NCBI GenBank assembly: GCA_905178155.1 | Contig: CAJINV010000004.1 | Coordinates: 6,240,828 to 6,304,827, forward strand | Reading direction: 5' to 3' | Origin: Amoebophrya sp. A120 | Lineage: Eukaryota > Protista > Dinoflagellata | Length of the DNA stretch: 64,000 bases | Shown: positions 1 to 64,000 of the stretch, piece by piece | Layout of the letters: each line of letters starts with the position of its first letter | How positions within the stretch are numbered: the first letter of the stretch is position 1 | Program-made: the position numbers and the translations under genes | Notes under the pieces: generated by a model | The model's database searches: none | What the model saw: only the letters and a program-made list of their open reading frames with translations | What the model was told of the DNA's origin: nothing

Positions 1-1714
1 CCCAATCTCCTGGGTAGATGTTTTTTCGTCCGACCGCCGTGCGCATCCAGCAACCGTCCCACCAGATTTCCACGTCCTGAAACTGGCCCGAGTCATGTTT
101 TGGTCCATGCCCCGCGGTCATGGCCTTGCACCAGGGCGTGATGCGGCACCACGCCATGCAGAGGAAGTAGCCCTTCCCCGGGCCTTTCTGCAGATATTCC
201 CAATTCGCGCCGGGGGTCGGCACGTTCGCGAACTGGTTGTCGCCGTTCGCGTCGGTGGTCATTTCCACCTTTACCATTCCCTCTTGGAATACTCCCTCTT
301 CGTTTTGGCAGCTCGGGTTTTTCGCGTCCTCTGGGTTTGTAGAATTGCTGCAGATGACCATGTTACCGTCTGCGGCAGCGTAGTAATTTCCCTGGTGTAC
401 CTCGGGCGCCCCTTTCATAGCACCTCCGATCGGGCTTGCTCCGCCATGGTTAGCGGGCCAGTCCAGAAAAAACCCGAAGTCCTCCTCCTGGCATGTTGTA
501 AAATCAAGGCTCTTGATCCCATCTGCCTCCCTCGGACACGGTGCGCCTGACTCGATCGGAACCGCTGCGTCGAACCCGAACTGTTCAGGGCTGTTACCAA
601 AATCCACTACATGCAGTTGCAGCAGCCCGGAAAAGAGGCGGCAAGCGTTTCCGGCTGGCCGGTCGTATCCAGCGTTGTAGTAATTCGGGTTTGCGAACCC
701 GGATTGAAGGTGTTTCTCGTCGTAGTTTTCGCCACGCCCGAAGAAAGTCCAGCCAGTGCAAACGACGTCTACGCTTGACGGCGCTTGACCTGTTTTTCCA
801 GAAAACTTGGGCCAGGCGGCGCACACGGCCGCGCACTGCTCTGCGTCGCTCAAGGTGGGACTACCATCTTCTGGTGTCGCAGCTCCGACGAGATGGTGAG
901 ACTGCCCATGCTCCCACGAGTTGTCTGCATTCCACACGTTAAAGTCAAGGATGATATCTCCTACGAGGGCGAGATTTCTGCCAGGATGTTGATCCTTGCT
1001 GCGCTTGCAGGCTGCTGTCGCGCTCGTACCAGTAAAGTCAGATACTTGAACGTCGTTGCTATTACCGTGCAAACCTAGCATAGTTGCGTAGCCCGCGGCG
1101 GTAAAGTTGAAGTTCGTCAAATCTGGGAACTGGTTCGTCGTCGATTTTTTCTGCTGTTGCCGTCCTTTTTCTTTTTCCAAACTAGCCGTTGCCTCTGCGG
1201 TTTCTTGCAGTAATGCGGAGGTCTCCGGACCAGCAGCACTACCCCACCCTTCACTGGTAGAATCTTCAATACGCGCCTGTCGATGAAGTTCTCCCCCAAC
1301 TACACGATCCGGTCGTGTACTCGCAAGAAGCTGAGCTTCACCAGCTTCCACGGCGGTCTTGACGACATCGCGAGCATCGCTCCGACCCGAATTATCTTCC
1401 TCGCCATTATTCCTCTTGTTACCAGTAGAAGCAGCCTTCCGTGCAAGTTTGTTTCTGTTGCCGCCCTTCATCGGGTGGTGCGTTGTCTGCGGGTGTTGCA
1501 CATCTGCCGGTCTGCGCACAACCGTGAATGCCGTCGTGTGGTGCAGCAACACAGGCGCGAAGATGGCGACAAAGGAGGAGCCGGAGAGTTGTAAGACCGG
1601 CGCCGAAAGACGAGAGGAAAACGCCGCAGGTTTTTTGTGTAGCGCTACGTTCGAGTTGCGGTTATCTTCCTGCGACATTTTTCTGCCACTTCTACCACCT
1701 GCTCCGCGCATCAT
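1..1714 (-). CDS. PAN/Apple-domain Cys-rich surface protein, paralog 1 (5' part; runs off the left edge)
   Basis: Uninterrupted frame from ATG 1714 to the window edge; missing from the ORF track because it has no stop. Contains EQCAAVCAAWP..CTGWTFF..ACRLF and GYFLCMAWCRITPWCKAM..GCWMR, collinear with the gene at 2870-13311. Confidence 0.8.
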   Translation of the reverse strand, partial: MMRGAGGRSGRKMSQEDNRNSNVALHKKPAAFSSRLSAPVLQLSGSSFVAIFAPVLLHHTTAFTVVRRPADVQHPQTTHHPMKGGNRNKLARKAASTGNKRNNGEEDNSGRSDARDVVKTAVEAGEAQLLASTRPDRVVGGELHRQARIEDSTSEGWGSAAGPETSALLQETAEATASLEKEKGRQQQKKSTTNQFPDLTNFNFTAAGYATMLGLHGNSNDVQVSDFTGTSATAACKRSKDQHPGRNLALVGDIILDFNVWNADNSWEHGQSHHLVGAATPEDGSPTLSDAEQCAAVCAAWPKFSGKTGQAPSSVDVVCTGWTFFGRGENYDEKHLQSGFANPNYYNAGYDRPAGNACRLFSGLLQLHVVDFGNSPEQFGFDAAVPIESGAPCPREADGIKSLDFTTCQEEDFGFFLDWPANHGGASPIGGAMKGAPEVHQGNYYAAADGNMVICSNSTNPEDAKNPSCQNEEGVFQEGMVKVEMTTDANGDNQFANVPTPGANWEYLQKGPGKGYFLCMAWCRITPWCKAMTAGHGPKHDSGQFQDVEIWWDGCWMRTAVGRKNIYPGDW

Positions 1715-2869
1715 GGTTTGATTGAAGAGGAGAGTTGTTGTTTAGTTTTGTTGTTGTTCGGTCCGGTGGATGAAAAATATTTAAGTGAGAGCGACACTAG
1801 TACTTCTCAAAAACACGACGAAGGCCAAAGGCCATCCTTGTATTCGAAAGTATCCTCGTATTTGTATGGAAAAGGGGGACAAGGCAAAACTTGAACTTCT
1901 GTGGGGCAGAATAATGATTTCGGTCTTTCAGGGTTTTATTGCCCTATGATCCCAAAACCACTTCGCCTGTATTTCTTTTGAAAATCGAAATTCGTAAAGC
2001 GGCAGGTGCATGAATCAAATTCAAACCGAGTACGAAAGCGTTCATATGCAAACGAGAAACAAACGACAAGGACGTTTTATTTTGTCGCACAAAAAAAGCC
2101 TGACGAGAATTGCACGACCGCCGAAGCAGAAGAAGAAGAACGAACGGGTTCACCGACCGCAACGAAAAAATAAAAAGTAATTCGCTTTCAAATAACAATT
2201 TCGTGCACGAACTTACCGAAAAGCCTGACCTACGATGTGCAGCGACTCTTGTTTCCTTGACTAAAAACGCGTCTTCGAGGAAATACGATTGGAACGTGAA
2301 GAAAACCGACGCAGGTTGGCGTTGTTTAGACGCATCATGGTGTAAAGCTGTAATCTTTTTTCTACGGACGACGACAGAACCGACGAGGAGAAGAATCAAA
2401 TCCAGACCGACAGTCGCTGAACAAAACGGGTTTGATTAATTTCCGCGACGCGACGCAATGAAAGATCGCTAGAAGGCATGGCGGCGCACGTTCGAATTTG
2501 TTCGGGTCGGAAAAGGAAACATAAACACTACTGATATATGAATTTTTCTGATCTGGTTCTGCTTGTATACGAGTAATTTCTAATTTACGTAAGTGTGGCT
2601 GTGTGAAAAGAACGCTTGTCACTTCTTCTTGGTTCTTAATCTACTTGTTAGTTGGTTGGATCTCTCTAGAAAATGCTTGTGATGTGAATGAAAACAGAGA
2701 TGCATGTGAAATGATAGAAAAGCAAAAAATGTCGGGTAGACCAATACATAATCGGTGACAAAGTCATCTTCAAGAATTTTACAAATTTAGCAAAAAAAAA
2801 TGAGCATTATCATAATAGCACGGCCAGGACCATAAAGATGAAACGTCGGAGTCTCGTATATTACTATCT

Positions 2870-4225
2870 TCAGAGGCCGTAGTTGGCCTTGATGTTTTTC
2901 CGGATGAACTCACGTTTTTTCGGCCCGGTCGTGAGACCGTCCTGTTCGTAGATCTTCGCGACGAGATCGCTGGCCGTGACCTTTTTCGCGGGGGCCTGGA
3001 TCTCCTTTCCGGCTTCCCGGATATCCAGCCCGAGCTGCTTGACCCAGTGGTCTATCAAATGCAAAAATGTCTGGGTCTGGAAGAGTCACGCTGCTTTTGC
3101 ATGACAAAGAAGGGCTGGCATTGAAGCTCTAGCATCACAGGTTTCGAGAAGCTTCCGCAATGCCGAATCTGCATCACAAATGCCCGATTTTGGTGACAGA
3201 AAGTGGCCACCAGCTTTTGCTGCTTATGCATGAGAGATTCTTGTGTGTTATAAAATGCGCATCACAAGTTGCATCCTTCCAGACCCAGACATATTTGCAA
3301 TGCATATGGTCCAGCAGTTCCGGCTTCGCGAGGCCCAACAGCTCCTGCAGTCCCTGGTCGTCGTCCGTGCGGCCCGCCGGGGCGGTGCGCCCCTGGTCCA
3401 GGAGCTTGTTCTTTTCCGCCTGGTTGGTCGTCAGCACCCGCTCGGCCAGCGTCTGTGCGTAGGCGTCGCTGAACCCGAGGTGGCCCGTGCAGAGCTGCTG
3501 GAGGTCCTTTTTGCTCAGGGCCTTGGACTATAGATTGCAAAAATGTCTGGGTCTGGAAGATTGTCATGCTAGTCTGGCATGACTCTGAACTCTGTATTGC
3601 ATGGCCGCGAAGAGCTCCTCCTCCCTGTCATGCAAAAACGCAGTTTCTCATGCAGCGTACGCAACTCAGAACCACGGAAAAACTTGTCATGCTGGGCAGC
3701 GCATTACAGTGCGCTCACTCTTCCCTTTCTTGCATCACAAGTTTCCAGACCCAGACATATTTGCATTTGATATGGACCGGTGGTCCTCCAGCTCCGCCTT
3801 CTTTTGCTCCACCTCCTCGTGGTCGGACCCAAAGAGCTCATCGTCGTTGAACCACACGTTCTCGTTGACCTCCTCTTCCATCCTGAGTAAAAACGTCCCC
3901 ACCCCAAGGTTGTCATGCAGATTTGCAGTCACAGGAAGATTTGTAATGCGCATCCCCATGAGGGGCATTTGCAATAGTGTTCCGGGATTTGTGATGCTGT
4001 AAACAGGATAAGCAGATGGATTTGTGATGCTGTTGTCCTTGCTAACATGCACTACACTACGGAGTGCAACTTGTCATGCGTGGCTCCCAAAACTTCTGGA
4101 TTTGTGTTGCTAAGTTCCCAACTTGACTCTGGGGTGGAGACGTTTTTCAATGTGATATCTTCCGTTTCGTCGTCGTCCTCGTCCAAATCGTCGTCGCTGG
4201 AGTCGCTGCTATCGAAATCCGTGTC

Positions 4226-4256
<31 letters not shown>

Positions 4257-7200
4257 TCGGTGGAGGAGTCATGAAGGTCCACTCCGTCGGCCTTGATCTC
4301 GCTCCCGTGCTTCTTCTTCTTGGCGACCAGCATAAAGTGCCCTTGGAGTGTCTGCACGGATTCCGCCGCGCCGAGGCCCAGGCCAGACAGCACTTGCAGG
4401 TCGTGGTCCGCGTGCGCCGGCGCCACGGACGAGAGAAGCGCGCTGGACAGCGGCGCTGCGGAGGAGTCAGCTTGTTCCTGTTTCTCCATTTCCGCAAATT
4501 TTTCCGTCAGGGTTTTCGCGTACTGCTCGCTCAGCCCGGCCTCCTGCATCGCCTGCTGCAGCTCCCCCTGCGTGGCGTCCTCCTTCTCTTCCAGCTGCTT
4601 CACCTGGTGCTTCACGATCTTCTTCCGCATCCAGTTTTCCATGTCCCCCACCTTTTCCAAACTGCCCAGCCCCAGCTGCTCCAGCAGCTCCCGGTCCTGG
4701 GCGTTCTCCGCCTGGAGCATGGCCTCCGACTGCTCGTCGTGAGACTCAAGGTCTTCGGACTCCTCGCTTTGCATCCCCGCCTCGTCAGGGGTGCTCTCGT
4801 CGGAAACGGGGCTGTCCTTGTGGTGGTGTTTGTGTTCCTTTTTCTCCTTTTTATCCTTCTTGTCCTTCTTTTTTTTCTCCCTCTTTTCCTCCCGCTCCTG
4901 GTCCTTTTCCGCCCTCCTCCGCTCTTTTTCCTTCTCTCGCTCCTTCTTGGCGTCAGCCTCCTTCTTCATCTTCTTGGCCATGGCCTTCGAGTACTCGGGC
5001 GTAAACCCCGCCTGGGCGAGCGCTTTCTCGTAAGCCTGCTCGGTGGGCGGCGCCAGGGTCCGCGCGCCCGCCAGCGCGAGCACTTTTTCCTTCTCCTTCT
5101 TCTTTTCCATCTTCTGGAATTGCTTCTTTTCCATCTTGGCGCGCTCGTACGCGCTCTCCTCGCTGTCGGTACTGCCCACGCTCTCCTTACTCAGGTTGCT
5201 GCCTTTGCTGCTCTGGCTGTCCTTGCCGGAGGCGTGGTGGTGTTTTTGCTTCTTCTTTTTAGTACCCTTCTTGCTGCCGTGCCCAACATGGTCCGTGTCA
5301 CTGGCGCCTGTCTCGCTATCGAAGGCGTGCGCCGCCGTCTGTTGCTTCGCGAAATAGTTCCGGACCTTTTGCATCGTGACCGTTTTGGGGTCTCCCCCGT
5401 GCGTTAGTAGCCCAAGCTTCTCGAACGCCAGCCGGTCCTTGTCCTTGGCGCCCGGTGTCAGAAACTCGGGGATAGACTTGTTCTTTTCGTGCCAGTCCTT
5501 GAGGAGCTTGTCGCAGTAACCGTGAGAAAGCCCCGCTTTCTCGAGCTGGCGGTGCAGGTCGCTCTTCCCGCCGTGCTTGGCTTTCCCGCCGCCAATGCCC
5601 GCGAAGTGCTCGTCGTCGGTTTCCTCGGCTCCTGACGAGGTCGCGCCCCCGCCCCCCGCCTTTTTCTTCGCCTTTTTGTTGGCCTTGGCCTTGCCCCCGG
5701 CCTTCTTCTTGGCCTTCGCGCTGCCCTTCAGCTTTTTCCCCGCCACGGTTTTGTCTTTCTTGTTTTTCTTCTTGTCCCCCGGGGCCTTCTTCTTGAAGCT
5801 GCCCGATTTCTTCTTGTCGGCGCGCTTCTTCTATCAAATGCAAATGTGTCTGGGTCTGGAGGATTGCAACGTGTCATGCTAAATCCGAATTATGTAAAAA
5901 TCTGTTTTGCACGAGCGCCAGAAGCCGTCCACGTTCGACCAAGTTGGAGGGGAGTGTCTCATCCTCATGCAGGATAGGCATGACAAAGACCTCAGGGAGT
6001 CTGTCATGCTTATGTCCTACATACCAGACCTCATGGGGCATGGAAAATCTGCATGACAAGTCTGGCATTCTCCCAGACCCAGACATATTTGCATTTGATA
6101 TCTTCCGCGATTCAACCTTGCCCTTGGTGAACAGCATCTTCTGCATCTTCGCGGCCGTCTCCTTCTCGCCAAAGCCCAGCGTGTGCATCAGTTTCAAATC
6201 GGCGGGCGCCGCGCCGTTCAGGTCAAACTCCTTCAGCTTCTCTTTCCCCGCCAGCTGCCCCGCCAGCCGCTCCCGGAACGCGGGGGTGAACCCCACATAT
6301 TGCAGGGCCACCTCCGCCTGCGCCTTATCTACCACTTTCTCCTTTTTCAGCTCCTTCTGCTTCGCTTTGGCCTTCGCCTTCGCCGCTTTGGCCTTCGCCT
6401 TCGCCCGGGCCTTCGCCTTGGCGTCCCGCCCGCTGTGCTGCTTTTTCAGGGTCTTGGCCTTCCGCGCCACCAGGTACCCCCGGAACTCCTGCACGGTCTC
6501 GGTGCCGCCGAACCCGCACCGCTGCATGACGTGCAGATCGTTCTCGCTCACCGTTTGCAGCAGCGCCTGGCTGCCCCTATCGTCCCCCGCCAGCTGGATC
6601 GACAGGTCGCGCGCGTAGGTTTTCGAGAATTTCAACGCCAATACTTCCTTCTCGTAGGCCGCAGGGGAGTGCAGCTGGGCCTTCTTTGCGATCTCTTTGT
6701 TGCCCGCCTTCTGGTTCATGCGCTTCTGCTTCACCTTGGGCGTGAAAAAGTCCTGCATGTTGCCCACCTTGACCCCCTTTACGCCCCCCAGCCGCAGGGC
6801 CTCCAGGATCTGGATGTCGTGCTCCTCCTGCGGCGGCGGAATCTCCGCGTCCTCCGCCGCGTTCGGGTCGGCCTATCCGGTGCAAAAACGTCCCCGCCCC
6901 CAGACTTGCCATGCAAATCTGCATGCGTAAAAGGTTTCTCATGCGCAGCCACATGAAAGGCATTTTCTCATTTTATCTGGGAGTTTGTGATGCTGGAATC
7001 AGGATAAGAGTATCGATTTCTCATGCGGCGTGCCACTAACTACAAAACAGAATTTCTAAATTGCTCGCCCAAGAAGCTTGTCATGCGCAACAGCCAAAAC
7101 TTGTTGATTTGTGTTGCAAGATTCCGATCTTGACTCTGGGAAGGTTGGGACGTTTTTACGCAGCATACGGCCACCTTTTTCGCCAGCGTCTTCACGTACG

Positions 7201-10200
7201 CTTCGGTGAAGTATGAAAGTGCACAACTCCCCCTCGTTCTCATTTCTCATGCAAAATACCAAATCCACGCTTTCCCTCCTGTCACTATTATGCATGACAA
7301 GTTCTGGTAGCCCAAATAGCACTCTACTCCGGCGCAAATCTGTCATGCAAAACTGGCACTCTTGCTGATGCTTGTATTGCCGTTCATGCTATACAAATGA
7401 GGGGGAGGGGTAAGTAGTTGTGCACTGTCATAAGAAGCCCATGGCCTTCGCCACCTGCTGCGCCTCCCCCAGCTCCGGCTTGAGCCGCTCGCGCCGCAGC
7501 GCCACGTCCAAGAGCGTGCCCTTGCCGTCCGTGGCCAGCTTCGGCGCCTTGGGGTGCAGCGCGTTGTACAACAGCGTGTCCTCGGGCTTGGCGCCCGGCG
7601 GCGGCGGCTTGTAGTGCAGCGCGGCGTAGAGGAGCGTGCCCTTGCCCTCCTTGCCCTGCGCGGCCCGCTGCTTCCGTCGCCGCGCGAAGGCGCCCTTCAT
7701 CTCCACCACGGTTTCGGTGCCGCCCAATTCGTACAACTGCAGCAGTCGCATGTCGTTCTTGTCTTTGGAGCGCACCATCAGGTCCGTCGGGTCACACGCG
7801 TCGTCCGCCAGCTGCACCGCCAGCTTCGCGGCGTACGCCTCGGTAAAACCGCTGCCAATCAGCGCCTTCTCCCACTCCCTCACGGTGAAATCGGGGAAAT
7901 CCTCCAACAGTTCGCCGGCCAATTTGTTCTCGCGTTTTCGCGCGACGGCGGGCGTGAACAGTTCCCGTGCCTCGCGCAGGGTGTGGATGCCGCCGAACTT
8001 CAGGCGCTGCATCACGGCCAGGTCCGCCGGATTCGGGCGCGGCAGGTCCGTGTCGTCGCTCAGAGTCGCGTCGGCCAGCATTTTTCCCACTTTGCGGGAA
8101 TACTCCGGCGAGAATCCGGCGGCCAACATGGCCTGCTCCGCCTCCGTCCGGTCCGGAATGATGATCTCATCGTCTTTATCCGGGGTAAAAACGACGTCCC
8201 GATCCGCCCAGAGTTGTCATGCAAATCAGCAATAAACCTAAGACGTTTCTCATGCGCAGCTCCATAAGTAGGAGCGTTTTTCAATGCTACATCTGGGAAC
8301 CTGTCATGCTGAAATCAGGATGAAGGTAATCCACTTGTGATGCGGCTGCACTAGCGGAATACGATCATTAAACTGCTCGCCCACATTTGTCATGCGCAAC
8401 AGCGGCCAAACCTATGTTGATTCGCGTAGCAGAGTTCCCAACTGTTCCATTATGCGGTGGGGACGTTTTTACATGTGATAGTCTTCCAAATTCAGTGCCG
8501 CGGCGGAGTCCCGCACGTCCTCTTCCTCGCTCGCCGAGTGTTCCACGGGCGGAGGGGGCTCCTCTTTCTTCTTTTTACACAGACAACACAAGAGGAGCAA
8601 AAGCAGCAGCAAAGCCAGCATCGCCAGGATCGGCCACAGGGGAAACCCAGCCTCCTCCTCCGGACTGCCCATATCCGTGCCGTTCACGGGCGGTGCGCCT
8701 CCCCCGATGGGCCCGGTCGTGGTCGTGGTCGTGTCCTCGTCCATCTCATGCGTGTTTAATCCGATCCATGACTCGCAACCCATCACTTTGACCTCCGTAT
8801 CGGCCGCCTCGCAGCGAAACACTGGGGCGCTGCCCTGGTACGTGTCTGCACAAACTACCGTCATCAAACCGACCGGAAACGGATGCCATGCGCCTTCCGG
8901 GTTGGGAAGCATTTCGGGACGCGTGAGAAATCCTTTCCAAGCGTCGAGGCTTTCGTCGGTAAAATTGAACCTGAGGACGGAGTGCGTGTGTTGAGAAAGT
9001 TCGCAACATAAGAAGAATCAACAGGCCAGTGTGATTATTAGTAGTAGGTGTAGGTGTGAGGTACAGCATACACCAAGCCCATAGTACCGGATCATACAGA
9101 CGGGGAATTTCTGACAGATTTACGTTTACCGCTCTCATCTCCGCCAAAGTCAAAATACACCGTAATCAGCATGTGCAGACGAAAAAGCCTTGCGCTCCTA
9201 CAACTACCTACGACAACGACTCGCAACAAAAACAAAGAAAGTAATTAAGTAGTACCTTTCTCGATCCGGATTCGCAGGAACAAGCACTTTGCAGCCCCGC
9301 TGGCAGCAGTTCGCTTCGCATTGGCTTTTCAGTAAATTCAGATCAGCAAACCAGTCCCCGCCGCACTTCTCGCCCGGATCTTTTTTGATCTGATACGAAC
9401 CGCCCGAGACATCGCAATGATCTGTCTCCGCGACGAGCCCGCACTCCGGCTCGCAGCGCTGTCCTGTGACGGTGGTTCCATCCTGCAAGGTTTCCACAAA
9501 CGAGATCGGCCCCACGAAGTTCGCGTCGCACTCCAGACAAAACTCGAGCAGGGGAGCGGGGCACTCCCAGGTGTCGGTATTTGGCTGGGGCGAACCTCCA
9601 TGGGAACAGCGGCACTCGGGCGGCGCAGTCGGGTCAACATATGTGTCACAGTTGATCAGCTGGAGCTCTGCGCCACTTCGTGGGCAGAGAAACGCCGGAT
9701 TGGCCGGCATCCAATTCTCAGCGCAGGAAACACCAGCTAAGGTGACCTGAGTGTTAAAGGACGCCAGCTTTCCAGTATCTTTGAGAACTTCTTCCCAATC
9801 ACTACCGGAGAGGCCTTGCGTTTGGTTGAATATGGACGAGCTGGCTTCGGGAATCAGACAAGTGGCGATGCAGCAAGAGCTTAAACACTGGTCCGTCGGA
9901 AAGTCTTCTTGTACCAGTTCGCCCCCGCACTTAGTGTTGCTTTTGCTTGGATCTCTAATGGCAAGTGCTCTGCCACCTGCTCCAGTCGTTGTACAAGCGT
10001 CGGTCTGCTGGAGGCCTGCACACGTTGGATAGCACACCTTGTACATTCTTGAACCCTCTCCGAGGACTATCAGTATGGAAAGCGTCGCACCAGTGATGCG
10101 ATCAAAGACACCAGAGGCCAAGCATTACTGAGCAGTGAGTTTGAGCTTGAGGCCTTCCTGCTGCATGAAAAAATACGTGCGACTGCACCGGCTACCTTTG

Positions 10201-13200
10201 CATTTGCTGGCGTCCTCGTGCGTAGCTCTTTCCAAGTGGCGCGTCGCTACCAAACACTGTTCTCATCATAAACAGTGGAATTGTATGGATACGGACGCAA
10301 TGGGAATCGCATCCGCATGCACAGCACACAAAATCAAATTCCGGTTTCCATTTCCGGGAGACAGCAGGCGACTAACACTAATTCTATCAAATAAATGAAA
10401 ATGAAACTCTCCGACATGATCAACTTAGGTATGCATAAATATCTTGTGCTTGCGTAGGTGGTCTTTGATCTTACTATCAAGGTACAGCTCGAATCCATTT
10501 GATATCCATCGCAGGTTCGTAACCGTCATCGCATGTTTTACAGTCCTCCTGACCATCTGCGTAGCAGGTGAGCGTGTGAGAACTACTGTCGCCGTTTTTA
10601 TAATCTTTCTTAACCCCATTGGTGCAGGTGCAAACCTTTTCAGTAACGGTCTCGGTTACTTGTGCTGTATCACGCTGCGGACACACCTTGAACGAGCTAT
10701 GAACTTCTGCTCCGTTCCGTCGCCACTCTGGTAAATAAGTAAGCGAGGCTGCTCCGACGGCGTCGCGCAGCCAGCAGCCGTGTACCTGATCTGGCGGATG
10801 CTGGGTCCACGAGTCCTCATCGCTGGGTGATTGGTCTTCATCCAAAGCAAAGAATCGTTTGGTACTTCCGGCTCCAGCCGACATTGCTTTGCACCACGGC
10901 GTGATCCGGCACCAAGCCATGCAAAGGAAGTAGCCCATCCCCGGGCCATCGGGGAGGTACTGCCACTCCCAATCCTGACCTGTCCTCGGAACTCCGGAGA
11001 TACTGGTGATGTCCTTTCCGGTTCCGTCCTGGAGTGAAACTTGAGTGATCTGTACCTGAAAGCTTTCCTCTTGTTGGAATACTATCGAAGCAGGATCCTG
11101 ACCCGGTGGATCCTCGTACCGATACCACTTCATTCCCAAAGACTCCAGGTCGACATCGTTGTCCGCGTCCTCCCAATTTCCTTGAAAAACCTTCGCGTTC
11201 CCCAAAAAGGCCCCGCCGTTTGGGGACCCGCCACCCATTTGTTCTGGCCAGTCCATGAATAGTCCATAATCTTCCTCCTTGCAATCGCCGAAGTTACTGA
11301 AACCCTCGTTAGCAAATGTTATGAAATGTAAATGGGACTGCTCAAACAATCAAATGAAGAATGTTTCCGTTTCCATGTACTTAGTTAATTTTCATGTTCA
11401 CTTCGCGGCATTGCAGCACATGACCTATTTTTGCTCATGACAGAGCGTCGCAGTAAACGCAACAACGTGCGGAAGTAAGTTTAGATACTAGCAGCCTCAC
11501 CCGAGTTCAATTACCTCCGACTCTATGCATTTCAAGTATAAAAATGCCGTCGTGCCTGCTGTGAATGTGAGTGTTAGCTTGCTGCTAAGCGCGCGTCTTG
11601 TTTTTCTTTTATTTGATTGTAGTGCTGCAGAATGGAGTCGCCTGGATAAACATTCCTTGGCGGTCAAAGCATGGGCTGCCGGACTGTATGTCGCCGTACT
11701 TGTCGCCAAGAAATTTGTACTCGTATCCCGATGTGTCATGCTCTGACGCAGCCATTGTTTCCTCTGTCACGATGTTCTGAAACAAACGACAGGCAGGCCC
11801 TTTTGATTCTTTTTTATTGCCGGCGTAAAACCCTCTGTTATTTTTGAACCACTTTCCATCTCCATCCGCTGGTAGTTCCAGCGGGGTCGCACCTGCTGCC
11901 TTGTGGTAAAAGGTCCAACCGGTGCAACGCGTATTAAACGATGTCTGGGGATTTTCTCTTAGCGCCTTGCCACTCTTTTCCCAGAACGTCGGCCAGGCAG
12001 CACATACTGCCGCACACTGATCGGCGCCCTCCAGGTTGGTTCCGTCCGGGTCCTTATCCATATTTGCCGCACCTATCAGATGATAGCTCTCTGTTGACCC
12101 CCAGTAGTTTCTCTCCTTTGTCCACACATCGAAGTCAAGGATTACAGTGCCAGTGAGGACTTTTTGTTCACCAGGGTTCGTCTTGTGGCACATCGCCGCG
12201 TACGCATTCGTAGAAACCTCCTTTTTGGCATCAACTTGCGTTCTTTCCATCATAGCCACATCATGATCCTCGCTAGCTTCTATCTGTTTCTCTTCTACTA
12301 ACGCCGGCGTCTCTCGGAGTACAACTTCCGGTGTGCTGACCACAACAGGGTCTCTTTGTCGAGCGCTGCCGGGTGCCTCCCCGTCCTGTAGAAAGTCGTC
12401 CTCGCGGAGTACAACTACGTCTGTTATCAAATGCAAAAATGTCTGGGTTTTGAAGAATCTAAACTTGTGATGCTGTCTCTGGATTCGAAAAAGATTTGTA
12501 TTGCATGACCAGCAAAAGGAGTAGATTTTGTGCTCCGCGGAGATGGCATCTGTCATGCGGAATACATAGGCATGAAAAAGCGCTCTAACAATCTGTGATG
12601 CTACGGCATGCATCACAGACATCATGGGTCATGGATGGTATGCATGACAAATCTAGAAATCTTCCTGACCCAGACATTTTTACAGTTGATATCTGTAGTT
12701 TTTGTTCTATCGTTTATTTTATTCCTCTCATCAACACGACTTCTGCGTTGATCTCCTGTCTCGTCCTTTCCTCCCCCCTGATTCCCGGCTGGAACCGGAG
12801 CGTAGTTTTCATCGCTCGAGGATGTTCTTGACCGGTGCGAAGAAGTTATCGAACTTGACGGCAGGGAAAGTTTCCTACTCCTTCCGGAAGTTGTACTCGT
12901 ATTTCTCTTGCTCGGCGCCCGAGCTAGCAGAAACTCCTGAAACGACGCTGTTCGGCTACTATCAAGAGTAGGACCATTTGACGACGGCGCTCCTCTCGCA
13001 ATCGGTGTTGTTGAGTGAACATGATTACTCTCCTCCTGCTCGTCTCGCTGGTCGCCTACTCTTTTCTCCACTTGCTCCACCAGGTGGGAAGTTGAAGAAA
13101 CTGCACGCCTTTTGGTCTTGAGCACGTGGCGCGGTTGTTTTTTGGTCTTCTTGTTGTTCCGTTGCACCATGTTGAGCCGGTACGCCATGCTGGGCAGTAT

Positions 13201-13311
13201 CTGCTCGAGCAAGAGTATTGATGCGGTGAGACTGCAACCCCAGATCGTCAAGGCGTACGCGACAGTAGCCCACCTCGTTGTTCCTGCCGATATTAGCATC
13301 ATCATCTTCAC
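2870..13311 (-). CDS. Multi-exon type-I membrane protein: N-terminal hydrophobic segment, two PAN/Apple-like modules, Cys-rich/EGF-like modules, TM helix, long repeat-containing cytoplasmic tail
   Basis: Exons join in frame after removing 8 introners and a GT-AG intron (8971-9255). Motifs DQCAAVCAAW..CTGWTF..CRLF, LCMAWCRITPWC..GCWL, CTCTNG..C..C..CDDGY; TM WPILAMLALLLLLLLLCCLC followed by KKKK. Junctions near 10130-10480 and 11310-11640 are unresolved. Confidence 0.7.
3053..3306. mobile_element. Introner, family A (TIR TATCAAATGCAAAAATGTCTGGGTCTGGAA)
   Basis: TSD tggtc on both sides; removal gives ELLDH|WVKQ. Confidence 0.9.
3529..3772. mobile_element. Introner, family A
   Basis: TSD tggac; removal gives EDHRS|KALSKK; inverted relative of 31656-31908. 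Confidence 0.9.
3880..4157. mobile_element. Introner, family B (TIR ..AAAAACGTCCCCACCCCA)
   Basis: Direct repeat tcttcc; removal gives DETE|EEVNEN; left terminal T missing. Confidence 0.8.
5832..6100. mobile_element. Introner, family A
   Basis: TSD tcttc; TIRs at both ends. Confidence 0.9.
6874..7167. mobile_element. Introner, family B
   Basis: TSD cggcc; removal gives KKVA|DPNAAE. Confidence 0.9.
7212..7432. mobile_element. Introner, family C (TIR TATGARAGTGCACAACT)
   Basis: TSD tgaag/agaag (4/5); removal gives AMGF|(T/S)EAYVK. Confidence 0.85.
8177..8480. mobile_element. Introner, family B
   Basis: TSD gtctt; removal gives LNLED|DEIIIP, linking the TM exon to the cytoplasmic repeats. 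Confidence 0.9.
12425..12691. mobile_element. Introner, family A
   Basis: TSD tctgt; removal gives TKTTD|VVVLRE. Confidence 0.9.
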
Positions 13312-14578
13312 GGTGGAATTGGCACGTCGCTTCTCCAGCTTCTCTCAACGGTTTTTATTTTTTCCCAAGCCTTGACGTCGTGGGCGCAGTAGTCATCAGT
13401 AGAAATCGCCGTGCGCACTGTGGGGTTGTAGAGTTGTTGTGGGATTGCTACCGCTCATGTTGGGGGGAAGAACAAGAAAGTAGTATTTTCTTATTGTGCC
13501 AGGAGTTGTGCTCTCACTGTCTGCTGGCCACTGCCGAACGAAACAACGCTACCCGGTTTGGGAGTCCACTACACGAAAAGTCACAAACGAGATGACAAGT
13601 GATGATTGGGGAGCGATAAAGAAAAAAACCGTGAAAAGCTAAATAACGCACTTGAGGGGAAGACGAAGAGGGTTACAGATAATATTGCAGCACAATTATA
13701 ACTGCTGGTGGGCGGGGGAGGGGAATGCATTGCTTTCTTATTGCTTTTCAACGTGTGACCAGAAAAAACACAATAAATGAAGGGGAATTACTAGTTGCAG
13801 AAAGGGCCTGACATGGCGGTTAGTAGAAGCAGAGGATTTTCTATCTGAGCCACACGACACGCAGTCGCAGGCGGAGGCGACAGAGCAAGAGTACAATCTA
13901 TCTCCGAGTGACTAACAAAGGTCAAGCAACCAACACCCATGAATAGCGATGTGCGTTATAATACGCAGATTTCTCTAAATATGATAGAAGTATTTCACGA
14001 AAATAAGGACGACATGGGTGGAAGACGGACGTAACGCAAACGAAACGAACGATTTGGAAAACGACTGCGAACGGGAAAACCTGGACGATACCGATATTTT
14101 CTGCTTCGAGGTGAGAACGAGAACCGAAAAATGTCATTTCGGGAACCAAATAAACCGAGTACAAGACTTAGGTCATAATGTACTGCAATTTGTCCTCGTG
14201 TCTTAGCGAAATGTTGATTGCAAACGAATTAATAGTCAAATGAAACGCCGAGTGAAAACGCAACGAGGGCATAAAACATGAAACAATGTCAAAATGATCA
14301 ATAACCATGCTGATGCTCCGGACGTACGCATCAGTCCCAACTCTGCGAACATCAAGCATGGAGTGGAAAAAGCGCCTCTTTCTTTGAAGCCATAGCCAGT
14401 CATAAGACCTTAATATTGCGCGACGTAGTTTGTGTAAGATCATAACTGTAAAGACTTACACTTACTCATACTCTGGAATCAGCATTACTTTTGGGACACA
14501 GAAGTTGGCACAAGACAGTGTGACGTGGAAGGTCCCGCACCAACGTGCATGAAAAAGAAAAACTACTTCAAAAAGGCT

Positions 14579-17488
14579 TCAGATTACGATTCTCTCCGGG
14601 TCGCCCTCCAAAGTGTCCGGTCCAGTTGCCTCACGCGCAAGCGTTCCATGGCGAAAAAGCGGAACGATGCTCTGTAGACGGTCCTGGTCGGTGAGTCTGT
14701 CATGGTGTTCGGGGGACGTGAAAAAGAAGAGCCGCTTGCGTTCCGCCAAGGTCCGCAGGCCGATGAGGTCGTCGGAATAAAAGGGTCCGGAGTCCTCCAA
14801 TGGCACGACGGCTCCCTCGCTATTTTCCTGCGCGAAGAACTCCGTTTCTTATCAACTGCAAAAATGTCTGGGTCTGGAAGAATGCAAGTTTGTCATGCTT
14901 GTCTGGCATGACTCGACGAGAATCTGTGTTGCATAAGCACGAAAAAGCCCTCTTACCTGTCATCATCATCATCATTGAGACGGACCCCCTGTGGTCGTCC
15001 TCGCGGCGTCGTCTTGGCCCTAGGCTGTTTCGGACAGATGTTGGCTGTGTCCGGCAAGAGGACGGCTCTGCGTGGGCAAATGTTGGTAATGTCCAGCAAG
15101 AACGCTTCCGTGGCCCCATTTTCTGCCGGTTTTTGGCTTTCGCCAGGATTACCCGCAACACCACCCGTGGACAGTGAAACCCGTGGCAGGCTTTCGCCAG
15201 GCGGTCCCGGGGAGGCCCTCCTCTTGGCACAATGTCGGTTAGTTACCAACTCGCACTCCCTGGAAGCGAGAAAATGAGCCCATCCTATGTTGGTGCGAAG
15301 CACGAGTGGGATCATTGGCTCGGGCGAGTAGTTGGGGGGGCTACTCTGGGGGTACGGGGACTGTTCGACGGACTGCTGCTGGATATGAAAAACCTCGGGG
15401 CTACTCACGACCATGGTCGCAGGCTAAGTTAGGCAAAGACTCCGTAGAAGTTTTCGCTCTGGTGGCCTCACATGGACCTGTCATGCAAAAAGGCAGCTTG
15501 CCATGCGGAATAGGTAAGGCATGGCAGCCAAAAAATTTGTCATGCATAGCTGCGTATCGCAGTGCGTCTATCATTTACTTTTAGCATTACAAGTTTCCAG
15601 ACCCAGACATATTTGCAATCCATATTTCTCGTGGCACGACGATTTCGTCCTGCGCAAACTTGATCAACAGCATTGCACCGACGTCCTCGGGTTCTACTTT
15701 CTGCCTGGTTACCGGTGCTCCCGGTCTCGCGCTCGCCATCGTGCCCGTTGTACCCGGCGTATTTTTCGATTGGAGGAGACGGAATTTGTCCACTGAAAAT
15801 AACTGATCCTCGGTCCGATCTTCTACTACTTCCTCCTTGGGTTGTTCTGGTCTTCCTCTTGTTTTCCAGTCTGGCGGGTTCACACCGGGGTCGGAAATAG
15901 TGAAGTTTGACGTGGCAGCATTTTTTCCAGCACCCGGCGATAGCACATTTTGTTCATCCCAGTGAACAAGCATCGCACCGTTTGTTGAGAACGTGGTCTG
16001 TTCGACGTCTTGGAGCTCGTCCAGGAGTACCTTCGGATTGTAGTTCGCTGCTTCCTTGACAACGCCACGCAGGCCTTCTTCCACCTCGTCGTCCGTTTTG
16101 GTGCGGTGTCGTCGAGATGAAGTCCTGTTTAATATCTTCTTGTCGTCCTGCTCTACCGCTCGATCCCCCTCCCCAAGGAGATTTCGCAGCAGATTCTGCT
16201 TCTGCAGCTTTCCCGCCGCTGTGTCGGCGTTGTACTCCGCGCACTCGTTGTTCAGCTTTCCGAGAAAAGTATTTGCGTTGCCAAAACTCCGCATGTCCCT
16301 CGGGTTGTACACGTAGCCCGCGGGCCCGATCAGGCGCTGCATTTCCGGTGCAAAAGTATCGTGATCGTACTCGCATAAATGCATTACCAATTTACTCAGC
16401 ATGAGAAATGAAATTTGTAATGCAGATTGACCTTAAGAACAAGATTTGTAATGCATGAATGCAATACGAGTACGATGCTTTTGCACAGGATACTGCACCC
16501 AGGGGTACAAATAGGCTTTCCGCACCACCCAGTCAAGCAGATTTCGGAAGAACACGGGAATCTGGTCCGAGGGCGGAATCTTGGTGATGCCCCGCTGCGG
16601 TCCGCCCACCGAGACGAAAAATTTGATCCGCAGGGGCAGCGCGCAGTTCTGCAGCACGTGGCGGCCGACCATGCCGCCATTCGAGTGGCCAATGATCGCC
16701 ATCACCCGCTCGTCTGGCGCATCGTCTGCACTGCTGGAAAAGAACCTGGGGTTGGCTATGGAAGGAAAGTTGTATTGTATCATGATGACCACGCACGGTC
16801 AGTACCTGCATCTTTACTTTTTCAACATCCAGTGACGTTTCTCATCACAGAGAAGTATTCCCGCCCACGTTTTCGTGTGAGTCAGCACTCGTGATCTTCT
16901 AAGAAGAAGAACCAATCGATGTTGAAATTATAAGAAGCAGCTAAGTATTCAAGTACTTACTTTCACAGTCGTGAGGCAGATCAATACTTATTTTCTTTCG
17001 ATACCCGCCTGCAACAACGCACATGCGCGGTTGGCCTGCTCGGCCACGGGGATCAGGATGGTCTCCTGTTTTCGTGCGTACTCGATCGAGTGAAACTCCC
17101 AGCGATCGCCCAGCTGCTGGTTCAAGAACGCCACCTCGTGGTCTTCCGCACCGGCGTCCGCGGAGAGCCCGTGAAAAATCGCAACGGGATTTTTCAGCTT
17201 CTTCTTCTTCGCCTTCACTTCGTGCAAAGCAGAAGGCGACGCGGCTGGGGCTGCTTCGCGAGGGTGGGTTTCATCTTGCAATAGAACCGCAGCTGTGGTG
17301 CTGGTTATACCCGCATCAGGCTGCTCTTGCGCTCGGTCGTCGTTAACTTCAACTACCCGGACTGCAGTCGTGTAGAAGCGCACGAACAAAGCGAGGACAA
17401 GACTCGCGGGAACAAAAAACCGCCGAGACCCGGGTACGCTGCCCCGCGCGAAGCCGAGGCGACGCAGGAAAGGCAGGAGACGTGTCAT
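14579..17488 (-). CDS. Palmitoyl-protein thioesterase (PPT1-like alpha/beta hydrolase)
   Basis: PVAIFHGL, nucleophile motif IIGHSNGG, FVSVGGPQRG, PAGYVYNP, FLGKLNNE, FAQDEIVVPRE|TEFF, YSDDLIGLRTL, TSPEHH; N-terminal hydrophobic segment. Confidence 0.85.
14850..15624. mobile_element. Introner, family A, carrying a nested insertion
   Basis: TSD tttct; both arms match element 21646-21900; removal gives VVPRE|TEFFAQ. Confidence 0.9.
14964..15475 (-). mobile_element. Putative truncated non-LTR retroelement/SINE inserted within an introner
   Basis: 9-bp TSD acctgtcat (14955-14963 and 15476-15484); (CAT)n tract at one end; no TIR; absent from sister element 21646-21900. Confidence 0.7.
16342..16492. 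mobile_element. Introner, family D (~150 bp, TIR TATSCWGTGCAAAAGTATCG)
   Basis: TSD ctgca; removal gives PWVQ|RLIGPAGY. Confidence 0.9.
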
Positions 17489-19179
17489 TTTTTTCTTCAG
17501 AATGATCAGCTCGAAATAAAAGCGCTTGCTTTTAGTTTACAGAAGTTTGAGTATTCACGTCAAGTTACGTATCCTGCCTTATTTCTCTTTTTGTTTCTAT
17601 TGCGATAAATTTTATTTTGTTTGCCTCTCCAACTAAGGTGGATTGATCGTCAAAAAAGAGAAAATCCCCCTGGAACCGAGCGGGCAAAGAAATGTTGTTG
17701 TTGGCCTCGGTATAATTGTTCTCGCTTCAACCTACAACGGGTTTTAAGAAAAGCTCTTAGTTAATAAAGGTATCAGAATATTCAGTAATGATTTGCATAT
17801 AGCCTCTTCGTTCTTCGAATTGTTCGACGCTTCAAGTTCCATCTACTGAACACTGCGGTGATGCATGTACATCCAGGCATCAGTAGGCGACCCCACAGCA
17901 ATTGCGCACGACCAAGGCTGCAAATCCATCTCCTGATGAAAAAATGCGTCCAGTGGCAGTAGGAGTTTTCTCCCTGAAACTACCACGCTAGCCGCCCTTC
18001 ACAACATCTTCCGTGCCTGCTCTGTGAGCAATCGAGAGTAGTGCGACAGACCATCAAAGTTGGCGGCACTTCGTCGTTCTTGCGAGACTGTGGCTGGGTT
18101 CTTGGCTGCTTGTATCCCTAAAATTATCCACCAGAGATTGTATACAACAGGCCGTGATTTTGCTTGTGTGCCGGAGGGATTTCGTACCAATTTGCTGAAT
18201 TTCCGCTCTTTCCCGACGGAAACTCGTTTCTACCCGCCCTCTTGCATGGCATTTATACAAGCGAGAAGGGATAAAGCGATACGGCTCAACATCGGTTTAC
18301 AGTTGCGCAAGACTTCTGTTGACATCAACAAGCATAAATTTACAGAGAAGTGCGGTGGCTTTCTTGTTCTTCCGTGGCACAGAGAAACTAACGGGACGAA
18401 ATGGAAAAAATTGTTCTAGGAGTGACACGACAACATCACGAGTCGTCACAGGGAGGGGTTAGGAGCTACGGGGGTTTAATAATTCAGATTCTACGTTTGA
18501 GGCGAATTTCGTGTGCGATTTTTGGGTTTACTGCGGTATCACTTTCAAGAATTGGTGAGGCTAATATTCGTGGTACATGGGTGAGGCGCGGCTCTCTACT
18601 GTCGTGGTCTTGCATCCCTCCCTCGTGAATGCGACCTTCAGCAGCCTTCTCCGAGGTGAAACAGATCAGCGCACACGCACTGGTGTCTCCGTCTCGAAAG
18701 GGAAAATGCAAGACGCAAGCAGCTGTAGCAGCATGCGAGTCAGATGTTAAATGAAGAGGTAATACTAGAAGAAATCTGTAAGTATATCAGAAATTTCTAC
18801 GAGGAGGTTGTGTAGGTAGTCTACGAGTTTCGATTTGTAGTGTGAGTGGCTCTCTACTTGAGGTTGTTAGGTTCTTCAGCCCCTGTTCCGCGTTAAAGAC
18901 AGAGGTTTTATTCTCGAAGCAGGGGCTTAAGTTGCATATTACTTGCACGTGAATGTCAGTCTACGGCAGGCTGGAGCAGCAGGAAGTGCACAGAAAAAAT
19001 CATCTGGGACTACGAAAGACACGTATCTACGCGGTGCGGGGTACTAGTTACAGCAGGCTCAGCTGCGACGTGCAACAGTCAGAGACCCTACGCGTGGTCG
19101 GTGGTTGCTCAACACCATGCCCGCCCTCATTTCCCCACGACACCAGCACTGACTCTACTACTCGCACAGAACTAATTAC

Positions 19180-22100
19180 TTACATCCCGCAATGGCGGAC
19201 CAGCCACGGGTGCCGCAGCGCGTCCTCCAGGGAGATCCGTTTTTCCGGGTCTTTCGCCAAAAACTGCAGGATCAGATCCTTGGCTTCGTCTGTTGGTTCC
19301 TCATCCGGCTCGATGGGCACTAGGTCGTCCGTCCTTATCGTGGGAAAAAAATTTTAAGCTCTAGTCGTGGACTCCTTGTTGTGCTGCCCATCAAATTTCT
19401 ACGTCCTCTGATGTCTACACCAAACCGGGGACGTAACAAATCTATTTTTCAGTTCTTAACAGCTTTGCGACTCGCAAGAAGAACCCAAGCTCGATCATGG
19501 AGATTTTTGCAAAGATGATGAATCATGCCAGAATCAGGAACAACGACATGATGGTACATAGGTTCCAGTAAAGTTGTGAATTCCAGTGGGCACCAATTGT
19601 AGTAGTTCCTACGACTGACTATTTTCTCGCTTCTTTCCGTAGAGACGCGTCGCTGGTCGAACCGGGGCGCCTCTTTTTGAATCGCGTAGAACGTCGCTTG
19701 CGTGTCGTCGCGCTCCGCATCGCCCCGGCGCTCGAAGGGACAATTGCCCATCAAAAACTCGTATGCTGCGCAAAAGTTTTTACTATCGCACTCGTGGGTA
19801 TCGTATACTAAACTAAATTGCAGTTTTGTTGCATGACAGATTCATTTGATTTTGATTTTGTTTCTGAATCTGTATGGATATTTCATTTTTCTTTTCAAGT
19901 AAGTATCGCAATTTGTACTCGTACGAGCACGATGCTATATGCTTTTGCGATGCATAACTCGTACAGCAAGATGCCCAGCGCCCAGACGTCTACCCCATAC
20001 GCATGTCGTTGCTTGCTGCACATCTCCGGGGAAAGGTAGTCCAGCGTTCCGCACAGCGTCAGGCGCCGCTCGCTCTCATCGCGCAGGTGCACACTCCACC
20101 CAAAATCGGCCAGCTTCAGCACTTCTGTGGTTCGTTTGTCATTGCATTCTTTCATCATGGTGCGGATCATTTTTTTGTTCTGTACCGTAAGACAAAGTAA
20201 AGTATCATGTTGATCGCATCGCACCACGACCACATCAACCAGCGCATGAATGTTCTTGGCATCATGTTGGTATTCTCGATGAAAACAAAAAAACACCTCT
20301 GCCGTCCGGCGTCTTGGACACAAGAATGTTCTCCGGCTTGATGTCTCGATGGGTGTATCAAAGTGAAAGAAATCGATTGCGCGGATGTAGTTTCTAGGGC
20401 AGCAGTAGACACGAAAATTATTGATCATAAGTACAACTACGCGGTCAATGTGAATGTTTGCCTTTGCGCAAGCATCATGTCAGTCGCATTAACAAAACGC
20501 CAGTCTTTTGCTGACGTAAAGTACCTATTCAAAACCCTTGACCATGCGGTCTACTTCTAGTGTAGCTTCTTATTATTTCATCTCATCGCATGCCTAAACA
20601 CGCGAACCAGGATGTCAATCGACTTCGTGTCCTTGGCAGCATGCACCCACACGAAACTGCGCAAAAGAAGTTTCGTTTCCCTTTGCATACGATGATGTGT
20701 TTCTGGTGGCAGGCCTGCAGCGCGAGTACCATCTGGCGGAAGTAGTGCGCGGCCAGGGGCTCCGGAAGCCGCTCGGGGTTGCCGTTCTTTCCCAGCACGC
20801 CGTACAGCTCGCCGTCGCTGGCGCACTCGAGCACCAGATAGATCTTTTCTTCGTCGAAAAAGTAGGTGTAGAGACGGAGCAAATTCTCGTGCCGCAGGTG
20901 CGCCTGGATCAGGATTTCCCGCCGCAGGTTGCTACACACCCCGTGCTTCACCAATTGCGCCTTGTGGAGGATCTGGTTACCACGTGTTTGATCTAATATC
21001 CGACTCATACACAAATACTTCATCTGCTGTATTTCTAGTACAACTACAACTACATGTGAGGTACTACTAGATAGAACATGCGGTGGGCTTGGGCAACGAC
21101 ATCGACAAGTTAACCGTAACTACTTTATACCTTCAAAGCGACCACGAAGCCGGTGAGGCGGTCCCGCGCGACGTAGACGTTGCCAAACTTTCCACGGCCA
21201 AGCAGCTTCCCGATGTCAAAGTCGTCTAGGGTGTACTCGTATCAAATGCAAAAATGTCTGGGTCTGGAACAAAGCAGCTTGTCATGCTAAATCTGGATCA
21301 TGTAAAAATCTGTGTTGCGTGATTACCAAAAGCTGCCCACTTTTGACCTAATCGAGCGGCAGTTTCTCATGCAGGATAGGCACGATAGAACTCTCACAGA
21401 ATCTGTCATGCTAGGTCCCGCATTCCAGACCTCATGGGTCATGGAAAACCTGCATGACAAGTTTAACACTCTTCCAGACCCAGACACTTTTGCAGTTGAT
21501 AACTCCGAGGCACGCACGGACTCTTCCAAGTCGCTGGTGAGCTCCGTCCAGTCGACGGCGACGTCCTTACGGAGCAGCATCGTTTTCCGAAACGCGGCCG
21601 GATCCGCGTCGTGCAGCGGACCGCGATTACTTGTTGTTGTCCCTGTATCAACTGCAAATATGTCTGGGTCTGGAAGAATGCAAGTCTGTCATGCTTGTCT
21701 GGCAAGACTCGGGAATCTGTGTTGCACAGGCACGAACAGGCCCTCTTGCCTGTCATGCAGAAACGCAGTTTGCTATGCGGAATACGCAACAGATGGCAGC
21801 CAAAAAATTTGTCATGCATAACTGCGTATTGCAGTGCGTCAGTCTATCATTCACTTTTAGCATTACAAGTTTCCAGACCCAGACATTTTTGCAATCCATA
21901 TCCTGACGGCTTGCGCGAGGTCGCCCGGCTACTGGTCCTGGAGGACGAGGCCGAAGAACTCAAGGTGGAGCCCGCAACGACTACTCCACCTCCACCGGGC
22001 CGCGCGGCACGAAACGACGTCGCGGTCGCGTGGTTCCGGAAGCCGGAACAACCGGACGCAGCGGAGGTGGTAGACGAGGATGTTGTACTAGAACTACAAG

Positions 22101-23175
22101 ATTCACCAGGTCGTGGTGGTCCTGTCGGAGGGACTACACCCGAAGATTTGCTATAGTAGAAGTTCTCCGCCTGGAGCTCCCTTGAGTAGCTGCTGGTGCT
22201 CCTGCCGCCTGTTTATTACAATGAAAGGCGCCCCCACCACGCCGGGAGATGCAATTGCAAAAGTTTCTGCTGCATAGTTTCCAAATGTGAACTTTTTGTC
22301 TTCTTGCATGAAAGGGGTATGAGACTCTCTGATGCAAAATCTTGGCGCGCAAGTCTGTTTTGAGTATGTAAAAGATCCGGCTGTTACTGGGCTCTTTTCT
22401 TGCAACGCAAATTTATTTAGCTAGTCAGCATGGAAAATTCTGTGATGCTCTCACATGCAAGGTGAGGAGTGTTTCCATTGCGGGGTTTTGCACTACAAAT
22501 CAACTCTGCGAAGTTCTGGGGTCGTCGTGGGGACACTTTGCAATACCATACCGCGATCGAATTGTTTGCGCTGGTCGTGGTTGAGGAGGCGCTCGTGGAA
22601 GCCACGGTCGTGGGGTGCGAAGAAAAAGAACTGCCCGGCTTCAGGGATGTTGTGCCACCGCTTTCCTGGTGGTCCATGGTGTCCGAATCAAATTCCTCCG
22701 TGCTGGTAGAAGAACACTCATCGTCGTCGACGCGCTTGTGCTTCTCACGTTGCGCCTGATTTCTGTTGTTTTTCAAGGAGATGGATGCGGTCGCTTTTAT
22801 TGCAGTTGTCGGCATTTTTTTCTCCGGCGACCGGGAACCCGCGTAGCAGTTGTTGTGATCATCTCCGGTAAAAGTCCTACTTCTCCCCCGCGCAGTATTT
22901 TTATGCTGGTGGAAATTCATCTCCTGCTTGTTTTGCTCCTTTTGCTTCCAGAAACTCTGCAGCGAAGCAATGCGCGAAGGTTTGTTTCCCCCGGAAGGTT
23001 CGTTTGCAAGTTCCTCCACCGCAGCGACCCCAGCCACCGCAGCTGGGGTCGCTGCCGCGGCGGCTGGGTGACTCGGCGCGGCGGCGACAACCATTTTTGG
23101 CTCTGGTGCTTTAGGATCGACCGGCACGTCGGGCGGCAACTCTAGCTGTATTGCCTCCAGTTCTTGTACTGGCAC
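19180..23175 (-). CDS. Aurora-family serine/threonine kinase with long low-complexity N-terminus
   Basis: [109 protein letters not shown]. True start and one 3' junction are uncertain. Confidence 0.92.
19762..19956. mobile_element. Introner, family D
   Basis: TSD actcg; removal gives LLYE|FLMG. Confidence 0.88.
20356..20689. mobile_element. Degenerate introner (singleton; short TIR TATCAAAGTGAAA / TATGCAAAGGGAAA)
   Basis: TSD only 3/5 (gggtg/cgatg); removing element plus 5 nt restores KHII|HRDIK. Confidence 0.65.
21240..21501. mobile_element. Introner, family A
   Basis: TSD actcg/actcc; removal gives ASE|YTLDDF. Confidence 0.9.
21646..21900. mobile_element. Introner, family A
   Basis: TSD ccctg/tcctg; TIRs present. 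Confidence 0.9.
22210..22550. mobile_element. Degenerate introner, family B-like
   Basis: Decayed TIR (CCCCAC core) and ccgcc/ccgcg flanks; resembles 24915-25231; boundaries approximate. Confidence 0.6.
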
Positions 23176-24431
23176 GGCACAATCTTCTCCGTCGCAATGC
23201 TTCTTGAAAAATAGACCGACTCACTGTCTGGATCTGCTGACGTTTCTTTACAGAAAATCGTACGTCAAGAAAACTACAATCTGAAGATCAAGATACAAAA
23301 AAAACGCGAAGATAGACATTATGTATCGTTCACGGTGTTAGTCTACCTAAAGGACGTTGTTTCAATATTTTGTCATTCTCCCTTGATGCAGCTTGTTGAA
23401 AACGTTGCGATTTTTTGTCTCGTTAGACGACCTGACAAAGACGTTCTTCTCTCGAGGACCCGCTCTTTCTCTTGTTCCCTCGGTGCACTGACAAATCAGA
23501 GAGAGGACAGACTAGTCAATTTCTCTACGATTTATTTTCAATTCCAACACCCTGAGAACGAAGCATCAGAGAAGCGAAGGCAGAGAGGTTCTTATTGATA
23601 TACTGGATTGTAGTATGTTATACGTGCGTCGGGGGTTGGTGCACGAGCACGAAACGCATGATAAAAGACCACGAAGCTGCTAAACTGGTGAGTATTGAAC
23701 GCCGAAACAGCGATTCCAAGCAGTCACCATCCTTCTTTAACCCAAATCCAGGAGCAATTCATCTTGATTTCATACTTGAATTTGCAAAAATATTGTACAA
23801 TATTCGATATTAGTACAGATGCTCATCGTCTTCGGGAGCATGCAACACCACAAATACAAAGACATCATCTATGCCAGAATATTATGCCAATCACCTGACC
23901 TACAATGGTCCAATGCTACACTACATATGATCAAAAATGCTACCACTACTTATTACAAATCTTTCTTGATGCTATTTCTGATGCGAATCAACGACTTATG
24001 CAGATGATGCGATAGACCACGACAAAGTTGAAACCATAGTGATAACCATAACCAGAGAAATTTTTGTGCTAAAAGTGTGTTAAGAAAAAGAAAGTGACAA
24101 AAATGATTCGTGATTTCGAGGCTATGACCGGTGCTACCGCTGCGGAAACCTCTTCTGGTTCTGTAAAAATAAACAACATGCAAAAATAATACACATCCAT
24201 AGTGCGAGTTTTGGTTTTCACTGTTGAAGAAAATATACCTTTACGATCGGAATAAATCCTGAAACCTGCTTCTGGATTAGTTCTTGCAAACGCAAATGCA
24301 AACGTTAAATTTTGAATGGATGAGAAAAGGAAAAGACAAACAGGCAGCAGTTGTCCTCGTTCGTCGCAGGTACTAAAAATTCGCGATGGAAACTACCAGC
24401 TTCTTCCACCACCACCTCCTCCCGAATTCGT

Positions 24432-27400
24432 TCAGTACTGCGCAAATTTGTACTCGATCAGCTCTTCGATCCGGCTGGCCATGTGGTCCACCACGCAGGA
24501 GCAGAAGTGCGCCGCAAAGTCGCAGGTCATCGGTAGGCGGCCCGGCTGCAGGTTTTCCTTCAGCACCAACTTGGACATGAAGTGCAGATCCTCCAGAGAC
24601 TCCGTGCTCACTTCGGAACTGTTCAGCTGGCTCCTTCCCTGCATCCGCCCCGTCTGAAAGTCCTCGGCCGTTAAGGTTTTCGACTTCATCTGAAGAGTTT
24701 ATTTGGTTTGAGCAATAAACAAGGTTCGATGCTGGCTCCTGGGTCGCATTGGTATTAAACGATGAAATGATGAATGATCGTTAGAAGTTGTAAAAAAGTA
24801 GGGATCGATAAAGTTTTGAAAAAGCAGAAGACTGGTCGAGAGTTTTCATTCTATGTGTACCGGCACGTGCGGCAGGATTTTCTGCGCTTCCTCCAGTTGG
24901 CCTTTGGACAAGTGTATCACAGTGAAAAATGCCCCCACCCCCATAGTTGCAAAAAATTTGTGATGCGAAGTGTCCAACTGAAAACTTTTTGTAATGCATG
25001 AAAGGAGTATGAATCTTTCTGATGCAGAGGCTAATTAGGCTGGCGTGTATCGCATCGCTTGCATGATGACAAGCGCAGCTCTTGCCGGGGTCTTTTGCAA
25101 TACAAATTGTTGCTATTCACGACTAGAAACCTGTGATGCTGATAGATGTAAGAGGGCGACTGTTTCATTTCGAAAGGTTTGCAATACAAATGCTCCCAAG
25201 TTCGGGGGTGGGGGCATTTTTCCTCGCGATAAAGTGCACGGTGAGTTCCCAGACCAGGTCCCACAGGTCGCGCATGAGTTCCTGCTGCAGGATGAGATCC
25301 GGCAGCGTGAATTTGCGCAGCAGCATGTGGTATCAAATGCAAATATGTCTGGTTCTGAAAGATTGCGAGGTTTGTCATGCATGTTTTGCGCGACCCATGA
25401 TTCCTGGATATGCATGACCTAGCATCACAGATTTTTAGAGGGGGTCCTGATGCCTATTCCGCATGAAAAATGCCCTCTCCGCGTAGCACATCAAACTGGG
25501 CTCCTATTGCTGGCCATGATGCAATACAGTGCTTTTTCGAATCCAAAGACAGCATCACAAGTTGCATCCTTCCAGACATCCAGGGATATTTGCAATGCAT
25601 ATGTGGAAGTGGTATTTCAGATAGATCTGCAGCCAGTACTTGGCGTCGACCAAAAAGTCCGTTTTCGAGATTTGGCGGAACCGCAGCTGTTTCAGCTGCG
25701 AGATTTCCTTCAGATGCATGTCCAGCAACACCGTGGACCAATGCATCAGCCGGGAGTGCAGCTTTTATCCCGTGCAAAAGTATCGTACTATCTCGTATTG
25801 CAATCACGCATCACAAATCTTCTTTTTAAGGTAAATCCGCATTACAAATTTTATTTCTCATGCTGAGGAAATTTGTAATGCACTTCTCCGAGTACGATAC
25901 TTTTGCAGTTCGTAGCTTTTCCGACTTCGCAATGTCGTACAGCCCCAGCGCGGTCTCCATCCGCGTCCGCAGCTTGTCGCACATTGCGCGGTAGGTCGGG
26001 TCCCCAGGGACGATGTTCCGATACGGGTGCTGGCGAAACACGTTCTCGATCTTCTTCGGGCGGTATGAGAGTGCACATCACCTCTCCCTCGTTCTTGTCA
26101 TTTCTCATGCAAAATACCTAAAAATTTTTTACGCATTGCCTCTTGGCACTGTTAGCATGACAAGTTCTGGCAGCCCAAATAGCACTACACTCCTGTCCAA
26201 CAAATTTGCCACGCAGTACTCTTGCTGACGCTTGAGCTTCTATAATTGCTGGCGTGTATGCAATACAAATGAGGGGGAGAGGGACGAGTTGTGCACTCGC
26301 ATAGGCGGAAGAAGTCGCAGCTGAACTTGCTGCCGATCGCCAGCAGCTCAAAATTTGCCTGGAATTCCGCAAACCGTTTTGCCCCCTGCTGCCCCAACAG
26401 CAGCGACTCGCGCCGCCTCGACTCGTTGGAGAGCGAATCCTATGCAGTGCAAAAGTATCGCACTCGTATAAATGCATTAGAAAATGAAAAACAAATTTCC
26501 TCAGCATGAGAAATAAAATTTGTAATTTGTAATGCTGATGCTGATCTACCTCAAGAAAAAGATTTGTATGTAATGCATGATTGCAATGCGAGTGCGATAC
26601 TTTTGCAGAGGATAAATCCTCGGCCGTGATCAACGGGTTCGCAGTTTTGTTGGACAGTCGCGAGGTGGGCGATAAGGAAGAGGGCCCTGGTGTTGACGGC
26701 ACGAGGCGCGCGTCGATCAGGATTTCGGATTTTTTCGTCGGGTACCGCTGCAGGCCGGCCAGCATTTCGCTGGTGATCTCCGACACGGCGGTCTCCACCC
26801 GCCGGCTGCGCTGCAGCTGCTGGTCCTGCTTCGAGAGCGGACTGGCGCTCAGCGACTGGCTGGCCATGTTCGCGAAAATCTTGCGGATCGCGTTCAGCTG
26901 CGCAATACAGTCTTCGTCCACCTGAAATTCGACCGGCAGGTCGGCGGAGAAGTAGCTGGAATTGAATAACGAGTGCGCGAGCACGCGCTTGTTCGGCAGC
27001 AGGCGTTCGCTTCGTTGGCCCATCAAGTTCTGCAGGTCGCTAGACAGCAGCGTGCCCCGGTTCTCGTGCAGCTCCTCCACCTGGCGTCGGATGCCCCGGA
27101 TCTGCAGGTCCTGCTTCTTCCGCAGCAGCTCCAAATGCTCGCGGTAGGCGGCCACGACGGTGAGCAACTGCTGGATCTTGCCGTGCTTGCGCGCCACCTC
27201 GTCGGAGCTCTTCGGGTCCGACCGGACCACTTCCGACAGCATCTTCCCGCCGAGGCCGCGCGGCTGCTATCCCGCCGTGTAAAAACATCCCCACCTTATA
27301 GTGCAACTATGTTTGTTGTAATGCATATCTGCATGCTGAAAATGTTCCTCATGCGGAGATGCCCACGACAGCCATTTTCTAATGCTGTATGGTAGTTTGT

Positions 27401-30400
27401 CATGCTGGAATCAGGATAAGGTTGTAGCTATTTTGTCATGCCGCTGCACTAGCTTCTACATCTACCCCAGGATTACAATACGAACCCAAACTTGTCATGC
27501 TCGACAGCCAAAACTTGGGGATTTGTGTTGCAGATCGGACAACTTGACTATGGTGTGGGAACATTTTTACACAGGATAGCTGCTGGTTCTGGTTCGTCTC
27601 CCCGCTGGAGCTGCCGGCGATGGGCGCGAGCAGGTCCGCGCAGGTCTGCGCCAGCGTGCGGTAGTTGGCGTCCCCGTTGGCCAGCGCCGTCATGGCGGAC
27701 GTGACCCGCTCGACGAGCGCGAGGTTCGCGTTGGCGCGGCTGATCAGCGTGGCCTGCACCTGCATCTGGTCGTGGATCTTCTGAAACACGTCGCGCAAAA
27801 TCTTCAGGATCATGTCGTCGTTCAAATTGGTGGCCTGCGACGCCGGCGCCTCCCCGTCGCGCACGACCAGCAGCCGGGCGTCGTTCAGCACCGCCCCCGC
27901 GCGCACGCCGCTCGTGATGGCGCCGGCGTTGCGGGCGGCGTCGCGGAGCTCTTGCACGGTCTCCTCTACCATAGTGTGGATGTGCGGAATGTATTCCTTC
28001 GCGACCCGCTCCGCAATAGTCGGCGGGTCAACGACTTGTTCTTCTCGTTCTTGTTTCCCTGCTGGTGCATGAGCATTATTTTTAGTGCCAAGAACATTAT
28101 CTTTTGGCTTGCTGGGTGGAACAGCAACTACTATTCCGGAGCTGGTTGATGTGGAGTACTCCACCATCTGCTGGGTCAACTCCGTCGTGGTCAGAATCTT
28201 CTTCGCGGAGGACCCAGCACCCGGGAGACGTTCCAAGGACGAATCGGCGATGTGCAGACACTGCAGGTACATCTCTTGCTTCTGCAGCAACCGCCGGAAC
28301 GCTCCCACCGCCTCCCGCCGCTCCTGTTGGACCACCTCCAGGCCGCCGGACTTCTTGGTATCGAATGCAAATATGGCTGGGTCTGGAAGAGTCGGGGCGT
28401 GTCATGCACATTTTGCATGACCCGCGAGGTCTGTGATGCTGGTGCTAGCATCACAGATTTTTTGAGAGCTTCTTGATGCTAATTACGCATGAGAAATGCC
28501 CTCTCCGCGTGCCAAGCACTGACTCCTCTTGCTGCTCATGCAACACAGACATATTAAGAATCCGCAGACAGCATTACAAGTTCCACTCTTCCACCCCAGA
28601 CATATTCGCAATCCATACTTGGCGTGGCACTGCAACAGGTCGTCGAGGGAGAGCAAAACCATCTTCTCCAGCCCCTGGTCCAATTCCTCCAGGCGACGGG
28701 CGAACTCGTCCTTGTGCTGCTCCGCGAGGCCGTGCCGCTTCTCCAACGCCGCGAGCACGGGCTGCACATTTATGGAACTCTCAAGCGTTCTTACACTCCC
28801 AGCTGTTACACGATTTGTTATGAAAAACTGCTATCAGCTGCCCCTGCCACACGGTCAAGCTACTTCGCATGACAAATCCTCGCAGTGCTAAACAGGCTGA
28901 CAATCTGGTGTGCCAGGTTTGTAATAGTAATGCGACAGGTGCAGGCTCCCCCTCCCCCCTCTGTCTCACTTTTCCAATTGTTGCATCACAAATTTGTGTA
29001 AAAGCAAGTGACGAGAATGCAACATTGGAGAACGCCATAACATTGGCGGCCGCGTTCGGAATCACCTGGCGCGCAAACTGCAACTCCTCGTCTATTTCGT
29101 TTTGTTGTTCTCCCGGATTCCTAAACGCGGACTTCGCTTGTTCTTTCTTCATCTCTGCCTGCTCCGCCGCGCTGGACGGCGAAGAGCTGCTGTTGCCCTT
29201 CGCGGCGGCCTTCTTTTTATCTGCGTTTGCAACGAGCAACTTGCGCTTCTTTACGGCGGCAGCCGCCTCCGCGAGGGTCTGCTTCGCGGTCGCCAAGGTT
29301 TGCTTTCCACTGAGCACTTTCGTCTGGAAATCCACCAACTCCGCCCGACGAAGCTCCAGCGCGTCCGCCGACGTGCCGACCGCAGGCAGTTTCAAAAATT
29401 CCTGGAACGCCTCGCTCACGGCGGTCTGGCTGGAAGCGGTGAAAGAGTCCGATTGTTGATCGGGTGACGATGAACTACCGGCAGGAGATGACAGACCCTG
29501 CTTCTTCTCCGCGTTCATGAAAGAAATCAGCAATTTGGGTCCCCCGATGTCGCGCAGCACGAGGTCCCGCTTTTCCGTGTCCTCTTTCAGTTTCGCCTCC
29601 GCGGTACCGACGGCCTTCTCCGCGAGCGTCTTCCGGTTCTCGGCCACCTCCACGCCCTTCGCGAGTTTCGTGCGCCGGGCCAGCGTATGGATTGCAAATA
29701 TGTCATCTGGGTCTGGAATAAAGTTCGAACCTGTAATGCTGGTCTTACATTATTCCTTTGAAATCTGTACCGCATCACTAACAAAAGGTAAAGGCGTCGC
29801 GGCCTCGTTGTTCATACAAAAATGCATTTCCACTTTCTCATGCGGGCTGCGCATGAGATGAAGGCGTTCTGGAAAGTTGTCACGCTTGGCTGCATTCGAA
29901 AGTGTTTCCATCGTTTACGTACGCTTTAGCATCATGACAACTTTCCAGAGATCCCAGACATCACAGTTGAAATGCATACAGCGCGGCTGCCGAGTGCCGG
30001 TCGTCGGCGTCGTCCGCGGAATGGTGCTCGCTGGAGTATGCGAGAAAAAAACTACGTAAAAAGTGTAAGTCTGTGATGCAAAGCACGCAACATCTTCAGC
30101 CTTGTCATGCTGGCCAGGCAAGAAAATCCTACTTCAAACGGGCTTCCACGTACCAGCTGTGCATGACAGAGTGTATTCTCTGTCATGCAGCACAACAAGT
30201 GTGTCATGCTGTCACGAGACCAACACTCAAACATTTTTTTTCTTGGATATGGAGGAGACTATCTGCACCGCTTGCTTTTTCTTCACTTTCCCGGTACCAG
30301 TGGACGAACTGGACTGCTGCTCAGAGTCCGAAATGGCCCCTGCCTTCTTCGCCAGCGGCTTCTTTTTCGCGGACTTCAATCCGGCCAACAGCCCAGCCAT

Positions 30401-33400
30401 ACCAGCTCCACCTGCACCTCCACCGGGAGCAGATGTTGACACACCGTCCACTGCAGCTGCGGCCGCACCACTATTGCCTGGACTAGTCGTGCCGCTTGTT
30501 GTTGGTAGCAACATATTTGATGTTGCTCCGGCGCCACTACTAGAAGTACTCATCTCCAGGGCACTGCTGCTACTGTACATTAACGCTTCCTTAATCGCGC
30601 TTGCCTTGTCCGGACGGGACAACGCGAAGCGGACGCCGGCCTTGGCCTCCTCTTGTTTCACTAACGCCCGCCGCTGGCTCTCCTCCTTGGCCTTCTTCTC
30701 GGCGATGACCATCTCGCAACGCGTTTTCTCGCTGTAGTAGTGCTGCAAAGCCAAGGCTTCCAGCAACTCCACCGGGAAAAAAAACCGGCGCATGTGCGTC
30801 GACTTCTTCCGGGCCAGGTGCTCCTGGTACTCGCGCGCCGAGCCCTGCGTGATCAGCCGCCGGCACTCGTCCTCCAGGCTCTGCTCGATCTCCTCGCTGA
30901 TGTTGGCCTGCAAACGCGCGAACTCTGCGTGCAGTTTCACCTAGTATTTCGTGAGAAAAGGTAAAAAAGACCACTTTCTACGCTGTACAACAAGTTTTTA
31001 AGTTCTTGTAACACATTTCTCATGCGTCATCAACATCATGTTCATGACCACTTTCATTGTGCTCTTCCTTATTTCTGCATGAAGAAAATTTCCGCACATT
31101 TTAAGTAGTTACCTGGAATCCGCGCTTTAATTTAGGGTGTTTGGCGAAGATCTGTGCCCCCGCCGCGTAGCACTGTCCGACGGTGAGAAAATGCAACCCG
31201 TGCGTGCGACAGAGCGCACTGCTGACGCCACTGATCAGGCGTCCGTTGTAAAGTTGGTGCAAGGACGGCACGCGGTCCGTGATTTTCTTCCCCCGGCCTA
31301 TGGAACTGTCAGGATCCAAATTGTCAAAATCGAAAAATTTGTGATGCATAAAATGCATGACGCGAAATACATGTGTTGCAGAGCAGGCAAGTGAGGCCGA
31401 TTGTAAGCCTGTTTCGGATTATAGCTCGAGCTGCTAAAGCAGCATGAGAGAATCAGTCTTCTTTCCCTAAACAGCATTACGAACTGGATTTAGGCACCGC
31501 CAGAATTTGTGATGCGCCACTTAGAAACTGGGTTCGAACTGGAATCCATTTTATGCATGACAAATCATTTCGATTTTGTCAATTTCGATTCCGACACTTC
31601 CATACGGCCGACGCCCCCGGTACTGAAAAAGTCGTTTTCCGAGACCTTGAACGGGTATCAAATGCAAATATATCTGGGTCTGGAAACCTGTGATGCAAGG
31701 AAGGAAATAGTGAGCACACTGTGATGCGCTCCCCAGCATGACAAGTTTTTCGGTGCTTCTGAGTTGCGTACTCCGCATGAGAAAACGCGTTTTTGCATGA
31801 CAGACAGGAGGACCTCTTCGCGGGCACGCAATACAGAGTTTAGAGTCATGCCAGACTAGCATGACAAATCTCGCAATCTCCAAGACCCAGACATATTTGC
31901 ATTTCATAACGGGATGTCCATGCCGATCTTCGGGCCCTTGCCGCTATTCGAAAGAAAAGAGCTGCTGGCCTTGTCCGCAGACCACTTGAGCGGCATTCCC
32001 GACCCGGAGGTTTTCACAATCTGCGAGCTGGACGTCCCGCCGCCCGTCGTGGTGACAAACTGATTCTGCTCCCGCTGGATGCATATCAAATGCAAAAATG
32101 TCTGGGTCTGGAAGATTCCAAGACCTGGAATGTAGGTTTTCCATGAGCCGTGAGGTCTGGAATGGGGAACCTAGCATGACAGATTCTGCGAGGTTTCTAC
32201 CATGCCTACCCTGCATGAGAAACTCCCTCTCTTTTAACTTGGTCGAAAGTGGGCAGCTTTCGGCACTCATGCAACACAGATTTTTGCATGATTCAGATTT
32301 AGCATGACAGGTTGCATCCTTCCAGACCCAGACATTTTTGCAGTTGATAATGCACCGCCGGACGAAGAGGTAGAACAGCAGGTCCTGCTTCCCGTACACC
32401 TCCCGCAGAAACAAACCGAAAATCTTCACGTACACGAATTCCGACCGGTACTCCTCCACCATGTGAATCAGGTCCCAGGCGCGCTGGTTCACCAACTTCC
32501 CGCTCACGTGCCCGTAGCGGCGCAGCAGGTAGTCCAAGACGAACTCCGGGAATATCACACGAAAAAATGGGAACGTTATACGAAATTTGGCAACATGAAG
32601 TAAAAATGCATGAGAAACGATGCTGCACAAGTTAAGTTTGTATTGCATGGCATGCATGATAGCGAGAATTTGTCATGCATGACTGCAATACCTCGAAGCG
32701 GTTAAACGTTACAAACACTTTTTTGGTTGATAGGGAACGAGCTGTCGTTCTGGCGCAACCGCGGGTTGTCGCGGCTGCCATTGAAGGGCAGAAACTGATT
32801 GGAAGTGGAAGTTGGTCCACCCTCCAGCGAGGTCGTTGTTGCACCACCTGTAGTCGTTCCGGCGAACATGTGGTCGTTGTTCATATCGACCTCGCGCAAG
32901 TGCGCGTTGCGGTCCGTCAGGTGCTGATTCCGTTTCGTCTCCTCCGACAGATCGATCTGGCGATTGGCGCGGTACCGCCGCTGGATGGACTTTTGCGACA
33001 CGGGCGACCCGTTGGCAAACAGCGCGTTCTCCTGGCGCTTGCTGTTCAACAGTTCATACGGGTCCTCGGGCCCGTCCGCGGAGCGCACCCCGGAGGCGGA
33101 TTCCGACAGTGGCATCGCGGCGTTTTTCAAGACCAAGTCCAAATGCTTCCGCTGCTCGGCCACTTCATCCCGCCCCGGGGCCTCGGCGCCACTGTAGTAG
33201 CCCTCGGACACGAAGGTGTTTTTGTCCTTGCTCATCTTGGACGACACGCTGGGGCGGAAGCCGCCGGCGGCGCGCTTCTTCGTGAAAAAGTGCGCGGCGG
33301 ACCCGGGGCCGTCGCCCAGCTTCATCGCGTTCTTCAGTAAGTGCGGATTCCGCGCGCCGGGCCCCATGGTGCGGCCCGGAATCTCCGGTGCGTAGTCCAA

Positions 33401-36400
33401 GGCCGCGCCCGCGCGTTTCCGGTCCACGAGGGACTGCTGTTCTCTTAAATTGTTGGCACCACCTTCCCCGTCCTCGTCAGACGCCTCCTCATCTTCCTCG
33501 GTTGTCCCGTTTGCCCCCGCCGCCAGCGCCTTGCCGCTGTTCACGTAGTCCTTCCGCAGCTTGCGCGTTTCCAGGGCGTACCGGGAGGCGTAGATGTCGT
33601 CGATGAGGGCCACCAAGTAGGAGAGTTTATGGTCGATCAGCTTGTTGGTCGGCGGGAACAGCAGTCGCGCAAAAGATCGGTACTGCTCGAACACCACCTC
33701 CGGGATCACCAACTCGTCCTTGCGGTACAAATTCTATGCGGAGTAAAAACGTCCCCACCCCATAGTTGTCATGCACTTCTGCATTCCATAAACGTTTCTC
33801 ATGCGGACCCCTATGGGAAGCGTTCTCTGTTCGTGTTTTGGAATCTGTTATGCTAGAGTCAGCACCTTATGCTAGATCTGTGACGCTTCTGATTTAGCCA
33901 AACAGGACGACACTACGAGGACAGACTTGTCATGCCAAACAACCAAAGCTGGTTGATTTGTCTAGCAGATTTCCCCTCTTGACTCTTGTGTGGGGACGTT
34001 CTTAATCAGGATAAATTCCCCGTGTTCTTCACGGGCGGGCGGTCTGGGCTGGCCTCGTTCAAGCTCAACTTCTTTGTGGCAGCCAACCCGCTGGGGGACG
34101 TGGCGTACCGCGCGACCAATTCATCCAGCAGCGGGTAGGCCTGCGTCTCGTCGTACTCCGCGTACACGCGGACCCGGTCCTCGTTGGAAGAGACCACGGT
34201 CGCGTTGCGGCTGCTCTCGAAGACCATGTTGCTGATCTTCTTGCTCTATGCATCGCAAACGTTGTACCGTGCTAGCATAAATGAGCGCATGACAAATTTC
34301 ATCAGCATGTAATGCGGATTTACCTTAACCTTAAGATATATAGGATTTCATTTGTAATACATGCCTAGCACGCTCAATAGTACGAGTACAATACTTTTGC
34401 GATGCATATGTTCGTCTTCAAACTGTCCTGGGTGTCCGTGCCGACCAGCGACAGGTCTGCGCTGAAGAACCTTGACCCGTCGCGCTGGAAGTTCACTTTG
34501 TGCACCGCCAGAAACTCGATCATGCGCCGCCGCTCCTCCGCCGGCAATTCGGAGAGAAACAAAACCTTCTGCATCTGTGCCTGCGCGGCGCTCTTGATCT
34601 GGTCCTTTGTGAGCTGCTGGTTTGGTCCACCGCCTTGTTCGGGCCCGCCGGTTGCAGTGGGGCTGGAGGTTTTTGACCCGGGCGAGACAAACTGGTGGTC
34701 CAGGGGTCGTGCCTGTGTGTTTTCCCCTTGCAGTCCGAGCCCGCTATCGTCCGTCGCGCCCGCAGTTCTTGGAAACGAGCCGCTCTTTGTGCCCAGTTTC
34801 ATTTTCCTAGCTGCTGCGTTGGTTGTGTTGTACCCTTTATTTCCGTCCGGCTGGTCGTCGATCTCGTCAAAAACCTGCGAGAACGCCGCATTTGGCTGCG
34901 CTCCGCTGGCAAAAGCCATGTTGTCGTCGAAGAGGCTGCCGAACCTGCTGGCTAGGTTTTGCGAGCTGCCCCCCGGGAAGGACAATCCCGCGTCAATTCC
35001 GCCGCCGTCCAACGCTTCCAGGGCTATCAAAAGGAAAAGCCTCCCCTCCCCATATCAAAGCGAAGTTTCTACTGATGCTGGATTTGGCTACACAAATCAA
35101 ATTTGTGCTGCAGTAGAGGACTGCGCGCAGATCTTAAGCCTGGGCGCGGGCCTTTTGGTATGGGCGCCCAGCATGGTAGACAGCTACCCCTACCCTGTAG
35201 GCCTTACAGCATTACAAATCGCCTGCATCACGTGGCAGACAGCCTGAGTGTGCCATCTTGCAAGACAGACCCGATTTGTGGTCGCAAATCTGCATCGCAA
35301 CTTTTCAGAAGGATGCGCTTTCAATATATATGGGGAGGGGAGATTTTTCGTTACAATAAGGGCCTCCGGGTGTTCCTGCAGTGCGCGGAACAAATTTTGC
35401 GCAGCCTGTTGGACGTCCTCCGGCACTAGGGAAGCCGCAGGTCCACCACCGACTACACCAGAGGAACTTTTCATCCCTTGGTCTCCTCGTGCATTCATGC
35501 TGGCGAAGAGTCTTGACAATGCGTTCAACTGAGCTGTACTGGTGCCGTCCTGTGTCCGCGCGGATGAAGCAGAAGCGCCACCCTTGAGGATCCCGGTTTT
35601 TTTCTTCGACTTTGGGGCGGTGTGCTCGCCGTCCTCCAGTGCAGCAGCCCCTTCGAGAAGCAAAGCATCGCTGTCGCTGTTGAAATCGTTGTCCACGTCG
35701 CGCTTTTGCGTTTTCCCCCCTAGCATCATGACCGCGTTGGCCATCGTGGACCCCGGGTCCTCTTCCGTGGCATTGCCACCCAGCATCTCGTCGTCACTAT
35801 CGTCCTCAACCATTTTTGCCGAGAAGCGCTGACTCGCAAACCGCATGGTACTGCTACTCGCCGCCGCGGCCTGGGGCGGTTTCTTCCCGGTCTTGCGAAA
35901 CTTCTGGTGCAGCCGCTGCGCCTCCTCGTCCGAGTCATCCTCGTCGTCGTCTATCCGCACGGCCTGCTTCTCTCCCTTCGCGGCCGAGGACTGTCGCAAA
36001 GCGCTGGCTTTTATGTCTCGGTTAACTTCTTGGTCCTCGTCTTCTTCGTCGGAGGAGGTACTAGGTATCTTCGGCGGCAAACCCGTTTTAGCGTATTTTT
36101 TTGTTATTTTTTCCTGTTCCTCGTCCGTCTCGGTGAGCATCCCCAGCTCATCGTCAAACTGCAAGACGCGATCGCCCCGCGCCTGGCCGGAAGGTGCTTC
36201 TTGCCTGTCAACAGAAGAAGCTTGTTCTTTATCAGTACTACTTGCCGCATTCAAAAGATCCTCCTCTTGCTTCTCCTTTTTTTTCTTTTTCTTTTCATTA
36301 CTGTCCGACTTATCTACTTCGCTGGAACCTTCGTGATGGTGATGCGATTCCTTCTTTTTTTTCTTGGCACTGTCATCCGTGTCGACGCTCTTTGTGCGCT

Positions 36401-36806
36401 CCTTCTTCTTCTTCTCTGCCGGTGGTGGTGTTGGTCCTCCTACGGCATCTTCTTGTTCTACAGCTTGTTCATCCGAAGCAGACGGCTTTGCTTTCTTTTC
36501 AGTCTTCTTTTTCTTTTCCTCTTTCACGGCCCCTCGGTCCTCGCTGTCCCGCTCTCGGCTTCGGGATTTCGATTTCTTCTCCTTCTCCGGCACGATTTCG
36601 TCCTCCGCCATCGCTTTGGCAGCTTTCTCATCACTGTCTTTCTTTTTGTGGTGCTCCTTCTTTTCCTTCTCTGGGGGCGCGGACTCGCCCTCGGCGGAGA
36701 CTTTTTTCTTTTTTTCTTTCTTCGCCTTTTTCTCTTTCTCGGGGTTGGTTCCTTCCTCGGGGTTGTCCTCCGGAAAAAACAGGTGAATGCTGTTTTGCTC
36801 GTCCAT
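24432..36806 (-). CDS. Very large hypothetical protein (K/E-rich N-terminus, coiled coils, helical block FPEFVLDYLLRRYG..DLLFYLFVRRC reminiscent of TSNAXIP1-like proteins)
   Basis: One continuous frame from ATG 36806 to stop 24432 after removing 17 introners and 2 GT-AG introns (24690-24860, 30941-31112); each junction checked by translation. Function not identifiable. Confidence 0.8.
24915..25231. mobile_element. Introner, family B-like (TIR ..GAAAAATGCCCCCACCCC)
   Basis: TSD aagtg; removal gives TVHL|SKGQ. Confidence 0.88.
25331..25601. mobile_element. Introner, family A
   Basis: TSD tgtgg; removal gives YHFH|MLLRK. Confidence 0.9.
25766..25914. mobile_element. Introner, family D
   Basis: TSD gcttt; removal gives SEK|LHSR. 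Confidence 0.9.
26064..26303. mobile_element. Introner, family C
   Basis: TSD ggcgg; removal gives DFFR|PKKIE. Confidence 0.9.
26441..26614. mobile_element. Introner, family D
   Basis: TSD aatcc; removal gives AED|SLSNE. Confidence 0.9.
27268..27578. mobile_element. Introner, family B
   Basis: TSD gctgc; removal gives NQQ|PRGLG. Confidence 0.9.
28359..28617. mobile_element. Introner, family A
   Basis: TSD cttgg; removal gives CHAK|KSGG. Confidence 0.9.
28771..29039. mobile_element. Introner, singleton family (TIR TATGGAACTCTCAA / TATGGCGTTCTCCAA)
   Basis: TSD acatt; removal gives AAN|VQPV. Confidence 0.82.
29686..29978. mobile_element. Introner, family A (diverged)
   Basis: TSD cagcg; removal gives AAAL|ARRT. 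Confidence 0.88.
30037..30249. mobile_element. Introner, family G (short A-rich TIR TATNCNAGAAAAAA)
   Basis: TSD tggag; removal gives IVSS|SEHH; related to 57494-57703. Confidence 0.85.
31299..31604. mobile_element. Introner, family E (~55-bp TIR TATGGAASTGTC..TCAAAATCGAAA..GCATAAAATG)
   Basis: TSD cggcc; removal gives GVGR|GKKIT; inverted relative of 37805-38111. Confidence 0.9.
31656..31908. mobile_element. Introner, family A
   Basis: TSD acggg; removal gives MDIP|FKVSE. Confidence 0.9.
32084..32349. mobile_element. Introner, family A
   Basis: TSD atgca; removal gives VRRCI|QREQ. Confidence 0.9.
32553..32732. mobile_element. Introner, family G-like
   Basis: TSD gggaa; removal gives SSFP|EFVLDY. 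Confidence 0.85.
33735..34013. mobile_element. Introner, family B
   Basis: TSD aattc; removal gives TGN|LYRKD. Confidence 0.9.
34247..34408. mobile_element. Introner, family D
   Basis: TSD tgctc/tgttc (4/5); frame restored. Confidence 0.85.
35025..35358. mobile_element. Introner, family F (TIR TATCAAARGGAAAA..CCCCTCCCCATAT)
   Basis: TSD agggc; removal gives PEAL|EALDG; relatives at 42158 and 56486. Confidence 0.9.
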
Positions 36807-37804
36807 GTTGGCGAGGTCTCTGGTTTAAGAGTTGTGGTTTTTCTAGTCTATGTGAAGACGATATGATGAAGCTGACATGGTCAAGTAGACCGCTTATCAG
36901 CTTCGGCTACTTTTTACGAGTGTCTTACTTTCCCTCTTTTTTTTAGTATGATACAAATATCAACCCCAGAAAACGAACCACCAAAAAAAACTTACTCCTG
37001 GATAATTGAGAAGACAGACATTCCTGTTTGCTGCAACAATGTTAGATTTGTGATATTACAATAGTGAATGAGGCACGACGACCACGATTTTATTCATTAT
37101 TTTCGTTCAGACTTACTTTTGTCCACGATGACTTTTTACAACGAATTTGAATCCTAATCACCTTCACGAATTTCACGATGCCATGGAGGCCATGGAAGAG
37201 AGAGACCACGACCGATTCAGACACAAATACTTTTTCCGACATACGACAGGTACATGACACGATCTTTTAAGGCACAGCTACTTTACCACGATGAGGGAGT
37301 CGCACAGCTGACACAAGAGCAAGACGAGCGGAATCAAAAATATTACAGATACAGAGGCGATGCCGGGAATGGTCCTGCGTTGACCGATGCGAAAAAGATC
37401 CTTTCTTTCTAGCGAATGAACAGAAGTGAAGGTTGCAGCTGCGAAACAGTAGCCGGGGCCAGTGCCGCACGATTATCGGGCTCAATGCTTTCGTCGAAAT
37501 TTTGTACTGGTGAGACAGTTTCAATTCGCGATATGAAGTATCAGTGTCGAAGCTTGTTGTCTTCTCGCTTTTTTTCAACATTTCATCAGGTTGTTCTACT
37601 AGGTCGGTGTAGTACAGCAACCAAGGCAGGCGCTAGCTTGCCCTGCAAAAACCACTCGCGGGTTGAAAATACTAGTCTGAGAAAAATATTATATCACATG
37701 TTTGTTCTTCTGGGGTTTCTAGTCGGTCGTATGAAGATTTCACAGCAATCTTCCACTGGACCTCCAAACCGCACCCCTAGTTCCCCCTCGTGCTGTCGTG
37801 TTCT

Positions 37805-38111
37805 TATGGATGTGTCAGAGTTGAAATCGTCAAAGTTGAAATAATTTGTCATGCATAAAATGGATGCCAGTTGGAACCCAGTTTCCAAGTGGCGCATGAC
37901 AAATTTCGGTGGTCCCTAAATCCAGTTTGTCATGCTGTTTAGGCAAAGAAGAGTGGTTTTCTCATGCTACTTTAGCAGCTCGAGCTGTAGCCCCAAACAG
38001 GCTTACAATTGGCCTCACTTGCCTGCTCTGCAACACACGCACCTCGGGCCATGCATTTTATGCATTACAAAATATTTCAACTTTGACGATTTCAAACCTG
38101 ACGCTTCCATA
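37805..38111. mobile_element. Introner-family E element outside recognisable CDS (about 165 nt 3' of the PHF5A stop)
   Basis: TSD gttct; reverse-complement match to 31299-31604 along its length. Confidence 0.88.
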
Positions 38112-38276
38112 GTTCTGGTGTCGATGTTATGTCAGCTCCGTTGTGGAAAACACAAGGCTTCTTCGAAGATACTGCACATCGGTCCTTTCATCTCGGACTC
38201 GGTAGTTGTTGAAATACAAATAATCACTTGTCGAAAAGCAGGTTGTCGTTGTGGTAAAAAGCGCGTGAGTGAAAAT

Positions 38277-38798
38277 TTACAACCTCCGCTTGAAACCAAA
38301 CTTTTTCCGCTCGTAAAATAAATCCGTTTTTGCCTGTCCCAGGTTCACAATCTTTGGACACCCGTCGCGGTCCTTCTCCTGCTGGACGCACTCTTTGCAA
38401 TAGTACGCGTCGGATATACCCGCGCCTGGATAGTGTTTTTTCATGATGTTTCAACGCGGCATTTGGCAACAATTGCAGCCACAGACACAGTTCGTATAAT
38501 TTATTAAGCGACGCTTTACATCAACGCACTCCATGAAAAATTTGATAATTTGATTGAATCTCTGCTGCTAGTACTTGCAAAATAAAAACAAGTATAGAAG
38601 AAATCTAGTACCTCCGCAGATGACACATCTCCCCTGGTAACTGCCGTAGTTGCATTCGTCGCATACCCGCACCAGAATCGTTGGTCGCACATAGGAATCA
38701 CAGATGGGGCACAGTCCGTCGTGTTTCTCGCACAGCTTGCCGATCGCCACGCCCGGCTGCTTGCGGCACATGATCAAATCTGGATGATGCTTCGCCAT
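38277..38798 (-). CDS. PHF5A: PHD finger-like domain protein 5A (SF3b7/Rds3), U2 snRNP SF3b subunit
   Basis: [41 protein letters not shown]|[37 protein letters not shown]; one GT-AG intron at 38426-38611. Confidence 0.97.
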
Positions 38799-39761
38799 TC
38801 TGTTTCTTCTTCTGTCGGTAGTGGAAGAGGCTTAGACCTGGTGTTTCTGTACGTAGCTGTTCCAAGTGAAATTATAAAACAGAGGAAGTTGTTTCGGTGT
38901 GCTATACTATTTCTCAAGCCAAGACTGGAGACCTTTAATGTTGTCTATTCTCGTGTTCCTAAACAAATCAAATCAAGAATTTCGCTTGTGTGGTGGGTAA
39001 AGCTGTAGGTGTAATATCGAGAGTGACTTGTTTGCTGTGGGTTCGTCGTTTCGTTCCTGTTGATCTGCTGGTAAAAAGAAGGTTAAGGTTTGGAAAATAA
39101 TTTGGGTTTGCGAAAAAAAGCGCGTTCTGGAAATGGGATCGTAACTGTGTTGAAAATGATCAGCATCAGTTTGAGCAGCAGGCCCAATGATCTTTCTATT
39201 CGTACCACATCTTCGTGGATCTTCTGCATTCACAGTGATCTGCTCTGTGCGATTGCGAAAACGACCTGGCATCTGTCTTCACAAGCACCTTTGACACACC
39301 TCCTCGTCTTTCAGTTTTCTAAAATTCTGATCTTCGCTTTCGAATCTTCAGTAGAACATCTTCCAGTTGGCGCGCGCGCAACGTTTTTTACTGCAGCGTC
39401 GCCGAGGCTGTTCCGGCTAGACTTCGACTTTGTATGCTAAGTAATTATGTCGAAATTCGACAAACATGGCGTTGGCGCTTCATTTCGGATGGCAAATTAT
39501 ACTCCTCTATCTATACGTGGAGATCGTCTCGGTCTAAAGCTTAACCTAAAGAAATAATACATGCGATACATACAGGTTCTTCCGAGTGTAATATTGTTGT
39601 TTGGACTTCCGTCTCCTGCAAGGAGAGCAGCGTGATTCATGTACGTTATGTGCATTTTGAGATCGAATGTATACTTGAAATGCGACAACAAGGATCTTCA
39701 TAAGGAAGCGTGAGACGAGAATGAGAAATGATCTCGGCTCGTTGCTTCACGACCAGATCCT

Positions 39762-42700
39762 TCAGTACGCCGCGGAAAATTCCTCTAGCATCTGTTCTTG
39801 CTGCACCTCGACGACGCCCCAGCCGCCTTCTGTGCCCAAGATCTGGAGCTCCGACTGGTGCCATTTGCGCACCTCCGGCCGGTGCGCGATGCTGAAGAAG
39901 GTGATTTTGTCGTTTTGTGCCAGCAGGGAGTACAGTTTTTCCTGCACGTCCTGACTCACCGCACTGGTGGCTTTATGAGAGTGCACAACTCCCCCTCCCC
40001 CTCATTTATATGGCATGAACAGCAATACAACAACCGCCATCCGGAAACGGAATGCAGGTTTTGCATGACAAATTCACTTCGGACTGTAGTGCTGTTTGGG
40101 CTGCCAGAATCTGTCATGCAAAAAGTGCCAAAAGGCACAGGGCGCATTTGGTACTTTGCATGACAAATAAGGGGGAGGGGGAGTTGTGCACTCTTGTAAG
40201 CTTCGTCCAACGCTGCGAACGCCGGTTCGTGGAAGAGCAGACGCGCGAAGGACAGCTTCTGCCGTTCGCCGCCCGAGAGCATCTTCTCCCAATCCTGGCC
40301 CTTCTCTTCCAAACTATCAAATGCAAAAATGTCTGGGTCTGGAAACTTGTGATGCAAGACGGTCAATAAAAAATGCACTGTAATGCGCCCCCAAGCATGA
40401 CAAGTTGCTTCGTGCTTCTGTGCTGCGTATTCCGCATGAGAAACTGCGTTTTTGCATGACAGGCGAGAGAGGCTGTTTGTGGCCACGCAACACAGATTTA
40501 ACGGCCATGCCAGATCAGCATGACAAATCTCGCAATCTTTCAGACCCAGACATTTTTACATTTGATACAAACGGGCCGTGTGCGACTCCAGGCCGACTTG
40601 CTGTAGCAGATCCAGGATGCGGTCTGTTTTGATGTTTTTTTTTAAACAATTTTTGCCCAGTGCCAATCAGGTATAAGCAGGAAATCCGGCCGAATATAGA
40701 ATTTTCTTCATCTGCTCCTAATTTTAGGGGATTGATGTGATGATGCATTTGGTAGGAGTAGGTAGCGATGCCGTTGTCTTGTGCGTCCACCAGCGCTGTT
40801 CGTTGTACAACAGGATAACACTTTATCAACACATGCAAATACTACCTTTTTCGACGACGTTGTGCCGCTCGGTTTTCCTCGGGTACCACACGTTATCCAG
40901 CAACGTCCCATATCAAATGCAAAAATGTCTGGGTCTGGAAAAGTGTAGACTTGTCATGCAGATTTTCCATGACCCATGAGGTGAGGAATGCGGGACTTAG
41001 CATGACAGACTCTACGAGGTCTCTGCCATGCCTATCTTGCATGAGAAACTCGCTTCCAACTTGGTCAAAAGTGTGCCGCTTTTGGCACTCATGCAACACA
41101 GATTTTTGCATGCTTCAGATCTACTTACCATGACAAGTTGCATCCTTCCAGACCCAGACACTTTTGCATTTGATATCCCAACGCAGATGTAGGGATTTTG
41201 CGGTAGGTAGAAGATCTGCGGACCCGCACGGTCCTGGTTGTGCAGCAACTCGTATCTGTCCATAGTTCTTCTAGAAGCGTTGTGGTGAACTGTATCAAGA
41301 ACCTGGTCGTGGTTTGGATTCTTGGCAGCAGAAGAAGTTCCTAACTCATGATGATCGTCGTGGTCGGCATGATGTGCGCCAGATGGCTGTTCGAACACTA
41401 CTTCCCCGACGGTTTCCTGCAGAAACTTCGCGGCCTGCCATGCGGTGCGCAGCAACCGCCGCCCCGGCGCCTCTGGGTCGATAATGGTGGGGAGGGAAAG
41501 GTCGAGGGGCCCAGTGCCGCGAGGGGCAAATTTGTTCAGATTTCTTATCAAATGTAAAAATGTCTGGGTCTGGAAGAATGCAAGTTTGTCATGCTTGTCT
41601 GGCATGACTCTTAAATCTGTCATGCACATTACCAAAGAGCCCCACTTTTCTGTCATGCAGAAACGTAGTTTGTCATGCAGAGTAGGCAACACCTAGAAGC
41701 TCAGAAGCTTGTCATGCTGAGCCAGCAATTGTGGCCTCCTCATGATACGCCACACAGCATCACAAGTTTCCAGACCCAGACATTTTTACATTTGATATTT
41801 CTCCCCACACTACTGATGCTTTCCATTCCACCGGAGATCACCCGTGTCCGGCTCTTGCTGGAGGTCTTCTTCGGCACAGCAATATTGTCGGCCGTCTGCT
41901 CTGTGGAAATGCTAGTGGCGGTCCCGTCTTCGCTCGTCGGGCTGCTGCGGCTGTTCAACGACGGCCGCTTATTATTATTGTTATTCGCACCCGCTACAGC
42001 TTTCGGACTCAGGAACGCAGCAGATGTTCTCGACCCGTGAAGTAGATGCTCATCCCGGTCCGCTGGCGGCGCCCGCGTGGAAACAATCACGTGCCCGAAG
42101 GCGGGCTTCCACAGCCCGGACAGTGTGCGGAACAAACTCGTCTTTCCGCAGCCGTTTTATCAAAAGGAAAAATACCCCCTCCCCATATCAAAACGAAATT
42201 TCTGATGCTGGATTTGAATACACAAATCAGCTCTGTCTTGCTGGAGAGGAATGCAGCCCCATACTGAGCCTAGGTAGAGAGGCTCTGGCCTAGGCGTCTA
42301 GCATGAGAAACGTCCGTGCTGTAGGCCCATCAGCATCACAAACCGCCTGCGCAATGCAGCGGAGCTTGTGGAGTTGCCTTCTTGCAAGAAAGACGTGATT
42401 TGAGGTAGCAAATCAGCAACACAAATTTTCGGAAACATTCCTTTTCGATATGGGGAGGGGGGTTTTTTCCTCTTAATACGTTCGGGCCGGACACCAGCAC
42501 GTTGCAGCCCTTGCGGACCATCATGTTCAGGTTGCGCACCAGCAACCGCCCGTCCGGGGTGTAGACCGTCAGATTGCTGAAACGCACAAATTCGTTGTGG
42601 ATCTGCTCCATCATTCTCTTCCGTTGCTGCACCTGCTGCTTCAGCTGCGAGGCCACGTGCTTGGCCGCGAGAATGTTGTGGATCCCGAAAGACTCCGAAT

Positions 42701-45700
42701 TCGTGCTATTCCGGCGCTGGTCGACGGAAGAGGTGGAAGCCGAAGGAGCTGTACCATTTGTAAAATCTGCGGCTCCTGCAGTGCCGGCACTTGTAGTGGT
42801 CTCCGCCGTGCTATTGCTAGCTGCACTTTGCTTCTTACCCTTGTTTCTCTTTCCCTTTTTGCCGCTGCCTTTGCTACCCCTATCGGCTTCTTTCAGCTGC
42901 TCCTCTGCAGAAGTCGTCTGCTGGTGCCCGCTCGTGGTTGGCGGTGGTTGTACGACGATCTTCGGTGAAGAGCCCACACTGGGCAGCTGCTGCTGCTGCT
43001 GCGGTACCGCCCCGACCGCGCGCACCCGAGGACCTCCGGAAGCAGATGTGCCGCCGGCATTTAATGTTCCCCCAACTACCGGGCCGCCTGTAGCAGTACT
43101 AGTCCCCAACGACCCGCCGACCATCGGGGTCGCTAGAATGCCGGCGGACGTAACTACCGCGTGCTGTGACAAGCTGGAGGCGCTTTGGAACGTAGAACCA
43201 GCTCCGAACATCTTCATCCTGCCTGCACCTCCTCCGACAGTGTGCAAGTTTGCGTTCCCTCCACTGGCGCCGCCGAGCAGTACCATGCCCGCAGCATCGT
43301 CCGTGGTAAAAGAAGCGTAGCGTTGCAAACCCCGCGGGGCTAGGTTGCTTGTTCCAGTACTGCCAGCATCGGACTTCTTCTGTTGTTTCCTCGGAACCAC
43401 GGCTGTTGAGAGAGCCAGCGTAGAAGTACTACTACAAGTATCCGGCACTTGCAGCAGATTGTTCGCCTTGAAGATGCTGTTATTTTTTCCGGCGGATGTT
43501 GCCGAACCAACATCATGCCCTGTCGTTTTGTTCGAATGGGGCACGACCGCACTCCCAGAATTTGAATTCTTCGACGAACTCTTGCTAACAGAACCACCTC
43601 CGAAAGGCGCAAACTGCTCGCGCAGGAACTCCCAGCCGGCAGAAGCCAGCATGTTGCCAAAGGATATCCGCTCTTCGTGCTGCGCCCCCGCAAGGTCTTG
43701 TTCAGCAGTAGTGGTCCTCGTGCCACTTGTTTGTTCCGCCTCCGCCATCGAGAGACGAGCGCCGCTGTCGAGTAACGCGCCGTCCAGGGCGTCACTTGTC
43801 GAGATTCGTCGCGGCCCCTGCCTTCTCCTCGGCTCGGGTTGGTCCTTCTCACTGTCGTGGTCGTTGCTTTGGTGGTCCTTCACCGCAAGTTTATTCCCTG
43901 TCGAAGCTGCACCAGCACCACTCTGTGCACTACTATCCAGCATGCAGTGGTCGAGAATTTCCGTGACTCGGATCGTGTAGCCCTGCAGGATGTGCAGCTT
44001 GTTGACCGCCAGGATCAATTCCCCGATCGCGCCCGCCGCGTGGCGGATCAGGGAGTCCGCCGTGCGGTGCCGCCCGAGCACTTCCGTCTTCGTCAGTGTG
44101 CCCGCGGCGTACTTCATCATCAGCGGGTAGCTGATCGCGGCCATGCCGATGATCGAAGCACAGTACTTCACGGTCCACTGGTCCAGCAAGTTCTGCCGGA
44201 ACTTCGCCCACGCCAAAGCGCCCTTGAAGTGCAACAACGAGTGCAGTTTGTCGTCCAGTAGCGCGTGCTCCCGGGACTCCCCGCCGAGAAAGGCCACCTC
44301 CTCCGCGTGCACGCGCAATCGTTGGTGGGCGCTGGAGAACGCGGACTGCAACCCGGCCTCGGCCGCCTTCAGCCGCGAGAACGGCGGTTTTTGCAAGCCG
44401 AGAAAAAAGGCGTTCACCATGAAATACGCGTACAGCAGCATGGGGGACTGGAACCCGAGCGTGGCGAACAGCGCGCGGGAGCTGAGAACCACGTCCAGCA
44501 GCGGTTTCAACGTGTGGCCGTAGAGGTGCACCAATTCGTGGCAAAATTCCCCGATGTCCTCACTAATCCGCTTATCCGCATTGAACTGCTGAACCGCGGA
44601 TGAGGAGGATGTCGCTTCCGCAGGAGCTGCTCCGTCAGGAGATGCACCAGTACTAGCGTTCTTGTTAAAGGGATCTGCTCCACCACCCCCTGCTCTCGAC
44701 GAGGATGGAGTTTTGGAGGGTGGAAGCAGCTTCAGATTGTCCATCGAGCCACCGCGGCTTCTAGAAGCAGATGTACCAGAAGAAATACTTGAGGATCCGG
44801 CTTGTAGCTTCGCCGCTTTGGAGGTATCATTCTGCTTATTGTTCTTGCTCGCCGAAACACCCGAGGTGGAAGCAGGAGTAGTTTTGGAAGATGCGACGAT
44901 TCCTATCTCTTCGTCAGTGCTACCACCAGCTGCGGTAGTTTTATTCGTCAGCGCCGAAACCATAGCCTTCCTCCCGGCGCCGCTCGCGACCGCGGGGTAG
45001 GCCAGGTAGTAGTAACTTCGGTTCGCCAGGTACTGTTCATGGATGGTTTCCGTGGCCTTGTGCTGCAAAGACTCCGCGATGTATTCCTCACACCACTTCA
45101 AAACGCTGTTCACCCAGGCGGACAAACCCCCATAGCTCAAAAACCGGTAGGCGTACAGGATGAACTTATCCCAGCTACCCTCGATCACCGTGGCCGTGGC
45201 TTCGCCGTACAGCTCCGAGATCCGGATGGAAAGCCAGGACCGGAGAAAGAGGAAAATCCCGTGCACCCCGAACCAGACCGCCTGCTTCGCGCCAATCGCA
45301 ATGCGCAAAAGGGAGAGCAGCCGCCCCTCGTCGGACCGCTCTCCTGGTTCAACATCCGTGCCTTCTTCTCCTGCGGGAAGATCTTTTTCATTCCCGTCTG
45401 AAGTCTTCGATTTGCTCCTGCTCCGTCGCCGGGACGGATTTCTACTTTTCCCGAAGAGCGCGTTGCTCAACCTTTTGGAGAGATAAAGCAGAATCGCCTT
45501 CAGCTTCAGCAAAAGCAGGTTTTTCTGCTTGCTCGCCTTCTTGCCTATGTTGTAGCCCGTGGCCTGCTGCACCAGATTCTTATACAACCCGAGAAAACGC
45601 CAGCGGAAGTACAGGCAAAGAACCGCATTCACGCTGCAGCCCGCCACGAAAATCCGCAGGGGGGTCGCGTTCTATCCTGTGCAAAACTATCGTACTCGTA

Positions 45701-45850
45701 GTAATCGCAGTCATGCATTACAAATCTTTTTATCAAGGCAAATCCGCATTACAAATTCCATTTCTCATGCTAAGGAAATTTTAATATGCATTTATACGAG
45801 TACGATACTTTTGCAATTGATACGTTCTGCACCGAAATCAAAGGCCGCAT
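39762..45850 (-). CDS. ABC transporter subfamily D (peroxisomal fatty acyl-CoA half-transporter-like)
   Basis: TMD motifs ([27 protein letters not shown]), Walker A GPN|GCGKT, YLPQNPY, signature LSGGERQKL, Walker B ALDE|ATSA, H-loop SIAHR. Six introners plus a GT-AG intron near 40625-40845. Start uncertain. Confidence 0.92.
39974..40198. mobile_element. Introner, family C (at Walker B/D-loop)
   Basis: TSD ggctt/agctt; removal gives LDEA|TSAV. Confidence 0.9.
40315..40567. mobile_element. Introner, family A
   Basis: TSD caaac; removal gives TARL|EEKGQDW. Confidence 0.9.
40911..41175. mobile_element. Introner, family A
   Basis: TSD tccca; removal gives ICVG|TLLDNV. Confidence 0.9.
41546..41797. 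mobile_element. Introner, family A
   Basis: TSD tttct; removal gives VGRN|LNKF. Confidence 0.9.
42158..42478. mobile_element. Introner, family F (inside Walker A)
   Basis: TSD cgttt/cgttc; removal gives SGPN|GCGKT. Confidence 0.9.
45673..45822. mobile_element. Introner, family D
   Basis: TSD cgttc; removal gives SVQN|ATPLR. Confidence 0.88.
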
Positions 45851-46752
45851 CTTCTTCCTTGTATGGTCAGGAACAGGTGGGAGAGGTGTTGAAGTCTCCA
45901 CTCGTCGGGCCGTCCGGACGAGATATCACACCGTCGAAGTATTGCTTAAATTTCTGTCACCTCCGGTGGGATAAATATCGCTGTGTCGTTATTGTGAAAC
46001 AGTAACAGAGGAAACGAAACGAGAAACAATAACAACTCGACGCATCGTACAAAATTGGACGAAACAATGAATACGTAGAGTGGGTGGAGCTGGACGGGTG
46101 GGAAATAACGAATGGAGGACAAGTTTGCAAACCTGAAGCTATGTGTGTGTGGGAAACAAAGTGACTTTGACTTTGGTATAGAAAATCAATATCGTTGTAC
46201 CGATGGACCTCTTGGCGCTCGACAAGTAAACCGAAAAAACACAGAAAGCATGTCTAGACGCGTCCAACAAAACGGTCTTCATGTACCAAAATCGCTCGTG
46301 GGATTACCTAGCTACACTGAGGCCACTTTCCTGCTCGTTCCTCTTTTCGCGTCTGGTCTCTTCGAAGTCAAGAGAGTCTTGGCCCTCGACAGCACGCCAC
46401 CTTCACGTCTTTCAGTCACAGAACTCAAAAAATTTTTTCTTCACAAACCGAGTTGTGGGAGGTCAACTGCTTTAGCCTTCAAAAAAAAACCGATAGAATT
46501 AACGCTGCGATGAGGATCCGGAGCTATCACGCAATCGAAACCGATTTGAAATTTTCTTTTGTGTAATTTCTGCACCGAACAAGAACGATTTTGGTTGTAT
46601 GCCTGCTATGCATAGATACTACAGCCATGAGCAGTGATTAGGCCTGGCGTATGATCAAAAGAAAAACTGCTCACGCGTCGCTTTAGTTCGACCAGTTTGC
46701 AGGATCTATGCTGTGACATCATCTCGTTGGTCCACCACATTTATTATCGCAG

Positions 46753-47226
46753 TCATTTCAAAAGCTTTTCGACGAGCCCGCGCACCTGCGGTACAATCTT
46801 TTTGTGTTTCGGGTCTCGCGGCCACGGAGACGAAGCACTTCGCATTTTGATGTCCTTTCGCTTGCATTTCGCCCGCGGACGGAGAAACACGAAGGAGCCT
46901 TCTTCTGGAGCACCATCTTGTTCACACGCGTCATCAACATCGGCACACGTCACTAAGTTACCGTGTCTTCCGTCGTAGAAGTGTTCCCAAGCAAGCGCCG
47001 GACGGAGCCACCAGCCCCAGTGGTCCAAGATTCTCCCCGGATGAAAAAGGGTATTTCTCATCGACGACAAGGTGCTTCTCGACAGCGTAGTTGTAGTTGT
47101 GTGTGGAACCGTGTAGAAGGCCGTCAAAAAAGCAGGAGTTTGAAGCAGCGGAAAGAACGCTGACCGCACCGCCCGGGAGAGGACGATTGCGGGAGCGGCA
47201 AAAGCTGACGAACTACTTGCAGCCAT
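46753..47226 (-). CDS. Hypothetical 157-aa protein, possible organellar targeting peptide
   Basis: ATG-initiated ORF on the cluster strand between ABCD and XRN; Ser/Ala/Thr/Arg-rich N-terminus without acidic residues; basic C-terminus; no recognised family. Confidence 0.45.
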   Translation of the reverse strand: MAASSSSAFAAPAIVLSRAVRSAFFPLLQTPAFLTAFYTVPHTTTTTLSRSTLSSMRNTLFHPGRILDHWGWWLRPALAWEHFYDGRHGNLVTCADVDDACEQDGAPEEGSFVFLRPRAKCKRKDIKMRSASSPWPRDPKHKKIVPQVRGLVEKLLK

Positions 47227-47598
47227 TTTCTCAAAGTCAAGACGAGGTCCTCGTCTGGGCGACCAATTTAACAGGTCTTGGAAAACGTATTAAACTCGAT
47301 GCTTCTAGCCGCGTTTTTGTGTGTAGAAAATTCAAATTGCGAGATTAAACAGAGATTTGATCTCAGGGAAATCAACGACGATCGAGAACAAACAAGCATC
47401 CATCTTGGGGTGCTTTCACTGAAGACGGGTTCGAACACGAAACAAGCCGGGACGAGGGTCTCCGCTCCTCGACACCATTGAAACGCTATGCTATAGAAAT
47501 AATTTACACAAATCACAAAGAATTACGCTGCGTTTTGTCATGTTGCAGGCGTCGGGGGACATGAGTTGATATTCCTGTGCACATGAACTATTCTTGCT

Positions 47599-50058
47599 TC
47601 AGCTTCTGTATGTTGTGGCATAGTATCTTCTTTGCTTCGCGACTGCTTTCGGGCCCAGCAGTTTGCGCACGTAGCTGTCTAAAACGTAAAGGTCGATTTT
47701 ATCGATGTCGGTAAATTCCGTTCTGCGCCACCTCGCGACCTTCGCGATGTGTTTTTCTTTGTCTGCCAGCCTGGTCTCATATTCCTTGAGGAGACGCTCC
47801 AACTCCGCTGAAATTTCTATGGGACAAGTAGTAGTCGAAGCATCTTTTACTGTTGTTCCCTTGTTTTTGTTTATCGCCCCAGCCCCGCCTCTGCCAAAAT
47901 TCCGGCGCAGGTCCTGTACCTTTTCGATTCCTGCGTTCGCGAGCGACTCGCTTTTCCGCACGTATTCCGACAGCGCTTCGTGCGCCGCCGTCTCGAGAGC
48001 GGAGAACCGCTTTGTTTCTGCCATGAAGGCGAGTAGCTGCCGTTCCTTTTCACGAAAAGAGGAGAGGAAGCCAGCGGGTTTTTGAAACAGAGTCATCACC
48101 GCCTTCCACTGCGAGAGCTCCAGGACCGAGCTGAGGCGATGAACAGGGACCACGGAGAGACACCGCGTCAAGGGCAGAAGCGGCTTGGTGGCTTGAAGTG
48201 ATCCTTCGATGTCATTATGGTCTTCGGCAACGTAGTAATCTGCATCTCCTTCACCTTTCGATTCTTCATTTCTATTTTGCCCGATCCAAATTTGTTCCTT
48301 CACACCCGGCCCGAGGAGACTCGTGAATTCAGCTTGATTTCGTCGCATATAGCCGACAAGCTGCTCGCCCGTCAGCATGCTGCGACTACTGTCGGGCTGA
48401 GGATGTTTCACCGCTGGGGCTTCCTGACCCGAACTGTTGGCTACTACGTCCTCGTCAGAAGCCACGTCGAAAGCAGAAAAGCCAAAATCAAACGTGTAGG
48501 GGTAACCGTGGCTGTAACAATCCAAGGTCCACAGCATAGCACGAAAGTAATCGCGACTGCGTCTGTCGAGTCCAAGTGGTGCAGCCGCTTCACTTTGGGA
48601 AGATGGACAGTTTTTGCCTTTCCCAGCCGCGCCCTTCTTGCCGGAAGAGGCTCCCTTTTTCAGCATCCCCTTACTATTTCGTGCTTTGACATCAGAGCTG
48701 CCTCCATCCACTCCGTTTTCATCTCCGAGCAAGATCTCTTCTAGCGTGGACGTGGAGGCAGTTCCAGTGCAAAACCGGTGGTAACAGTAATACCATTTTT
48801 GATACACCTTCCCGGACTCCACTTCCTCCAGCGGACTAAAGCGGTACTGGTCCCCACCGCTTTGCGACACGCGGACCACCTTCACGATGCCCCACTTGTC
48901 GGGCTCGTGCGCTTGAAAGTTTTTCCGCGCGGTTATTTCGGTGTACTTTCTCCACCGGGCGTTTACGTTCCACGCACCGTTTAAGCTCACCCCGGGTACG
49001 TAATCATTCCCCTGGAGCATCGAGAGAAAGGTGAAGTCCCGGCGAAGGGTGAGTTCGTGGTCTGAAGGTTTCGCGAAGAACCCTGATGGCGGCTGCGGAC
49101 GAGCAGTAGTAGTAGACAACAACGCAGCCTGAAGTTTTCGCACGTCGATGAAATGTGCGCCGGAAGACGGTTTGTTTTTCAGTTTGCCGCCTTCAGCAAA
49201 GTTGAAGTAAAGCTGGGACTGGTTTAACCTTTCTGCGGCGTTCAAACCGCACAGCAGCAGGTCGGAATCCCCCCCGAGGATGACGTGACAAAACGTCGGT
49301 CGACTAGAACACCACGACGAGGATCCCTTCTGCTCTTCCCTTGCCCTCGCCGCCTCGTAGTATTCTTCTTCGTTGATCGCTTCGATGATCTTGTGCTCCC
49401 CCTCCCCGGGCACGTCCGCGTCACTGAACACGATTTTGGTTATCACCTCGCCTCGTTTGCGCACAAACTTCTGGCAAAAATGCGCTTCCACGCGGTTTTT
49501 CAGCAACGTCTGCATCACCTCCGTGCCCGGGGTCAGCGCCTGCCGCCAGAAGCTGCTCTCGTCCTTGCGTCGGCGGTCGCGACTGACGAGCAGCTTCGCG
49601 CGCGATCCGGGGCCGTCGAAGAAGAGAAAAATGCGGAGTGCAGAGGAAGTGGAGGATGTTCTTTGATGGTCAACATCCAGGTAAGGCGCAACGGCGTCAT
49701 TCAGTGCGGATATGACTTTGCGCAGAAAGACCTCGATCTCCGCATCTTTTGCCACAGGGTCGTCAAAACGAGCGTCGTGCCAGACGAAGGAGATTTTTTC
49801 TACGTCTAGTTTATTTTCCTCGTGATCTTTATTTGATACTCCATCAGGACCAGTACTACTTGAAACAGCCTGCGATCTCCTCTTCTCGCTTGCCTTCTTT
49901 TTCGCGCCGCCACGGCTTCCGCTTGCTGTGTGGAGTAGGAAGTTTCCATCGATGTAGAGGTGCGTGGTGCGTGCGGGAATGGTCGCGGCAGTTGAAGCGT
50001 CGACCTTTATACCAGGAAAAAGGCCTTCCACACTCGGAATCAACTTGGAAATACCCAT
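47599..50058 (-). CDS. XRN-family 5'-3' exoribonuclease (catalytic domain), intronless
   Basis: MGISKL start; HLYIDGNFLLH, FFDGPGSRAK..RDRR, LTPGTEVM, FSDADVPGEGEHKI, HVILGGDSDLLL, DFTFLSMLQGNDYVP, YFRAMLWTLDCY. Confidence 0.9.
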   Translation of the reverse strand: MGISKLIPSVEGLFPGIKVDASTAATIPARTTHLYIDGNFLLHTASGSRGGAKKKASEKRRSQAVSSSTGPDGVSNKDHEENKLDVEKISFVWHDARFDDPVAKDAEIEVFLRKVISALNDAVAPYLDVDHQRTSSTSSALRIFLFFDGPGSRAKLLVSRDRRRKDESSFWRQALTPGTEVMQTLLKNRVEAHFCQKFVRKRGEVITKIVFSDADVPGEGEHKIIEAINEEEYYEAARAREEQKGSSSWCSSRPTFCHVILGGDSDLLLCGLNAAERLNQSQLYFNFAEGGKLKNKPSSGAHFIDVRKLQAALLSTTTARPQPPSGFFAKPSDHELTLRRDFTFLSMLQGNDYVPGVSLNGAWNVNARWRKYTEITARKNFQAHEPDKWGIVKVVRVSQSGGDQYRFSPLEEVESGKVYQKWYYCYHRFCTGTASTSTLEEILLGDENGVDGGSSDVKARNSKGMLKKGASSGKKGAAGKGKNCPSSQSEAAAPLGLDRRSRDYFRAMLWTLDCYSHGYPYTFDFGFSAFDVASDEDVVANSSGQEAPAVKHPQPDSSRSMLTGEQLVGYMRRNQAEFTSLLGPGVKEQIWIGQNRNEESKGEGDADYYVAEDHNDIEGSLQATKPLLPLTRCLSVVPVHRLSSVLELSQWKAVMTLFQKPAGFLSSFREKERQLLAFMAETKRFSALETAAHEALSEYVRKSESLANAGIEKVQDLRRNFGRGGAGAINKNKGTTVKDASTTTCPIEISAELERLLKEYETRLADKEKHIAKVARWRRTEFTDIDKIDLYVLDSYVRKLLGPKAVAKQRRYYATTYRS

Positions 50059-50890
50059 TTTTTTCAAAAACTGACGTTCACGTTTGTACAACTCGTGATA
50101 AAGAGAGACATACACATCACAGCCTGAGGCTATGTACTATTTTTAATTCAGTGTCAGTACAACAGCGCAGCGCGACTATCTATGATACCCACTCAGGTCG
50201 TGGGCACGATGATGATGAGCCTCCTGGGTTCATCGAAAAGTGCACTCTATGTCTAATTGTAATTACCTTGCTCTACTAGGAAGCAAATATCTTCAATCCC
50301 CCTAGCCGTACAAACTGTTCCGATCGTTCATAGCAGATCCAAATCTACTTCCTGCGGTTCCTGCTGTTTCGCGCTCGTCACTGGCTCCACCCCACTCAAC
50401 AAAACGAACTGCTGAATAGAATAAAAGTACGCACTGAGCACGTCGTGCCAAGCGGTGACTGCACCAGACAAGATGCTGCATTTTTTGCGACCTTCTCACT
50501 TGAAATCATTGTTCATTTTCGATCCAATTCATAGCGCAGCTACTGTGGTGCTTTCCTCGTTCATTTTTATGCAAAAACGATAGTAGTAGAGCCGTGCTGT
50601 AAGTAAACATTATGACAACTTCTACGCGCAACATAGTACCACGACTGCTTCTTCTACCTGTGTTAATGTGTTGATTTTATCGTGTAACTCCTCTACTTTC
50701 ATCTTTGTTAATACCTATTCTTCAAGTTGTGTCATTTGCTTCCTGCGTTTTTTTCATTCTCTAAAAACTCGACTACGACTTCTATTGATTGTTACAATTA
50801 GAGTCTTGATTATCAAGACACTCGGCGTCAACATTTCTCGCTGCACCTCCGGCGTTCAACTCTACAACCGAAAACTGCGAAAAAAAATCG

Positions 50891-53800
50891 TTAGATGTTG
50901 GTGGCCATCTGGAGCTTGACGATTTCGTCCTTTAGCAACGCGTCGGAGTCGTGCAGGAGAAACTTTATCCTGTGCAAAAGTATCGCACTCGTAGTAATTG
51001 TATTTATGCATTACAAATCTCTTTTTCAAGGCAGATCAGCATTGCAAATTCAATTTGTAATGCTGGGCTAATTTGTAATGCAATTTATACTAGTGCGATG
51101 CTTTTGCATTGCATAAACTTCTCCTGGCAGCAATTCTCCCACTCTTCGACCTTCTGCAGCAATTCCTCGACCAGTTTCTCTTTTTTGCGCCGCAGCCGAT
51201 TCCGCTGCTGTTCCTCCTGCAAGAGCAAAATCGAGTTGCCCTGTCATGAGGTGATGTGAAGATTTAGGGTTCTTTCTTTGATGCCGCGAGCTAAGTTCCT
51301 TCTTTTTATGAGCAAAAAACCTCTCATGCAAAGATGAAAAGAGTAGGTAGGAGCTACATTGCGACTACGACTGCCTACCACGAAACACCGCACGAAAAGG
51401 ATGTTTCAAATTTAAGCACAAGAGTCAAGTCATCTCAAAGACAGCCTCTACCTTGAACCGATCCGCGCCTTTCTCCTGCGTGTTGGCTTCAAACTCCCTT
51501 ATTTTGGTTTTCAGCTGCACGCACTGGTCGTATTTGCGCAAGATGATCGCCCGCGCCTCCGTCTTCACCCGCAGGTGGTGACATTCTCGACGCACAAGCA
51601 ACAACGCCTTCAGCGGGCTTTGCCTCAGCAGCGTAAAACCGGCGAAATGGGGCGAACTGCCAGGGCTGGCGCTGGAAGGTGGTCCGAGGAAGCTGCCAAA
51701 CGTGGTGGAATAGGAATTGCCTTGCGAGGATGAACTATCGTGGTCCAAAGTCACAGTTGTACTACTCGAGGAAGTTGATGCGTCCACTTCCTCGCGCAGC
51801 GACACTGCGAATGTGGCAAACACGTCCGCATCCAGCTGCTGACAAGTCTCAGAGGAGAGTCCTCCTGCAGCTATTCCGCCCGCTCCGAACAACGTTGGTC
51901 TACTACTTGTAGTTTCACTGGGAGTTGTACCAGTATCGTTCTTCTCAACACCGCTAAGATGAATCATTCCTGCCCCGTTGTTTATCGGCGTCGAGGTCGT
52001 ACTACTTGCCGCGGAATGGGAATCCGTGCCAGAACTTTTACAACCGGTCCCGTTGAGCAGGCTCTTCACCCGGGCGGTGAACCCGTTTCTCTCCTCCTCC
52101 GGGGTCTGCAGTTCCTCCCACAATTCCGCAAGCTCGACGCGGGCGCCGGCCACTTCCGCCCGGCACTCCTCCTGCAGCCGCTCGAGCTCCAGTTCCAGTT
52201 TTCGTACTTCGAAAAACGAGCAGGGAGTTGATGAAATGACGCTTTGAATTTCCTGCTCTGATGTTCTACTTGACGAGCTTTGCTTCTTGTCTTTGTTTTT
52301 CGGCGTATTCCCCGTTTTCTTACTCAGATCCACAACAACTACCGGTGTGGACGTCGCAGAGGAGCTTGAGTTTGATGCTCCCTGCTGCTGCCCACGATGC
52401 TTGGCCGCCCGTGCGTCGGAGAGGGATTTTATCTGGATAGAAGACGAGTTGCTTTCCTGGTGGTCTACTCCACTCGACGCATCGGAAGTGGTCTGATGTG
52501 GCGTTGTTGTACTAGTACTGGCACCCTGCTTACTGCCAAAAGAACCCCCTCCAAACGAACCGCCAGTTACTTGTTGCTCTTGCGACAAGCCCGGTCCTTG
52601 TTGTTCCAATCGGTTGTTGTAGCGCGAAATCTCCTTTTGCAGCTTCTGCTTCACGTGTGCGACGGCTCTCTTGACCAGCTGCAGTTCCTGGTTGCGCTGT
52701 GCAACTTCGCAAAGGAGATGCTCGCTCCTTTGGTTCGACGCCTTTAGTACACCACTTCCCGATGATCCTCCAGCTACCGACGGAGCAAGTGTCGTAGCCT
52801 CACCAGCTCCGGCTCCTCCGGGCAGTGTTGAGGCAACTACTCCACCTGGCGTTAGCAAGTTGCTCGCTTTTTCCTCATCCGTCAGACTCGCTATCTCTCC
52901 GTCGACAAAGAGGCGAAGCTCCACTCCGCTCATGGGCGCCCACAGTGTTTTCGGTGGCTGTAGGAAAGTCGCGTCGTGCGCTTCTTGCAGGGAAAAATCG
53001 TTTTGCTGCTGCTGCACGGACGCGAGGGTGCGGGGTCCGGGGGTGAAGGAGGCATAGTTGTACTTTGATGTCGCCTGCGTAGAGGAGCTACTGCTGCTCT
53101 TCGACACCAGTACCACATCCGATGCTCTCGACGTCGTTGATGTGCTAGCAGATGACTGCCGTTCCGCGCGACCATTTGCAGGATCAACATCAACCTCGGC
53201 TTGCTCTTCACCTTCAGCCGGGATGTTGCAGGATCCACCACCATACACGAGCCACTTCTTTGCGATCCTTCCTCCCACCGCTTTCGTTCCCGCCGGGACG
53301 AGGTAGAGCTCCTCCGCTAGCAAGCGCAACTGGCTGACCTGTTCGGTCAACACATCCTTTGCCACGTGCTGCAGTTTCTGCAGCCGTTCGTGCAGCGGCA
53401 GTGGGGTAGTTGGTACGACAGCAGCTGAATTCTGCTCCGATAGAGAACTGGAAGAGGAAGATGCTGCAGCTCCTCCGATGGGGTGAAAGACGAGTCCATT
53501 TGCTGGCCCGGTAGATGAACTTGAGCTTGATGACGTTCCGAGATCTCCTTGATGCTTCTGCGGAGACAAGGTCAACACAGAATACTTGTCAAGCACTGCG
53601 GTCAAAGCGGAAGGCTTTTTCCCCCGCGTCGCAGTGGAGGCAAGGATGTTTCCCTTCAGCAAGGACGCATTTATGTTGAAACTACCTGGTGTATTATTTA
53701 CGGCGTTGCCGTTGGCGCCACATGGCTGCTGTAGCTGCTGGTGTTGTTCTGTCGATGAGTGCGACGTTGATGTTGAACTACCCTGGTTATAAAACCCGTT

Positions 53801-56800
53801 CTGCTTCACAGTGGTTGCTAGCCGGACGTCATATTTCGAGAGCAGTTCCGGGAAACTGCTTGCAGCCGGTAGTTGTAAGGAGCCACTTGCAGTTGATGTG
53901 CCACCGGTATTCAGTGCTTTGCCCGATGCGCCACTGCCACTTGTGTAGTTCTTGCCACCGCTCGCCGAGAAGGTACCAGTAGATGCTGAAGTTGTACCAG
54001 AACCCCCAACTGTAATCGAGTAGCACTTGGACAGCCCCTCCTCGAGCCGACCGGCTTCTTTTCTCAGCTGATACCACCGGTACTCTTGGTGCTCCAACTC
54101 GTGGGCGCAGATGTCAATGACCCGCTTCTCCAGAATCGACAGCTGGGCTTTCTGCTTCTCCGCGCCCATGCCCACGTCCGACCAAATGTCAAACAGTAGA
54201 GCTTGCGCTTTCGCCAAAATTGCCGGCAAGGGGCTGGGCTGTGGTTGCGAAACGGTCGCACTAGCACTGGAGCTGCCTGACGACTGGGTACCACTGCTGC
54301 TCTCACTCGTCTTTTTACTGCTGGCTGCGCTGGCCGCGATGGCTTCGTCCGCTAACTCGTAGAGCAACTTGCTCAGCGTGCCCGCTGCGGGCTTCGAGGA
54401 TGATGTTTTAGATCGTTTCGATGATCCTGGTACGACGAGTGTTGTCGCGAGAGATCCCGAAGTTCCTGATCCACCACCAGGAGTTCCACTATCCAAGTCT
54501 TCCATGATGTGGTCACCAGGAGCTCCTCGACTCAGATCATGATCCAAAAAGCTGTTTCTACTACTACTGCTTGCTTGCTCCGCTATCAGCGCCGCGTTTT
54601 CTCGCCGCAAGTCGGTAACGGTTTCTTTCAACTGATTGAGTTCGTCCTGCAGGTGATCTGCGGTCGAGTCACGACCTTGCGGGGGGAATATCCTCGCTGT
54701 ACTGGCGCTTGGTTCATCCGCAGGTCTTGTCCCGCTTTGCCGCAGCTCGTCGTTTTGTTTGCGCAGGTCGAAGTTCTGCTCTTGTAGGAGCCGCAACTGC
54801 TCCGAACGCAGATCCTCCTCATTATGGTGATTTCCGGTCAACAGTGAGGATTTCTTGCCATTGCCACTGCCTGGCTTATTCTGTTTTGCCGGAGAGGTGG
54901 ACGTTGCACTAGGGCCGGCAGAGTTCCCTTCTACCTGCGTAGAAGAGGTAACACCACCTTGCACTTCGTTTAGCAAAGCCAGTTCCTTCTCCACGTGCAG
55001 CCGCTGTATTTCCGCCAGCTCCCTCTCCGCTTCCTGCTGCTGGACGTCCAAACGCTGCTGCAAGTCGGTCTGCACCAACTGTCCCTGCTCGATCTCAGCC
55101 TCCAGCGACTGCAGGCGCGTTTTGAGCGCTTTCGCCTCGGAGAACGCCTCGTCCAATTGGTCCAGCGCTGCCACGCACACCGTGGCCACGTTGCGGTGCG
55201 ACTGCAGCTTCTCAAATAGCTTCGCCCCGAAGGATGTTGTAGCACCTGCTCTATCGCCAGTACCACTAGCAGGCCACCTTGAAGTAGTAGAACTACAAGT
55301 AGCGCTGCTGCTAGTGGAAGTACCTGTACCATTATCCCCTTGCAGTAACTCTGCGAGCTCCTTTTGCGTTTCGGCGATCCGGTCGGTGTCGTACTGGAGC
55401 TCGGCTTGCAACGTTTCTTTCTCCTCCCGCAGCATTTGTTCGTCGTCGCCGTTGGTCAACAGCTGCTTTTGCAGCTCTTCGTTTAACTGCTGGAGTTGCG
55501 AAACCTTATCGTCCCGCTCTCGCAGGTCTCTTTCCAGTTTCGTGTTGGCGTCCTTCAGCCGTTGTGCGCGGGCCATCTCGCGCTCCACCCACAATTTTCG
55601 CTGCGCGATCTCCCCGCTTAGCAGCTGCGTTTTGTTCGTTGCATTGGAGGTTTGTTCAACACCTCCCGCTGTAGTACCACTAGTAGTACTGCTCCCGCGG
55701 GGATGTTGCAGTTGCGTCGAGCCGCTGGAATGTCTAGTTCCAACCGGCGTTGCTGCGTTAGAAGCTGCAGCTGTACTATTCCACTTCAAACCACCAAGTC
55801 CGAGTGGTGTTCGCGGCTGCGAGGTTCCAACCAGCAAGGGCGTCGCAGCCCCGGACCGGAGCGTGGACGTCGACCCACCACTGACATTCGCGGGGTAGGT
55901 TACCGGCGTGCCCGCGAGCACCTGTTGCCTCCGGATTTTACTGGTCAGCGCGTTGTTTTCCTCCTGCAGGTTTTTGTACTTGGCCTGCCACTCCTTCTTC
56001 CACTTCCGGAACCGGTTCTCCTCCTGCCGCACCCGGTGCTGGATGGTGTCGCGCTGGCCCCGGAGGCGCGCGATCTCGTCGCCCATCTTCAGCATCCTCC
56101 GTTCCTGCGCCTCCTTGGCGCGAAACAGCCGCTGCGCCTCCTGCTGCTGCCGTTGCAGCTGCGTCAAGTGCCGGTTAACCTCCGCGAGCTTGCCCTGTAG
56201 CAGCGCCTGCTTCTGATTAGAACTACTACTTACCGGCGTTGGAGTTGTTGTAGCACTACCAGACAGCGGACCAGTGGTGGTACTACTGCCCTTTTCCGAG
56301 ATTTCCTTTTCCAGTTTCAACTTGTCCGCTTGCACATTCGCGATTTGGTCCTCGAGCTCCTTGCACCGGGACTCGTAACGCTGTTTCATGCTGTAAAATG
56401 CCCTTTCCTGGAAACAGAGCTGCTCCATCAACTTCTCTTTTTCTGCTATAGCCTTCTCCAAATCCACCATGCGCTCCTGCAAATTTATCAAAGGGAAAAA
56501 TCCCCCCTCCCCATATCGAAAAGGCACGTCTCAAGAAATTTGTAATGCTGATTGGTGACCACAGATCGTCTCTGTCTTGCAAGAACGCAACCCCACAGGC
56601 TCCGCCGCATTCTGCAGGCGGTTTGTGATGCTGTTGGCCCTACAGACTAGACGTTTGCCATGCTCAGCGCCTAGCCCAAAACCTCCCTACTCAGGGTCAG
56701 CATAGGCGTGCAGGCCTCTCTAGCAGGACAAATCTGATTTGTGTACGCAAATCCAGCATCAGAAACTTCGTTTTGATATGGGGAGGGGGGATTTTTCCTC

Positions 56801-59800
56801 ACAATAAAATTCTGCTGCTCCTTCCGAAACGTCTCTTCCTCGGCCTGATCCGTGGCCGCGTGGGTGAGGTCCTCGAGCTCATCCATGTCCAGGGGCGGCT
56901 CTTCCGCTGCAGAAGCTGTGGCGGCGCTGCCGGTATTGTTTGATGTTGCCTCTCGAGGAGCTGTGTTGGCAACGAGGATCTGTTGCGATGAAGATGCATC
57001 GACGAGGACCTGCGCGCGACTCTGTGCGATCACGCGCTGCAACTCGGAACTGTTGTTGTTTGCGATCTTCTGATCGGCCACCGCTTTTTGCAGTCTGCTC
57101 TCTAAATTCCGAATCCGCTTTTTCTGGTCGTCGATCTCTTTCAAGTACGCTTTCAAAGCTTTTTTCTCCAAGTCACCTTCCCCGTTGCTCGCCAAATCGT
57201 TTGTGTCACCATCGTCGTCAGTCGTGAACAGCTTACTGGCCATGAAATTGTGCTGCGCCCGCAGTTTCTCCGTTTCCTCCGAGGCCTCGCGCAGCTTGAT
57301 TTTCAATTCGGTGTTTTCGCTCTGGAGCTGTTTGTTCTCTTTTCCAAACCGGTCCAGCTGCTCCCGCAGTTCCGCCACCACGTCGGAAATCTGCCCGTCG
57401 GAACGCATCGTAGCCGATGTAATTCCGCCGGCACCACGGCCGCTCATGTCCGTTTTCGCAATCAACAGTTCCAGCTGCAGCTCCTGGATGCGCTATCCAA
57501 CAAAAAAACTCTGTTCGTGTAACTTTGCTTGGCTGACAGCATCACAAATTTGCTCTACATGACAGCGAAAACCGGTCATGCGTTGCTTGTAAGGGAAAAC
57601 ACACATGAAAAGAGGACTTCATGGCTGTCTGGCATGACAGGCGTAACTCTGTTGCATGTTCTGCATATACAAAGTTACACTTACACAGTTTTTTTCTTGC
57701 ATATGCGCTGCTTCATTTTCACCAGTTCTGCGTCCTCCACGTTGAGATTTTGGGAAACTTTGTTCTTAATATTGCGCGCACGGTTGGCGTACCTGGGTTG
57801 GTGGAGTTTTTTTGTCGACAAGGCGATAGGTATTGAACATCCAACCATAATTGAACTGAACACGATCAATTGCGATTCCTTTTTCATTTGGTAGAAAGAA
57901 AACTCGTAGGCCACGGCGGATCATCGATCAACAAGCAGCAAAAAAACAAGTACTTACTTCAATGTGTTCAAACTTTCTCCGAAGTTGACGTCTGCCGGAC
58001 TGACGCACGCGAGCATTACGGTCCGGGAATTCCCCCCCAGACTGTCCTGCAGGAGCCGGGTGAGGCGGGAATCGCGATACGGCACGTGCGCCTTGTTCAG
58101 ACTCGCGTCCCCGAGCGCCGCAATCACGTTTCCTAGTGCGAGCAGGCCCTCGTTAATCGCACGAAAAAAGTACTACAGGTACACACTTGTTGTCAATTCA
58201 GCAACACATATTTCTCTGCATGAGAGAGAAAACTTGCAATGCAGAAATCCTAAGGGAAAACACCTATGAAACGAAGCACCTATGCATATCCGGCATGACA
58301 GAGCTGCTCTGTCTTGCTTGGCCTGCAACACAATGTGTAACTGCAACACTTTTTTCTTGCGATATGGTTGATCGCCACGCCCTCCCGGAACCGGTCCCCC
58401 ATCGTGCCGGTCTTTTTCACGCGCTCGGACCCGGCAAGGTCCACAAACCGCAGCTTTGCCGTCAGGCAGTCGCCGTCCTGCTTCTGCCGTTCCACAACGA
58501 CGGAAAACACCGCGTGAGACCTTTTCATTCGAGTTCGATGGGGAGTTGATGTTGTCGTATTGTTTTCATTTCTTGATCAGGTCTAGCGGGAATAAGGATC
58601 GAATTGGAATTCCTGGCCATTTGTAGAAGAGAGACCTCTACGTCAGAAAACAACATATACCTCGAGGAGTAGTCGTTCATTAGAGTTGCGCCGGTGGTTC
58701 TGTACACAGCACCCCGGTCCAGAACTTTCAGGAGGTCACTGGCCGTTCGCACCTCCACTTCGCGGAGTCCGGAAACGACGACGCCTTGGCGGGGTTTCAA
58801 ATAGCCTTCAACAAATACCGAGTGTCTAGAAAGAAATAGCAACAACATGAATCGGGCACTAACTCGTGCGGCCACAGCAGGTGGAACGCGACAACTGCAT
58901 ACAGCGACTTACGTAGGGCTAGGGAGCAGCAGCTAACAAAACAATTATTCTTCCAAATTTTCATCTCCCTACAGCATTCTTTTTAACCTCTTACCTCGTT
59001 CCCTGTCTTCCCGAATCACAAGCCCCTGCAAAGAAGAAGACGAAGCCCCCGCCGCTCCACCACTAGAAGTTGCTGTACTTGCAGCCGACAGGCTGCTGTG
59101 CATTGCAAAAGCATCGCACTAGTATAAATCGCATGACAAATTTTCTCAGCATGAGAAACTGAATTTGTAATGCAGATTTGCCTTGAGAAAGAGATTTGTA
59201 CTGCACGATTGCAATTACTACGAGTACGATACTTTTGCACAGGATAGCTGCTACTAGCCAGCAAGTCCTTCAACTCCTCGTTGTGGAGTTCGAGAAAACT
59301 GCACCGCACCAAAAACTTCTCCGTCTTCCGCTTTTCCATTTCCGCGAACAAGCACTGCACGAACTTGGGGATCATGCCCGACTGCGCGTCCCCCAGCCCG
59401 TTGTGGACCGCCTGCGCAAAGCTGCCCAGGGTGTAGGTCTTCCCCGCGCTGGTCTGCCCGTAGGCGAGCAGACTGGCGTTGAGCCCCTCGAAGACGCCGG
59501 GCACCAACGGGCGGCAGCACGTCTCAAACACTTGCTGCTGTGTCGAATCGGTGCCGAACACGTAATCAAAGGTGTACCGCTGCTGCCCAATCGCAACAAC
59601 CGGGTCGAAGTGGGGTGTTGCGAGTGTTGAGTGTAACGCCCCCGCCGACGTAGTTGCAGGGTTGCTGTTGTCCAGCGAACTGCTGCCATTCGGACAAACA
59701 ACGCACTCCGCGCACCCGTTCTGGGCCTCGCGGCTGATCAGCGGGCGGATCCGAACCGCTACTTGCACCCGCTCCATCGTAGAAGCTGCGTTGTCCGCAG

Positions 59801-61553
59801 GAGGCGGATCGTGGTCGGCGATATAGCTGAGCTGCTCCGTGCTTGGTTTGGTGTCTTCCATGACTTGCGAGCCGTCCTCAGCAAAGTCACAATCTGCTTT
59901 GCCTCCTGCTGCGGGTGATATTAGAGTTGTATCTTCCGACGACCCGGCAGCCTTCATACTCGAGCTAGGCCCAAACCCAGTTTGTCCTACAAGCTGCATC
60001 GATGTTGAAACTTCTGGTTTATTCGTTACCGCGACGGGCGAGAACCTGGGTTGTGCCAACCGGCTTCGAGCGGAGGTCACCACGACCGGGTCTGAGGTAG
60101 TGGACGGCACAGTCTGTGGCTCCTCACCTGTTCGCGGGGTTGTCGTTGCCGCGGCTGCAGCTTTCGCGAGGTATTTTTCCTTCAGCTTTTGCACGTCCTC
60201 AACCGAGGTTGTTGTGGTCTTGTTGCCGACAAAGGTCTGCGGCAACATCGGTGAGAGGACCGTGTGTGCCTTCTCTTCATGCGCCAAAAGTTCCGAGTCG
60301 TCCTCGCTCGGCACCTCTCCTCCGGAATCGCTCTCCGCTGGAACATTAGCTTCCAGCTGGCGCTCATTGGTGTCGACAAAAAACGCGGCCTCGTTGGTAG
60401 TTGCAAACGTAGCAATTTCGGACCCACAATGAAGATCTCCGCCACTTGGCCTGACGTAGGAAGAGCCCGAAGTAGCTGGTGCTGGAGCGGCTCCTGCTCC
60501 CGCTCCGCCGCCGAAGCTATAAACTCCGGTCCGCTCCTGCGGTGCCACTTGCGCCGAAGGGAGAACATCAAAACTCCTGTTCTTGCTGCTCACACGAGAA
60601 GAGGAAGCGGCCGGATCACCACGCAGTGGCAGTCTACTTTCTGCAGTGTTTATTGATGAAATATCTTCGTTTGTGTCCCCGTTTATCGCCGACGTGGCCT
60701 GCTGGGTCGTCCTCGTCGTCCTGCCGGAAGCAGGGTACTCTACAACTCCTCGCGCCGAATGCAAACTGAAATTTTCGGAAAGCTTGATTCTTTTCCGGGC
60801 CTCGTCCACACGCTGCGAAAGTTCTGCCATGTACGACCCCGTGAGCGAAATCGACGCACTTGAAGTCGTCGACGGGGCTGCACCAAATGTTGTCGCCGAA
60901 ACAAGACTGGTTGTTGTACTCGTCGCGGCGGCGGAAGCAGAAGCCGTACCAACCGATGAACCACCGAGCTGTTGCACCACCTCTCGGTGCCTCTCCACGG
61001 GCGACGGCGCGACCGCCACTGGAAGATCCACTGCCGAGGAAGAGGTAGCGGGGCTGCGTCCGGTGATTGCGCCGCCGTGCGGCTCCCGAGCCATGGTGCG
61101 CGGCGGTGGCCAGAATGTTGCTGCTGAAGAACGCTCTTGCTGGTCAGCGGCAGAAGTCTGCACAGAGGTGGTGGTGGGGGCTCCTGCAGATGTTGACGAT
61201 TGTGCTGTCTTAATATTACCGGTTCTGGCGCTGGAGGACGACGAAGAAGACCCTCCGGCTTGGAGAATGGAATACTTTGCCGGGTCGATGTGGTAGGTGC
61301 GCGCTGCTGCCCCATTTTTGCCGTGGTACAACGGCTTTTGGTGGAGCTGTAACTGGTGACGCTGCGCAGAATGGGGGTGTTGCTCCTCGTCCACGAGCTG
61401 CCCTGTTGTAGCTGAAACGGTCGCGGCTCCGTGTTGGGTCGTCGAGAGTAGTCTGGAGCGCTGGTCCAACCCCGAGTCGACGAGAAGCCGTTCTCTCTGC
61501 GAAGGACTCACCGGAGCGCGCCGGCCCCGGGACGGAGATGCACGCTGTGTCAT
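50891..61553 (-). CDS. Kinesin-4-like motor (KIF4/KIF21/KIF27 type) with long coiled coil and C-terminal MAP65/Ase1/PRC1-like region
   Basis: [17 protein letters not shown]-loop [16 protein letters not shown]|[37 protein letters not shown]|[10 protein letters not shown]; C-terminus RFK|[25 protein letters not shown]|LLH. Five introners and about 4 GT-AG introns. Confidence 0.9.
50966..51115. mobile_element. Introner, family D
   Basis: TSD aactt; removal gives QEKF|LLHD. Confidence 0.9.
56486..56806. mobile_element. Introner, family F (internal sequence inverted relative to 35025 and 42158)
   Basis: TSD aaatt; removal gives EQQN|LQERM. Confidence 0.9.
57494..57703. mobile_element. Introner, family G
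   Basis: TSD tgcgc; removal gives MKQRI|QELQ. Confidence 0.88.
58155..58364. mobile_element. Introner, family G
   Basis: TSD tcgtt/tggtt (4/5); removal gives VAIN|(E/Q)GLLALG. Confidence 0.85.
59097..59246. mobile_element. Introner, family D (inverted relative to 50966-51115)
   Basis: TSD gctgc; left end TG instead of TA. Confidence 0.88.
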
Positions 61554-62890
61554 GCTCAAAGTAAAAAGGAGGGAACTTTTATCGAAGAGCCGAGTTGTTC
61601 TTCCCGTGCTGTGTTCTCTGTCTATGGTGCCTCGTTCACGTGTTGAGCACTACAAATTTCGGAAAAAGTGTCGAAATATAGACGAACCAGAAGCACAAGA
61701 AAAACGAGCTGAGGAGCAAACAGGTGGTAATAGCTTTCAAGCTCTGAAAAGTAGGGACGTGGAGAGGCAGCTTTTTTTTTCCTCTTTGCTCTCGAAGACC
61801 TCCGCTTTCAGCTACAGCAGAAGCTTGTGAGATAGACGGCTTCGCTCTTTACAGCTCGGTGTACAGGCCAGCAGACGAGGGAGGTGGGCGTGAAGGTGAA
61901 GGTGTGCGAAAGGAGGTCTGTGATAAAATTTTGAAATTTCGGCACCACTCAACATTTGCACGGTCGCGAACACAAAAGCCTGGGTGGCATCAGAGCAAGA
62001 CCATCGACCCATCGCTACAGCGACGCCACTTGCGGCCCTGCCACTAAGACAGGACCCCCTGCTTGGCTTCTAGTTGGTTCTTGCGTGACAAGTAGCGCGC
62101 TACTGTGGTATTAAGCCATCACTCGGCCCCGTATGTCGGGGCCAAGCAATACACGAATCAAAGTCTGCCGTATGCGAGCGACATTGATGGAGCCAGCGAT
62201 GCGGGGCAGGCGGTCGGTATATCCAACCAAGCAACTGGCCCAACGCGGCCACTGCAAGTGGGCACACCGGACGCATACTGCCGGGGCGCCCGTGCAGGCG
62301 CACGCGTGCGCGTGGGTGGCGTGGCCGGCGGGGCCGCACCAAGCGCGCCCGCCGAAGAGCTAGGCGGCCAATGTTCGCCCGCGTAGGGCCCCCGGGCAAA
62401 CAACGCGGAGGGCCCTGGCGCGCGGCCGGGCCCAAAGCTGCGGCGCGCATGCGGGCCGGGGCCGGCCGCGCGAATACTTACTGAAAGCACTCCCCAGCTC
62501 CGCGCGCCCCTAAAATCAGGCGGAAAACGCCCGGGCGGTTTTCCTTTCTAATAGTTCTCTAATTTTTCCGGTTTTGAAAAAAAAAGGCCCACCCAGATTC
62601 CCCATCGGCGGACCAGGCGAAGAACGTCAGTGGGAAGGAGAGCCCAGCGAGGCGCGGAGGCAATGTCGCGAAGAGGAGAAACCCAGACCATGCTAAAGAC
62701 ATCCCCAAAGAGCAAAGCTGGCGGCCCACTAGACGATACGCCAAAACGCATCGGCACAACCCCGACCACCGAGAGGAAAAATGCCGCGGCTCGAATGACA
62801 TTTCCGACGAGGAAATCGCCACGGCCTGACGAGATGGACTGCCCACAAGACCTTGCGCATCCAATCTCCGCTCTCCCCTCTGCAGTCGCC

Positions 62891-63085
62891 CTCTAATTTC
62901 GCCCTCTAAAGTTGTCCTCTCATTTCCCTCTCTAAAGTCGGCCTCTAATTTTGCCCTCTAAAACGCGTCTCTAAAATGCGTCTCTAAAACGCGTCTCTAA
63001 AATGGCCTTCTAAAATCGGCCTCTAAAAGTGGTCTCTAAAAGTGGTCTCTAAAAACCACCTCTAAAACCCAACTCTAATTTTTTC
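62891..63085. repeat. Tandem array of 15 x 13-bp units (core CTCTAA + variable 7 nt)
   Basis: Core at 62891, 62904, 62917, 62930, 62943, 62956, 62969, 62982, 62995, 63008, 63021, 63034, 63047, 63060 and 63073 (single mismatches at 62917 and 63008); further scattered and inverted copies to about 63300. Confidence 0.9.
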
Positions 63086-64000
63086 CCGGATTCCTCTAAA
63101 ACGTCCTCTAATTTCCCGCCCGGAGGCGGAAAATACCGGACGTTGTCCCGCCTCTAAAAAATCTTCTAAAATCACCGGTAGCGCAAAATCCCGTAGGATT
63201 TGCGTGTTTTGTGATTTTAAAAGGTGCGGGTCCGGGACTTTAGAAGCCGAAAATGCCCGATTTTAGAAGCCGAAAACGGACAATGTTCGGATCTTCTAAA
63301 ATTGGGCTGGCCGAAATGTCCATACCAGAAGTGCGCGGCTTTGGACGGTCTTGGAAGATGATGTTCGAAATCCATGTCGAACATCATGTTCCGAGGGCGG
63401 GAGAACAACGTCTTCAACGCCAAGAGAAGCACAAGCCAAAACACCTGCGGAATGCGAAGTGGCAACGCACACAGATGCACGCCACTTCGCACGCAACACC
63501 AACACAAGCTGAAGTCCAGCCCTCGGGTCGGTGCGCCATACATCACCCAAATGACCACCGAGCAACCTCTTCCGGAAACTCCGAAGGGCCCGGAAAAATT
63601 GCGCGGCCCCCTTTACACCGGAAAACGGCCCAAATTTTTAAATTTTAAAACTTCGAAAGCGAGAGGGCATCGCGCCAATGGCCAACCTAACAAGCGGGAG
63701 GCCGAACAAAGGAAAGACACAGCCAAGGCGCGTGGCGGGGCGGGCAGGGTCTGGCTATTGCCCTCAGGCGGTTGCCGGCCGGGCCCGCCAAAACGGGCGC
63801 CCGGAATTTTTGAAATCCCGGAAATTTTAGCGGATTTTTAGCAGGGAAATCCGCCCGGGGTGTCTCCGCGTGACTAAAAAAATCGCGCGCGGCCGGGAGC
63901 GGCGCCCCGGCCGCCCTTCCGCTCTGAGTTCGCAGGCCCCCGAGGGGGGGCGGGGCCGGCGACCGAGGCGACGGCCAAAGCCGTAAAACCGCGCAGGCAA

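What the first reader, a model, noticed from the sequence alone, without database searches (positions are those of the whole stretch)
3053..59246. Transposon-derived introns apparently excised precisely with no splice-site sequence requirement
Seen: 44 TAT...ATA elements with TIRs and 5-bp TSDs, 43 of them in CDS; removing element plus one TSD restores the frame and conserved motifs. TSDs show no consensus (sense-strand examples TTCCC, AATTT, CTCCA, CACTT, GCAGC). For 32553-32732 and 56486-56806, no sliding of the junction gives GT-AG, GC-AG or AT-AC. Normal GT-AG introns coexist in the same genes. Established: inverted-repeat introners with direct repeats and non-canonical ends are reported in Amoebophrya, and to my knowledge their excision mechanism is unresolved. 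Inference: a second, structure-guided excision system measures the junction from the TIR hairpin, acting either on RNA or on DNA (loosely analogous to TA-bounded ciliate IES elimination).
Basis: partly seen in the sequence, partly recalled or inferred. Interest (0 to 1): 0.85.

Follow-up and report, generated by a model that had tools for sequence, protein, structure and literature searches.

The report
Amoebophrya transposon introns, fixed cut register
These are the already published mini-transposon introns of the marine parasite Amoebophrya A120: transcript-like contigs show them removed to the base without GT-AG ends, and mismatched target duplications indicate that the cut likely falls 1 base before and 4 bases after the element, with a conserved 5' 'UA' that is probably read by a loosened spliceosome rather than by a signal-free second system.

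Summary
Observation largely confirmed: 43 (not 44) TAT..ATA inverted-repeat elements with 5-bp target duplications, 42 in coding frames, 17.5% of the window. The window is Amoebophrya sp. A120, and the elements are its published introners (Farhat 2021). For 26 of 43, removal of exactly element+5 nt is supported by transcript-like contigs (14) or A120 protein models (12); the same contigs also lack GT-AG introns. A DNA-like run spans three elements unbroken, so DNA elimination is unlikely. Refinement not found in my literature searches: six informative mismatched duplications fit only one register (intron = N-UAU...AUA-NNNN). Across 275 strand-assigned elements, the sense-5' UA is altered once versus 12 times at the 3' end (p=0.003), so 'no sequence requirement' is too strong: +1 and the acceptor are free, U+2/A+3 are not. 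The best mechanism is a relaxed U2 spliceosome guided by the hairpin (about 0.5); the rival is a Euglena-like non-spliceosomal route (about 0.35). A G-U bias test for RNA-stem selection did not replicate. No transposase was found. This scan reported the same register on three other pieces of this genome.

The parts
3053..3306 (-). introner, family A, TSD exact
   Evidence: +5 removal matches A120 model P0015
3529..3772 (-). introner, family A, TSD exact
   Evidence: P0015
3879..4157 (-). introner, family C, sense-3' end ATG
   Evidence: P0015
5832..6100 (-). introner, family A
   Evidence: P0015
6874..7167 (-). introner, family C; site empty in a sister-strain ORF
   Evidence: P0015 and P0005
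7212..7432 (-). introner, family D, TSD mismatch at sense position 5; model reads GFT, so k<=4; site empty in sister strain
   Evidence: P0015, P0005
8177..8480 (-). introner, family C
   Evidence: P0015
12425..12691 (-). introner, family A
   Evidence: P0015
14850..15624 (-). family-A introner carrying a nested insert of about 510 bp (8-bp repeat each side, short trinucleotide-repeat end)
   Evidence: frame restored
16342..16492 (-). introner, family B, sense-3' end AAA
19762..19956 (-). introner in a protein kinase gene
   Evidence: P0001
21240..21501 (-). introner, family A, TSD mismatch position 1 (synonymous, uninformative)
   Evidence: P0001
21646..21900 (-). introner, family A, TSD mismatch position 5 (synonymous, uninformative)
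   Evidence: P0001
22214..22550 (-). introner without a direct repeat; model removes 342 nt = TAT..ATA+5, k>=2
   Evidence: P0001
24915..25231 (-). introner
   Evidence: X1 record 1 length exact
25331..25601 (-). introner, family A
   Evidence: X1 record 1 length exact
25766..25914 (-). introner, family B, sense-5' TAC
   Evidence: X1 record 1 length exact
26064..26303 (-). introner, family D
   Evidence: X1 record 1 length exact
26441..26614 (-). introner, family B
   Evidence: X1 record 1 edge and length
27268..27578 (-). introner, family C
   Evidence: frame only
28359..28617 (-). introner, family A
   Evidence: frame only
28771..29039 (-). introner; spanned unbroken by DNA-like run X5
29686..29978 (-). 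introner
   Evidence: frame only
30037..30249 (-). introner, family E; spanned by X5
31299..31604 (-). introner, family G
   Evidence: frame only
31656..31908 (-). introner, family A
   Evidence: frame only
32084..32349 (-). introner, family A
   Evidence: frame only
32553..32732 (-). introner; no canonical ends in any register; spanned by X5
33735..34013 (-). introner, family C
   Evidence: frame only
34247..34408 (-). introner, TSD mismatch position 3; contig edge gives k>=3
   Evidence: X1 record 3
35025..35358 (-). introner, family F
   Evidence: frame only
37805..38111 (.). family-G element outside any long frame, downstream of a PHF5-like gene
39974..40198 (-). introner, family D, sense-5' TAC, TSD mismatch position 5; contig edge gives k<=4
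   Evidence: X1 record 6
40315..40567 (-). introner, family A, in an ABC transporter gene
   Evidence: X1 record 6 length exact
40911..41175 (-). introner, family A
   Evidence: X1 record 6 length exact
41546..41797 (-). introner, family A
   Evidence: X1 record 6 length exact
42158..42478 (-). introner, family F, TSD mismatch position 1; k>=1; splits the Walker A region
45673..45822 (-). introner, family B
   Evidence: frame only
50966..51115 (-). introner, family B
   Evidence: frame only
56486..56806 (-). introner, family F, in a kinesin gene
   Evidence: joint 56480->56807, 326 nt, X1-X3
57494..57703 (-). introner, family E
   Evidence: joint skipping 215 nt, X1-X3
58155..58364 (-). introner, family E, sense-3' end ATT, TSD mismatch position 4; joint gives k = 4 or 5; in the kinesin motor domain
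   Evidence: joint 58149->58365, both=1, X1-X3
59097..59246 (-). introner, family B, sense-3' end ACA
   Evidence: joint skipping 155 nt, X1-X3
24690..24860 (-). canonical GT-AG intron removed in the same contig
40624..40845 (-). canonical GT-AG intron removed in the same contig
57793..57957 (-). canonical GT-AG intron
58521..58660 (-). canonical GT-AG intron
58785..58994 (-). canonical GT-AG intron

Best explanation
These are non-autonomous TIR transposon copies with 5-bp target duplications that are removed from transcripts as element plus 5 nt, likely at one fixed register (1 nt before UAU, 4 nt after AUA) and probably by a relaxed U2-type spliceosome that reads the element's own U+2/A+3 as a donor. 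Step 1 (shown): insertion into exons in either orientation duplicates 5 bp; sister strains differ in which sites are filled. Step 2 (shown by contigs and protein models): the mature transcript keeps one copy's worth of the duplication, so the protein is unchanged. Step 3 (inferred from 6 sites): the upstream exon keeps duplication bases 1-4 and the downstream exon supplies base 5, so the intron is N-UAU(C/G)...AUA-NNNN. Step 4 (inferred): the donor is GUA with +1 freed; the acceptor has no AG and would be placed by distance from the 3' arm, possibly from the A seven bases before the cut acting as branch point, with the long stem holding both ends together in place of U1/U2AF. Step 5 (untested): the product would be a lariat. 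Because either end of the TIR gives the same signals, any insertion in either orientation is spliceable, which explains the spread.
For: Joints of exactly element+5 at 4 of 4 elements laid, with 3 GT-AG introns, in X1-X3 (one sample). Two X1 contigs have the exact predicted lengths, 578 and 946 nt, across 10 elements and 2 GT-AG introns. A120 models match +5 at 12 of 12 elements in their genes. Register: k>=1 (42158), >=3 (34247), <=4 (39974) from contig edges; 4 or 5 (58155); >=2 (22214) and <=4 (7212) from models. Sense-5' TA altered in 1 of 275 versus 12 of 275 at the sense-3' end, p=0.003; family orientation relative to sense 16:15. 6 of 7 canonical donors here are GTA. All 9 predominant A120 non-canonical motifs in Farhat Table S4 have T at +2, and the 9 for A25 begin TT. 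U2, U4, U5, U6 and 83 of 89 spliceosome proteins are reported in A120, U1 snRNA was not detected. TIR positions 4-7 pair in only 19-28 of 43 versus 33-42 at positions 8-14, so the ends are frayed.
Against: No lariat, branch point or spliceosome dependence was tested. +1 and the last two intron bases are free, although they normally dock the 3' site (own knowledge). The register rests on 6 one-sided constraints; if each cut were random among six positions the pattern would still arise about 6% of the time (hand calculation). k>=4 rests on one site, k<=4 on one contig edge plus one annotated protein. A codon-score test of the register was inconclusive, 18 of 31. The branch-A idea is weak: 1 versus 6 changes, not significant. 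Table S4 placements come from an aligner and are not independent. Strand calls are about 95% accurate (36 of 38). X1-X4 are RNA by the tool's guess and are contigs, not reads; raw RNA runs X7 and X8 laid only 24 and 1 reads.
Confidence: 0.5

Rival explanations
1. A separate non-spliceosomal route, as proposed for Euglena nonconventional introns: an endonuclease or protein complex binds the TIR stem and its UA end, cuts 1 nt before and 4 nt after it, and a ligase joins the exons, releasing a circle or linear RNA.
For: Both junction dinucleotides are free apart from U+2. The same fixed geometry fits. Euglena has a genetically defined paired-end code with fixed spacers, N3CDG...CH'GN5-6|R, beside GT-AG introns (PMC12501133 abstract and Discussion), and circular products are reported (PMC11282704). 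Long terminal stems are predicted for most elements.
Against: Conservation is one-sided and matches the spliceosomal donor core. No G-U over A-C excess in 173 elements (130 vs 133); the window-only excess (46 vs 26, p=0.02) did not replicate. Broken terminal pairs do not shift the cut (58155, 59097). At 22214 the modelled 5' cut follows a G-UAUGG donor that lies outside the stem register. Farhat reports the same IR/DR organisation in 15% of canonical A120 introns.
Confidence: 0.35
2. Removal is at RNA level but the register is not fixed; it varies by family or molecule inside the 5-bp repeat.
For: Only 6 informative sites from 4 families or singletons. Farhat's Fig. 3 legend calls splice sites variable relative to the hairpin, and annotated donors in Gozashti's dataset are mixed (11 of 58 A120 rows seen).
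Against: All 6 constraints admit k=4 and no other single value. No second joint was listed at >=10% for the 4 elements laid. The strand-asymmetric UA fits a donor at k=4.
Confidence: 0.1
3. Elements are excised from DNA (IES-like) in an expressed somatic copy.
For: TA-bounded ends and transposon origin. Contigs drop rare variants, and only one DNA-like run was laid, so other life stages are untested.
Against: X5 contigs run unbroken through 28771, 30037 and 32553 at depth 42-44, like unique DNA. Element-free contigs also lack GT-AG introns. End conservation depends on transcription direction.
Confidence: 0.03
4. The element-free cDNA is a reverse-transcription skip between direct repeats flanking a hairpin ('falsitron').
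For: A short direct repeat plus a strong stem is the recalled signature of such skips; cDNA-only falsitrons are documented (PMC8240250 abstract).
Against: Retained elements would break kinase, kinesin and ABC transporter frames. Bins inside 56486 and 58155 have depth 0 against 9-20 in exons in X1-X3. Removal is exact with mismatched or absent repeats.
Confidence: 0.02

Closest known systems
Introner elements (IEs) of Amoebophrya sp. A120 (Farhat et al. 2021, PMC7789003; Gozashti et al. 2025, PMC12130899)
   Same: Same organism (window exons identical to A120 models), IR starting TAT + 7 nt + A-run, 3-5 nt direct repeats with a 5-bp example, about 17% of the sequence, RNA-supported non-canonical junctions, mechanism open.
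   Different: The paper treats splice sites as variable or unknown relative to the hairpin and sees no splice signature; here a uniform 5-bp duplication, a single 1/4 register and a strand-specific conserved UA are indicated.
Euglenid nonconventional introns (PMC12501133; PMC11282704)
   Same: MITE-like origin, paired ends, TSD-like repeats, junctions at fixed spacing from the paired motif, coexistence with GT-AG introns.
   Different: Different motif (CDG/CH'G, spacers 3 and 5-6, purine after the cut) against UAU/AUA with spacers 1 and 4; here the 5' end resembles a spliceosomal donor; circular products untested here.
Non-canonical MITE-derived introns of Fritillaria tunicates (PMC13326754 start of abstract; PMC11282704 passage)
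   Same: Mass of transposon-derived non-GT-AG introns reported to be handled by a modified U2 spliceosome.
   Different: They have preferred ends such as AG-AC/AG-AT; here the acceptor and +1 are free.
IS3EU/GingerRoot and Ginger2 DDE transposons (PMC10045372 passages)
   Same: IS3EU/GingerRoot have TA..TA termini; Ginger2 makes 4-5 bp duplications.
   Different: IS3EU/GingerRoot duplications are usually 6 bp, here 5; no transposase was found, so no superfamily can be assigned.
Ciliate TA-bounded IESs (recalled)
   Same: Transposon-derived, TA ends, inside coding sequence, precise removal.
   Different: IESs leave somatic DNA; these stay in DNA and are removed with 5 extra bases from transcripts.

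Membership tests
Amoebophrya A120 introner elements | Inverted repeat starting TAT, seven variable bases, then >=3 A | tested here: met
   end profile of 80 ends against Farhat section 11
Amoebophrya A120 introner elements | 3-5 nt direct repeat at the boundaries | tested here: met
   35 of 43 exact 5 bp, 7 with one mismatch; longest exact repeat is 5 bp in 234 of 297 related elements
Amoebophrya A120 introner elements | Repeated families, removed from transcripts with non-canonical ends | tested here: met
   7 multi-copy families; joints and lengths
Amoebophrya A120 introner elements | Host is A120 | tested here: met
   P0001 and P0015 named Amoebophrya sp. A120; exons match at about 100%
Non-autonomous TIR DNA transposon (MITE) | TIRs, fixed-length TSD, short and non-coding, empty sites in relatives | tested here: met
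   sister-strain ORFs read through 7212 and 6874 and run into element ends where the window has none
Non-autonomous TIR DNA transposon (MITE) | A cognate autonomous element with a transposase | tested here: inconclusive
   none in the window or 132 loci (377 kb); the 2459-bp candidate L064:476-2934 has a 415-codon frame with no Pfam match; whole genome not held
IS3EU/GingerRoot | TA..TA termini | tested here: met
   definition
IS3EU/GingerRoot | Duplication usually 6 bp | tested here: not met
   5 bp in 234 of 297, 6 bp in 0
U2 spliceosomal intron | GT/GC-AG ends | tested here: not met
   GT-AG in 0 of 43 in any register; 4 of 173 at k=4; 146 of 173 have no canonical or semi-canonical option
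U2 spliceosomal intron | Donor core U+2, A+3 under selection | tested here: met
   1 versus 12 changes in 275; holds only if the k=4 register is right
U2 spliceosomal intron | Lariat product and dependence on U2/U5/U6 | not testable with these tools
   no raw reads of this strain
U12 intron | AT-AC or U12 donor, minor snRNAs present | tested here: not met
   AT-AC in 1 of 43; minor snRNAs reported absent
Euglenid nonconventional intron | N3CDG...CH'GN5-6|R signature | tested here: not met
   ends are UAU/AUA with offsets 1 and 4 (definition)
Euglenid nonconventional intron | Excised as full-length circles | not testable with these tools
   contigs only
Ciliate-type IES | Absent from expressed DNA | tested here: not met
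   X5 spans 3 elements unbroken; one run only

The most novel reading that the evidence does not exclude
Amoebophrya runs a splicing code in which a transposon end alone programmes the cut: N-UA at the 5' side, and a 3' cut measured 4 nt past AUA with no acceptor sequence at all. It is executed either by a U1-less spliceosome with an unconstrained second step or by a second, transposon-dedicated RNA cut-and-join machine, making any TIR insertion in either orientation protein-neutral.
Probability: 0.6. Interest if true: 0.75.

Novelty: already known. Interest (0 to 1): 0.45.

Why it matters
The elements and their non-canonical splicing are published, but how tens of thousands of them are removed is open. 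A fixed register turns an apparently signal-free set of junctions into a short testable code (N-UAU...AUA-NNNN) with sharp predictions: which base survives at mismatched duplications, where a branch point would map, and which reporter changes should block splicing. A spliceosome that needs neither G+1 nor AG would stretch the known limits of second-step chemistry. A non-spliceosomal route would be a second origin of the Euglena-type system. It also tells annotators where to place these junctions.

Tried and rejected
Whole genome not held, so no genome-wide transposase, snRNA or ligase search. No holder on record as RNA was listed; X1-X4 are RNA by guess. The joint table was swamped by repeat noise (15 shown, 793 not), so only piece edges and lengths were used. 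Protein searches with a short kinesin exon and exon 4166-5824 found nothing. Rfam: 0 matches in the window. The TIR motif was absent from viral contigs. G-U versus A-C bias: window 46 vs 26 (first 20 positions; 21 vs 16 and 30 vs 22 for 10 and 15) but 130 vs 133 in 173 related elements, so rejected as evidence; whole-element folding favoured the sense strand in 22 of 42. Codon-score and AT-drift tests of the register were inconclusive. First boundary for 22210-22550 (4 bp longer, near-match repeat) was dropped because it shifts the frame against P0001. Rows dropped before counts: 297 pairs to 292 distinct; 182 confident strand calls, 173 with <=1 repeat mismatch; 232 with locus-level strand. 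The single 5' exception (L069:4536) was called + while three neighbours are -, so it may be a miscall; it was kept as counted. Eight possible long elements were examined only by frame length; one was scanned against Pfam.
Full report
Census. An unbiased scan for inverted repeats flanked by direct repeats picked out TAT..ATA elements with 5-bp repeats. Of 40 strict TAT..ATA pairs with an exact 5-bp repeat, 31 had a TIR score >=4, against 0-1 in each of 20 shuffles; 9 more had one mismatch. End-profile and BLAST searches added 39974, 22214 and 58155, and a last relaxed search found no other: 43 elements, 11,197 bp, 17.5% of the window. They fall into 7 multi-copy families plus singletons and share an internal 8-bp motif (123 of 129 window matches lie inside elements). 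All host genes are on the minus strand. Removing element+5 nt gives frames of 115 to 2932 codons for 42 of 43, including kinase, kinesin, ABC transporter and thioesterase genes.

Identity. A kinase exon retrieved P0001, named Amoebophrya sp. A120, at 100% identity, and P0015 is the A120 model of the first large gene. Farhat et al. 2021 (PMC7789003; I saw the abstract, sections 10, 11, 12 and 16, passages, supplement legends and Tables S4-S6, but no figures) describe A120 introners with IRs starting TAT, seven variable bases and an A-run, 3-5 nt direct repeats, 29,850 repeated introns and 17% of the genome. They report U1 snRNA undetected, minor snRNAs absent, and splice sites variable or unknown relative to the hairpin. 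Gozashti et al. 2025 (PMC12130899; passages and 11 of 58 A120 rows of supplementary file 8) class 9 of those 11 families as TIR DNA elements of unknown superfamily. The system is therefore already known.

Removal is at RNA level and exact. In X1-X3 (three runs of one sample, RNA by the tool's guess, contigs) all 4 elements in 56200-59700 are skipped as element+5, together with 3 GT-AG introns, with no other joint listed at >=10%. In one search, two X1 contigs have inner lengths of 578 and 946 nt, equal to the genomic span minus 5 elements (+5 each) and one GT-AG intron in each case. A120 models match +5, and no other length from +2 to +8, at 12 of 12 elements in their genes; these are annotations, not reads. 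That is 26 of 43 supported beyond frame logic, plus one contig edge (34247); 15 rest on frame alone and one lies outside a long frame. DNA-like run X5 spans 28771, 30037 and 32553 unbroken at depth 42-44, like unique sequence, which argues against DNA elimination in that sample.

Transposon origin. In 132 metagenome loci (80 with long flanks) carrying the commonest TIR, ends defined without scoring the last three bases gave 297 pairs: 271 TAT..ATA, and a longest exact repeat of 5 bp in 234. The repeat's composition equals that of flanking coding DNA, and one family lies 16:15 in the two orientations relative to the sense strand. Three ORFs from one 6968-bp contig of a sister strain (about 96% amino-acid identity) read straight through sites 7212 and 6874 and run into element ends near window 7770 and 7553, where the window has none: strain-specific insertion with empty sites equal to element+5. 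No transposase was found. TA..TA ends recall IS3EU/GingerRoot, but these usually make 6-bp duplications (PMC10045372 passages).

Where the cut falls. Let k be the number of duplication bases kept by the upstream exon. Eight elements have unequal copies. Left-aligned contig edges give k>=1 (42158), k>=3 (34247) and k<=4 (39974); the joint 58149->58365 with one ambiguous base gives k=4 or 5; models give k>=2 (22214) and k<=4 (7212, GFT not GFS); 21240 and 21646 are synonymous and were not covered by contigs. Only k=4 satisfies all six: the intron starts one base before UAU and ends four bases after AUA. At 22214 the geometry holds without a direct repeat (342 nt = 337+5). Caveats: random registers would give this pattern about 6% of the time (hand calculation), and a codon-score test was inconclusive (18 of 31). 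All 9 predominant A120 non-canonical motifs in Table S4 have T at +2, as k=4 predicts, but aligner preference could also produce that.

Is there a sequence signal? At k=4, +1 and the acceptor are free: GT-AG in 0 of 43 and 4 of 173. But the two ends of the TIR are not equally conserved relative to transcription: the first two bases are altered in 1 of 275 elements at the sense-5' end and in 12 at the sense-3' end (p=0.003); position 3 shows 6 versus 1 (not significant). Transposition is symmetric here, and a single mutation bias cannot spare T at position 1 and A at position 2 on one end only (inference), so selection on the RNA is the likely cause. U+2/A+3 is the core of this window's canonical donors (GTA in 6 of 7). 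The strand model was right in 36 of 38 confident window calls. Evidence that the RNA stem itself is selected is lacking: the G-U excess in the window vanished in the larger set (130 vs 133), and 58155 and 59097, with broken terminal pairs, are cut exactly.

Mechanism. I favour a relaxed U2 spliceosome (0.5): donor N-UA, acceptor placed by distance, the stem bringing the ends together where U1 is missing. Tunicates give a precedent for mass non-GT-AG spliceosomal introns (PMC13326754, search listing and start of abstract; a word search found no mention of Amoebophrya). The rival (0.35) is a Euglena-like route with a paired-end code, fixed spacers and circles (PMC12501133 abstract and Discussion; PMC11282704 and PMC12621601 passages). 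Variable register (0.1), DNA excision (0.03) and reverse-transcription skips (0.02; PMC8240250 abstract) are less likely. No step of the chemistry was tested.

Novelty. The elements are published. I did not find the 1/4 register or the strand-specific UA in searches, nor in the passages read (also PMC11453091). Farhat's Figs 3 and S19-S25, Gozashti's remaining rows and supplementary files 13-14, Roy et al. 2023 (listing only) and papers outside the library were not seen and may bear on this. Three earlier unreviewed notes of this scan report the same register on other pieces of this genome; I had recorded k=4 before reading them (notes), and they are not counted as support. Verdict: a known system with a plausible unpublished code that makes its open mechanism testable; interest 0.45.

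Noticed in passing
window 14964-15476: Insert of about 510 bp inside element 14850, with the same 8 bp on both sides and a short trinucleotide-repeat end, like a truncated non-LTR retroelement; 150 bp of it match L067 at 96.7%. The host frame is still restored by removing the whole element.
   Followed up: partly
L064:476-2934: TIR ends with an exact 5-bp repeat around 2459 bp, holding a 415-codon frame with no Pfam match; nested insert or captured gene, not evidently a transposase.
   Followed up: partly
window 6874-7780 versus P0002, P0005, P0016: A sister-strain contig differs at four element sites within about 900 bp (two empty, two extra) at about 96% protein identity, implying very fast turnover.
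   Followed up: partly
window 37805-38111: The only element outside a long frame lies downstream of a PHF5-like (SF3B spliceosome subunit) gene at about 38290-38798; no 625-nt unspliced piece was listed for the covering contig, a weak hint that it too is removed from the 3' UTR.
   Followed up: partly
window 2873-13344: One A120 gene model of 2400 aa (P0015) spans this stretch, with a repeated domain of unknown family (no Pfam match; distant homologues P0003-P0014 at 27-36%).
   Followed up: no
whole window: All genes found are on the minus strand (unidirectional cluster); canonical intron 3' ends are A-rich with no pyrimidine tract.
   Followed up: no
PMC7789003 section 11 and Table S4: A25 introner repeats start TTA and its main motifs are TT-NN, which would also put U at +2 and A at +3 despite a different repeat.
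   Followed up: no

Follow-up and report, generated by a model that had tools for sequence, protein, structure and literature searches.

Introner elements across a 64,000-nucleotide stretch of Amoebophrya sp. A120 DNA (the window; the host is likely a parasitic dinoflagellate) share a short internal word that is probably a subterminal double-stranded-DNA binding site for one shared transposition protein, rather than a splicing code. Four properties of this word are new: it is conserved above its neighbours, its copies exchange solely among allowed variants, direct pairs lie 30-34 bp apart, and copies are phased at 10.3-10.4 bp. In the literature searched we found no description of an internal motif in A120 introners.

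Internal motifs of introner elements

We curated 43 TAT…ATA elements in the window, 10,689 bp in total, flanked by 5-bp target-site duplications (TSDs) of which 35 are perfect, 7 have one mismatch and 1 is worn (Table 1); 147 fetched loci supplied 377 further elements. Their inverted ends consist of TAT, about 7 nt and an A-run, with TAT starting 36/36 family-consensus ends, C or G at position 4 in 32/36 and A at position 13 in 34/36. A sequence-only reading of this DNA had described the TIRs of the families as unrelated, which holds for the inner parts, divergent from about position 16, and fails for the outer ~15 bp, which are common to the consensus ends. Related interiors are detectable between families 5/9/17, 6/8/10 and 0/1. 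As far as the available text of Farhat et al. 2021 (PMC7789003) describes them, the published A120 introners match these elements in their TAT ends followed by about 7 loose bases and an A-run, short direct repeats at the borders, repeated families, a mean of about 240 nt, exact removal as non-canonical introns without GT-AG, and co-oriented gene blocks.

In the window, the octamer T[GC]T[ACG]ATGC, counted on both strands, has 163 copies (95 on the plus and 68 on the minus strand). The 43 elements hold 155 of these copies (14.5/kb) and the remaining 53,311 bp hold 8 (0.15/kb), a ~100-fold enrichment; 300 dinucleotide shuffles predicted 5.0 +/- 2.2 copies in elements, with a maximum of 11. At least one copy is present in 43/43 window elements and in 374/377 further elements (14.2/kb, against 0.27/kb outside elements in unmasked loci). 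The enrichment proposed by eye is thus confirmed, as is the scarcity in GT-AG introns, with no copy in 8971-9255 or 38426-38611 and 2 copies in 11 GT-AG introns (2,071 bp). The full site is about 12 bp long, RRYYTSYVWTGCW, and recurs 3-6 times per element.

Repeated copies were found where the sequence-only reading had counted them, although its totals were slightly high (6 strict copies, not ~7, in 3529-3772 and 4, not ~6, in 31299-31604). It was also right that every family carries the octamer but not that every family carries it in both orientations: 29/43 elements have both and 14/43 only one, and strict copies run one way in all five window copies of family 4 (starting at 3879, 6874, 8177, 27268 and 33735). 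An apparent orientation bias of family 4 itself (5/5 in the window) was gone with more copies (12:7, p=0.36). Relative to the transcript, motifs showed no strand bias (sense-strand orientation 823:801); the gene-direction model scored 40/42 in the window, which was also its training set and so gives no independent check.

Table 1. Introner elements and old non-canonical introns of the window.
Feature	Position	Strand	Remarks
Element, family 0	3053..3306	.	5 strict motifs, single orientation; skipped with 5 nt in RNA contigs
Element, family 1	3529..3772	.	6 strict motifs; inward site at 37 bp from both ends; skipped in RNA contigs
Element, family 4	3879..4157	.	single-orientation motifs; one end is CAT; skipped in RNA contigs
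Element, family 0	5832..6100	.	skipped in RNA contigs
Element, family 4	6874..7167	.	skipped in RNA contigs
Element, family 6	7212..7432	.	skipped in RNA contigs
Element, family 4	8177..8480	.	skipped in RNA contigs
Old non-canonical intron	10068..10504	-	retains TAT ends, has lost its TSD; no strict motif; unique cut 1 nt before TAT, 4 nt after ATA
Old non-canonical intron	11320..11648	-	no motif; removal inferred from RNA contig coordinates
Element, family 0	12425..12691	.	
Element, family 1	14850..15624	.	~520-bp insertion interrupts a motif; skipped nonetheless
Element, family 2	16342..16492	.	
Old non-canonical intron	16757..17003	-	no motif; single edge in RNA, at 17005
Old non-canonical intron	19336..19641	-	no motif; joint in 4/4 runs
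Worn element	19762..19956	.	1 strict motif
Old non-canonical intron	20356..20689	-	no motif; joint in 4/4 runs
Element, family 0	21240..21501	.	
Element, family 1	21646..21900	.	
Element, family 11	22214..22550	.	TSD worn; start set by RNA joint
Element, family 11	24915..25231	.	
Element, family 0	25331..25601	.	
Element, family 2	25766..25914	.	
Element, family 6	26064..26303	.	
Element, family 2	26441..26614	.	
Element, family 4	27268..27578	.	skipped in RNA contigs
Element, family 0	28359..28617	.	
Element, loose link to family 8	28771..29039	.	
Element, family 1	29686..29978	.	
Element, unclustered	30037..30249	.	
Element, family 7	31299..31604	.	4 strict motifs
Element, family 1	31656..31908	.	
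Element, family 0	32084..32349	.	
Element, unclustered	32553..32732	.	
Element, family 4	33735..34013	.	
Element, family-2-like	34247..34408	.	
Element, family 5	35025..35358	.	
Element, family 7	37805..38111	.	apparently not within coding sequence
Element, family 6	39974..40198	.	
Element, family 1	40315..40567	.	
Element, family 0	40911..41175	.	
Element, family 1	41546..41797	.	6 strict motifs; spacings 31, 33, 20, 39, 47 bp
Element, family 5	42158..42478	.	
Element, family 2	45673..45822	.	
Element, family 2	50966..51115	.	
Element, family 5	56486..56806	.	
Element, family 3	57494..57703	.	
Element, family 3	58155..58364	.	
Element, family 2	59097..59246	.	

Helical arrangement of motif copies

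Spacings of 30-33 bp account for 26% of same-strand pairs versus 4.8% in random layouts (0/400 layouts reach 26%), and 25 direct pairs spaced 30-34 bp are distributed over 15/18 family consensuses. Tandem duplication was rejected as the origin of these pairs, whose flanks are 34% identical. Spacing periodicity in the window alone was marginal before both orientations were fitted jointly (p=0.03-0.12); the joint fit yielded a sharp peak at 10.4 bp that 0/200 nulls reached. The period was 10.3 bp with related families merged, 10.3 bp in the window only and 10.4 bp in the loci only. With the 30-34-bp pairs held rigid, phase still persisted between modules (5/300 nulls over all periods, 2/300 in the 10-11 band). 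Phasing is weak in 5/18 families (mean cosine 0.11 or less), and a search for phasing of element length with the helix revealed none. A period of 10.3-10.4 bp across both orientations points to double-stranded DNA as what is read.

From many ends, the first inward-pointing copies lie at about 36-38, 44-48 or 56-59 bp; the outermost sites of families 2, 12 and 16 point outward, so the inward rule is not general. With that exception in its orientation, the motif has the traits of a subterminal site, being repeated, conserved and placed relative to the ends. The sequence-only reading had offered a subterminal binding site as one of two options, and this option fits the helical phasing, the fixed distances of inward copies from the ends and the decay after insertion described below.

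Constraint and decay of the motif

Conservation relative to neighbouring element bases was a check set beforehand, and motif identity exceeded interior identity in 10/10 window families (p=0.002). Across 12 families with at least 6 copies each, motif positions 1, 6, 7 and 8 deviate from consensus in 2.6-6.4% of cases versus 19.7% for the interior. Variation at position 4 is free except that few changes are to T (36/546), and at position 2 exchanges between G and C make up 219/326 changes. Conservation, this exchange among allowed variants, spacing and phasing support the earlier suggestion of a shared strand-symmetric cis-signal under constraint.

Constraint on the motif appears to lapse once an element has inserted. 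In 488 profile-found copies, deviation is 5.6% at motif-invariant positions and 1.8% at the TAT ends, and the difference between the two TSD copies is 6.6%, so that the motif decays about three times faster than the ends; the alignments used consensuses from TAT-ended copies, which possibly understates end changes, and the comparison excluded 34/522 copies whose TSDs mismatch at 3 or more positions. The more worn the TSD, the further the motif has decayed (5.1, 6.1 and 9.5%).

This pattern bears on whether the word is instead the DNA site of a host chromatin or regulatory protein that acts outside the transposition reaction, either in packaging or by marking young elements for co-transcriptional splicing or silencing. 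Such a site would likewise be strand-symmetric and helically phased, and the motif differs from the TIR ends in a genome for which no transposase has been reported. Selection at the level of the host should retain the motif, yet its deviation is about as large as that between TSD copies, five old introns lack it, and it is rare elsewhere (0.15/kb in the window, 0.27/kb in unmasked loci). We consider this alternative unlikely.

The substitution data speak against a functionless word shared as a relic of one ancestral element with internal repeats. The families do have TAT ends, an A-tract and 5-bp TSDs in common, several interiors are related, and shared descent contributes because spacers between families are slightly more alike (36.7%) than in shuffles (30.5%). 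The motif is nevertheless kept while its flanks diverge, its phase holds between modules, and what positions 2 and 4 change to keeps to the allowed set instead of the interior mutation spectrum. This substitution pattern largely refutes the explanation and leaves it improbable.

Element removal from RNA

All 17 examined joints in RNA contigs (17/17) skip the element plus 5 nt. In the old intron 10068..10504, which has lost its TSD, the cut is placed uniquely, 1 nt ahead of TAT and 4 nt past ATA. The contigs record joints, not expression or splicing levels; in raw-read run X9, 99% of 116 reads ran on unlike the window. RNA contigs also show or imply removal of five old non-canonical introns (1,653 bp) that have TAT[CG] at 9/10 ends and contain 0 octamers versus 24 expected. 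The motif is therefore likely not a splicing signal, although the old introns may stem from families that never had it. An intronic splicing signal would be required in spliced RNA and oriented with it, and the motif is neither.

A splicing code read in RNA, as a protein site in both senses or as stem arms that fold the intron, is accordingly very unlikely. Consistent with such a code, the motif is in all 43 young elements, those with listed joints are exactly removed, and predicted pairing is higher for motif bases (0.72) than for other interior bases (0.58), with motif-motif pairing of 0.39 predicted in two-orientation elements. Old introns without the motif are removed all the same; in one-orientation elements a motif has no partner motif to pair with (0.04), and these elements are found in both senses (17:23); position 4 shows no compensatory change between left and right outermost copies (43/101 matched with 43.9 expected, 5/65 with 5.5 expected); and a 10.4-bp period is unexpected for single-stranded RNA. 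The second option of the sequence-only reading, a site for the excision machinery, thus finds no support, given motif-free removal, the lack of transcript strand preference and the roughly threefold faster decay than at TAT ends. For the same reasons the motif does not explain how elements in either orientation are recognised for splicing, for which the TAT…ATA ends are better candidates.

Excision from somatic DNA in the manner of ciliate IESs, with the motif as guide, would suit a strand-symmetric DNA-level signal, and runs X3-X6 are RNA by guess, but this is scarcely credible: element-skipping contigs are spliced RNA because they also skip GT-AG introns, run X1 contigs cross exon-element borders at depth 40-50, and there is no clean element skip among the 15 run X1 joints listed (1,933 more exist).

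Discussion

We propose that RRYYTSYVWTGCW would be read by one shared protein needed by non-autonomous TIR elements for transposition. This protein may be an integrase-like DDE transposase, whose group, to judge from the TA…TA ends and the 5-bp duplications, would be Ginger/IS3EU, or a helper of it. Bound on one helix face, it would bend or organise the 110-330-bp element so that its two ends meet. Both orientations would occur because the element is two-ended, symmetric and inserts either way round, and the motif would decay after insertion because selection acts on it solely during a jump, whereas splicing would keep the TAT ends under selection. No TAT-ended element with a plausible transposase ORF was seen in the window or in 605 kb of loci. 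Among TAT-ended elements 0.5-12 kb long, 7 candidates emerged. L018:505-1608, the one examined, reads as a family-7-like element enlarged by a GC-rich repeat, and inspection by eye showed no transposase-like ORF in it. Two TIR scans of viral contigs found nothing.

More tentatively, and with less than even likelihood, the reader of this helically phased code could be a host-encoded or domesticated DNA-bending protein that enables tens of thousands of introners to move although their TIRs differ. If so, acquiring TAT ends together with two sites in phase would be enough to turn any short DNA into both a mobile element and an intron removed exactly. That would account for a burst of families despite the failure to find a transposase in this genome.

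In 2021 neither the spread of Amoebophrya introners nor their splicing had been explained (PMC7789003, available text). Two signals can now be told apart: mobility is tracked by the phased internal DNA word, and splicing by the TAT…ATA ends with their fixed 1 nt/4 nt cut. The phased word offers a defined bait for finding the missing protein, and the motif a clock that distinguishes old from mobile introners as well as an annotation marker.

In its available text, the A120 introner description of Farhat et al. 2021 (PMC7789003) covers only terminal repeats, calls splice sites variable, reports no transposase and rules out general transposase mobilisation; unlike the elements here, it mentions neither an internal motif, nor phasing, nor a constant 1+4 cut. 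The integrase-like introner family 38 of A120 (Gozashti et al. 2025, PMC12130899), of about 810 bp, is given in the main text without Ginger homology and termini, and a subterminal motif goes unmentioned there and at the first 41 of 118 Amoebophrya places in the supplement.

Among integrase-related TIR transposons, as described in the available parts of PMC2836005 and PMC10045372, Ginger2/Tdd elements share the TSD length (4-5 bp; 5 bp in Tdd-4/5) but have TGTNR ends where ours are TAT at 36/36, whereas IS3EU/GingerRoot elements share the TA…TA termini but usually have 6-bp TSDs; the combination found here matches neither. The Emigrant MITE is alike in having internal repeats, bound cooperatively by Lemi1 proteins besides the TIRs (PMC1636448, in part); it is one family with its own transposase, while the introner word is common to at least 18 clusters, with TIRs that diverge past about position 15. 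Like Emigrant a precedent for the binding-site reading, the ends of Tn7-like/CAST elements operate in a similar way and, in the portion of PMC10201428 available, carry several asymmetric internal TnsB sites whose spacing acts with a 10-bp period and a site for the host bending protein IHF. Those elements are bacterial, have TG ends and repeat the terminal site internally; we rejected the termini here as motif copies, and with a match at only 2/36 consensus ends, the introner word differs from the Tn7 case in not simply repeating a terminal site.

Octamer enrichment and the wider site

The window holds 163 octamers, 155 of them within elements (10,689 bp) and 8 in the remaining 53,311 bp; shuffled elements held 5.0 ± 2.2, and 11 GT-AG introns contain two copies altogether. 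The sequence-only reading, which had the octamer concentrated in introners and scarce outside them, is borne out. Its copy counts were too high for two stretches that do carry several copies each (Table), and its claim of both orientations everywhere holds in 29 of 43 elements and fails in the others.

A scan with the family-0/1 TIR collected 147 further loci (605 kb, contigs named JACKZZ01…). No long stretch is common to these loci and the window, yet they carry the same families at 70-97% identity, so they come from the same genome or a very close one and do not represent an independent species. The octamer occurs in 374 of their 377 elements (14.2/kb), with 1.35/kb in non-element sequence before masking of profile hits and 0.27/kb after.

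Expectation-maximisation and an interior-only rebuild gave a wider site, RRYYT[GC][TC]V[AT]TGCW. Checked against neighbouring element bases, the motif surpassed the interior in conservation in each of the 10 window families compared and also in the 12 families with at least six copies. Position 4 exchanges among A, C and G, reaching T in 36 of 546 changes, and position 2 swaps G and C in 219 of 326, unlike the element interior, where transitions are the commonest change. The substitution pattern is that of a degenerate candidate protein site under selection. These allowed-set changes, which the interior does not share, argue against a passive relic.

Spacing and helical phase

We analyzed spacing in 18 families (391 copies, equal weight per family). 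Among same-strand pairs, 26% were spaced 30-33 bp compared to 4.8% in random layouts. Pairs at 30-34 bp (n=25) occur in 15 of 18 family consensuses, often with a strong site first and a TTGC variant second, and their spacers are mostly unrelated, with a small but real excess of identity (36.7% versus 30.5% shuffled). Convergent pairs peak at spacings of 15-16, 47, 58, 68 and 99 bp. Measured from the element end, inward-pointing sites have their peaks at 36-38, 44-48 and 56-59 bp; the outermost sites point outward in three of 18 families.

A joint fit over both orientations peaked at 10.4 bp, with 0 of 200 nulls as high, and a peak near this value recurred with merged families, in the window alone and in the loci alone. 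Keeping the 30-34-bp pairs rigid left the peak at 10.4 (5 of 300 nulls as high). B-DNA has a helical repeat near 10.4-10.5 bp. The phase is slight in 5 of 18 families, and element length shows no helical phasing.

Exact removal of elements from RNA

The window reads as a single block of minus-strand genes, with a kinesin, an ABC-transporter membrane region and an XRN-type nuclease named by Pfam in three of nine scanned stretches. Interrupting the block are 43 elements, 149-341 bp long except for one enlarged to 775 bp, which start with TAT, end with ATA and have 5-bp duplications on both sides. These features agree with Amoebophrya A120 introners in the available portion of PMC7789003 and suggest that strain as the probable source.

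Contigs of four RNA-like runs skip both GT-AG introns and elements. At all 17 window joints examined (13 from a joint table showing 15 of 24 joints, four from contig coordinates, one of these by arithmetic) the skipped length is that of the element and 5 nt more. Only a single geometry fits every joint (3047-27579): read in the sense direction, the intron takes in 1 nt ahead of TAT and 4 nt beyond ATA. At 10064-10505 this 1+4 cut is the one solution, and three other joints allow two. Introns so cut would open N-U-A-U-[CG]. The fixed geometry differs from the variable splice sites described in the available portion of the 2021 paper on these introners (PMC7789003).

Coordinates of individual features (window positions unless a fetched locus, L, is named)
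Position	Observation	Reading
3529-3772	6 strict octamers (about 7 claimed)	
31299-31604	4 strict octamers (about 6 claimed)	
14955-15484	~520-bp insertion exactly at a motif copy within a family-1 element; 9-bp repeat flanks; (CAT)n at one end; enlarged intron still skipped in RNA contigs; no match among the 147 loci	Resembles a truncated non-LTR insertion
30941-31112	GT-AG intron; sense 3' end ATA + CTAG; one octamer inside	Possibly an old introner turned canonical under the same 1+4 geometry
42485-45665, 47620-50050, 51460-56480	Element-free, stop-free coding stretches of 2.4-5 kb; neighbouring genes have one element per few hundred bases	
62000-64000	GC-rich, upstream of gene block; many CTCTAAA-like and TTTTAG repeats, unlike other intergenic DNA	Possibly block start or strand-switch region
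L014:1734-1849, L014:3032-3144, L040:1008-1119, L066:5636-5747	Smallest elements (112-116 bp); only two same-direction sites 32-39 bp apart	Likely minimal unit
L018:505-1608	TAT-ended element, motif pairs intact but separated by a GC-rich tract of ACCTCT/AGAGG repeats (~850 bp)	

The motif and splicing

The sequence-only reading had offered two options, a transposase subterminal site or a site for the excision machinery. Predicted folding pairs motif bases somewhat more than the interior (0.72 versus 0.58). Against a splicing code, sense-strand orientations are balanced (823:801), families are inserted both ways round, one-orientation elements occur in both senses, and covariation between left and right outer copies was tested and none was found. 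TSDs are gone from five old non-canonical introns, which give no profile hit to any family and contain 0 octamers in 1,653 bp versus 24 expected; they retain TAT[CG] at 9 of 10 ends. RNA contigs show removal of those at 10068, 19336 and 20356, contig arithmetic implies it for 11320, and one edge was seen for 16757.

We compared decay in those profile-found copies that had no more than two TSD mismatches, 488 of 522. Deviation was 5.6% at motif-invariant positions, 6.6% at TSD pairs and 1.8% at TAT ends, the last perhaps flattered by alignment to TAT-ended consensuses, and motif decay rose with TSD wear. With the motif decaying near the TSD-pair rate, it looks unconstrained after insertion, and the element ends look constrained. 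Strand balance, lack of covariation, removal of motif-free introns and this decay together argue against a splicing code and, with it, the excision-machinery option; the subterminal site for a transposition protein is favored.

Proposed function and known systems

The motif is probably an array of DNA sites, on one helix face, for one transposition-reaction protein. Sites so placed could allow a very short element to be bent and its two ends to be paired; that such a protein exists, and that bending and synapsis take place, is our inference. An enzyme for the elements was not found in the window or the 605 kb of loci.

Introner elements themselves are already known, as are subterminal sites as a kind of feature. 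In the available text of PMC7789003, PMC12130899 and PMC11282704, no mention was found of the internal motif, of its phasing or of a splicing signal separate from it, and the octamer appears in none of the introner papers listed by searches of the Amoebophrya and introner literature, figures and theses being outside the scope. The value of the motif is that an open question becomes directly testable.

In the portions of the sources available, the array has analogues in the Emigrant MITE, with its subterminal repeats (PMC1636448), and in Tn7-like ends, where TnsB sites are spaced with a 10-bp period beside an IHF site (PMC10201428). TA…TA ends with 5-bp TSDs fall between Ginger2/Tdd (PMC2836005) and IS3EU/GingerRoot (PMC10045372), fitting neither fully as described there, and the accessible part of Gozashti et al. 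lists one A120 family as Ginger with TA…TA ends and 5-bp TSDs (PMC12130899).
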